DNA of 31,242 nucleotides from Alcaligenaceae bacterium. Its GTDB lineage: Bacteria; Pseudomonadota; Gammaproteobacteria; Burkholderiales; Burkholderiaceae_B. This document shows, piece after piece, positions 1-31,242 of the stretch. Positions within the stretch are counted from its first letter, which is position 1; every line of letters begins with the position of its first letter. The position numbers and the translations under genes were made by a program. Location: NCBI GenBank assembly GCA_947380655.1, contig CANCRX010000035.1, forward strand, positions 1 through 31,242, written 5' to 3'. The notes under the pieces are model-generated. The model was not told where the DNA came from and ran no database searches. It was given only the letters and a program-made list of their open reading frames with translations.

Positions 1-683
1 GCTTCGAATTGTCGTTCTTCCCAAAGCGTGTGACGAAATTTTCTAATCCTCATCAACAGCCTTGCCTTCTTATGCCTTTCCTCAAGATCGCTACGAATCT
101 TTGAATTGTTGTTTTCAATTAGCTCATTGATTATGGTGCTTACTAGTGGTCGAATGTCATCTGCAATTGTTCGACGGTAGTAATAACCCACAACCAATTT
201 TGGCTTTCCTGTAGGCGTATATATCCATTGATCTTCATAATAAAACCATCCGCCTGTTTCATCCGTTCGCTGTTTTTCTTTTCGCTCACTTGCAGTTAGT
301 GGACGTTCACGTCGCGTAGTGGTTTCATCAATCCGCAATTGTTCCCGCGCACGTTCAAACTTAACTAATACTTTTTGGGTCAGATTTTGATACCCGTGTA
401 CCTGAACATATTTAAATTCAATCTCACAGCCATTGGCCTTCAACGTAGATAAAATTGCTTTCAATTTATCTGCTGACCAATCAATCATTTTCTCTGAGCA
501 TCTAATATACGCATTATGGTCTTGACCTCGTGGCATCCAAATCCCACGTTTATCAATAAAATGATTTGCTCGTAGATTTTTAATATATCCATCTATCTCT
601 TTGGATATTTCTGAATCATATTCAGGAACAAGGATGGAATCAGGTGTAATGGTACTGGTTGCATTCGATTGAGAATTAGTCAT
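1..683 (-). CDS. Hypothetical protein, 3-prime end cut by the window edge (at least 227 aa)
   Basis: Hand translation of the minus strand from ATG 683 to base 1 shows no stop (MTNSQSNATSTITPDSILVPEYDSEISKEIDGYIKNLRANHF...). GGAGGA lies 7 nt upstream of the ATG. It is absent from the ORF track because it runs off the window. No motif recognised. Confidence 0.7.
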   Translation of the reverse strand, partial: MTNSQSNATSTITPDSILVPEYDSEISKEIDGYIKNLRANHFIDKRGIWMPRGQDHNAYIRCSEKMIDWSADKLKAILSTLKANGCEIEFKYVQVHGYQNLTQKVLVKFERAREQLRIDETTTRRERPLTASERKEKQRTDETGGWFYYEDQWIYTPTGKPKLVVGYYYRRTIADDIRPLVSTIINELIENNNSKIRSDLEERHKKARLLMRIRKFRHTLWEERQFE

Positions 684-747
684 TAGCGTATCCTCCATTC
701 ATAAAGTCTTGCGTCAATTGATAACCAAAGAATCATCATCAGTCAAT

Positions 748-776
748 AAAAAAGCCCACCGTTTTTAAGGGTGGGC
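748..776 (-). terminator. Rho-independent terminator after the 188-aa gene
   Basis: On the minus strand: GCCCACC, a 9-nt loop, GGTGGGC, then TTTTTT. It shares an identical 18-nt string (aaaaaagcccaccgtttt) with the terminator at 1575-1604. Confidence 0.75.
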
Positions 777-786
777 TGTGCAAAGT

Positions 787-802
787 GTCCTTTCGAAAGG
801 AC
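787..802. repeat. Dispersed palindrome copy 1 (GTCCTTTCGAAAGGAC)
   Basis: Perfect 16-bp palindrome, intergenic. It lies between the stop of the 188-aa gene and its terminator. Confidence 0.9.
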
Positions 803-844
803 GAAACCGAAATAGTTTTTACACCTACTTATCAAAGGACGAGT

Positions 845-1411
845 CTACCAAGCATGCGGTATCAAGACTTTTTTGATTACTGCGAGTTGATCCTCAAGGA
901 TTGCGCTGCCATATTCATCATTCAGTTGTTGCAACCACATACATTGTCGATTTAGCTGCTCGCTGTAAGCCGGCAAATCTTTGCTCATTCTCAGAACTTT
1001 GTAGTGCAAATCGGCAGCGTCGTGCAACATTCCATCAACTTTTTTAATGTGCAACAACAACCTAACACTAGCAAATAAATCACAAAATGAGCTTGATGTG
1101 ACGTTCACGCAGGCCAGTACATCATGTTCTTGATCTTGCAGCGTAAGCATAGTTGATTTAGCGTCGTCGCTTAGCTGATGGACGGTAACGTCTGATTCAA
1201 AAAATACTTCATCAAGTAAAACAAATGCGTATGCCATAGTTAGAAACAAGGTTTTTTTATGTTTAGTCGTTCTAAGAAGATCTGGATTGATTTTTCTGAT
1301 TTGCGAGGAATCAGTTAGTGACAGAATGGCATTGGCATCAAGAGATGAAGAGGCCCGCATCACCAACACTTTTCCAAAGTCGCAATAGCGTTTGTTAGGG
1401 AAAGAACTCAT
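845..1411 (-). CDS. Hypothetical protein (188 aa)
   Basis: ORF track entry. GGAG lies 6 nt upstream of ATG 1411 and a terminator follows downstream. No recognisable domain. Confidence 0.7.
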   Translation of the reverse strand: MSSFPNKRYCDFGKVLVMRASSSLDANAILSLTDSSQIRKINPDLLRTTKHKKTLFLTMAYAFVLLDEVFFESDVTVHQLSDDAKSTMLTLQDQEHDVLACVNVTSSSFCDLFASVRLLLHIKKVDGMLHDAADLHYKVLRMSKDLPAYSEQLNRQCMWLQQLNDEYGSAILEDQLAVIKKVLIPHAW

Positions 1412-1497
1412 GAGTTACTCCATATATTGACTGCATTGACAGATCGGCAGTAACAGCCTGTTGTGTTTCAAAAACTTAGAATCATTGTGTTGAAAAT

Positions 1498-1513
1498 GTC
1501 CTTTTGAAAGGAC
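1498..1513. repeat. Dispersed palindrome copy 2 (GTCCTTTTGAAAGGAC)
   Basis: 9-bp arms ATGTCCTTT/AAAGGACAT around a TG centre. It sits about 85 nt upstream of the 188-aa gene start. Confidence 0.9.
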
Positions 1514-1574
1514 ATCTCCCTTTTTTGTAATACACATGCGCTGTTGCAAAACGACATGAAATTCAGTTGCCAAT

Positions 1575-1604
1575 AAAAAAAGCCCACCGTTTTCGTGAGT
1601 GGGC
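1575..1604 (-). terminator. Rho-independent terminator after the 125-aa gene
   Basis: On the minus strand: GCCCAC, an 11-nt loop, GTGGGC, then TTTTTTT. It is near-identical to the terminator at 748-776. Confidence 0.7.
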
Positions 1605-1625
1605 AATAGTGGTCGGATTGCAAAA

Positions 1626-2003
1626 TTAGCCTTCTTGATATCTCTTTTCAATCTTAATAATTACTTTGTTGAATTTTTCAATGTTGGCTTGCGATTCCGT
1701 GCCATCGCTAACATTTTCTACCGTGATCTCGCCATCAACATCTTTTAACCAAACGTAGTAACAAGCCTCGTCTGGGCGGTGCATGATGACGTTTCCAAAA
1801 GTGTCGTGTTCTGGAAATTCAAACCCAAGCTTGCCAGAATCTTTGTGAACAAAAATCGCGTAGCTGTGCCACGTGGGGTCTTCGTTGCCATCATCGTCGA
1901 CACCATGCCCATCAAAGACGATGCTGACCGCTTCGTAATAATCCCCACACTCGTGAAATGCGGTTGCCCACTGTCCAAGAATCTGTTCTGAGTCGTATTG
2001 CAT
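1626..2003 (-). CDS. Hypothetical small acidic protein (125 aa)
   Basis: ORF track entry. AGGAG lies 6 nt upstream of ATG 2003. The sequence is D/E-rich (DGHGVDDDGNEDPTW). No recognisable domain. Confidence 0.7.
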   Translation of the reverse strand: MQYDSEQILGQWATAFHECGDYYEAVSIVFDGHGVDDDGNEDPTWHSYAIFVHKDSGKLGFEFPEHDTFGNVIMHRPDEACYYVWLKDVDGEITVENVSDGTESQANIEKFNKVIIKIEKRYQEG

Positions 2004-2062
2004 GAATAGCTCCTAAAAAAATAATCAATTAAATTGAATTCGCAGCGCAATTAGTAACCATT

Positions 2063-2078
2063 GTCCTTTTGAAAGGAC
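2063..2078. repeat. Dispersed palindrome copy 3 (GTCCTTTTGAAAGGAC)
   Basis: Lies 5 nt after the ATPase stop codon and about 60 nt upstream of the 125-aa gene start. Confidence 0.9.
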
Positions 2079-2083
2079 ATAAC

Positions 2084-2749
2084 CTACGCAGCCTCAGGCC
2101 GCGCACGATCAATGCCAACTTGAAGAACTGTGTTGATGATTTCACGTGCAGAACCTTTACACGCAGCAATAATTGGTAACAGCACCGAATCGGGTAAAGA
2201 TGCTGCACCACATGCTGCCAAGATACGATGGCACAATGGCAACCAGTCTTTATCAGCCGCTGCATTCATCTCAATAAGATGACAGCGATTCTGCACGCCT
2301 TGATCTATCTGCGTGATGTAGTTTGTGGTCATAATCCAAATCACATCTTTGCGATTCATAATTGACTTCAGGTGCAGCTGAGCATTAGCGGTCAAGTTAT
2401 CAATCTCATCCAGCACGATGTAATGACGACCGCTGACATTCATTGACACGAACGTGGTTTGCTGATCAAGCCGATTAATCAGTGCGGGGCCATTGCCACC
2501 AGCTACGCAAGGCTCAAAATGCCAGTTCGCCGTGTTGCCAAACTGCGTTGCCTCCATCAAGTCAGGAATCATCTTTGCCGCTGTTGTCTTACCCGTGCCC
2601 CAAGTGCCCCAAAGCAGGATGCCGCATTTGCCAAAAGCGGGAAACGGATAGCTACCTTTCACCAAGTTATCCAGCAAGGGCTTTGACTTGGCATTACCAA
2701 ACACTAAATCGCCAATTGTTTTAGGCGCAAAATCTTCTTCGTTGAACAT
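2084..2749 (-). CDS. AAA+ ATPase with clamp-loader (RFC small subunit / DnaX / gp44-like) motif layout, lacking a collar domain (221 aa)
   Basis: Walker A GTWGTGKTT, Walker B YIVLDEID, sensor-1 MTTN, SRC-like QNRC and a GDxR-like GSAREIIN. GGAGAA lies upstream of ATG 2749. At 221 aa it is about 100 aa shorter than canonical clamp-loader subunits. Confidence 0.8.
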   Translation of the reverse strand: MFNEEDFAPKTIGDLVFGNAKSKPLLDNLVKGSYPFPAFGKCGILLWGTWGTGKTTAAKMIPDLMEATQFGNTANWHFEPCVAGGNGPALINRLDQQTTFVSMNVSGRHYIVLDEIDNLTANAQLHLKSIMNRKDVIWIMTTNYITQIDQGVQNRCHLIEMNAAADKDWLPLCHRILAACGAASLPDSVLLPIIAACKGSAREIINTVLQVGIDRARPEAA

Positions 2750-2781
2750 CGCGTTCTCCAGTTTTATTTAATAAGGGGGCG

Positions 2782-2804
2782 ATGGGGGGCGCCGCGCCCC
2801 CCAT
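2782..2804. other. GC-rich 23-bp palindrome/hairpin between the 279-aa gene and the ATPase gene
   Basis: ATGGGGGGCGC-C-GCGCCCCCCAT, that is 11-bp arms with one central base. It lies inside an otherwise AT-rich spacer and has no clean U-tract on the minus strand. Confidence 0.7.
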
Positions 2805-2811
2805 GTTTTGC

Positions 2812-3651
2812 TTAGGCTGCGAGCTTGTGATTGACAGCCGCGTCTTTCAGCTCAGCCAGCGAAGCCTGAGCTTTTGCTGTCTGCAGCTCATCAGCCGCCG
2901 TCTTCAGGCCGTCCTTGTTAGCAGCGAAGTACGCCGCCAGTGCTGCGTTAACCGCAGTTGTGCTTTTAACCACACAGTTGACAGAGAAGCTGCCATCCGC
3001 CTCTTGCGTGAGAACTGCAGCGAACTGCTCGCCCGTGTTTTCAGGATTGAACTGCTTGCCCAACTCTGCGCTCTGTACAGTTGCCAGTACTGCCTGATTG
3101 ACCTGACCGCCAGCCAGCGCGGCCTTTTCTTTTGCAGTCAAACTGCCCGCAGGACGACCCAGCGAGATCTCCTGTACCCCACCAGCCTCAGCGATCTTTG
3201 CAGGCACATCCGCCACCATCCACTTCTGCGCGATGATGTAGCGCAGCACCACGTGATAGGTTGAAATACGACGGCGATCCCGCTTGCCAAACACGCAGGC
3301 CACTATCTTTTGAGGCAACTGCTTGTCCTCGTAACCGCTCAAGCCACTCAGCGACAGATAGTCCGCCAGTCCTTGCTTTCTGTGTTTCAGGTTGCCGTCT
3401 GCGTTGTTAGTCAGGTCTAAGTACAAGGCGTAGGCCTTTTGCAGCAACCCATAAAGCATTTTGTTTGCGTCAGCATACGCACCTGACTCCCAAACACCAG
3501 CCTCAACTGACAGCTGCCCGAGCCGCTCGCGAACTGCGAACGACTCTTTAGCCGAAGCTAGGTTAGGTACCGCTTGCAGCACTGCTGCGTTGTTGTTTGC
3601 TGTCGTAGCGACGACAGCGGGGCCCTGCACGAAGGTTGTTTCCATTTTCAT
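2812..3651 (-). CDS. Hypothetical alanine-rich protein (279 aa; start may be ATG 3645)
   Basis: ORF track entry and first gene of the minus-strand cluster. The GGAGA box abuts ATG 3651 and is better spaced for the third-codon ATG at 3645. The C-terminus looks like an Ala/Lys/Glu-rich coiled region. No recognisable domain. Confidence 0.7.
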   Translation of the reverse strand: MKMETTFVQGPAVVATTANNNAAVLQAVPNLASAKESFAVRERLGQLSVEAGVWESGAYADANKMLYGLLQKAYALYLDLTNNADGNLKHRKQGLADYLSLSGLSGYEDKQLPQKIVACVFGKRDRRRISTYHVVLRYIIAQKWMVADVPAKIAEAGGVQEISLGRPAGSLTAKEKAALAGGQVNQAVLATVQSAELGKQFNPENTGEQFAAVLTQEADGSFSVNCVVKSTTAVNAALAAYFAANKDGLKTAADELQTAKAQASLAELKDAAVNHKLAA

Positions 3652-3731
3652 TCTCCATTTATCGACTCAGCGGTTGTGGCGAAGTTGCCGTTGATTTGTG
3701 CTTTGTCGATGAAGAGCATTAAATCAGTTGT

Positions 3732-3766
3732 AACTGTTACTTTTAATAATTTATAAAAACTGTTAC
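3732..3766. promoter_or_regulatory. Two direct AACTGTTAC repeats in the divergent promoter region (candidate operator)
   Basis: AACTGTTAC occurs at 3732-3740 and 3758-3766, 26 bp apart start to start. The first overlaps a CAGTT-GT-AACTG palindrome. Both lie directly upstream of ATG 3777. Confidence 0.35.
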
Positions 3767-3776
3767 ATTTTGTGAA

Positions 3777-4784
3777 ATGAAAGAAAAAAATAGACTGTTT
3801 TTCAAAGGCTTACCTGGTTATTCCCGTCGGGACGATGCCATTTCGGAAGACGAGGCACGCGATACCGCTTACTACTGGTGGTGGCGTTTTATGCACCTTA
3901 GCCCCGTGTTTTGGTACGCAAAGCAGACGGGACACACGCCATCTGACCCATTGGTAGCCGAAACACTTGAGAAATGTGGTGATCTTTTTGGCGGCAATTT
4001 TTACAAATGGTGGAACGTCACAGGCAAGCCGATCTTTTCCGAGGCCAAGCGGCCGTCACAAGTCAGGCTCATTGACCTTGAGCAAATGGATGCAATTGAG
4101 CTATATGAGCGCAGCGTGATTGTTGAAATTCCGTTGACCATACGAAAGGCAACCATCGTCAGCCAACTCAAAAAGCTATTGGCTGCGGTGCAAGATGATG
4201 GAAACCCGATTCACGAGGGGCGTGCGTTGAATGTGACCGCAACCAGCACGGCTCAACTGCGGCTGCATACCAAGAGATTTAACAAGAGGACGCTTGAATT
4301 TGAATACTGGGTAATGATTTATCGCTTGTTGTATCCAAAAATTGAGATATGGCGCATTGGTGATCGCCTTCGTGTGGCGCCAAGTCTCAAAGTGCGCGGC
4401 GTTGAGCGAGGGGTGTTTGGGACGAGCGGTAGCACTCCATTTGCTCAATTGCACAGCGTCACTGGGCGCTATTTGTATAAGGCCGAGCGCACCATACTAA
4501 ACGCAGAGCGAGGATCGTTTCCAAACTTCAGCAAAGTCGCCTTGCCCGATACCTACCTGCCTTTTGGCAAGAAGTACGATCAAGACTTTAGAGCCGCCAT
4601 CGGCCAAGTACCCAATGAGCCAGCCGTCTGGGTAGCATGGTTACACGAACAGTATGCCGATGAGCTGACAAGGCGTGTGCTTCAGGTTAATCGTGCCGAG
4701 CCAGAATATCGTCTGCCTGATAGTCTCGTAAGACAAAGACTACCAGCGTTTATGGCGGGCACTAGCGATCAATTGAAGAGCTGA
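3777..4784 (+). CDS. Hypothetical protein with a Trp-rich N-terminal motif (335 aa)
   Basis: ORF track entry, long clean ORF divergent from the 279-aa gene. The RBS is weak. The N-terminal AYYWWWRFMHLSPVFWY motif is unrecognised. Confidence 0.65.
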   Translation: MKEKNRLFFKGLPGYSRRDDAISEDEARDTAYYWWWRFMHLSPVFWYAKQTGHTPSDPLVAETLEKCGDLFGGNFYKWWNVTGKPIFSEAKRPSQVRLIDLEQMDAIELYERSVIVEIPLTIRKATIVSQLKKLLAAVQDDGNPIHEGRALNVTATSTAQLRLHTKRFNKRTLEFEYWVMIYRLLYPKIEIWRIGDRLRVAPSLKVRGVERGVFGTSGSTPFAQLHSVTGRYLYKAERTILNAERGSFPNFSKVALPDTYLPFGKKYDQDFRAAIGQVPNEPAVWVAWLHEQYADELTRRVLQVNRAEPEYRLPDSLVRQRLPAFMAGTSDQLKS

Positions 4785-4816
4785 GGGCGAGGGTTAGATA
4801 GTCACGATTAGGTAAT

Positions 4817-4832
4817 GTCCTTTCAAAAGGAC
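4817..4832. repeat. Dispersed palindrome copy 4 (GTCCTTTCAAAAGGAC)
   Basis: Lies between the convergent stops of the 335-aa gene (4784) and the recombinase gene (4834). Confidence 0.9.
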
Positions 4833-4833
4833 A

Positions 4834-5502
4834 CTACATCAATTCCACAGCCTTGCGCTTCTGGTCGTCATTGACGTCTATGTAGGCCTGGGTGGTCGCG
4901 ATCGAACGGTGGCCTGCCAAACTTGCTAACACACGCACAGAGATGCCTTGCGCGGCTAAGTTGGTAATGAATGTGCGGCGCATTGAATGGCTGCTTGCAC
5001 CTTCTATGCCAGCACGACGAAATATCCAAAACAAGTGTTGCGTCAGTGTGTTGGCACTAAAGCCATCGCACAGGTGCTTCTGTGTGTAAAACAGTTTGTC
5101 GTTGGGGTGCAGCGTTTTGGTTGCAGTGATGTAAGTGGTCAATTCCTTACGCAGCTTCTCGCTAATGAACACCGTTCTTGCATGACCGCCTTTTGTTTGA
5201 TCGGGGCGCAGTACAAATTCACTGCGTACATTGCGATTGGCGTCCACGACGTCTGACAGGCGCAGGCTCGCGGCCTCTCCAACTCTCAGACCAGCGTACA
5301 GCATCAGCGTGATGATTGAGCGATTGCGGGCGGCGTGCTGTCTCGTTGCACAGTAATCCAGTACACGCCTGATGTCTTGGGGCGTTAACGTCTTTGCTTG
5401 TTTGCTCACTTTGGGCTTTCTCCCTAACCAATGAATAGCTAATGAATAAGCGTAAGTTCTTTTTATTTTTCGGACGACCTGTTTTTGGTTGATACCTAGC
5501 AT
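4834..5502 (-). CDS. Small tyrosine recombinase, catalytic domain only, FimB/FimE-like size (222 aa)
   Basis: Catalytic residues in order: R in LYAGLRVGEA, HxxR in HSMRRTF, then H...Y in LAGHRSIATTQAYIDV. The N-terminal stretch TLTPQDIRRVLDYCATRQHAARN resembles the FimB region THSEIESLLKAANTGPHAARN, which I quote from memory. There is no separate core-binding/arm domain. GGAAGGA lies 7 nt upstream of ATG 5502. Confidence 0.85.
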   Translation of the reverse strand: MLGINQKQVVRKIKRTYAYSLAIHWLGRKPKVSKQAKTLTPQDIRRVLDYCATRQHAARNRSIITLMLYAGLRVGEAASLRLSDVVDANRNVRSEFVLRPDQTKGGHARTVFISEKLRKELTTYITATKTLHPNDKLFYTQKHLCDGFSANTLTQHLFWIFRRAGIEGASSHSMRRTFITNLAAQGISVRVLASLAGHRSIATTQAYIDVNDDQKRKAVELM

Positions 5503-5636
5503 TTGTGATTCCTTCCAGTTTTCAATGACTTATGTGGTGTTTAGGGGCAAGACCAAAGGTTCTTGTTATTACCTTTGTTTTTTATTTCTGGCAGTTCTGT
5601 GGCTCTTTTCCCACGAATTACCAAGACGCAATAAAA

Positions 5637-5709
5637 AGCCCTACACGCAGTTATTTAGTTCGCCAGCTACCCGAGTATTCGGAAACTGGAGATCTTTGCT
5701 TGTAGGGCT
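5637..5709 (-). terminator. Possible terminator with an unusually large loop after the 149-aa gene
   Basis: On the minus strand: AGCCCTAC, a 57-nt loop, GTAGGGCT, then TTTTTATT. The stem is only 8 bp, so this call is weak. Confidence 0.3.
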
Positions 5710-5732
5710 GATTTGCGGGGACAGTTATGCGA

Positions 5733-6182
5733 CTACCAGTCTGCTAGCTCCCCATTTGTGGCCAGCAGCAATGGTGCGTTCTCGTGCGTCTTGATACAAG
5801 TCTTTATGGGCAACTGCCAAACCTGTTCAATGCCTGCATCTGCGTCGGTGACGGCAAGCAGTAACTTATTGTTGACGAGATCACAAATGCCCGCGCCATA
5901 CACGAAAGTCTTTTGTTTAGTAACGGCGTTGTATCTGTAGACCCAACTGACAAGGTCATTGGCAGAACAGGATTCGGCTACTTCGTTAAGAATGGCGATC
6001 TGCTGATCACTGTTAGCAGAATGCTCCCACTTGGCATAGGGGTAGAAGTCCAATAAATACTTTGTATGGGGATCTTTTATCTCAGCACTGGCGTTAAACA
6101 CTGCTGTGTGAAAGAGACCCTTGCCGTACGTGGTACCGAGCTTTTTATTTTCAAATAAGCGGACTGCGATTTTCTTTTCCAT
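5733..6182 (-). CDS. Hypothetical protein (149 aa)
   Basis: ORF track entry. AAGGAG lies upstream of ATG 6182. It is divergent from the 145-aa gene across the iteron region. No recognisable domain. Confidence 0.7.
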   Translation of the reverse strand: MEKKIAVRLFENKKLGTTYGKGLFHTAVFNASAEIKDPHTKYLLDFYPYAKWEHSANSDQQIAILNEVAESCSANDLVSWVYRYNAVTKQKTFVYGAGICDLVNNKLLLAVTDADAGIEQVWQLPIKTCIKTHENAPLLLATNGELADW

Positions 6183-6211
6183 ATTTTTTCTCCTTGAAAT
6201 TGATGGATTTG

Positions 6212-6426
6212 TTTTACGAGTCGCATTGGTTGCTTGAAGTCGCAGAGACCAAGAAAGAAGTTGCTTGTCACTGGTTGCTTGTTACTAGGTCACATGAGTT
6301 TTGTAAGTCGCTGTGTTGCAGTCACAGCTACTCATTTGTCCCACAGCAGTAACTAGCAACACACTAGCAACTAGCAACTTCTTTTCTTCTAGCTACTCAA
6401 AGCAACTCCCTAAGCAACTCGTAAAA
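6212..6426. repeat. 215-bp iteron-filled quasi-palindrome (candidate origin, operator array or recombination site)
   Basis: Outer perfect 10-bp inverted repeat TTTTACGAGT (6212-6221) / ACTCGTAAAA (6417-6426). Middle perfect 12-bp inverted repeat AAAGAAGTTGCT (6254-6265) / AGCAACTTCTTT (6373-6384). Inner 12-bp inverted repeat with 1 mismatch (6275-6286 / 6348-6359). GTTGCT occurs 3 times forward (6229, 6260, 6274) and AGCAAC 5 times (6355, 6366, 6373, 6401, 6413). The asymmetric centre spans 6287-6347. Confidence 0.85.
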
Positions 6427-6568
6427 ATATTTATGCCTCGGAAAAGAAAACTGTAAATAAATCCACCTGATTTCTTAGTTATTTGCCATCTTTTGGACAA
6501 ATTGGTCGTGATCTTTCGCATCTGACAATAAAGTTTGTGCGTGCCCAATCAACATATAGGAGAAAGAT

Positions 6569-7006
6569 ATGAGCGCACTCACAAATCTGAAGTTGAGCAC
6601 GACCCGACGCACGGCTGCATTAGCACCCATACAAATTCGTCGCAATAAATTGGTTGGCAAACTGGCTGATCAAATTCAACTGGCACTTGCCCAACAACGG
6701 GGTGAAACCTACAGCAACACCCGCTTCAAAACTGTTGCCAGCGATGATGGGGGGCGCAAAACTGTTGAGATACAGCGGCGTGTACGCCCCATGTGGTGGT
6801 CAAACTTGGATGGCAAGATTTGCCTGACAGTTCGCTATGGGGCAAAGCCATTGGAGTTAAGCAAGGGCAAGCCTACAGTAGAAGTTGGCGCAGCCGATCA
6901 TCTTGTTGGCATCTTGGAGATCATCAAAAAGGCCGTTGAGACTGGCGAACTTGATGCTCAGATCGAGGCCGCAAGCGGCGCATTGCGATCGGGCTTTAAG
7001 CGTTGA
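6569..7006 (+). CDS. Hypothetical protein (145 aa)
   Basis: ORF track entry. AGGAGA lies 5-6 nt upstream of ATG 6569. I have a vague memory of similar conserved hypotheticals on proteobacterial islands, but this is unverified. Confidence 0.7.
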   Translation: MSALTNLKLSTTRRTAALAPIQIRRNKLVGKLADQIQLALAQQRGETYSNTRFKTVASDDGGRKTVEIQRRVRPMWWSNLDGKICLTVRYGAKPLELSKGKPTVEVGAADHLVGILEIIKKAVETGELDAQIEAASGALRSGFKR

Positions 7007-7047
7007 CTACGAGCGTTCCGTTTAGGGACGCTCAATCGTCTGGTTTT

Positions 7048-7063
7048 GTCCTTTCGAAAGGAC
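7048..7063. repeat. Dispersed palindrome copy 5 (GTCCTTTCGAAAGGAC)
   Basis: Perfect 16-bp palindrome between the 145-aa gene stop and the 52-aa ORF start. Confidence 0.9.
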
Positions 7064-7081
7064 ACTAAACAAAGGATAATT

Positions 7082-7240
7082 ATGACGACATACACAGCAC
7101 TGGTTATTGTTGACTACCACAGCGGGCAAATAACCACCCAAGTGCAGGTCAATGCTGACAATAGCTATATGGCACAGCTATTGTTAGAAAGCCTGTATGG
7201 GCGAGGCAGAGTCATTAGTTCGCCCATTCCTAGCAAATAG
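7082..7240 (+). CDS. Hypothetical small protein (52 aa)
   Basis: AAGGA lies 6 nt upstream of ATG 7082. The longer track ORF from 7046 would read through the palindrome, so the internal ATG is preferred. Confidence 0.45.
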   Translation: MTTYTALVIVDYHSGQITTQVQVNADNSYMAQLLLESLYGRGRVISSPIPSK

Positions 7241-7283
7241 CAACACTCGCACTCGTCACCCATAAATATAACTAAAGGTGACG

Positions 7284-7466
7284 ATGATGCGAATTAGTGA
7301 AATTTCTACAATCAAACCCAAGACGCCAGAACAGGCACGCATTGACACGCTTGCTAAGGGCGTTGATCGCGCACGAGACGCTTTATCGGTTGAGCGTAAC
7401 AAGCAGAAAATAACGAAGGCTCAGAGACAGATACAAACTGCACATGTTCCGCCCATGCGGCCTTAG
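7284..7466 (+). CDS. Hypothetical small basic protein (about 60 aa)
   Basis: AAAGGTGA box followed by tandem ATGs at 7284 and 7287. The sequence is Lys/Arg-rich. No motif recognised. Confidence 0.45.
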   Translation: MMRISEISTIKPKTPEQARIDTLAKGVDRARDALSVERNKQKITKAQRQIQTAHVPPMRP

Positions 7467-7679
7467 CCGAAAATCCAGTCGCTACTCAAAGTTTATGCCC
7501 ATTGCTGCGCTTGGACGACCTATATAGAGTGCCATCGGCAAGTGGCTGCGAAGTGTGGGAAATATGCGGCAGATTTCAGCAGCGTCGATCAAATTCTGAT
7601 GCGCCCCCCAACTTTTCGTTACACATTTTCGCTAGAGTAATTTCACAAACGCTGCCATAGCCCTTTCGTACATTGCAAA

Positions 7680-8621
7680 TTACTTGCTAATTTTCAATGA
7701 CTTTTCAACTCGATTTTTAAAGTCACTTGACAATACGTTGTATGCGCTAGCCTCAACTTTCTGAAAGGCTTCATTAAAAATCTTTTCGCCATCAACAATT
7801 TGTGAAATTCTGGGCTTGGGTAGCTTTTCAAAGGTGGCTCCGAGAACTTCGCAGCTACCCCCAGCATTACGGGTAGTGTAATAAAACTCTTTAGTCTTAA
7901 AGTTTAAATTGAGAGATGTTGTACGGCATTTATTCGGACTTTCTGGGACCATGGCATCTACAACGTCGGCTCCCCAATTTTTTATATCGTAATACTCAAT
8001 TTGATTCTCCACCACTTGATATGTTTGGGTCCATGATTTTTCATTTGGAAATTCAACGTTAATTTGGCTCATTTCACAGTAGCCTTCTTTTCTATAGCAT
8101 CTTAGTGTTATGTGATTAACAGGCCAAGCTATTGTGTCATCAATGATGATCATTGTTCCCTCAACCATCGCATTATTTTCAGACTTGTTACTAATGTATC
8201 GGTTTGGGAATCCCAGACGCGAAAGCTTTTGCATACTTGATCGCAATTCCAGTTTATGGATTTGTGAAACAGTTAATTCGCCTGTTGGTTTGTCACCCAA
8301 ATCTTTTTGAAATGCACGTAAAGCTAACTGGTAATCACTAACCCCAGAATACATAAGGGAATTCAGTTGTGAAGCAAAAAGCAGATCAGAATCCTTCGCA
8401 AGCCCATTTTGTGCAGCAAAGATATACATCATCGGCACTTCACTCTCCCGCACTTTGTCGGGGATATTCTTAATTTGCTCTGGAAGATAATTTTTATATT
8501 TTTCGACAGCATCCTCTGTCGCGCTTGCTGAAGAAGGATAAAAATAGCTAACAAACAAGCAAACGATGAAACTGATACCTAACGTCAGACAGCGAAAAAA
8601 AAGACCTCGTATTTTTTGCAT
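7680..8621 (-). CDS. Secreted hypothetical protein with a signal peptide and a possible peptidoglycan-binding-like segment (313 aa)
   Basis: The N-terminus has a hydrophobic core and an ASA-T cleavage-like site (SSASATED). The segment AFQKDLGDKPTGELTVSQIHKL resembles the second half of PG_binding_1 repeats. It is the last gene before the att repeat. Confidence 0.7.
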   Translation of the reverse strand: MQKIRGLFFRCLTLGISFIVCLFVSYFYPSSASATEDAVEKYKNYLPEQIKNIPDKVRESEVPMMYIFAAQNGLAKDSDLLFASQLNSLMYSGVSDYQLALRAFQKDLGDKPTGELTVSQIHKLELRSSMQKLSRLGFPNRYISNKSENNAMVEGTMIIIDDTIAWPVNHITLRCYRKEGYCEMSQINVEFPNEKSWTQTYQVVENQIEYYDIKNWGADVVDAMVPESPNKCRTTSLNLNFKTKEFYYTTRNAGGSCEVLGATFEKLPKPRISQIVDGEKIFNEAFQKVEASAYNVLSSDFKNRVEKSLKISK

Positions 8622-8909
8622 GATTTATCCCTGAAGTTTCGTCAACGGCACCAATGAAGCTTGGGGCAGAAATACTGCAGCCCCGCAACACATATGAGCA
8701 GCTTACAGGGTTCGATATTGTTACAAAATGTAAATTTTGGTTTCAGTATGCACAGCATCTCACCCCCGTGCTAAAAACGCTGCGACAATTTGTGCTCACA
8801 GTTTTCACGCCCCACCCTAACATATTGATTTATTGACACATTCTGTACGCGACATTTTGGTTGGGTGATTTAACCGCTTGAAATCTATAGTCTAAAGGCG
8901 GTGAGTACT

Positions 8910-8957
8910 GGATTGAAAATCCTTGTGTCGGTGGTTCGATTCCGCCCCGGGCCACCA
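8910..8957 (+). repeat. Direct repeat DR1: 3-prime 48 nt of tRNA-Phe(GAA) (anticodon loop TTGAAAA, variable loop, T arm, acceptor 3-prime strand, CCA); att-type site, not a functional tRNA
   Basis: GGATTGAAAATCCTTGTGTCGGTGGTTCGATTCCGCCCCGGGCCACCA closely parallels the E. coli tRNA-Phe 3-prime half. The upstream 8882-8909 has no complementary acceptor strand and no D arm. It is 47/48 identical to 30374-30421. Confidence 0.85.
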
Positions 8958-8963
8958 AATACA

Positions 8964-8991
8964 GAAGCCCAACCGTTCTCGGTTGGGCTTC
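8964..8991. terminator. Bidirectional-looking terminator hairpin between DR1 and the end of the nar operon
   Basis: GAAGCCCAACCG-TTCT-CGGTTGGGCTTC, followed by TTCTTTTGT on the plus strand. It lies 120 nt downstream of the ppiC-type gene on the minus strand. Confidence 0.7.
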
Positions 8992-9113
8992 TTCTTTTGT
9001 GCCATCCCCAGTGTTCGCGGGCTCGGCTCTACCCCATTATCGGGGGATGGGCAGTATGGGTCCGCGAATCATAGCCGACCCAGTTCCCCGCCCGTCATGA
9101 CTCGCTGAGTGCC

Positions 9114-9860
9114 TTACTGAACCAGCAGCCCGTTCTCGGCTTCAATATCCACGCCTTCAATCTTGGCGCGACTAACCAGCACCTTCAGATACTGCTGCGT
9201 CACACGATCCATGCTTGCTGCGTGCAAGGCATGAGCGATTTGCTGACGCACATGTTCAAACGGCAATAAGTTCCCTTCAATGCACTGATCGATTCTGACA
9301 ATATGAAAACCAAAGCGCGTTTGAACAAGACGATCCAGCACGCCGGGTTGCATGGTGGAAAAAAGCGCGCGATCAAACTCCGGCACGCTATCGCCGCGGG
9401 ACAACTGCCCTAACCCGCCCCCAAGCGCCGAAGAAGTGCAATTTGAAAACTCTTTGGCGAACTCGGCGAAACGTTCGGGTTGCGCTTGCACCAGCTTCAG
9501 GACTTCGATGGCCTTGTCCCTCAGACGATCGAGATTCACGTCAAGGGTGACCTGAAAGAGGATATGGCTCGCGCTGACCAGCGCCTCGACCTTAAAGCGC
9601 TCGGGGTTGGACTGATAGTGACGCAGACAATCCTCCTCTGTCGCGCTGGGGCAATGCACTTGCTGTTCAAGCAAGGCGGTGGCCGCCGCGTCGGGATGCG
9701 AAATATCAAAACCACAACGCTCGGCTTCATCCAGCACCACTCGCTGGATCACCAGCGCGCGTAACGCTTCGTCCATCGGACGGGCGGCTCGCTCATGATG
9801 ACGGATCTCTTCGTCGATCTGCGCATCGGTGATTTCAACGCTATTAACATGCACACTCAT
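9114..9860 (-). CDS. PpiC/parvulin-type peptidyl-prolyl cis-trans isomerase associated with the nar operon (248 aa)
   Basis: Parvulin signature ...SALGGGLGQLSRGDSVPEFDRALF...TRFGFHIVRI. It lies immediately downstream of narI, as in Pseudomonas-type nar operons. Confidence 0.85.
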   Translation of the reverse strand: MSVHVNSVEITDAQIDEEIRHHERAARPMDEALRALVIQRVVLDEAERCGFDISHPDAAATALLEQQVHCPSATEEDCLRHYQSNPERFKVEALVSASHILFQVTLDVNLDRLRDKAIEVLKLVQAQPERFAEFAKEFSNCTSSALGGGLGQLSRGDSVPEFDRALFSTMQPGVLDRLVQTRFGFHIVRIDQCIEGNLLPFEHVRQQIAHALHAASMDRVTQQYLKVLVSRAKIEGVDIEAENGLLVQ

Positions 9861-9873
9861 GAGATTCTCCTTC

Positions 9874-10557
9874 TTAGCGACGACGCACTAGTTGCCAGGG
9901 GCGGACAAGATAGGTCACTGAACCAAAGCCACTCCAGACATGTACCAAACGTGTGAAGGGGAAAATCAGGAACAGTGTCATACCCATAAACATATGAAAC
10001 TTGAAGAGCAAGGGTGCTTCAAGCATGAAGACTGACGCATCACCCTGAAAGGTCAGCAGGTGCTGGGCCCACATCATCAAGGTCACCATGACAGAGCCAT
10101 CGCTATGCTTGACCGACTGCGTAATGGTGGCAAGTCCCAGCAATAAGGCCCCCAGAATCCACAACAACAGAATCCTGTCGCCAATCGTGGTGACGGCTGA
10201 AATACGCGCGTTGGTAAAACGGCGATAGATCAGCAAAGACAAGCCTGCCAAACAGATAACACCCATGATGCCGCCGGCGACGACCGCGACCATTTGCTTG
10301 ACTTCATGCGAGACACCTAGCGCATGCCACACCCAAAGCGGCGTCAACAAACCAAACATATGACCGAAAAAGAGACCAAGTATCCCGATGTGAAAAAGGA
10401 TATTGCCCAGACGCAACTGACCGCGATAGAGCAACTGTGAAGAATCGCTCTTCCAGGTGTACTGCTCTCTTTCAAACCTCACCAGACTGCCGAGCAAAAA
10501 GATCGACAGCGCGATGTAGGGGTAGATTCCAAAAACGAAATGATTCAGATAACTCAT
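9874..10557 (-). CDS. narI: Respiratory nitrate reductase gamma subunit
   Basis: 227 aa with five predicted TM helices and conserved His residues (FHIGILGLFFGH). Positioned after narJ. Confidence 0.93.
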   Translation of the reverse strand: MSYLNHFVFGIYPYIALSIFLLGSLVRFEREQYTWKSDSSQLLYRGQLRLGNILFHIGILGLFFGHMFGLLTPLWVWHALGVSHEVKQMVAVVAGGIMGVICLAGLSLLIYRRFTNARISAVTTIGDRILLLWILGALLLGLATITQSVKHSDGSVMVTLMMWAQHLLTFQGDASVFMLEAPLLFKFHMFMGMTLFLIFPFTRLVHVWSGFGSVTYLVRPWQLVRRR

Positions 10558-10576
10558 GATGTGCTCCTGATCTGCA

Positions 10577-11245
10577 TCAACTATGCTTCAAAGACTGTCC
10601 TGCGCCACCGGGCATCGCAGGGCGTCGCGGAAAGAAGTGAATGGCCTGCGTGGTGGACGGTTTAAGCAAGGGCTCGACACCATCCTCTCCGGGGCCAAAG
10701 GTTTCCAGGGCCTCGTCCATGTCGCGCACGGGCGGCTCGGCAAAGGGCAAAGGAGTCACTTCGCAGCGGGCGCGGATGGCGTCAAAAATCACGGCATAAG
10801 GACTGCCGTTGAGTTTGAGTTTTTCACCGACCATCGCTAGCACATGAATCGCATCGCCCAGCAGCTGTTTGGCTTTGGCTTCAGGGATCTGCGCCAGAAA
10901 TTCCAAAAACAGGGGCACGTAGTCAGGCAATTCATCCGGCACCATGACAAAGCCGTTATCGCGGTATTCGGTCAGTAAATCCACCATCGCCTGACCACGA
11001 TCGCGACTTTCGCCGTGAATGTGTTCAAACAGATGCAAGCTATGTCTTTGGTTGCGATCAAACGTCGCGACATAGTTTTCCTGTAAACCGATCAGTGAGC
11101 CGCTTTCCAGATATTGCAGAATAGGCTCGACCTCTTTGGCCAGTGAGCCTTCTTGTTGAGCCAGCGCGCGGATCTCAGGCAGCGCCTCGAGCAAAGTTTG
11201 CTCGGGGTAACACAGCAAGGCTGAGAGTAATTTGAATGTATGCAT
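10577..11245 (-). CDS. narJ: Nitrate reductase molybdenum cofactor assembly chaperone (delta)
   Basis: 222 aa, acidic, with an LLCYPE N-terminal motif. Positioned between narH and narI. Confidence 0.9.
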   Translation of the reverse strand: MHTFKLLSALLCYPEQTLLEALPEIRALAQQEGSLAKEVEPILQYLESGSLIGLQENYVATFDRNQRHSLHLFEHIHGESRDRGQAMVDLLTEYRDNGFVMVPDELPDYVPLFLEFLAQIPEAKAKQLLGDAIHVLAMVGEKLKLNGSPYAVIFDAIRARCEVTPLPFAEPPVRDMDEALETFGPGEDGVEPLLKPSTTQAIHFFPRRPAMPGGAGQSLKHS

Positions 11246-11290
11246 CAGTATTCTCCGGCGGCGACTGCATCAGACAGTCGCCGCGTGGGT

Positions 11291-12844
11291 TCAGCTCGTT
11301 TCGGCACGGGCCTTACGGGACTTGGGCATATCGATAAAAATATCGCTCCCTTGTTTTTTCTTACCAAACAACGTTCCTTCCGAAGCACCACCGGAACAAC
11401 CGTTACCGAAAGTAAAGCCGCAGCTTCCCTTGTCGTTAAAGCTGTCTTCGACCAGTTCTTTATGGCTGGTGGGCACCACGAAACGATCTTCATAATTTGC
11501 AATCGCCATGATCTGGTACATGTCTTCAACCTCGGCAGGGGTCAAACCAACTTGTGCTAACACAGCCAGATCTTTTTCATCATGAACGGTTTTCGAACGC
11601 TTGTAGGCGCGCATGGCAAGCATGCGTTCCAGTGCGTGCACCACGGGGGCTTCTTTACCGGCAGTCAGCAAGTTGGCCAAGTAGCGCACGGGAATCCGCA
11701 GGCTCTTCACATCGGGAATGATGCCGTTCATGCCCATATGACCAGCTTCGGCTGCCGATTGAATGGGCGAAAGCGGTGGGATGTACCAGACCATCGGCAA
11801 GGTTCTGTACTCGGGATGCAAGGGGAAGGCAACCTTCCATTCGCACGCCATTTTGTAGACGGGCGACTTGCGGGCGGCTTCGAGCCAGCTTTCAGGAATC
11901 CCTTGCTTGCGCGCTTCAGCGATCACTTCTTCAGAGTTAGGATCCAGAAACACGTCCAGCTGACTTTGGTACAGATCCTGCTCGTTCGCAGTGGATGCCG
12001 CGCCTTCAATCATGTCCGCGTCGTACAGCATGACGCCCAGATAACGGATACGACCAACGCAGGTTTCTGAACATACTGTGGGCTGCCCTGCTTCGATACG
12101 CGGATAGCAGAAGGTGCATTTCTCGGCCTTGCCGCTTTGCCAGTTGTAATAAATCTTTTTGTAAGGGCAACCAGAAATACACATCCGCCAGCCGCGGCAC
12201 TTATCCTGATCAACCAGCACGATGCCATCGTCTTCACGCTTATAGATCGAACCCGAGGGGCAGCTCGCCACACAGGTCGGATTCAGACAGTGCTCGCACA
12301 GTCTGGGCAAATACATCATGAAGGTGCTTTCGAAGGTTGAATACATCTCCTTCTGAATCCCTTCAAACAAGGCGTCTTTGCTGCGAGCGTGAAACTCGCC
12401 ACCCAGATCGTCTTCCCAGTTGGGACCCCACTCGATCTTCTCCATCTTCTTGCCGGTAATCACCGATATCGGACGCGCAGTTGGTGGCGTCTGGCTCAAA
12501 GGCGCATTTTGCAAATGCTCGTAATCGTAAGTGAAGGGCTCGTAGTAATCATCAATCGCGGGCAGGTTCGGATTGGCGAAAATATTCGCCAGAATCCTCA
12601 GCTTGCTACCCTGTCTGGGTTCAAGCTTACCTGCCGCATTGCGCTGCCAGCCACCGAGCCACTTCTTCTGGTTCTCCCATTCTTTGGGATAACCAATCCC
12701 GGGCTTGGTTTCAACGTTATTAAACCAGGCGTACTCGACGCCATCGCGGCTAGTCCAGACGTTTTTGCAGGTAACCGAACAGGTATGGCAACCAATACAC
12801 TTGTCCAGATTCAGCACCATGCCAACTTGTGCGCGAATTTTCAT
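11291..12844 (-). CDS. narH: Respiratory nitrate reductase beta subunit (Fe-S)
   Basis: 517 aa with Cys clusters CIGCHTCSVTC, CEHCLNPTCVASCP and CRGWRMCISGCP. Its start overlaps the narG stop by 4 nt. Confidence 0.97.
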   Translation of the reverse strand: MKIRAQVGMVLNLDKCIGCHTCSVTCKNVWTSRDGVEYAWFNNVETKPGIGYPKEWENQKKWLGGWQRNAAGKLEPRQGSKLRILANIFANPNLPAIDDYYEPFTYDYEHLQNAPLSQTPPTARPISVITGKKMEKIEWGPNWEDDLGGEFHARSKDALFEGIQKEMYSTFESTFMMYLPRLCEHCLNPTCVASCPSGSIYKREDDGIVLVDQDKCRGWRMCISGCPYKKIYYNWQSGKAEKCTFCYPRIEAGQPTVCSETCVGRIRYLGVMLYDADMIEGAASTANEQDLYQSQLDVFLDPNSEEVIAEARKQGIPESWLEAARKSPVYKMACEWKVAFPLHPEYRTLPMVWYIPPLSPIQSAAEAGHMGMNGIIPDVKSLRIPVRYLANLLTAGKEAPVVHALERMLAMRAYKRSKTVHDEKDLAVLAQVGLTPAEVEDMYQIMAIANYEDRFVVPTSHKELVEDSFNDKGSCGFTFGNGCSGGASEGTLFGKKKQGSDIFIDMPKSRKARAETS

Positions 12845-15800
12845 TTTGCGACCTCTTCTTCCAGCTTGCCTTCAAGCCAATCCACTTTGTTCATCTTGCG
12901 CAGAATCACGAACTCATCCCGATTACTACCGACTGTGCCGTAATAATTGAAGCCCCAGGCCTGCTGCGCATAACCGCCGATCATGTGCGTCGGCTTGAGC
13001 ACCGTGCGTGTGACCGAGTTGTGGATACCGCCACGCATTCCGCTCATTTCGGATCCGGGTGTATTGATGATCTTTTCCTGAGCGTGGTACATCAGACAGG
13101 TGCCGTTTGGAATCCGCTGACTGACAACGACACGCGCCGTCAATGTGCCGTTCACGTTAAAGATTTCGACCCAGTCGTTATCCACCAATCCAGCGTGCTT
13201 GGCCTCGGTTTCGGAAATCCAGACGTGCGGCCCACCACGACTTAACGTCAGCATGCGCAAGTTGTCGGAATAGGTTGAGTGAATCCCCCACTTCTGGTGA
13301 GGCGTTAACCAGTTCAGCACAATCTCTTTATTGCCATTGGTCTTGACACCCAGCATCGGCTTGATGGTCTTGGTATCGATCGCAGGCTTGTACACGCACG
13401 AGCCTTCACCAAAGTCGAGCATCCAGCGATGATCCTGATAAAACTGCTGACGCCCGGTGAGCGTGCGCCACGGTATGAGCTCGTGCACGTTGGTATAGCC
13501 GGCGCTGTAGCTGACTTCTTCGCTTTCAAGCCCGGACCAGGTCGGTGCGGAAATAATCTTGCGCGGTTGCGCCTGGACATCGCGAAAGCGAATCTTGTCG
13601 TGCTCCCGCCCAAGGGCCAGATGGGTGTGGTCGCGACCCGTGATTTTTGACAAGGCTTCCCAGGCTTTAACTGAGACGTGTCCGTTTGTCTCAGGCGCGA
13701 AGGTCAGGATCATCTCTGCCGCATCGATGGCCGTATCCAGACGTGGGCGGCCTTTGCTGACACCTTCTTGCGTTACGGTCTTGGAGAGGCCTGCCAGCTC
13801 GTGCACTTCATGCTTGGTATCCCAGTTGATGCCTTTGCCGCCGTTGCCGAGTTTTTCCAGCAAAGGGCCGACCGAGGTGAACTTACGATAGATATCGTTG
13901 TAGTTACGTTCAACCACGGTCATGTTGGGCGCAGTCTTGCCCGGAATCAGGTCGCACTCGCCATGCTTCCAATCTTTGGGTTCAAGCGGTTGCCCCAGTT
14001 CTCCGGGGGTGTCGTGCAACAACGGTGTCAGCACGATATCTTTTCTTGTGCCGAGATAAGGACCGGCGATGTCGCTGAACTTCTTGGCGATCAGCTTATA
14101 AATTTCCCAATCTGTCTTGCTTTCCCACAAAGGCTGCACGGCTTCGCTCAAAGGATGAATGAAGGGGTGCATGTCGGACGTGTTCAGATCATCCTTTTCA
14201 TACCAGGTGGCGGTAGGCAGAACGATATCGCCATACAAGCAAGTCGTGCTCATACGGAAGTCCAGCACCGTGATGAGGTCAAGCTTGCCTTCGGCCGCCT
14301 CTTCGCGGAATTTCACTTCGCTTGGGCGAATCGCGTCGGCCTCATCGCCAAACATCGCGTTCTGAGTGCCCAAGAAGTACTTCAGGAAGTATTCGTGGCC
14401 TTTACCGCTTGACCCCAGAATATTCGAGCGCCAGACAAACATGTTGCGCGGGAAGTTGGCTGGATTGTCCGGATCGTCGCAGCTCATGTTCAGACTACCG
14501 TTCTTGAGCATTTCAGCGGCATAAGCGACAGGATCCTTACCCTGCGCGACTGCAGCGTCCACGACATCCAGTGGGTTGGTCTGAAGCTGAGGCGCCGAAG
14601 GCAACCAGCCCATGCGCTCGGACTTGGCGTTCAAGTCCAGCATGCTCATGTTGGCGTACTTGCTTGTGTCGGCTGTCGGCGCAAGAATCTCGTCAACGTG
14701 CAGCTTTTCATGTCGCCACTGGCTTGTGTGCGCATAGAAGAAGCTGGTGCCATTCATCTGACGGGGAGGACGCGACCAGTCTAGGCCAAAGGCCAGGGGA
14801 GCCCAGCCAAACTGGGGACGCAGTTTTTCTTGTCCGACGTAGTGCGCCCAGCCACCACCACTCTTGCCGACGCAACCACACATCATCAGCAGGTTGATGA
14901 TACCGCGATAGGTCATGTCCATGTGATACCAGTGATTCAGCGCTGCGCCGACGATGATCATCGACTTGCCCTGCGTGTCGTGCGCATTCTGTGCGAATTC
15001 GCGCGCAACCTGAATCACCAGCTTGCGTGGCACGGTTGTATGCTTTTCTTGCCAGGCGGGTGTGTAAGGCACATCATCGTCAAAACTGTTTGCGACATTG
15101 CCGCCACCCAAGCCTCGATCGACACCATAGTTGGCCATCTGTAAGTCATAGACGGTAGTCACAAGCGCGCTTGCGCCGTCCGCCATTGTGACGCGCTTGA
15201 CCGGCACGTTGCGCACCAGCAGCTCTTCGTGCTCGCCACCAAAGTAGGGGAAGCTCACGCCGACCACTTCGTGATCCTGATCGACCATGCTCAGCACGGG
15301 ATCAACTTCTTGACCTGAAGCGGCATCTTTCTTTTCGAGGTTCCAGCGTCCGACTTGTTTACCGTCGTTAACAGCGCCTTCGCCCCAACGCAATCCAATT
15401 GTGCCGTTCGGGACAACCAGATTGCCGGTATTGCGATCGATTAAGAGTGTCTTCCAATCAGGATTATTGGTTTCGCCATGATTGTTCGACAGATGCGAAG
15501 CGCGCAAGAAATGATCCGGCACCAGACCGCCATTGTGCTCACGCAACTTCACCAGCATCGGCATATCAGTGTATTGCTTGGCATAGTCACGGAAATAAGC
15601 CGACTTGCCGCTCAGGTGAAACTCTTTCAGGATCACGTGACCCATGGCCATCGCAAGCGCGGCATCCGTGCCCTGCTTAGGCGCCAACCAGATATCGCCA
15701 AACTTGACCATTTCGCCAAAGTCGCTCGATACAGCAACGGTTTTGGTGCCCTTGTAACGGACTTCGGTATAAAAGTGCGCATCTGGCGTACGTGTCTGCG

Positions 15801-16569
15801 GAACGTTTGAACCCCAGACCATCAGGTAGGTCGAGTTGTACCAGTCGGCCGACTCGGGGACGTCGGTTTGCTCGCCCCAGATCTGTGGACTGGCTGGTGG
15901 CAGGTCGCAATACCAGTCGTAGAAGCTCAGACAAGCGCCACCGATCAAGCTCAGATATCTGGCACCGGCTGCGTACGACACCATCGACATGGCCGGGATA
16001 GGTGAAAAACCAACAATGCGGTCAGGACCAAACTTCTTGATCGTCATCGCGTTGGCTGCTGCGATGATCTCGGTGACGGTGTCCCAATCGGCGCGAACAA
16101 AACCACCTAAGCCTCGCACGCTCTTGTAGTGTTTTGCGCGCTCGGGATTTTGGCTGATGTATTCCCAGGCCGCGATCGGATCCATGGTTTTACGTGCGTC
16201 GCGCCACATTTCCATCAGGCGACCGCGCACCATCGGATGCTTGACGCGTTGGGCCGAATAGACGTACCAGCTGTACGAAGCACCGCGTGGACAGCCGCGC
16301 GGCTCGTGATTCGGCAGATCGGGGCGTGTACGGGGATAGTCGGTTTGCTGGGTTTCCCAGGTGATCAAACCACTTTTGACATAGACCTTCCAGGAGCACG
16401 AACCGGTACAGTTCACGCCGTGTGTGGACCGGACGATCTTATCGTGCTGCCAGCGCTGACGATAGGCGTCTTCCCATTTACGGTCTTCATCGACCACGAC
16501 GCCGTGACCCGCTGAAAACTCTTCCTTAGTTTTTGAAAAAAACCGTAAGCGATCTAAAAAATGACTCAT
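12841..16569 (-). CDS. narG: Respiratory nitrate reductase alpha subunit (Mo-bisMGD)
   Basis: 1242 aa with the vestigial twin-arginine motif DRLRFF and the FS0 motif HGVNCTGSCSW near the N-terminus. Length and gene order are typical. Confidence 0.98.
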   Translation of the reverse strand: MSHFLDRLRFFSKTKEEFSAGHGVVVDEDRKWEDAYRQRWQHDKIVRSTHGVNCTGSCSWKVYVKSGLITWETQQTDYPRTRPDLPNHEPRGCPRGASYSWYVYSAQRVKHPMVRGRLMEMWRDARKTMDPIAAWEYISQNPERAKHYKSVRGLGGFVRADWDTVTEIIAAANAMTIKKFGPDRIVGFSPIPAMSMVSYAAGARYLSLIGGACLSFYDWYCDLPPASPQIWGEQTDVPESADWYNSTYLMVWGSNVPQTRTPDAHFYTEVRYKGTKTVAVSSDFGEMVKFGDIWLAPKQGTDAALAMAMGHVILKEFHLSGKSAYFRDYAKQYTDMPMLVKLREHNGGLVPDHFLRASHLSNNHGETNNPDWKTLLIDRNTGNLVVPNGTIGLRWGEGAVNDGKQVGRWNLEKKDAASGQEVDPVLSMVDQDHEVVGVSFPYFGGEHEELLVRNVPVKRVTMADGASALVTTVYDLQMANYGVDRGLGGGNVANSFDDDVPYTPAWQEKHTTVPRKLVIQVAREFAQNAHDTQGKSMIIVGAALNHWYHMDMTYRGIINLLMMCGCVGKSGGGWAHYVGQEKLRPQFGWAPLAFGLDWSRPPRQMNGTSFFYAHTSQWRHEKLHVDEILAPTADTSKYANMSMLDLNAKSERMGWLPSAPQLQTNPLDVVDAAVAQGKDPVAYAAEMLKNGSLNMSCDDPDNPANFPRNMFVWRSNILGSSGKGHEYFLKYFLGTQNAMFGDEADAIRPSEVKFREEAAEGKLDLITVLDFRMSTTCLYGDIVLPTATWYEKDDLNTSDMHPFIHPLSEAVQPLWESKTDWEIYKLIAKKFSDIAGPYLGTRKDIVLTPLLHDTPGELGQPLEPKDWKHGECDLIPGKTAPNMTVVERNYNDIYRKFTSVGPLLEKLGNGGKGINWDTKHEVHELAGLSKTVTQEGVSKGRPRLDTAIDAAEMILTFAPETNGHVSVKAWEALSKITGRDHTHLALGREHDKIRFRDVQAQPRKIISAPTWSGLESEEVSYSAGYTNVHELIPWRTLTGRQQFYQDHRWMLDFGEGSCVYKPAIDTKTIKPMLGVKTNGNKEIVLNWLTPHQKWGIHSTYSDNLRMLTLSRGGPHVWISETEAKHAGLVDNDWVEIFNVNGTLTARVVVSQRIPNGTCLMYHAQEKIINTPGSEMSGMRGGIHNSVTRTVLKPTHMIGGYAQQAWGFNYYGTVGSNRDEFVILRKMNKVDWLEGKLEEEVAK

Positions 16570-16615
16570 TATGACTCTCCAAAGCGTCGCGCCAGGCGAC
16601 CACTAATCTCTTTAC

Positions 16616-18010
16616 TCAACAAGGCATCGGGGCATTGCGACGCGAATACCACCACCACGTCACAAACACGCAGGTTGCATAAAACACGATGAAGCACCAC
16701 AGCGCGGCATGGGGCGTACCTGTCATGTCGATTGCGGTACCAAAACTTTTAGGGATGAAAAATCCGCCATAGGCGCCCACGGCACCGGAGAAACCCAGAA
16801 CAGCGGCGGCTTCTTTGCCACCATCTAGCGTGGCCTGGCGTTGCGATGCTTCGTCTTTATTTGCGGCGTGCAGACGCTCATGCAAGAAGATCACCGGGAT
16901 CATTCTGAAGGTTGAACCATTGCCGATACCGGTCAAGGCAAACAGCAGAATGAACATGCTCAGAAAACCTTCGAAGCTACCTGCGCCGCTTGCGCTTGGC
17001 AGAAAATACAGCACACCCAGCACGGCCAGCATCATTCCGACAAAGGTCCAGAACGTCACGCTCGCGCCACCCACCTTGTCCGAAATCCAGCCACCAACTG
17101 GACGAACCATGGCACCGACCAAAGGACCCAAGAATGCATATTTAGTTGGATTCACGTTCGGAAACTGTGATTGCGTCAGCAAGGCAAGACCCGCTGAGAA
17201 GCCGATAAACGAACCAAAGGTGCCGAGATACAACCAGCACATCAGCCAGTTGTGACGACGCTTGAAGATCACCGCCTGATCAGCGAACGAAGCTTTCGCA
17301 TCGGCGATGTCATTCATGCCGAACCAAGCCAGCAACGTGGACAGGATGATGAAAGGCACCCAGACAAAACCAGCGTTTTGCAACCAGATTGTTTTCTGCA
17401 CACCATCTGCAGCGGCATAGTTGTGACCATCGCCCCCCACTGTGCCGAACACAGCAAGTGAGATCACGACCGGCACCACAAATTGGACAACCGACACGCC
17501 AAGGTTGCCAATCCCTGCATTCAAGCCGGTAGCAAGACCCTTTTTTGCTTTAGGAAAGAAAAAGCTGATGTTTGACATTGAGGAGCTAAAGTTGCCGCCA
17601 CCAAAGCCACACAGCAAAGCCAGCACAAGCAGCGTGGGATAACTGGTTGTCGGATCGCGCAAAGCAAAGCCCATGCCAAGGGCAGGGATCAACAGACTGG
17701 CTGTTGAAATCGCGGTCCAGCGGCGTCCGCCAAAAATCGGCACGAGAAACGAATAGAAAATCCGCAACGTCGCGCCGGACAATGCGGGCAACGCAGTCAG
17801 CCAGAACATCTGGTTCTTGCTGAAGTTGAAGCCGGCCTTACCCAGATTGACCACCACTACCGACCAGAGCATCCAGACGATGAAGGCCAGCATCAACGCG
17901 AAGATTGAAATCCAGAGATTACGACTGGCGACGCGACTACCTTGCTCTTTCCAGAACTCGGTTTTTTCGGGTTCCCAGCGATTAAGGACATATCCTGAAG
18001 ACATCATCAA
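16616..18010 (-). CDS. narK2: MFS nitrate/nitrite antiporter, NarK2 type (464 aa)
   Basis: 12-TM MFS protein whose size and N-terminus resemble E. coli NarK. It lies directly upstream of narG. Confidence 0.9.
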   Translation of the reverse strand: MMMSSGYVLNRWEPEKTEFWKEQGSRVASRNLWISIFALMLAFIVWMLWSVVVVNLGKAGFNFSKNQMFWLTALPALSGATLRIFYSFLVPIFGGRRWTAISTASLLIPALGMGFALRDPTTSYPTLLVLALLCGFGGGNFSSSMSNISFFFPKAKKGLATGLNAGIGNLGVSVVQFVVPVVISLAVFGTVGGDGHNYAAADGVQKTIWLQNAGFVWVPFIILSTLLAWFGMNDIADAKASFADQAVIFKRRHNWLMCWLYLGTFGSFIGFSAGLALLTQSQFPNVNPTKYAFLGPLVGAMVRPVGGWISDKVGGASVTFWTFVGMMLAVLGVLYFLPSASGAGSFEGFLSMFILLFALTGIGNGSTFRMIPVIFLHERLHAANKDEASQRQATLDGGKEAAAVLGFSGAVGAYGGFFIPKSFGTAIDMTGTPHAALWCFIVFYATCVFVTWWWYSRRNAPMPC

Positions 18011-18013
18011 CTC

Positions 18014-19276
18014 CTATTTTGCATTTGCAGCAAGTGCTGCGCGTCCTTTTGCAACACCTTCCGCCCGAAAGCTGAAGTGCATCCAGACAAGCGACACGCA
18101 GACCGTGCCGTACAACAGCATGAAACTTGAAGAGCGAACACCGGTGATATCGACCAGCGCGCCAAACATGATCGGCAAGACGAACCCGCCCAGACCACCA
18201 GCCAGACCAACCACGCCGGAGACCGCACCGATGTTGGCGCCAAAATCGTCTGAGATGAACTTGAAGACAGACGCTTTACCGATCGCCGTCGCGATACCGA
18301 CCAGAAACAGCAAGATGGTGAACATGACCGGATTCAAACCGATGTGAAAATCACGCGGACCATCGACTGTCAGTACAGTGAAGTTTGTCTGGGGATAGCT
18401 CAGGATGAAGAATGCAACCCAGCACACCCACATCACCCACCAAGTTGTTTTGTAGGCACCGTAACGATCAGAAATCCAGCCACCGAACGCGCGCAACACG
18501 CCACCCGGCAATGAAAAACAGGCTGCCAGTAAAGCTGCGGTCTGAATATTGAAACCATACTCGCCGACGTAATACTTGGTCATCCAGAGTGCCAGCGCGA
18601 CATAGCCGCCAAACACCACCGAGTAATACTGGCAATAGCGCCAGACCCGTGGATCCTTCAGCATCTTGAACTGCTCGCTGAAACTGGCGGTCGATGCCAC
18701 GTTATGGGCAGGATTAGTCGCTGAAAACATCCAGAAGAGCAAAGCCGTCACCAGCATGGCGATGGAATACACCTGAGGCACGATGGTCCAGGTGCCGCCC
18801 GCCGCAGCAATCAAGGCAGGCGCAACAAATTTAGTCAACGCCGAACCCGAGTTGCCTGCGCCGAAGATTCCCATCGCCAAACCCTGACGATTCTTTGGAA
18901 ACCAGCGGGCGACATAAGGGGTACCGACTGAGAACGATCCACCTGCCAGACCGACAAACAGGCCCAACACTAAAAAGTGCCAGTACTGTGTCGCGTAAGA
19001 CATCAGCCAGATTGGCACGACACTTGCGAGCATCAGGCAAAAGAACACGATCCGACCACCATAACGATCGGTCCAGATACCAAGGGGTACGCGAATCAGG
19101 GATCCGCTCAACACAGGCGTCGCCGCGAGCAGACCAAACTCCGTTTCATTTAAGCCCAACTGTTTTTTGATCGGAATGCCGATCACGGCAAACATCATCC
19201 AGACGGCGAAACAGATCGTGAATGCAAAGGTGCTGGATCCCAGCACCATATTGGCCTTGCGTGATTGCGAATCCAT
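18014..19276 (-). CDS. narK1: MFS nitrate transporter, NarK1 type (420 aa)
   Basis: 12-TM MFS protein and first gene of the operon. GAGAGGA RBS. It lies 3 nt from narK2. Confidence 0.88.
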   Translation of the reverse strand: MDSQSRKANMVLGSSTFAFTICFAVWMMFAVIGIPIKKQLGLNETEFGLLAATPVLSGSLIRVPLGIWTDRYGGRIVFFCLMLASVVPIWLMSYATQYWHFLVLGLFVGLAGGSFSVGTPYVARWFPKNRQGLAMGIFGAGNSGSALTKFVAPALIAAAGGTWTIVPQVYSIAMLVTALLFWMFSATNPAHNVASTASFSEQFKMLKDPRVWRYCQYYSVVFGGYVALALWMTKYYVGEYGFNIQTAALLAACFSLPGGVLRAFGGWISDRYGAYKTTWWVMWVCWVAFFILSYPQTNFTVLTVDGPRDFHIGLNPVMFTILLFLVGIATAIGKASVFKFISDDFGANIGAVSGVVGLAGGLGGFVLPIMFGALVDITGVRSSSFMLLYGTVCVSLVWMHFSFRAEGVAKGRAALAANAK

Positions 19277-19440
19277 GCTCGCGTCCTCTCTGACTTTGAC
19301 AGTGGTGTCAGATTAAGTCGATGGATAGAGGCTGAACATTCGCCAGAGGCGGGGGGTCTCCAACAACATTCGGGCTAGTGCCCCCCCTACTAAAGAACTA
19401 GGCGGGCTCATCCCTTTGTGTCATGGCGGCCAGCTGACAA

Positions 19441-20157
19441 ATGCCTGAAAATCACGCCATGAACGGACATGACCTCGAAAAATTCATCTCGGGCTTCGAG
19501 CGCTTTCAGCAACATCACTACGGCGACGATCCCGCCTTGCTCAATGAACTTCAGCAAGGACAGCATCCGCGCACGTTACTGATCGGCTGTTGCGATTCGC
19601 GCGTGGATCCCGGATACCTGATCGGAGCCGAACCAGGTGACATCTTTGTTTCAAGAACCGTTGCGAATCTGGTTCCTCCCTGTTCGCCCGATGATGGTGG
19701 CTATCACGGCGTCAGCGCGGCGATCCAGTTCGCCCTGCAAAACCTCAAAGTTGAACGAATCATCATTCTTGGTCATGCTCAGTGCGGAGGCATTCGGGCC
19801 TTAATGGAGCCGGAACCCGAGAAAAAGAATGATTTCGATTTCATCCGCAAATGGATGAAAATTGCCGAACCTGCCAAACGCAGCACACTGGCGAAGTTCG
19901 GTCATGCCAGTAACGAGGTGCAGTGCCGCGTCTGTGAGCAATCGTCCATTCTGAACTCACTGAATAACCTGATGACCTTTCCCTGGGTCAAAGACGCGGT
20001 GAAAGAGGGACACCTCACCGTCCACGGCTGGTATTTCGATCTCGCCGCGGGTGAGCTTCTGGCCTATTCAGAAAGATCCGGCAGCTTTTTACCAATGGTC
20101 TGTGCACTTGAACCCTCCGGTCCGGAACGCAGACCCAGTCGCATCACCACGGCTTAA
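19441..20157 (+). CDS. Beta-class carbonic anhydrase (238 aa; start could be ATG 19456)
   Basis: Zinc-ligand motifs CCDSRVDP and GHAQCGG. Its stop lies 3 nt before the narX ORF opens. Confidence 0.88.
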   Translation: MPENHAMNGHDLEKFISGFERFQQHHYGDDPALLNELQQGQHPRTLLIGCCDSRVDPGYLIGAEPGDIFVSRTVANLVPPCSPDDGGYHGVSAAIQFALQNLKVERIIILGHAQCGGIRALMEPEPEKKNDFDFIRKWMKIAEPAKRSTLAKFGHASNEVQCRVCEQSSILNSLNNLMTFPWVKDAVKEGHLTVHGWYFDLAAGELLAYSERSGSFLPMVCALEPSGPERRPSRITTA

Positions 20158-20256
20158 GCCTTGAAAGTCTCTTCTAAAATCATGCAGCCCCCGATGAACG
20201 CAATATCAGGCGATAATGAAATTCTTAGCGATTCAAATATTGCACAGGGTCAACGC

Positions 20257-22185
20257 ATGGCAGTCAATTGGCGATCCCCTCTCGGAAGAAATTATAAACT
20301 GGGTGTGCGACTCGTCTCTGTTTCACTAGTAGGCTTGTTATTTGGCCTGACCATGGTGATGGGGACGTTATGGCTATCCTGGGCGCTCGAGGGTGCGGCA
20401 GCGGCAGTCAACGATACCGGTAGCTTACGCATGCAATCGGTACGGATCGGCTTGAACCTGAGTCAACCGAAACTGAATCTGTCCGAGCTCAAGCAGCAAA
20501 TTCAAGCGATGGAGCAGACCCTCAACAATCTTCAAGACGGCGACCCGCAACGCCCACTTCGCATGCCTGAACGTGTCACGGTTAAAAAGCAGTTCACGCA
20601 ACTCTCCGACGCCTGGCACAACAAATTGATCCCGATTCTGCATTCCTACGAGAATCACACCGAGCAACGCGCCCAGTGGGCAACGCTTTATCTGAACGAG
20701 TTGCCACAGTTTGTGACGGCGACCGATCGTCTGGTCTGGCAGATTGAGGCCGAAAACGCCTACGACACCTCGATATTGCGCGCCTCTCAGCTTGCCCTGA
20801 TCGTCCTGATGGTGGTGGGCAGTGTCGCGATGATTTATTTGCTGTACGGCTGGGTGATTCGTCCCGTGCAAGCGTTGCAGCAGGGGATTACACACATGAC
20901 CGCGCGAAATTTTGATGCGCGCGTGCCGGTTGAAGGTCATGATGAATTTGGTGAACTGGCCACCGGCTTTAATGATATGGCAGCGCAACTCAAAGAACTG
21001 TACAGTGATCTCGAAGCCCGAGTAGAAGAAAAAACCAGACAGCTTGCGGTTCAGAATAAGGAACTGGCGACGCTTTATGAGTTTTCTGCTTATCTGAGCC
21101 AGGCCGGCGAACTTGAACAACGCTGCGAAGGTTTTCTTTCAAAGTTGATCGAACATTTCGGCGCTTCAGGCGGCACTGTCCGCATTCTGGATTTACGTCA
21201 GAATAATTTGCACATGACGGTTCATCAGGGAATTTCGGAAGACTTTGCCAAAGATGAGCTGTGCCTGCACGCAGGAGATTGCTTATGCGGCGAGGCGGCG
21301 CAGCAAGGCGAGATGAAACTGCACGATTTCCGGACACTACCCCAGGTGCTGCAATACCGATGCCAGGAAGAAGGCTTCAACTCGATTGCTATCGCGCAAA
21401 TCAAGCTGGGTAACAATCATCTTGGCAGCTACACCCTGCACTTCAAAACCCCCAGAGAATTCTCGGGCGACGACCGCAGACTCTTTGAAGCAGTCGGCCA
21501 GCATCTGGGTATGGCAATTGAAAACCAGCGCCTGCTGACTCGCACCCGCCAACTCGCAGTAGCAGAAGAGAGAAATCTGGTAGCACAAGGCCTGCATGAT
21601 TCGATTGCGCAAGGGCTCAACTTCTTGAAACTGCAGATTCAAATGCTGCAGGATTCAATCAAGCGCGACGCCAAGGACGAAGTACAAGAAGTGCTCATGA
21701 TGATCGATGCAGGAGTACGCGAGAGTTATGACGATGTGCGCGAACTGTTGACAAACTTTCGCATCAAACTTGGCGAAGGTGACCTGCTTGATGCATTGAA
21801 ACTATCGGCGGACCGCTTTAAACATCAGACGGGCTTGCCGGTTGAGCTCAGCATCGACAATGAGGGTCTGCCACTGCCCTCTGAACAAGAGCTTCAGGTA
21901 CTGTTTATTGTTCAGGAAGCCTTGTCGAATATTCGCAAGCACGCCCATTCAAAGCACGTGAGGATCAACCTAAAAAATGATCGCGACTTTGAACTGAGCG
22001 TCAGTGATGATGGTTGCGGCTTTGAGAGCGATCGAACGACTACGGAATCCGAGCATCACATCGGCCTTAAAATCATGAAGGAACGCGCGGCGCAACTTAA
22101 CGCGACGCTCATCGTGACGTCCAGCAACAACCAAGGCACAACCGTTAGCTTGAACATCCCCCATTCTGCACGCATAGCGGCCTGA
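20257..22185 (+). CDS. narX: Nitrate/nitrite sensor histidine kinase (start uncertain; the ORF is open from 20161)
   Basis: P-box-like DTGSLRMQSVRI after TM1, a HAMP region, a central Cys-containing GAF-like module, a HisKA_3 H-box (AQGLHDSIAQ) and an HATPase domain. ATG 20257 gives an E. coli-like N-terminus. The track start at 20161 is a TTG. Confidence 0.9.
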   Translation: MAVNWRSPLGRNYKLGVRLVSVSLVGLLFGLTMVMGTLWLSWALEGAAAAVNDTGSLRMQSVRIGLNLSQPKLNLSELKQQIQAMEQTLNNLQDGDPQRPLRMPERVTVKKQFTQLSDAWHNKLIPILHSYENHTEQRAQWATLYLNELPQFVTATDRLVWQIEAENAYDTSILRASQLALIVLMVVGSVAMIYLLYGWVIRPVQALQQGITHMTARNFDARVPVEGHDEFGELATGFNDMAAQLKELYSDLEARVEEKTRQLAVQNKELATLYEFSAYLSQAGELEQRCEGFLSKLIEHFGASGGTVRILDLRQNNLHMTVHQGISEDFAKDELCLHAGDCLCGEAAQQGEMKLHDFRTLPQVLQYRCQEEGFNSIAIAQIKLGNNHLGSYTLHFKTPREFSGDDRRLFEAVGQHLGMAIENQRLLTRTRQLAVAEERNLVAQGLHDSIAQGLNFLKLQIQMLQDSIKRDAKDEVQEVLMMIDAGVRESYDDVRELLTNFRIKLGEGDLLDALKLSADRFKHQTGLPVELSIDNEGLPLPSEQELQVLFIVQEALSNIRKHAHSKHVRINLKNDRDFELSVSDDGCGFESDRTTTESEHHIGLKIMKERAAQLNATLIVTSSNNQGTTVSLNIPHSARIAA

Positions 22186-22187
22186 TC

Positions 22188-22838
22188 ATGGAACATCCCA
22201 TTCGCATTCTGTTAGTTGACGATCACAGCCTTTTTCGCAGTGGCATCCGCTTTCTGCTGTCTCGTCACCCTGAGTTTGAAGTCGTCGGCGAAGCCGCTGA
22301 CGGTTTAGAGGGGATCAAGCGGGCTAAAGAACTCAAACCCGACATCGTGTTGCTGGATTTGCATATGCCCGGTATTGCAGGGATTGAAGCCACGCAACTG
22401 CTCAGACAAGACATCCCTCAGACACATGTCATCCTGCTGACTGTTTCTGAAGATGCGGAGGATTTATCTGCCGGGCTGAAGGCAGGTGCTGCTGGTTATT
22501 TACTCAAAAATATTGATGCGGATTATTTGCTTGAGTCACTAAAGCGCGTGATGAATGGTGATTCAGTCATCTCAGCCGACATGACGAAAAAACTGTTTGC
22601 CCAGATCCGCAAGGATACCCCTCCACCCCCAGTAGCCCCTGAAGCGGACAAGCTGACTCCGCGTGAGCGTGATATTATTTCGCAACTGGCGGCAGGCTTG
22701 AGTAACAAAGAAATCGCCCGCAAACTCGACGTCGCCGAAAGCACGGTCAAAATTCACCTGCAGAGCATTTTGAAGAAACTGGGTCTCTCAAACCGCGTGC
22801 AGGCGGCGATCTACGCTGTTGGCCACGGGATGGCCTGA
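22188..22838 (+). CDS. narL: Nitrate/nitrite response regulator (REC + LuxR-type HTH)
   Basis: 216 aa with the receiver motifs LLVDDH...DIVLLDLHMPG and a C-terminal LTPRERDIISQLAAGLSNKEIARKL HTH. The ATG lies 2 nt after the narX stop. Confidence 0.93.
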   Translation: MEHPIRILLVDDHSLFRSGIRFLLSRHPEFEVVGEAADGLEGIKRAKELKPDIVLLDLHMPGIAGIEATQLLRQDIPQTHVILLTVSEDAEDLSAGLKAGAAGYLLKNIDADYLLESLKRVMNGDSVISADMTKKLFAQIRKDTPPPPVAPEADKLTPRERDIISQLAAGLSNKEIARKLDVAESTVKIHLQSILKKLGLSNRVQAAIYAVGHGMA

Positions 22839-23531
22839 AGCGGTTTGGTCTGATGTTTGGACTACGGCTTGAGCGGACATGAGCTCCGACCTTTCATGCA
22901 TTTGAACTTTTGACCCATGCACTGAAATCAAATGACTTTGCTTCAGTTGATTCAAGGCACGCGAGAAGGTTTCCGGTGTCAGACCGAGCTTTGAAGCAAT
23001 CATGCGCTTGTTGAACTTCAATACCGTTTCATCGCCCTCATAGGGCTGACTCAATAAGTATCCGACAACGCGCTCAACCGCGGTTTTCAGGTTGACCTCT
23101 TCGATATCGAGCAAGAGCGTTTCAAACCGTTGAGACAACCCTTTCAAGAGCTGCAATGCAAATCGGGGATCTTGCTCAAGGGCGCGCTCGATATCGCGCT
23201 TATCGATCCAGAGGAGCAAACTATCGGACAGTGCCTGTGCATTGATCAGATAAGGATGGTCAAGAAACATCACTGCTTCACCGAAGGCCTGACCTGGACC
23301 GATAAATTCAATGACCTTTTCACGTTGCTGCGAAGGGATCGAAATCTTGACTTGCCCGATCACCAGCACATACAAGCCTCGCGCCTGTTCGTCCCGGTGC
23401 AGGATCATGTCATTTTTTTGAACTCTCAACCGCACCGATGCTTGCGCCAGCTCACCTCGAACGTCAGGCCTCAGCCCCTCAAACAGCGTTAAGTGGGATA
23501 ACAACTCCTCAACCTCTTGTAACTTTCCCAT
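22788..23531 (-). CDS. Crp/Fnr-family regulator without any cysteine (Dnr/NnrR-like)
   Basis: cNMP-binding-like fold followed by an HTH with the FNR-type recognition motif ETFSR. There is no Cys, so no FNR-type Fe-S cluster. AGGTGA lies 4-5 nt before ATG 23531 and includes the nrdG stop codon. The 3-prime tail overlaps narL by 51 nt. Confidence 0.85.
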   Translation of the reverse strand: MGKLQEVEELLSHLTLFEGLRPDVRGELAQASVRLRVQKNDMILHRDEQARGLYVLVIGQVKISIPSQQREKVIEFIGPGQAFGEAVMFLDHPYLINAQALSDSLLLWIDKRDIERALEQDPRFALQLLKGLSQRFETLLLDIEEVNLKTAVERVVGYLLSQPYEGDETVLKFNKRMIASKLGLTPETFSRALNQLKQSHLISVHGSKVQMHERSELMSAQAVVQTSDQTASGHPVANSVDRRLHAV

Positions 23532-23535
23532 CGTC

Positions 23536-24246
23536 TCACCTGTAAGAAAACTGTTCAAACAGTCCGTTCAGCGTTTGCATACTTTGCGCGCTGAGTCCGG
23601 TATCGACAACTCGGTGCGCTGGTGAACGGTATCTTTGTACCGCGTATTTCCTCACACCTTTGCGACTGAGTCCTTGCGCCAGATCAATTAAGGCAAACTC
23701 TGACAGCCATTCCGGGCTCCAGGTCGTGCGGCATTCGAAAGGAACCTGACTTTCAAGCAAACTGTCCAAGCAGCGCCAGACTGGCTGCGCGCTTGCCTCG
23801 CGTCCAGTCAAAGCATCGTAGCCCTGCGCCTCTGTTTTGATATCCAGACCGACCCAGGACAGCTTGGGCAGCGCACTCTCAAGCTTTTTCGGGTAGATTC
23901 CTGCCGTATGTACTGCAACCCGATAACCGAGCGCAACAACTTGCACGATCATGTGATCTATCAAAGGTTCGCTAAAAGGCTCTCCTCCTGAAAAGACAAC
24001 TCCATCGAGCAGTTTTTTTCTTGACTCCAGAAACGACAGGATATGTTTCCATTGTGTTTCTTTTTTTTGCTCTTCTACCGCAATATTAATTGCGCACTGA
24101 GCGTCCCGTGTTTGCAGGTGAGGATTGTGGCAGTAGTGACAACGCCAGGGACAGCCTTTGACAAACACCACTGCGGACAATGCCTCGGGCCAATCTACGC
24201 CTGAAAACGGGACGAAGCCACCAAGGGAAGGTTCATCGTGTCGCAT
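23536..24246 (-). CDS. nrdG: Anaerobic ribonucleotide reductase activating protein (radical SAM)
   Basis: CPWRCHYCHNP CxxxCxxC motif and the N-terminus GGFVPFSGVDWP. ATG 24246 is preferred over the track TTG at 24294. Confidence 0.92.
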   Translation of the reverse strand: MRHDEPSLGGFVPFSGVDWPEALSAVVFVKGCPWRCHYCHNPHLQTRDAQCAINIAVEEQKKETQWKHILSFLESRKKLLDGVVFSGGEPFSEPLIDHMIVQVVALGYRVAVHTAGIYPKKLESALPKLSWVGLDIKTEAQGYDALTGREASAQPVWRCLDSLLESQVPFECRTTWSPEWLSEFALIDLAQGLSRKGVRKYAVQRYRSPAHRVVDTGLSAQSMQTLNGLFEQFSYR

Positions 24247-24253
24247 CAGATAT

Positions 24254-24457
24254 TCACAATACGATATCCACTGTTGGCAGGCATGCTTCTTCAAAAAATA
24301 AGCGCTCTTTGAACTCGCCTTTCTTGCCGATATTGAACGAACTGACTGGACGGTGATAACCCATCACTCGTGTCCATACTTCACAGCGGGTGCGGCGACT
24401 TTCATCTAGTGTTGCGATGGTCACATTTTGATATTCGGTCTTATTTAAATCATTCAT
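24254..24457 (-). CDS. Stand-alone class III RNR glycyl-radical domain protein (67 aa)
   Basis: RCEVWTRVMGYHRPVSSFNIGKKGEFKER contains the RVxGY glycyl-radical loop. AGGAG (24465-24469) lies 7 nt upstream of ATG 24457. The frame differs from nrdD. Confidence 0.75.
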   Translation of the reverse strand: MNDLNKTEYQNVTIATLDESRRTRCEVWTRVMGYHRPVSSFNIGKKGEFKERLFFEEACLPTVDIVL

Positions 24458-24477
24458 GAGCTGACTCCTGATCAATT

Positions 24478-26214
24478 TCAAACTAGGGCTGCGGTGTCTT
24501 GTAACTGTTCGGCTATTAAGGCCGCATCGCATTTAGGACAAAACTCGTGATGTCCAGATAAATAACCATGCGTTGGACAAATGGAAAAGGTAGGCGTGAC
24601 GGTGATGTAGGGAAGCCGGAAATTGGATAATGCGCGTCGGACAAGTTGTTTGCAGGCGTTCGCCGACGAAATCGCTTCATTCATGTACAGATGCAGCACC
24701 GTGCCGCCCGTATATTTCGATTGCAAGGTTTCTTGCAAGGTCAGTGCCTCAAAAGGATCATCCGTATAGTTGACCGGCAACTGGCTGGAGTTGGTGTAAT
24801 ACGGCTCCGCGTCGCTACCCGCCTGCAGAATGTCAGGCCAGCGTTTTTTGTCTTCACGGGCGAAACGATAGGTTGTCCCTTCGGCCGGAGTCGCCTCCAG
24901 GTTGTACATATGCCCTGTCTGCTCCTGAAACTGCGTCATCTGACTACGCACATGATCAAGCATTCTTTCGGCCATCGCCTGACCCTGCGGACTGGTGATA
25001 TCAAAACGATCATGCGTGAAATTTCGGATCATCTCGTTCAATCCATTCACTCCAAGCGTACTGAAATGATTTCTTAAGGTTCTCAAATAGCGCTTGGTGT
25101 AAGGGTACAGCCCTTTATCAATGTATTTCTGCACGACCGTTCTTTTCACTTCCAGTACATCGCGTCCCAAAACAAGCAGCTCTGTCAGGCGCTTGAGTAA
25201 ACCCGCTTCATCCCCAGCAAACAAATAACCCAAGCGCGCGCAATTGATCGTCACCACGCCGATGCTGCCGGTTTGTTCGGCGGAACCAAACAAACCATTG
25301 CCTCTTTTAAGCAGTTCGCGTAAATCCAGTTGAAGTCTGCAGCACATGGATCTGACCATGTGAGGCTGCAAATCCGAATTCAGAAAATTCTGGAAATAAG
25401 GCAAACCGTATTTGGCGGTCATTTCAAACAAACGCTCCGCATTCGGGTGATCCCAGTCAAAGTCAGGCGTGATGTTGTAGGTCGGAATCGGAAAGGTAAA
25501 CGCGCGCCCATGCGCATCGCCGCGCATCATGACTTCGATATAGGCGCGATTAATCATGTCCATTTCGTCTTGCAGCTCGCCATAACTGAAAGGCATTTCC
25601 TCGCCACCGATATACGGAATCTGTTCACGCAAATCCTGTGGACACGTCCAATCAAAAGTTAGATTGGTAAACGGTGTTTGCGTCCCCCACCGGCTAGGCA
25701 CATTCAGGTTGTAGACCATCTCCTGCAGACACTGCCTGACTTGCTCGTAGCGCATCTGGTCCTTGCGGATAAAAGGCGCCAGATAGGTATCGAACGAGCT
25801 AAACGCTTGTGCGCCCGCCCATTCGTTTTGAAGCGTCCCGAGAAAGTTCACGATCTGACCGACCGCGGCCGACAGATGCTTGGCGGGTGTTGCTTCAACC
25901 TTGCCCGGTACACCATTAAAACCTTCGTTCAACAACTGACGCAGTGACCAGCCTGCGCAATAACCTGCCAGCATATCGAGATCATGGATATGAAGATCAC
26001 CCTCTCGATGCGCCAGCCCGGCTTCAGGCGTAAAGACATGAGACAACCAGTAGTTTGCCGTGACCTTGCCCGCCACGTTCAAGATCAACCCACCCAGGCT
26101 GTAGCCTTGATTCGCATTGGCTTGAATGCGCCAGTCCCGCAAATCCAGATACTCATCCATCGCATGTTCGACATCAACGAATGTCTGTTTCGCAGTCTCT
26201 GAATGGCTTTGCAT
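24478..26214 (-). CDS. nrdD: Anaerobic (class III) ribonucleoside-triphosphate reductase large protein, lacking the glycyl-radical C-terminus (578 aa)
   Basis: NrdD-like sequence throughout, ending with the zinc-ribbon-like ICPTHGY...FCPKCD. GAGGTG lies 5 nt upstream of ATG 26214. The track start at 26253 is less likely. Confidence 0.9.
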   Translation of the reverse strand: MQSHSETAKQTFVDVEHAMDEYLDLRDWRIQANANQGYSLGGLILNVAGKVTANYWLSHVFTPEAGLAHREGDLHIHDLDMLAGYCAGWSLRQLLNEGFNGVPGKVEATPAKHLSAAVGQIVNFLGTLQNEWAGAQAFSSFDTYLAPFIRKDQMRYEQVRQCLQEMVYNLNVPSRWGTQTPFTNLTFDWTCPQDLREQIPYIGGEEMPFSYGELQDEMDMINRAYIEVMMRGDAHGRAFTFPIPTYNITPDFDWDHPNAERLFEMTAKYGLPYFQNFLNSDLQPHMVRSMCCRLQLDLRELLKRGNGLFGSAEQTGSIGVVTINCARLGYLFAGDEAGLLKRLTELLVLGRDVLEVKRTVVQKYIDKGLYPYTKRYLRTLRNHFSTLGVNGLNEMIRNFTHDRFDITSPQGQAMAERMLDHVRSQMTQFQEQTGHMYNLEATPAEGTTYRFAREDKKRWPDILQAGSDAEPYYTNSSQLPVNYTDDPFEALTLQETLQSKYTGGTVLHLYMNEAISSANACKQLVRRALSNFRLPYITVTPTFSICPTHGYLSGHHEFCPKCDAALIAEQLQDTAALV

Positions 26215-26300
26215 AAAACACCTCATCTTGTGTTGTTTGATTAACTCTATCACCAGATGTTGTGTTTTATTCTTTTCAAACCACTCTTTTTTTAAAATGC

Positions 26301-26314
26301 TTGATACCGGTCAA
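26301..26314. promoter_or_regulatory. FNR/ANR/Dnr-type box upstream of nrdD
   Basis: TTGATACCGGTCAA matches TTGAT-N4-ATCAA at 9/10 positions. Its centre lies about 93 nt upstream of the nrdD ATG, compatible with a class II promoter plus a leader of roughly 50 nt. Confidence 0.6.
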
Positions 26315-26337
26315 GCATGCAAGCGCGGCGCAACGAT

Positions 26338-26852
26338 TTAGGTCTGTTTTGCGCCACGCCGCTGCGCCATGCGCGTACCGATTTCTTGCAGGGTGTGCGG
26401 CTCAAGCAACTCAATGAAAGGATAAATTTCCGCTTCTTCGCAGTCCGCATGTTGCGGATAGGCTTGAATGAATTGCTTCAGCGTGTCTGGGGGCGAGGCT
26501 GCTTTTTTTTTTCGATCTGTTCAAGCCACTGCCGCACGTCGGCCCACAGGCTGGCCAGTTCTGTGTGTTCATCCTGCAAGCGGTGGATCGCCGCTGCGAG
26601 CACCTTTTTCTGATCACCTTGAAAGGCATCCTCGCTTAAGGCCAATAATGCGGGATACACATCCAAGTCTTCATCATCATGATGCAGCGGTGCTGCGATA
26701 TTGAAATACCGCAACACCTTTTGCGCCGCTTGCGCTGCGACATCATCCGCACCGTGCTGAGCGATATGCGCATGCAACTTATCAGTCAGGAGCGCAAAGC
26801 GCCTGACCTTTTCATGGCATAGCGTCAAAATCTCAACTGGAAGATCAAACAT
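26338..26852 (-). pseudogene. Hemerythrin-like (HHE cation-binding) gene interrupted by a frameshift in an A10 tract, or recoded
   Basis: The zero frame (124 aa) stops at 26478. The -1 frame after the A10 run (T10 at 26503-26512 on the plus strand) continues ...AASPPDTLKQFIQAYPQHADCEEAEIYPFIELLEPHTLQEIGTRMAQRRGAKQT to TAA at 26338-26340. This supplies the missing C-terminal His/Glu motif. Confidence 0.75.
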
Positions 26853-27537
26853 GTTGCTCAGAAATCTGCTTATCTTTCTCTTGAAAGAGAATGTTGTTTT
26901 CCAGATGGATATGCTGCATCAGGTCTTCTCTTAATTGGCTCAAACCAGCATACAACGCGCGCCAGGTATTGCATGCTTCAGCAGGCGGCGTGATGTCATT
27001 GGTCAGATATTCAAGACGCTCTAACGCTTCACCATGCTGATCGTGTTCAAACCGCATCATCGACACGGGAGCAGACACCTCAGAAGGCGATACGCGTCTG
27101 AGCATCGGAAACAACACTTGCTCTTCTTTCATCATATGGCTCTCAAGCTCTTGCTGCATATCGGCCAAATGATCGGCCAGACCAAGAGGACATGAGGGAC
27201 GATCGCCGTGCACCTGCTCCACTCTGCGTGCCAGTCGGATCAACTCGGGCAATTGCTCGCGATGCACTTCATGATAACGATGCAAAATATGATCGATCAA
27301 CGTATCAACCGGGACCTGACGCCAATCCTGATACGACGCGTTGCTCAATGCAGTCAGGCTTGAAAGCGCCTCTAAAAGCGGCAGGGGATCTTCCACCTTA
27401 CGGCGTTCAAGCGCCTCGCGCAGGCTTTTGCCGCCACCACAACAAAAATCCAGTTTGTATTGATGAAACACGCGCGTCGCGCCGGGAATTTCGCAAGCGA
27501 TGGAGCCAATCGTACGGTCAAGTAATTGTGTGCTCAT
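26845..27537 (-). CDS. ytfE: Iron-sulfur cluster repair di-iron protein (RIC/ScdA/YtfE family)
   Basis: 230 aa with the ScdA_N motif KLDFCCGGGKSL followed by hemerythrin-like His/Glu motifs. It overlaps the downstream hemerythrin gene start by 8 nt. Confidence 0.92.
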   Translation of the reverse strand: MSTQLLDRTIGSIACEIPGATRVFHQYKLDFCCGGGKSLREALERRKVEDPLPLLEALSSLTALSNASYQDWRQVPVDTLIDHILHRYHEVHREQLPELIRLARRVEQVHGDRPSCPLGLADHLADMQQELESHMMKEEQVLFPMLRRVSPSEVSAPVSMMRFEHDQHGEALERLEYLTNDITPPAEACNTWRALYAGLSQLREDLMQHIHLENNILFQEKDKQISEQHV

Positions 27538-27591
27538 GATGTGTTCCTTATTGACTTTGAAGAGGCACTTTCGTGCAGACCTCTAAACCAT

Positions 27592-27607
27592 TGCAATTAC
27601 CATGCCA
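27592..27607 (-). promoter_or_regulatory. Sigma-54 (-24/-12) promoter for the ytfE-hemerythrin operon
   Basis: The minus strand reads TGGCAT-GGTAA-TTGCA, against the consensus TGGCAC-N5-TTGCW. It lies about 55 nt upstream of ATG 27537. Confidence 0.8.
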
Positions 27608-27612
27608 ACAAT

Positions 27613-27625
27613 TAATTGATTGATT
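27613..27625 (-). promoter_or_regulatory. Possible IHF site
   Basis: The minus strand reads AATCAATCAATTA, which fits WATCAANNNNTTR. It lies between the NorR boxes and the sigma-54 promoter but rather close to the -24 element. Confidence 0.3.
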
Positions 27626-27647
27626 TTAAAGACTTATACCTTTACAA

Positions 27648-27706
27648 GGTATAAAATACCCTTTAATTAATTGTATTTTTTACCCTCATAAAGAGTATTT
27701 TTAACC
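27648..27706. promoter_or_regulatory. Three NorR-type GT-N7-AC enhancer boxes
   Basis: GGTATAAAATACC (27648-27660), GTATTTTTTACC (27673-27684) and GTATTTTTAACC (27695-27706). They are spaced 22-25 bp apart in the norR/ytfE divergent region. Confidence 0.75.
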
Positions 27707-27720
27707 ATCCCATTTTCCTA

Positions 27721-29307
27721 ATGATCATGCGACCAGGTGTTGAAGTTTCGATTGTCGCGGATCTGATTGCCGATCTGCCGCACGCCATCCGCGCCCAGCG
27801 ACTGGTCAACAGCATCCGTGAGTTTTTCGCCTGCGATGCTGTCGGACTTTTAAAAATCGACGGCGATAGCCTGACACCCGTCGCAATGCAAGGTCTCGCT
27901 CTTGAAGCGCTGGGGCGACGCTTTCTGATTGCTCAGCATGCGCGCCTGGCAAGCATTCTGTCCACGCGTGTCCCGGTCCGCTTTCTACCCGGCAATCCAC
28001 TGCCTGATCCCTATGATGGCTTGCTTGAACATCACGCGGACGAAGTGTTGCCGGTTCATGATTGCATGGGTATTAGTCTGTATCTTGAAGGGCAACTCTG
28101 GGGAGCCTTAACACTTGATGCCTTTGGCGGCAAAACCTTTAAAGAGTCCGATTTGGGCAAGCTGTCTTCCTTCGCCCTGCTCGTTCAGGCCGCTGTGCGC
28201 GTTTCTCAACTTGAGCAGGACAACCGTCATTTGCGCTTGCTGCGCGGCAATGAAAGCCCAATGCCTTTTATCGCACAGAAGCAAATGGAAATCGTTGGAC
28301 AAAGTCTCGTCCTGCAAAATCTGTTAAAAGAGCTCGATGTAGTCGCCGAGTCGGATCTGCCTGTTTTATTACTTGGTGAAACAGGTGTCGGCAAAGAACT
28401 GTTCGCGCAACGTATTCATCTGTCTTCGCCCCACCGTCAGGGCGCGCTGATCAAGGTCAACTGTGCGGCACTGCCGGAATCGCTCGCTGAAAGCGAATTA
28501 TTCGGTCACGTTAAAGGCGCGTTTTCCGGCGCAACAACAGACCGTACAGGTCGCATTGAAGCCGCGCAGAATGGCACGCTATTTCTAGATGAAGTGGGAG
28601 ATCTGCCACTCAGTATTCAGGCAAAACTGTTACGCACGCTACAGAACGGAGAAATCCAGAGACTAGGTGAAGACAAGTCCCGTCGGGTCAGCACCCGCAT
28701 TATTTCCGCCACTAACAGGCAACTGCAGGAGCAAGTTCGCAATGGCAGTTTCAGGGCCGATCTCTATCATCGGCTATCGGTCTATCCGGTTCATATTCCT
28801 CCCTTACGCGAGCGCGGCAGTGACATTCTGATTCTGGCGGGCCGTTTTCTTGAACTCAACCGGGCAAGGCTGGGCATGCGAAGCTTGCGCTTGTCCGAAC
28901 CCGCAGAGCGTGCGCTTTGCGCGTTTTCCTGGCCAGGCAATGTCCGTGAACTTGAACATGTCATGAGTCGAGCGGCGCTTCGTTGCTTAAGCTTAGGCGC
29001 CAATCGAAATGACATCATTACGATCGAGCCGGGCTTGCTGGCACTGGAAACGTTTGATGTAGCACCACACGAACACAACGCATCAAGTTCGCAAGATCCT
29101 TCAGGTCCCAACGCACACCGCTCTGCCGAAAACAATGCACCAGAACAAGTAGAGCAATCTTTGAGACAGGCAACAGAATTTTTTCAGCGTAAACAAATCC
29201 GCGCGCGTCTCGAACAACTCAACGGAAACTGGGCAGCCTGCGCGCGCAGCCTGGGGCTGGACACCAGCAATCTGCACAAGCTCGCTAAAAAACTCGGGCT
29301 GAAGTGA
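27721..29307 (+). CDS. norR: NO-responsive sigma-54-dependent transcriptional activator (GAF + AAA+ + Fis-type HTH)
   Basis: 528 aa with an N-terminal GAF-like domain, Walker A GETGVGKE, a GAFSGA (GAFTGA-like) loop and the C-terminal HTH ARSLGLDTSNLHKLAKKLGL. It is divergent from a sigma-54 promoter with NorR boxes. Confidence 0.9.
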   Translation: MIMRPGVEVSIVADLIADLPHAIRAQRLVNSIREFFACDAVGLLKIDGDSLTPVAMQGLALEALGRRFLIAQHARLASILSTRVPVRFLPGNPLPDPYDGLLEHHADEVLPVHDCMGISLYLEGQLWGALTLDAFGGKTFKESDLGKLSSFALLVQAAVRVSQLEQDNRHLRLLRGNESPMPFIAQKQMEIVGQSLVLQNLLKELDVVAESDLPVLLLGETGVGKELFAQRIHLSSPHRQGALIKVNCAALPESLAESELFGHVKGAFSGATTDRTGRIEAAQNGTLFLDEVGDLPLSIQAKLLRTLQNGEIQRLGEDKSRRVSTRIISATNRQLQEQVRNGSFRADLYHRLSVYPVHIPPLRERGSDILILAGRFLELNRARLGMRSLRLSEPAERALCAFSWPGNVRELEHVMSRAALRCLSLGANRNDIITIEPGLLALETFDVAPHEHNASSSQDPSGPNAHRSAENNAPEQVEQSLRQATEFFQRKQIRARLEQLNGNWAACARSLGLDTSNLHKLAKKLGLK

Positions 29308-29332
29308 TTTCTGCTGAAGTCGCGTCTGCTTA

Positions 29333-29520
29333 AGTAATGTCAGCCGAACCAAAGAGATGGCCACTCTTGAGAGCCTTGGTTCTTAGGTAACCCTGATTAT
29401 GCTGATTCGACGCGAACACATGTGGCAAGCGCTCGGCCACCTCAATGCCGTGACGGGCAGATAGCTGCGCTCGACCGTATCGAAGCCAGCATCCTGCAAA
29501 CGATAGCCGCCCACGTGTTC
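29333..29520 (-). pseudogene. ribA: Decayed fragment of GTP cyclohydrolase II (ribA): two frames, internal deletion, no N-terminus
   Basis: The frame at 29461-29520 reads EHVGGYRLQDAGFDTVERSY (compare E. coli RAYALQDQGYDTVEAN). The frame at 29333-29458 reads ARHGIEVAERLPHVFASNQHNQGYLRTKALKSGHLFG (compare [34 protein letters not shown]). About 40 codons are missing between them, and there are stops upstream. Confidence 0.6.
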
Positions 29521-29691
29521 CTAAGCGTGTGCTTGGACTAATCATAGCGAGATGCGAATAATTGAAAAACGAGGATTGTGCGGAAATCAGCGTGATAACT
29601 ACCATTCGCTTTAAATCGCTCATTAGATGCAGGTAAAGCCATGTACTATCCACGCCTGAGGAAGCGAGTTTATATATAACTTCAGCTTCCA

Positions 29692-29746
29692 CCACCATCT
29701 GAAACCTGAAAACCCCTGCGTTGATGCGCTGGGGTTTTTGCTTTTG
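29692..29746 (+). repeat. Left copy of a CCACCA-TCTGA-terminator module (includes a terminator hairpin at 29709-29738 plus a T-tract)
   Basis: ccaccatctgaaacctgaaaacccctgcgttgatgcgctggggtttttgcttttg aligns with 30416-30524 apart from an insertion of about 55 nt in the latter. An identical 21-mer, gcgctggggtttttgcttttg, occurs at 29726-29746 and 30504-30524. Confidence 0.8.
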
Positions 29747-29848
29747 TGGGTCTGTAACTGGATGTTTCTTTTCATGATTGCGATGGTTTGTACTAAAAAT
29801 CCACCTTCTGTATACTTGTACAATTTACAAGACAACTTCGAGTCAATC

Positions 29849-30106
29849 ATGCGGGTAATTAATTTTTCCGACGCCAGAAACCAATTTAAACAAGTCATTG
29901 ATCAAGTCGTGGCTGATTGCGACGTGGCAATTATTTCTCGTAGAGATGCTGAGGATGCAGTTGTCATGTCTCTAGATACCTACAACAGCATGATGGAAAC
30001 ATTGCACTTGATGAAATCTCCCGCGAACGTCAAACATCTGGAGAAATCATTAGCCCAGTACCGTAAGGGGCAAATTAAGGAAAAGGCTTTGGTAGATGCT
30101 AAGTGA
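29849..30106 (+). CDS. yefM: Phd/YefM-family antitoxin (85 aa)
   Basis: MRVINFSDARNQFKQVIDQVVADCDVAIISRRDAEDAVVMSLDTYNSMMETLHL is typical of YefM. The internal ATG 29849 is preferred over the track start at 29738. It overlaps the toxin gene by 11 nt. Confidence 0.9.
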   Translation: MRVINFSDARNQFKQVIDQVVADCDVAIISRRDAEDAVVMSLDTYNSMMETLHLMKSPANVKHLEKSLAQYRKGQIKEKALVDAK

Positions 30107-30359
30107 GCTCGTATGGACCAATGCAGCATGGTCTGATTATGTTTATTGGCAAGGTCAGGATAAGAAAACGCTCAAACGCATCAATCTATTGATCAAAGAA
30201 ACCATGCGCTCGCCTGAAGACGGCATAGGTAAGCCTGAAGCATTGAAAGAAAATCTATCTGGTTTATGGTCTAGACGCATAGATGATGTTAATCGTTTAG
30301 TCTATGCAATCGAAAAAGATCAATTAGTCGTTATCGCTTGTCGCTATCACTACGAGTAA
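30096..30359 (+). CDS. yoeB: YoeB/Txe-family mRNA interferase toxin (87 aa)
   Basis: Strong resemblance to E. coli YoeB (WSDYVYWQ...KRINLLIKE...GKPEALKENLSGLWSRRIDDVNRLVYAI...ACRYHY). Confidence 0.92.
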   Translation: MLSELVWTNAAWSDYVYWQGQDKKTLKRINLLIKETMRSPEDGIGKPEALKENLSGLWSRRIDDVNRLVYAIEKDQLVVIACRYHYE

Positions 30360-30373
30360 TCTATGTGCGATTA

Positions 30374-30421
30374 GGATTGAAAATCCTTGTGTCGGTGGTT
30401 CGATTACGCCCCGGGCCACCA
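30374..30421 (+). repeat. Direct repeat DR2: second copy of the tRNA-Phe 3-prime 48 nt (one mismatch, in the T stem)
   Basis: Identical to 8910-8957 except A at 30406 versus C at 8942, which would break a T-stem pair. The upstream sequence is the yoeB stop region, not a tRNA 5-prime half. Confidence 0.85.
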
Positions 30422-30449
30422 TCTGATTTCCTAAAAACCCTAGCGTTCT

Positions 30450-30499
30450 GAACTGACCCCAAAAGGTTGGATGGGTGTCCAACTTTATGGGGTCAGTTC
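30450..30499. repeat. 50-nt imperfect hairpin element inserted in the loop of the terminator that follows DR2
   Basis: GAACTGACCCC (30450-30460) pairs with GGGGTCAGTTC (30489-30499), and inner arms AAAGGTTGGA / TCCAACTTT also pair. It is absent from the otherwise matching left copy at 29692-29746. Confidence 0.7.
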
Positions 30500-30580
30500 A
30501 TTCGCGCTGGGGTTTTTGCTTTTGATATTACGCATCTAGATGCGGGACGCCATCGAAATTGGGTAATCTCATCAAAGAGT

Positions 30581-30595
30581 GTCCTTTAAAAGGAC
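30581..30595. repeat. Dispersed palindrome copy 6 (GTCCTTTAAAAGGAC, 15 bp)
   Basis: Same 7-bp arms as copies 1-5. Its flanks (caaag..tGTCC...GGACga) resemble copy 1. It lies outside both DRs, about 140 nt upstream of the DUF1254-like gene. Confidence 0.85.
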
Positions 30596-30735
30596 GATTG
30601 TTTGAGATGTGGTTTTGAAAATAGTTAATAGCCCAAATCCACTATTAATAATCCCGTGTATCAATCGTCAATTACCTATGCTAGGATTTTAATCAATAGG
30701 ACCTACCTCAAATACATTTTATAAAAAGGACGCGC

Positions 30736-31242
30736 ATGAAATTCAAATTATTTTTATTGGTTTTGTGCTCACTTCCATTGCTAGCTAGGGCGGGTACCGA
30801 GTCTAATTCTGCGATGAAGTTTTCTACTCCGATTGAGGCTGGCGTAGCTGTACCGAACCAAATTGAGAGCTCTATCGGGACATTAGATTTAAATTATGGA
30901 TACCCTGAAGCATCAACTGTAGAAAAAATCTACGACAACCTTGACCGCTCTCGTGCTTTGCAAGCCTATCTCATGGCCATACCGATCGTTAACCAAGCTG
31001 GGATGCGTGATTCACTTACTAAGTTTGGTCCTGTCAATCAGACTGATGTGATTTGGGAAAACTTGGTTGATGCTCGTTCTGTCGAGCTCACAGCGAATGA
31101 CAATACGATCTATAACTTTATTTGGCTTGATACGAAGAAAGGGCCATTAGTTGTAGAAGTGCCTCCAGCAGTTTTAGGGGGCGTGAATGATTTTTGGTAT
31201 CGCTGGGTTGCTGATGTTGGCATTACTGGAGAGGACAAGGGC
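30736..31242 (+). CDS. Secreted DUF1254-like protein, 3-prime end cut by the window edge
   Basis: AAAGGA RBS 5 nt before ATG 30736 and a signal peptide MKFKLFLLVLCSLPLLARA. The motif LTANDNTIYNFIWLDTKKGPLVVEVPP...NDFWYRWVADVG resembles DUF1254 as I remember it. It is not in the ORF track because it runs off the window. Confidence 0.6.
   Translation, partial: MKFKLFLLVLCSLPLLARAGTESNSAMKFSTPIEAGVAVPNQIESSIGTLDLNYGYPEASTVEKIYDNLDRSRALQAYLMAIPIVNQAGMRDSLTKFGPVNQTDVIWENLVDARSVELTANDNTIYNFIWLDTKKGPLVVEVPPAVLGGVNDFWYRWVADVGITGEDKG

What the first reader, a model, noticed from the sequence alone, without database searches (positions are those of the whole stretch)
8910..30421. A complete nitrate-respiration / anaerobic-survival gene set bracketed by 48-nt direct repeats of the tRNA-Phe 3-prime half, with no integrase inside
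Seen in sequence: 8910-8957 and 30374-30421 are 47/48 identical, in the same orientation, and begin at exactly the same nucleotide of the tRNA-Phe anticodon stem. Neither copy is joined to a tRNA 5-prime half. Between them lie 21.4 kb of functionally coherent genes:
- ppiC-type isomerase, narIJHG, narK2 and narK1
- carbonic anhydrase, narX and narL
- a Dnr-like regulator
- class III RNR
- a hemerythrin gene, ytfE and norR
- a yefM-yoeB addiction module at the right edge
There is no recombinase or transfer gene inside. The DNA left of DR1 is a different, orphan-gene island that ends at the same att sequence. Hand counts on a few 60-nt lines gave about 42-43 percent GC in both flanks and about 52 percent inside. 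These are not proper statistics. Established knowledge: islands that target tRNA 3-prime ends leave such repeats. Tandem accretion can produce att-flanked, integrase-less elements (CIMEs) that are mobilised in trans. Inference: the ability to respire nitrate and to cope with anoxia and NO may be a single transferable cassette here.
Basis: partly seen in the sequence, partly recalled or inferred. Interest (0 to 1): 0.75.

Follow-up and report, generated by a model that had tools for sequence, protein, structure and literature searches.

The report
Movable nitrate-respiration block at tRNA-Phe hotspot
A 20.7-kb gene block for nitrate respiration and anaerobic survival is a strain-variable insertion just after a tRNA-Phe gene in a freshwater Sheuella-like bacterium, but the two 48-nt repeats that seemed to frame it belong to two neighbouring insertions, so this is an ordinary though well-documented genomic-island hotspot.

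Summary
In detail: 8910-8957 and 30374-30421 are 47/48 identical tRNA-Phe 3' halves. The gene list is correct and there is no recombinase between the repeats.

The repeats are not a matched pair for the nar block:
- DR2 is the displaced tRNA end of the 676-nt yefM-yoeB module. Nar-less relatives carry hemA-tRNA-Phe-TA-DR2-flank.
- DR1 is the right scar of the left island, which has its own short tyrosine recombinase.

The nar block is 8958-29697.
- It starts right after the tRNA's CCA and ends in a conserved non-coding segment, which I call X, that also ends in CCACCA.
- Its core (9056-29458) matches an ordinary chromosomal locus of other Sheuella-type genomes at 87-90% identity. It still carries the last 42 codons of the neighbouring ribA.
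- It is present or absent between MAGs whose flanks are 99.95-100% identical.
- It is 99.7% identical in a contig whose core genes are only 79% identical.

The GC argument is inverted. The block (0.53) matches core genes (0.50-0.52), and the flanks are the low-GC accessory DNA.

Verdict: a transferable, integrase-less nar module in a stack of elements at a tRNA gene. This is a known kind. How it moves is unresolved.

The parts
1..8909 (.). Right part of 'island A', a separate low-GC integrative island of orphan genes; its left end lies outside the window
   Evidence: GC is 0.457. The same island (99.05% over 7352 nt) sits next to a tRNA-Phe remnant in a nar-less context in L024/L026. It is absent in L016 and L032, where the intact tRNA abuts nar. 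L001 extends it about 2.2 kb further left without reaching a tRNA.
4834..5502 (-). Short (222 aa) tyrosine recombinase of island A, consisting of the catalytic domain only
   Evidence: Pfam Phage_integrase 1.3e-30, covering positions 2-170 of 172. PHROG integrase 4.7e-43. It is 61% identical to the 191-aa integrase next to another 46-48-nt tRNA-Phe remnant in L014. By eye, the alignment shows RVGE, HSxRR, GHRS and QAY motifs.
8910..8957 (+). DR1: the 3' 48 nt of tRNA-Phe, from the anticodon stem to CCA. It is the right scar (attR) of island A and at the same time the left border of the nar block.
   Evidence: In L016 and L032 the same position holds the intact tRNA-Phe followed by the same downstream sequence.
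8958..9055 (+). Y: the left end of the nar module. It holds a 13-bp hairpin plus T-run (8963-8992) that would terminate the tRNA-Phe transcript. It is not part of the native nar locus.
   Evidence: Fold energy -16.4 kcal/mol, z = -8.6. Homology to the native-context locus starts only at 9056. An 88% similar copy (Y') follows the intact tRNA-Phe in L070.
9056..29458 (.). Core of the nar/anaerobic block, colinear with an ordinary chromosomal locus of other Sheuella-type genomes
   Evidence: 87-90% identity to L062, L066, L067 and L069, and 80.7% to S. amnicola L044, where no tRNA lies alongside.
9114..9860 (-). PpiC/NifM-like peptidyl-prolyl isomerase
9874..16569 (-). narI (9874-10557), narJ (10577-11245), narH (11291-12844) and narG (12841-16569): respiratory nitrate reductase
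   Evidence: NCBIfam equivalog models, all above their cut-offs: NarG 2119.6 bits, NarH 956.8, NarJ 122.4, NarI 244.6.
16616..19276 (-). narK2 (16616-18004) and narK1 (18014-19276): nitrate/nitrite transporters
   Evidence: gene calls
19441..22838 (+). Carbonic anhydrase (19441-20157), narX (20257-22185) and narL (22188-22838)
22788..26214 (-). Crp/Fnr (Dnr-like) regulator (22788-23531), nrdG (23536-24246), and nrdD in two ORFs (24254-24457, 67 aa; 24478-26214, 578 aa)
26478..27537 (-). Hemerythrin (26478-26852, truncated to 124 aa) and ytfE/RIC (26845-27537)
27538..27720 (-). ytfE promoter region with a sigma-54-type -24/-12 element (TGGCATGGTAATTGCA) and GT-N7-AC NorR-type boxes
   Evidence: Read by eye; the consensus sequences are from my own knowledge.
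27721..29307 (+). norR (GAF domain plus sigma-54 activator)
29330..29458 (-). ribA' : the last 42 codons of a GTP cyclohydrolase II gene, left over from the block's original chromosomal neighbourhood
   Evidence: 39/42 aa identical to the C-terminus of the 365-aa gene convergent with norR in L066. DNA homology ends at 29458.
29459..29697 (+). X: the conserved non-coding right end of the nar module. It holds an 11-bp imperfect hairpin with a 7-nt AT loop (29660-29690) followed by ACCACCA. The CCACCA at 29692-29697 is the junction.
   Evidence: It is absent from the native locus. It is also present immediately left of nar in L034 (95.8% over 191 nt), L036 (98%) and L033 (80.7% over 161 nt, downstream of a LysR gene). 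Five different sequences follow its CCACCA. Hairpin fold z = -4.4. No Rfam family matches.
29698..30373 (+). TA mini-module: tRNA trailer and terminator (29698-29746), yefM (29849-30106) and yoeB (30096-30359)
   Evidence: In L008, L010, L071 and L072 this sequence follows an intact tRNA-Phe directly. Pfam hits.
30374..30421 (+). DR2: the displaced 3' 48 nt of tRNA-Phe, carrying a T-stem mutation. It is the right scar of the TA module.
   Evidence: It is present with the same A mismatch in nar-less L008 and L010, downstream of tRNA-TA.
30422..31242 (+). Older tRNA trailer (30422-30524, interrupted by a 52-nt palindrome at 30449-30500) and the start of the low-GC right flank (DUF1254/DUF1214 gene from 30738)
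   Evidence: (I5). L005 shows that the flank continues with further small cassettes, each ended by a 23-24-nt tRNA-Phe remnant.

Best explanation
The interval is not one element. It is the middle of a stack of independently acquired modules downstream of the tRNA-Phe gene that lies next to hemA in a freshwater Sheuella-like bacterium (Alcaligenaceae).

Order of arrival, oldest on the right:
1. The yefM-yoeB mini-module. Its insertion displaced the old tRNA 3' end, which is now DR2.
2. The 20.7-kb nar/anaerobic module (8958-29697). It was inserted exactly at the tRNA's 3' CCA.
3. Island A, which has its own short tyrosine recombinase. Its integration at the anticodon-loop region left DR1 and moved the intact tRNA off the left end of the window.

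The nar module is a 20.4-kb piece of ordinary chromosome. It was cut from a ribA | norR...ppiC locus of a related genome and still carries the last 42 codons of ribA. It sits between a 98-nt tRNA-terminator end (Y) and a roughly 200-240-nt non-coding end (X) that finishes with a hairpin and CCACCA.

What the module encodes:
- nitrate respiration (NarGHJI, NarK1/K2, NarXL, a Dnr-type regulator);
- anaerobic dNTP synthesis (NrdDG);
- an NO-stress response (NorR driving a sigma-54 ytfE-hemerythrin operon).

It has no recombinase, so it must be moved in trans. Two routes are possible, and both are inferred, not shown:
- an unidentified recombinase acting where the CCACCA of X meets the CCACCA of the tRNA;
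- homologous recombination through the conserved tRNA and neighbouring modules after DNA uptake.
For: Shown by tool results:
- DR2 belongs to the TA module. L008, L010, L071 and L072 have intact tRNA-Phe, then the trailer, then yefM-yoeB (L071/L072 end about 140 nt into the trailer). L008 and L010 continue through DR2 into the same flank, with no nar.
- DR1 belongs to island A. L016 and L032 have hemA, intact tRNA-Phe, Y and nar with no island. L024 and L026 have island A plus the same remnant next to unrelated DNA.
- The nar-less L008 is 100% identical to the nar-carrying L016 over 2323 nt on the hemA side, and 100% identical to the window over 1551 nt starting at 29692.
- The hemA contig of a nar-plus MAG is 99.95% identical to that of a nar-minus MAG.
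- The two forms differ by an insertion flanked by CCACCA on each side.
- The right end ...CTTCCACCACCA is constant, while five different sequences follow it.
- X also ends two other cargo segments, one with a LysR gene and one whose last ORF looks like a porin C-terminus by eye.
- The native locus has no tRNA, X or Y. Homology is limited to 9056-29458, and the ribA fragment is 39/42 aa identical.
- L032's core is 79.1% identical to L008's, but its nar is 99.7% identical to the window's. In GCA_974441935.1, nar is 95-97% identical while the TA module and flank are 82-87%.
- In a nar-plus MAG, the intact tRNA-Phe next to hemA is followed by a Y-like terminator and new DNA.
Against: - No recombinase that acts at X-CCACCA was found. 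No circular junction, and no tandem junction of the block's own X with its own Y, was seen in the 76 sequences held (the window and 75 fetched loci) or in the JGI metagenome scan.
- The identity at the nar junction is only 6 nt. Microhomology-mediated insertion or deletion therefore cannot be separated from site-specific recombination.
- All evidence comes from short-read metagenome contigs and MAGs.
- L032's junction shares a 105-nt identical stretch (tRNA plus 29 nt upstream) with the other species. A chimeric join is not excluded.
- The left end of island A and its physical link to L070 were not reached.
- The block's GC equals that of the core, so composition gives no independent support for transfer.
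Confidence: 0.7

Rival explanations
1. One reading: DR1 and DR2 are the attL and attR of a single cis-mobilizable element containing nar plus TA. A tRNA-Phe-specific integrase would excise and integrate it as one unit.
For: Both repeats are 48 nt, start at the same base and lie in direct orientation. A recombinase of the type that leaves 45-48-nt scars sits next door in island A. In principle it could recombine any two such sites.
Against: - The nar-less genomes keep TA and DR2 (L008, L010; in L071/L072 the MAG's TA-DR2 contigs L005/L006 overlap the hemA-tRNA contig end). The polymorphism therefore ends at 29697, not at DR2.
- L050 has nar without the TA module.
- L016 has nar with an intact tRNA in place of DR1.
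- No contig joins island A or DR1 to the 30422+ trailer.
Confidence: 0.07
2. No site-specific step operates today. After a one-off illegitimate insertion, the nar block spreads among strains and species only by ordinary homologous recombination. The identical tRNA-Phe would serve as the left anchor and the shared trailer and TA module as the right anchor, after transformation, transduction or conjugation.
For: - The flanks are 100% identical between nar-plus and nar-minus genomes.
- The tRNA plus 29 nt upstream is identical even between species that are 79% identical.
- Trailer variants look recombined between copies; L007 carries a trailer-2-like sequence after X.
- No integrase is present, and there is only 6 nt of junction identity.
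Against: - X-CCACCA recurs as the right end of at least three different cargo segments.
- X-CCACCA is followed by five different sequences, always exactly after CCACCA. That precision is more typical of site-specific joining.
- Each module brings its own tRNA terminator.
Confidence: 0.2
3. The nar block is ancestral at the tRNA-Phe locus in this lineage. The nar-less genomes would be recent deletions between the two CCACCA hexamers, and there has been no horizontal transfer.
For: The block's GC matches the core. nar sits at this locus in several related lineages. A 6-nt direct repeat is enough for a microhomology deletion.
Against: - The ribA fragment and the X and Y ends show that this location is secondary. 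The native locus elsewhere lacks a tRNA.
- nar is 99.7% identical against 79% identity for the core.
- S. amnicola and the L062/L066 lineage carry the block at the other locus.
- Loss may still explain individual nar-less strains.
Confidence: 0.1
4. Assembly or binning artefact: the contig is a chimera joined at the repeated tRNA fragments.
For: The data are short-read metagenome assemblies. Many contigs break exactly at the tRNA or at CCACCA.
Against: The same junctions recur in independent assemblies and MAGs: island A|DR1 in 11 sequences, tRNA end|Y in 13, and X|trailer in 5. The window's contig is reproduced at 100% (L004) and 99.7% (L012). The X|trailer junction has only 6 nt of repeat.
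Confidence: 0.03

Closest known systems
Tandem ssrA genomic islands of Dehalococcoides that carry respiration genes (vcr-GI and rdhA islands; PMC3146451)
   Same: - Several islands are stacked downstream of one small-RNA gene, each bounded by a direct repeat of its 3' end.
- The cargo is a respiratory function.
- Many of the islands lack an integration module, and the authors proposed that these are cis-mobilizable.
- The islands are strain-variable.
   Different: - There the repeat is a uniform 20 bp and a serine recombinase (DsiB) is identified. Here at least three junction types coexist (45-48 nt, 22-24 nt, and X-CCACCA).
- No recombinase is identified for the nar module.
- Here the cargo is demonstrably a relocated piece of chromosome.
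CIMEs and tandem accretion (ICESt1-related elements of Streptococcus thermophilus; reviewed in PMC5704250)
   Same: The segment lacks an integrase, lies between att-type junctions next to an element that has a recombinase, and was built by successive integrations at one target gene.
   Different: - A CIME is defined as a decayed ICE or IME that keeps functional attL and attR of the same system. Here the two 48-nt sites come from two other modules.
- The nar module's own ends share only CCACCA with the target.
- No decayed conjugation or integration genes remain, and no excision has been shown.
tRNA-gene integration sublocations: anticodon-loop, T-loop and 3'-end classes (Williams 2002, Nucleic Acids Res 30:866; from my own knowledge, the paper was not retrievable)
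   Same: DR1 and DR2 start in the anticodon stem because anticodon-loop integrases leave an identity block of about 45-48 nt. The 22-24-nt remnants in the right flank fit the T-loop class. The CCACCA junction fits a 3'-end class.
   Different: The 3'-end-type junction here has no associated integrase. It also has a roughly 190-nt portable arm (X) that I could not match to any described family.
Transferable nitrate-respiration and denitrification clusters: the Thermus thermophilus NCE (from my own knowledge) and denitrification genes on predicted genomic islands in Pseudomonas (PMC10494350)
   Same: nar and denitrification genes behave as accessory, horizontally moved units.
   Different: The NCE is conjugative. 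The Pseudomonas islands are software predictions without mapped junctions. Here the junctions, the empty sites and the chromosomal source locus are all mapped, and no transfer genes are present.

Membership tests
tRNA-linked, integrase-mediated genomic island | Inserted at the 3' end of a tRNA gene | tested here: met
   In L016 and L032 the intact tRNA-Phe is followed directly by the block's left end. In the window that position is DR1.
tRNA-linked, integrase-mediated genomic island | Bounded by a cognate pair of direct repeats of the tRNA 3' end | tested here: not met
   DR1 and DR2 belong to island A and to the TA module. The block's own ends share only the 6-nt CCACCA with the tRNA.
tRNA-linked, integrase-mediated genomic island | Encodes its own integrase | tested here: not met
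   No recombinase domain in any ORF from 8958 to 29697.
tRNA-linked, integrase-mediated genomic island | Present or absent among close relatives, with a precise empty site | tested here: met
   L008, L071 and L072 (nar-less) against L016, the window and L004 (nar-carrying), with flanks 99.95-100% identical.
tRNA-linked, integrase-mediated genomic island | Composition differs from the host core | tested here: not met
   Block GC 0.527 against core genes 0.50-0.52. The flanks are the low-GC DNA.
CIME (cis-mobilizable element) | No integration or transfer genes | tested here: met
CIME (cis-mobilizable element) | Retains functional attL and attR of one recombination system | tested here: inconclusive
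   The junctions are precise and recurrent (X-CCACCA and tRNA-CCACCA). However, the recombinase is unknown and function cannot be tested.
CIME (cis-mobilizable element) | Derived by decay of an ICE or IME | tested here: inconclusive
   Only the X and Y ends are non-chromosomal. There are no relic mobility genes. The cargo is a relocated chromosomal segment with a ribA scar.
CIME (cis-mobilizable element) | Excises or transfers together with an adjacent functional element | not testable with these tools
   No circle or composite junction appears in the held contigs. Testing this needs read-level data or an experiment.
Respiratory nitrate reductase Nar system | narG, narH, narJ and narI score above the curated equivalog cut-offs | tested here: met
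   TIGR01580 2119.6 bits (cut-off 1084), TIGR01660 956.8 (524), TIGR00684 122.4 (59), TIGR00351 244.6 (106).
YefM-YoeB type II toxin-antitoxin | An adjacent antitoxin and toxin pair carrying the family domains | tested here: met
   PhdYeFM_antitox 1.9e-20 and YoeB_toxin 6.1e-37, in overlapping ORFs.

The most novel reading that the evidence does not exclude
X may be the portable attachment arm of an undescribed class of integrase-less cargo modules. X is about 190 nt, ends in an acceptor/T-arm-like minihelix plus CCACCA, and has no Rfam, plasmid or phage match. Three such modules are seen: the nar block, a LysR module and a module whose last ORF looks like a porin. On this reading they are joined to, and swapped at, the 3' CCA end of tRNA-Phe by a recombinase encoded elsewhere. 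That would make an integron-like cassette system able to relocate 20-kb chromosomal operon blocks.
Probability: 0.15. Interest if true: 0.65.

Novelty: new member of a known kind. Interest (0 to 1): 0.42.

Why it matters
- Whether these uncultured freshwater Alcaligenaceae can respire nitrate and survive anoxia and NO stress is decided by one 20.7-kb insertion. The insertion differs between strains that are otherwise near-identical at this locus, and appears to have crossed a species boundary.
- Metagenomic inference of 'who reduces nitrate' therefore cannot be made at species level for this group.
- It is also a clean worked example of three things. A whole chromosomal regulon can be relocated into a tRNA hotspot. 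Repeats that frame a segment need not belong to it. A GC contrast can point to the wrong side of a boundary.

Tried and rejected
- X as a known RNA: Rfam gave no hit at gathering threshold for the whole window and only sub-threshold noise for 29250-29800. ARAGORN found no tRNA or tmRNA. RNAalifold on four X copies showed one compensatory pair, which is too little divergence to judge.
- A recombinase for the X-CCACCA junction:
  - The gene after X in L039/L040 is a TOTE conflict-system primase-helicase, a defence gene. Its other contexts are TA and defence arrays with no integrase.
  - Relatives of the LysR gene next to X2 lack X.
  - An nhmmer profile of X found no further copies in the held loci.
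- X elsewhere: the JGI metagenome scan gave one hit (L050), IMG/VR none, and PLSDB and the phage collection none.
- A plasmid-borne copy of the block: PLSDB holds only about 77% narGH homology, in Ralstonia megaplasmids.
- Homology-facilitated illegitimate recombination from a donor in which tRNA-Phe natively precedes nar: rejected as stated, because the native locus has no tRNA.
- Island A as a defence island or prophage: PADLOC gave only a weak TRIP13 P-loop hit, and PHROGs gave only the integrase, an AAA protein and an unknown family.
- Extending island A to its left end: L001 adds 2.2 kb of orphan genes and a possible C5-methylase fragment, but no tRNA.

Full report
**1. Observation**

The two repeats exist as described. 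Positions 8910-8957 and 30374-30421 are 47/48 identical and lie in the same orientation. None of 100 shuffles gave a match. They are the 3' 48 nt of a tRNA-Phe(GAA), running from the third base pair of the anticodon stem to CCA. ARAGORN finds no intact tRNA in the window.

The gene content between the repeats is as listed:
- a PpiC/NifM-like isomerase;
- narIJHG, with all four NCBIfam equivalog models far above their cut-offs;
- narK2 and narK1;
- a carbonic anhydrase;
- narX and narL;
- a Crp/Dnr-type regulator;
- nrdG and nrdD;
- a hemerythrin and ytfE;
- norR;
- yefM-yoeB.

No ORF between the repeats has a recombinase or transfer domain. GC is 0.527 inside and 0.41-0.46 outside.

- a third tRNA-end remnant, CCACCA at 29692-29697, followed by a second copy of the tRNA trailer and terminator (29698-29746; repeat families D8 and D12);
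- a gene fragment at 29330-29458;
- a 222-aa tyrosine recombinase in the left island (4834-5502, minus strand).

**2. Whose repeats are they?**

Exact-protein look-ups retrieved many independent contigs of the same and related populations.

*DR2.*
- L008 (MAG GCA_947374515.1) and L010 carry an intact tRNA-Phe followed directly by the sequence of window 29698 onward: trailer, yefM-yoeB, then DR2 with the same A mismatch, then the same right flank.
- L071 and L072 (two further MAGs) show hemA, intact tRNA-Phe and about 140 nt of the same trailer before the contig ends. Contigs L005 and L006 of the same MAGs start at CCACCA and continue through yefM-yoeB and DR2.
- DR2 is therefore the displaced tRNA end of the 676-nt TA module.

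*DR1.*
- In L016 and L032 the position of DR1 is occupied by an intact tRNA-Phe next to hemA. It is followed by exactly the window's 8958+ sequence and then ppiC-nar.
- In L024 and L026 the left island (99% identical over 7.35 kb) ends in the same remnant but abuts unrelated DNA.
- DR1 is therefore the right scar of island A.

*Island A's recombinase.*
- It is 61% identical to a 191-aa recombinase that sits about 110 nt from a 46-48-nt tRNA-Phe remnant in a different small element, L014.
That is what anticodon-loop-type integrases produce (Williams 2002, from my own knowledge; the paper was not retrievable).

**3. The real nar module**

Comparing the empty form (L008) with the filled forms (L016, window) defines the insertion as 8958-29697:

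...GGGCCACCA|AATACAG ... CTTCCACCACCA|TCTGAAACC...

CCACCA is the only repeat at the two ends.

*Left end, which I call Y (8958-9055).* Y is a strong hairpin plus T-run placed to terminate the tRNA transcript.

*Right end, which I call X (about 29459/29499-29697).* X is non-coding and conserved. It ends in an 11-bp imperfect hairpin with a 7-nt AT loop, followed by ACCACCA.
- The sequence up to CCACCA is constant in the window, L038, L039, L040 and L050.
- What follows it differs:
  - the TA trailer;
  - a trailer without the TA module (L050);
  - a TOTE defence gene island (L039/L040);
  - the nar left end itself (L033);
  - a variant nar left end (L034/L036).
- X is also found immediately left of nar in L034 (95.8% over 191 nt), L036 (98%) and L033 (80.7% over 161 nt). 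There it follows other cargo: an ORF ending that looks like a porin C-terminus by eye, and a LysR gene.
- X-CCACCA is therefore a recurrent right end of several modules.

**4. Origin of the cargo**

The same gene set, in the same order from norR to ppiC, lies in an ordinary chromosomal context with no tRNA in the 10-kb flanks. This is seen on the ppiC side in Sheuella amnicola NBD-18 (L044) and on both sides in L062, L063, L066, L067 and L069. In L062-L069 the order is ribA (convergent), norR ... ppiC, a 191-aa ORF, then benE.
- Homology with the window runs only from 9056 to 29458, at 87-90% identity. X and Y are absent from that locus.
- Window 29330-29458 (minus strand) encodes the last 42 residues of that ribA, 39/42 identical.
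- The block was therefore cut out of such a locus, with one breakpoint inside ribA, and now sits between Y and X. That it was cut out is shown. How is not.

**5. Polymorphism and transfer**

- L008 (nar-less) is 100% identical to L016 (nar-carrying) over 2323 nt on the hemA side. It is 100% identical to the window over 1551 nt on the TA side.
- At MAG level, GCA_947374055.1 holds a contig 100% identical to the window's right 11 kb. Its hemA-tRNA-Phe contig (L070) is 99.95% identical to L008. There the tRNA is followed by a Y-like terminator (88% to Y) and new DNA, probably island A's left end.
- Three MAGs have the empty arrangement.
- Many contigs break exactly at the tRNA or at CCACCA. I read this as co-existing variants.
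- L032's core (tctC to hemA, colinear) is only 79.1% identical to L008's, although HemA is 97% identical at protein level. Its nar region is 99.7% identical to the window's over 7.4 kb.
- In GCA_974441935.1, nar is 95-97% identical while the adjacent TA module and flank are 82-87%.
- Caveat: the two species share 105 identical nt at the L032 junction, so a chimeric join cannot be excluded. L033 gives a second non-window context for the 99.85% allele.

**6. Composition**

Core genes beside the locus have GC 0.50-0.52 (L008, L032). The native-locus flanks have 0.53, and the nar block has 0.527. The low-GC DNA is island A (0.457), the TA module (0.413) and the right flank (0.42-0.44).

**7. How it works**

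*Function.* This is inferred from family membership.
- NarGHJI with NarK1/K2 gives nitrate respiration under control of NarXL and a Dnr-type regulator.
- NrdDG supplies dNTPs anaerobically.
- NorR faces a ytfE-hemerythrin operon. By eye, its upstream region has a sigma-54 -24/-12 element (TGGCATGGTAATTGCA) and GT-N7-AC boxes. That would give NO-responsive repair of Fe-S clusters.

*Mobility.* Shown: the junctions are precise and recurrent, empty sites exist, and no recombinase is inside. Inferred: the block is moved in trans, by one of two routes.
- An unidentified recombinase exchanges strands at or near CCACCA, with X and Y acting as attP arms.
- Homologous recombination runs through the tRNA and the neighbouring modules after DNA uptake.

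I could not decide between these.

*Order of arrival.* New elements enter at the intact tRNA, so the order is TA module, then nar, then island A. This is consistent with L008, L016 and the window.

**8. Comparison with known systems**

- The closest described case is the stack of ssrA islands in Dehalococcoides. These carry respiration genes, and some lack an integration module and were proposed to be cis-mobilizable (PMC3146451).
- Accretion and CIMEs are defined in PMC5704250. The nar module meets 'no integrase' and 'precise empty site'. It does not meet 'cognate tRNA-derived repeat pair' or 'atypical composition'. Its att function is untested. I therefore describe it as CIME-like rather than as a CIME.
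- Denitrification genes on predicted genomic islands are already reported (PMC10494350), and gain or loss of gene clusters at a tRNA gene has been described in another Alcaligenaceae genus (PMC11046850).

**9. Verdict**

This is a new, well-resolved member of a known kind: tandem genomic islands at a tRNA gene carrying a respiratory module. The open and potentially novel element is X-CCACCA as a portable end with no known recombinase.

**10. Limits**

All the data are short-read metagenome contigs and MAGs. The left end of island A was not reached.

Noticed in passing
window 24254-26214 (minus strand): nrdD is in two ORFs: 578 aa, and a separate 67-aa ORF that carries the C-terminal RVMGY glycyl-radical motif (read by eye) and has its own AGGAG ribosome-binding site 8 nt upstream. 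The split is the same in all relatives, including the 87-90% identical native-context loci, so it looks like a stable architecture and not a recent frameshift.
   Followed up: partly
window 26478-26852 (minus strand): The hemerythrin gene downstream of ytfE is 124 aa here but 171 aa in L038 and in the native-context loci. The window allele has lost the C-terminal part (93% identical over the first 121 residues), which suggests decay of one cargo gene.
   Followed up: partly
window 781-806, 1492-1517, 2057-2082, 4811-4836, 7042-7067 and about 30580-30596: A family of short palindromes (TGTCCTTTCGAAAGGACA-like) lies in intergenic positions of island A and of the right flank, but none lies in the nar block. 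This suggests that the low-GC modules share an origin or a terminator type.
   Followed up: no
window 30449-30500: A 52-nt near-perfect palindrome (23-nt arms, 91% complementary) interrupts the terminator of the older tRNA trailer. The homologous trailers in L005, L007 and L050 lack it, so it looks like a miniature insertion.
   Followed up: partly
L005 3471-4972 (right flank beyond the window): The flank continues as an array of one- or two-gene cassettes (a ParE toxin-antitoxin pair, then two glyoxalase-family genes). Each is closed by a 23-24-nt tRNA-Phe 3' remnant preceded by a shared ATCCTCAGCCCC-like motif and followed by a trailer/terminator copy. This is a T-loop-type scar series, distinct from the 48-nt type.
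   Followed up: partly
L014 11161-13566: A different small element occupies the tRNA-Phe site in another strain. It has a 191-aa tyrosine recombinase, a weak match just below the Pfam cut-off to an inovirus-type replication initiator (REP_ORF2-G2P) and a DUF6641 protein. It may be an integrated rolling-circle replicon. Between it and nar lies a 218-nt spacer plus a 45-nt tRNA remnant, left by an earlier event.
   Followed up: partly
L039 11972-14791 and L040: In another lineage the sequence immediately after X-CCACCA is a TOTE conflict-system primase-helicase gene. It is preceded by a terminator hairpin similar to the nar left end. Defence genes therefore use the same junction.
   Followed up: partly
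L010 1-1256: An intact tRNA-Phe followed by the TA module has a completely different upstream region (a 298-aa orphan gene) from the hemA context. This implies an element that carries a full tRNA-Phe copy, or a rearrangement at the tRNA.
   Followed up: no
window 27538-27720: The norR-ytfE intergenic region has, by eye, a sigma-54-type promoter and at least two GT-N7-AC boxes facing ytfE. NorR here probably controls ytfE-hemerythrin and not a norVW or hmp gene, neither of which is present in the block.
   Followed up: partly

Follow-up and report, generated by a model that had tools for sequence, protein, structure and literature searches.

The stretch of Alcaligenaceae DNA analysed here (31,242 nt, the window) very probably encodes a two-gene class III ribonucleotide reductase (RNR), in which a 578-aa catalytic protein is completed by a separately translated 67-aa glycyl-radical protein as its obligate subunit. 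To our knowledge, glycyl radical enzymes have been described as bearing the radical glycine on the catalytic chain. A search of the searchable full-text literature found no description of a split, separate or stand-alone NrdD, although absence there is not proof.

The large-subunit gene, nrdD (24478..26214, minus strand), runs from ATG 26214 to TGA 24480-24478 and encodes a protein of 578 aa and 65.7 kDa with a catalytic barrel and a zinc ribbon, and without an ATP-cone. The results of profile searches showed that the catalytic barrel is homologous to class III RNR NrdD above curated cut-offs: the NCBIfam family NF006126 gave 1049.5 bits against a cut-off of 548 and was covered from profile position 92 to 650 of 684, TIGR02487 matched with 464 bits (cut-off 326), and the Pfam family NRDD (PF13597) with E=4e-174 over positions 2-528 of 562. 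The finger-loop motif MCCR, at residues 290-293 (25336..25347, minus strand), aligned with SCCR of the Thermotoga maritima NrdD (4COI); the finger-loop motif classes MGCR, MCCR and SCCR are those defined in PMC9669993. At residues 546-562 (24529..24579, minus strand) the zinc-ribbon motif CPTH-x9-CPKC forms a metal site predicted from sequence, and its Cx2H...Cx2C form is common to the large ORF and its fused relatives. A 16-aa variable tail, DAALIAEQLQDTAALV, comes after the zinc ribbon, and the protein ends in ...ICPTHGYLSGHHEFCPKCDAALIAEQLQDTAALV. The RVxGY glycyl-radical loop was absent from the C-terminus of the large ORF, which stops at NF006126 position 650 of 684.

The glycyl-radical domain was found on the small subunit, a protein of 67 aa and 7.88 kDa (24254..24457, minus strand) that contains RVMGY, with Gly33 at 24361-24359. 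Between the two genes lies an intergenic spacer of 20 nt (24458..24477, minus strand), and the SD sequence AGGAG at 24469-24465 is placed 7 nt ahead of the small gene's ATG (24457-24455). The small ORF is in frame +2 relative to nrdD, and its stop codon, TGA 24256-24254, is 7 nt before the nrdG ATG (24246). The nrdD stop, the AGGAG box, ATG 24457, the small-ORF stop and the spacing to nrdG had all been given in the earlier note and, checked on the minus strand, agreed to the nucleotide; the note was also right that the small frame stays open as far back as 24532. No terminator-like site was detected between nrdD and the small gene on the same strand, and the small gene is apparently translationally coupled to the large-subunit gene. 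NF006126 matched the small ORF at profile positions 649-682, and PF13597 at positions 532-561 (31.6 bits, cut-off 26.2). This match to the NRDD C-terminus was the only Pfam match of the small ORF, with none to the PFL-type Gly_radical family PF01228. The NrdD profile is cleanly divided between the large and small ORFs, and the match is well above chance.

We then aligned both ORFs to full-length NrdD, a check that the earlier note had proposed. Residues 20-576 of the fused Acidithiobacillus (A. ferrooxidans) NrdD aligned with the large ORF at 74% identity without gaps, and residues 586-618 aligned with small-ORF residues 25-57 at 85% identity. Both ORFs are collinear with the fused protein, and the break therefore falls in a short linker, roughly 9 aa long. 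The 150 nearest 50%-identity clusters comprised 71 without the radical domain and 49 fused ones.

The orthologous loci were also inspected. In all 79 informative related genome loci, which span many genera, nrdD was broken at the same place, the partner large subunit was missing the radical loop, and the small gene had its own SD and ATG. The stop codon (all three occur), the spacer (-4 to +287 nt) and the frame offset (0, 1 or 2) varied among these loci. Together with the division of the profile and the collinearity with the fused protein, this upholds the original proposal that NrdD is split into a catalytic and a separately translated radical protein. The small ORF had homologues in 4489 clusters, the best 120 of which were all stand-alone proteins of 56-90 aa. 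Its core was near-invariant in 84 orthologues, with a median dN/dS of 0.30, and identical or 99%-identical proteins were present on other contigs. Split operons were also carried by 133 Ralstonia megaplasmids and by pHG1 of Cupriavidus necator, and occurred in C. metallidurans and Bradyrhizobium. The small gene is often unannotated, or labelled 'hypothetical' or 'nrdD'.

That the break is an artefact of sequencing or assembly, or that a normally fused nrdD has recently become a pseudogene in this strain alone, had been raised as a caveat. This would fit the open small frame back to 24532, where one indel could join both ORFs, and the fused relatives known at 74% identity, but it is rendered vanishingly improbable by the differing stops, spacers and frames of the split loci in independent genomes, the near-identical proteins on other contigs, the stand-alone form of the best small homologues and the purifying selection on the small ORF.

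The two ORFs might also be joined in one chain by programmed frameshifting, readthrough or split-intein protein trans-splicing. NrdD often hosts inteins, many of its relatives being 1000-1880 aa long with 2-5 matched stretches, and split inteins are known from fractured genes for NrdA and NrdJ (PMC2677866). However, neither the large nor the small ORF matched an intein domain (Pfam), and the large-subunit tails past the zinc ribbon are short, variable, devoid of conserved splice-junction residues and too short for intein halves. Frame offsets of 0, 1 or 2 and spacers of up to 287 nt likewise speak against a joined chain. Large-phage contigs, drawn from metagenomes and IMG/VR, also carried split large and small genes, and in some of them nrdG or other genes lay in between, so that a single polypeptide is impossible there. 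We therefore regard joining of the ORFs as extremely unlikely. When the small ORF was compared by tblastn with 50,697 isolated phage genomes, no match was obtained; the matching phage family, phrog_4132, is given as 'unknown function' in its listing.

Another explanation is that the small protein is only a spare part in the manner of GrcA, serving a full-length NrdD from another place in the genome, with the large ORF not its normal partner. PFL cleaved by oxygen is known to be rescued by stand-alone radical domains (YfiD and T4 Y06I; PMC8683613), an orphan 69-aa homologue with no large gene near it occurs on Allochromatium vinosum pALVIN01, and a second full-length nrdD may lie outside the available 31 kb of this genome. 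Against this, the small gene is tightly linked to a large subunit without a radical loop in every related locus, the conserved and intact large gene would be useless without the small protein, and the small ORF is homologous to NrdD and not to PFL or GrcA. This explanation consequently retains only a slight probability. Because no large subunit of the clade keeps its own radical loop, the 'obligate small subunit' put forward by the earlier note is strongly favoured.

The strongest competitor accepts both a real fission and an obligate small subunit, and holds that the fission is selectively neutral, the two proteins staying permanently bound in a tight complex that gains nothing from exchange or repair. 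None of our results speaks directly against neutrality. In a neighbour-joining tree of 125 large subunits, 19 parsimony changes between split and fused states were counted and the two forms were interspersed among close relatives; the tree is rough because it was built from intein-rich sequences and simple distances, and we claim no number of independent fissions from it. Given this interspersion, the fission could equally be neutral. Natural fused forms with the same long linker exist in Halorhodospira and others, and the radical-domain core is the same in fused and split forms. On the other side, the split form occurs very commonly, also in phages whose gene order is rearranged, and most of the hosts characterised are denitrifiers and facultative aerobes (nar context); both observations only hint at an advantage. 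We assign neutral fission a considerable probability, somewhat short of even.

Adjoining the small ORF is nrdG (23536..24246, minus strand), which encodes a radical-SAM activase of 236 aa with the cluster motif CPWRCHYC and matched TIGR02495 (NrdG2; 166.1 bits, cut-off 131.15) and PF04055. NrdG was reportedly given as 30.9 kDa by Siedow et al. in 1999, a value on which we do not rely; none of the in-frame starts of the pHG1 NrdG yields more than 27.05 kDa. The genetics of the homologous pHG1 operon are cited in PMC2864759. A Crp/Fnr-family regulator gene (22788..23531, minus strand; cNMP_binding and HTH_Crp_2) starts 4 nt past the nrdG stop and is the last gene of the operon. On the R. solanacearum megaplasmid, a Crp/Fnr gene is likewise located downstream of nrdG.

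Upstream of nrdD, at a distance of about 90 nt, an FNR/Dnr-type box, TTGACcggtATCAA, was predicted from sequence (26301..26314, minus strand), and a TTGAY-N4-RTCAA box was present at a comparable distance in 71 of 86 related loci. Two boxes of the ACAC-N8-GTGT type follow, which we call NrdR-like on the strength of the established NrdR box consensus: ACACAACATCTGGTGA (26250..26265, minus strand) and ACACAAGATGAGGTGT (26218..26233, minus strand), the latter overlapping the nrdD SD. Tandem ACAC-N8-GTGT boxes 32 bp apart were observed in 23 of 87 loci, compared with 0 of 90 shuffles. The genetic context is anaerobic, with the FNR box, nar genes and NO-stress genes.

For the preferred reading, a two-gene enzyme with an obligate radical subunit, we propose the following mechanism. 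The 578-aa protein would supply the catalytic barrel, the MCCR finger loop and the zinc ribbon; since it has no radical site, the small protein would therefore be an obligate subunit. The 67-aa protein, predicted to be translated from its own SD and ATG within the same putatively FNR-controlled operon, would supply the glycyl-radical domain and dock non-covalently at the site held by the C-terminus in single-chain NrdD. NrdG would abstract hydrogen from Gly33, most likely with the small protein bound, by analogy with YfiD, whose activation occurs after it binds cleaved PFL (PMC8683613). The radical would then move from Gly33 to a finger-loop cysteine, leading to NTP reduction. We modelled the concatenated large and small proteins with AlphaFold2, using a block alignment with bridging fused fragments; the model averaged a pLDDT of 59.8 and fell below 50 around the finger loop, a quality at which docking is not visible. 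Oxygen cleavage at the glycyl radical would destroy the 7.9-kDa chain only, and a fresh copy could then take its place while the 66-kDa protein is kept. Such replacement after oxygen damage, the other idea of the earlier note, would be plausible and compatible with an obligate subunit, but is an inference.

A broader reading, which we offer tentatively and hold to be rather doubtful, is that these loci belong to a large branch of class III RNRs, so far overlooked, that spans Proteobacteria and big phages. Its 6-8 kDa radical domain would be a consumable, exchangeable part, which NrdG activates while it is seated on the catalytic subunit and which is renewed once oxygen has cleaved it. In many lineages, moreover, the freed catalytic C-terminus would have gained two cysteines, such as the CC pair of Achromobacter and Chitinimonas large subunits, which could relay reducing equivalents in the way known from class I and II RNRs. 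If this reading is true, the consumable NrdD radical subunit would give a glycyl radical enzyme besides PFL its own inbuilt supply of spare parts.

A split NrdD matters for the annotation of the small gene. In RNR surveys with a length filter on sequences (PMC9531940), the small gene could not register as a separate one. Ralstonia, Achromobacter, Bordetella, Bradyrhizobium and Cupriavidus are among the organisms with this arrangement. A widespread natural RNR whose 7-8 kDa radical domain is always separate would offer a direct experimental handle on how the activase gains access to the glycine, on whether the radical subunit exchanges, and on how denitrifiers and facultative anaerobes withstand pulses of oxygen. 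The field has already posed the question of whether other glycyl radical enzymes have spare parts; none is yet known for any such enzyme other than PFL, and the PFL partners YfiD/GrcA and T4 Y06I are the only validated stand-alone radical domains (PMC8683613).

Compared with known systems, the closest are the single-chain NrdD/NrdG pairs of E. coli, phage T4 and T. maritima (4COI/4U3E) and of the NF006126 subfamily, which share the barrel, the double-cysteine finger loop, the zinc ribbon, the RVxGY sequence and the adjacent activase. Here, in contrast, the radical loop sits on a polypeptide of its own, 67 aa long and separately initiated, and the linker region of single-chain NrdD is represented by a free tail at the C-terminus of the large subunit and by some 20 variable residues at the N-terminus of the small one; the large subunit described here is also without an ATP-cone. 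The comparisons with GrcA/YfiD and NrdJa/NrdJb drawn in the earlier note hold as analogies, but not as family membership. GrcA/YfiD and T4 Y06I are likewise small stand-alone radical-loop proteins that are activated by a radical-SAM enzyme and work in trans, as the small protein is expected to do here (PMC8683613). GrcA, however, is a homologue of the C-terminal part of PFL and serves as a back-up for an enzyme already equipped with a radical domain, whereas the small protein here is a homologue of the NrdD C-terminus and its partner's only radical domain. The class II NrdJa/NrdJb of Pseudomonas aeruginosa also spreads an RNR catalytic chain over two neighbouring genes, and their products have to come together (cited in PMC9669993), but it belongs to another RNR class and is cut at another position. 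The genes-in-pieces NrdA of phage Aeh1 and the fractured NrdA and NrdJ with split inteins are two-piece RNR catalytic subunits that are still active (PMC2677866). Their breaks are due to invasion by homing endonucleases or inteins, whereas the NrdD break described here has no endonuclease or intein at the site and is stably inherited across many genera.

The nrd genes of the window form a compact minus-strand operon in the order nrdD, small ORF, nrdG and a Crp/Fnr-family gene. The large nrdD ORF (26214-24478; ATG 26214, TGA 24480-24478) encodes 578 aa (65.7 kDa) and ends in ...ICPTHGYLSGHHEFCPKCD plus a tail of 16 aa. After a 20-nt spacer, in which an AGGAG box (24469-24465) lies 7 nt 5' of the next start, the small ORF runs from ATG 24457 to TGA 24256-24254, encodes 67 aa (7.88 kDa) and contains RTRCEVWTRVMGYHRPVSSFNIGKKGEFKER. 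The nrdG gene (24246-23536, 236 aa) starts 7 nt past its end, and the nrdG product, an ordinary activase of the NrdG2 type, scores 166 bits on TIGR02495 (cut-off 131). The Crp/Fnr-family gene (23531-22788) follows after 4 nt. No terminator-like sites were found between these genes. An earlier note had described this arrangement as a split NrdD, and all of its coordinates held up, as did the +2 frame offset and the opening of the frame back to 24532.

We then assigned the two ORFs to profiles and to full-length proteins. The large ORF covered positions 92-650 of the 684 in NCBIfam NF006126 (1049.5 bits, cut-off 548), while the small ORF matched positions 649-682. In Pfam NRDD (562 positions), the large ORF covered 2-528 and the small ORF 532-561, the latter with a score above the gathering threshold. 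The fused NrdD of an Acidithiobacillus ferrooxidans plasmid (627 aa) was 74% identical to the large ORF over 557 residues with zero gaps, the alignment stopping at ...CPRCAA576, and its residues 586-618 were 85% identical to small-ORF residues 25-57. This places the break in a linker, some nine residues long, that joins the zinc ribbon to the radical loop. In the nearest solved structure, T. maritima NrdD (4COI/4U3E, E=2e-31), the radical loop lies within about a dozen residues after CxxC. These results demonstrated that the NrdD domains are fully partitioned between two separately initiated ORFs.

The earlier note had cautioned that a sequencing error, a single indel or recent pseudogenisation could have produced the break. 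We compared 80 related genome loci (76-86% identity) from Sheuella, Achromobacter, Bordetella, Zwartia, Chitinimonas, Chitinilyticum, Silvimonas, Iodobacter, Roseateles, Rubrivivax, Ralstonia, Cupriavidus and other genera, of which 79 reach the junction. In all 79, the large ORF ended soon after the zinc ribbon, and the radical loop was encoded by a separate ORF of 55-82 aa with its own SD-like box and ATG, so that the caveat fell away. The large-ORF stop was TGA, TAA or TAG, the spacer varied between an overlap of 4 nt (ATGA) and a gap of 287 nt, and the frame offset was 0, 1 or 2; such variation fits no model of a single indel, frameshifting or readthrough. Split-intein trans-splicing was also excluded, as the tails at the break are short and variable and a Pfam profile search found no intein domain in either ORF. 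The 165-287 nt spacers of six loci (L063, L064, L075, L077, L079 and L080) contained GC-rich inverted repeats and CACGGAG-type repeat units, which look like REP-like elements inserted between the two halves.

The small ORF is under purifying selection: among 84 orthologues, the median pairwise dN/dS was 0.30 with the variable N-terminus included, and the never-varying core positions included R22, W28, T29, H35-P37, F41, N42, G44, K45, E48, R52 and F55, none of which played a part in choosing the sequences. At E<=1e-3 there were 4489 clusters of homologues, the best 120 of which were all stand-alone proteins of 56-90 aa.

To define the spread of the split, an exhaustive HMMER search was made of 1.84 billion representatives, and the 150 nearest 50%-identity clusters were taken. 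Seventy-one ended soon after the zinc ribbon without a radical loop, 49 were fused, and the rest were fragments. A distant split representative (P0164, 50% identity) had a 64-aa NRDD-hit gene 22 nt downstream in its contig. The same split occurs on 133 Ralstonia megaplasmids; the genes of strain YC45, large (681 aa) and small (58 aa), overlap by ATGA and are followed by nrdG and crp/fnr. The split was also present on a Bradyrhizobium ottawaense plasmid and in C. metallidurans; the CH34 genome paper listed NrdDG as Rmet_5137 and Rmet_5139, skipping the intervening gene (PMC2864759). Fused forms with the same long linker occurred in Halorhodospira and others, which suggests that the linker expanded first and fission came later.

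Other NrdD variants were seen among the wider relatives. Many (P0121-P0270), including many split forms, were 1000-1880 aa long and matched the query in 2-5 separate stretches, a pattern that one or more inteins within NrdD would be expected to give. Eight fused NrdDs (P0136, P0147, P0152, P0160, P0163, P0187, P0238 and P0252) extended 130-165 aa past the radical domain with ...LFTTxTCPNCK..., which looks like a C-terminal thioredoxin- or glutaredoxin-type domain fusion. In P0394 (source 'eukprot'), the NrdD C-terminus with its radical loop ran directly into NrdG-like sequence (…FLQGCPWRCGYCHNP…), which reflects either a triple fusion or, if the eukaryote assembly contains bacterial DNA, an artefact of gene calling.

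The window large subunit has no N-terminal ATP-cone, its NF006126 match beginning at position 92, while equally close relatives from Achromobacter, Bordetella, Chitinimonas, Ralstonia and pHG1 (P0299-P0390, L081, L082) carry one (662-681 aa, PF03477); cone loss and the split do not depend on each other. The freed large-subunit tail ended in a cysteine pair in 52 of 86 close loci (L003, L005, L007, L010-L021, L055, L060, L063-L065, L075-L080 and others; also L087 and L088), mostly as CC 1-4 residues from the end (...AKQSACCAPA, ...EACCT, ...ACCES). Such pairs recall the redox-shuttle cysteines at the C-terminus of class I and II RNRs; the tail of the window's own large subunit lacks one, and only 9 of 71 wider split representatives have one.

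The regulatory and genomic context of the operon is anaerobic. An FNR-type box (26314-26301, minus strand) had a counterpart in 71 of 86 loci. Between it and the nrdD start, two minus-strand NrdR-like boxes, ACAC-N8-GTGT (26250-26265 and 26218-26233), lie 32 bp apart, the second covering the SD. The pair, which is kept in 23 of 87 loci, especially cone-less relatives, and occurred in 0 of 90 shuffles, looks like tandem NrdR operators. The operon sits inside an anaerobic-respiration and NO-stress island (9874-22838 and 26478-29307) with narGHJI (NarG 12841-16569), two NarK-like genes, narX/narL, a hemerythrin, a di-iron protein (ScdA/RIC) and a NorR-like activator (GAF plus sigma-54).

Because no large subunit in the clade has a radical loop of its own, the small protein is very probably an obligate subunit. 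The 7.9-kDa protein would bind to the large subunit at the site taken up by the C-terminal domain in single-chain NrdD, and NrdG would make the radical on Gly33. YfiD is activated only after it has bound to cleaved PFL (PMC8683613), and by this analogy the Gly33 radical would probably be made on the complex. Catalysis would then proceed as in fused enzymes. An adaptive gain for facultative aerobes and denitrifiers is plausible, since oxygen cleavage would cost only the 7.9-kDa chain. Neutral fission is a serious alternative, to which we give somewhat less than an even chance; split and fused forms are interspersed in our tree, which is rough and from which no number of fission events was drawn.

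Split genes were also found on phage contigs. In P0129 (a distant split representative, 61% identity), the order was large gene, DUF7487, nrdG and small gene (61 aa); the IMG/VR viral contigs that hold this gene and a relative at 73% identity are 135 and 237 kb long, and on each the small gene lies downstream of the large gene at a distance of about 650 nt. The small proteins matched phrog_4132 ('unknown function'). The phage-like contigs with other genes (DUF7487 and nrdG) between the halves are L088 (4616-5677), L087, L091 and L092. On Allochromatium vinosum pALVIN01 (L084, 3019-3228), an orphan 69-aa radical-domain gene (…RTRCEVWTRVMGYHRPIDSFNVGK…) adjoined a CHAP-domain gene, with no large nrdD or nrdG within 3 kb; it is possibly a true spare part or a remnant.

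For C. necator H16 pHG1 (L082), Siedow et al. (1999, J Bacteriol 181:4919) reportedly gave a mass of 76.2 kDa for NrdD and took G650 to be its radical glycine. For the large ORF of pHG1 (676 aa, 1277-3307) the computed mass is 76.19 kDa. The glycine in its zinc-ribbon sequence CPTHGYL is G650, and a 66-aa ORF (3450-3650, WP_011154154) 142 nt downstream carries the RVMGY loop. RefSeq annotates the small CDS, often under the name 'nrdD'; elsewhere it is labelled hypothetical or omitted. The split genes are thus visible in databases, and the architecture appears undescribed: no mention of a split NrdD was found in the RNR phylogeny, review, database and glycyl radical enzyme literature searched. 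We conclude that the split NrdD is a real and general arrangement which, to the extent checked, has gone unreported.

By every feature tested but one, the two-gene system is a class III RNR; the exception is a defining feature, as the radical loop is not on the same chain. Split class II NrdJa/NrdJb and genes-in-pieces or fractured NrdA/NrdJ genes are parallels, but they differ in RNR class, break point and cause. Only two spare parts have been validated, both for PFL (2021 YfiD paper, PMC8683613). Like GrcA/YfiD, the small ORF encodes a stand-alone radical domain; unlike it, it has no PF01228 homology, and its partner carries no radical domain of its own.
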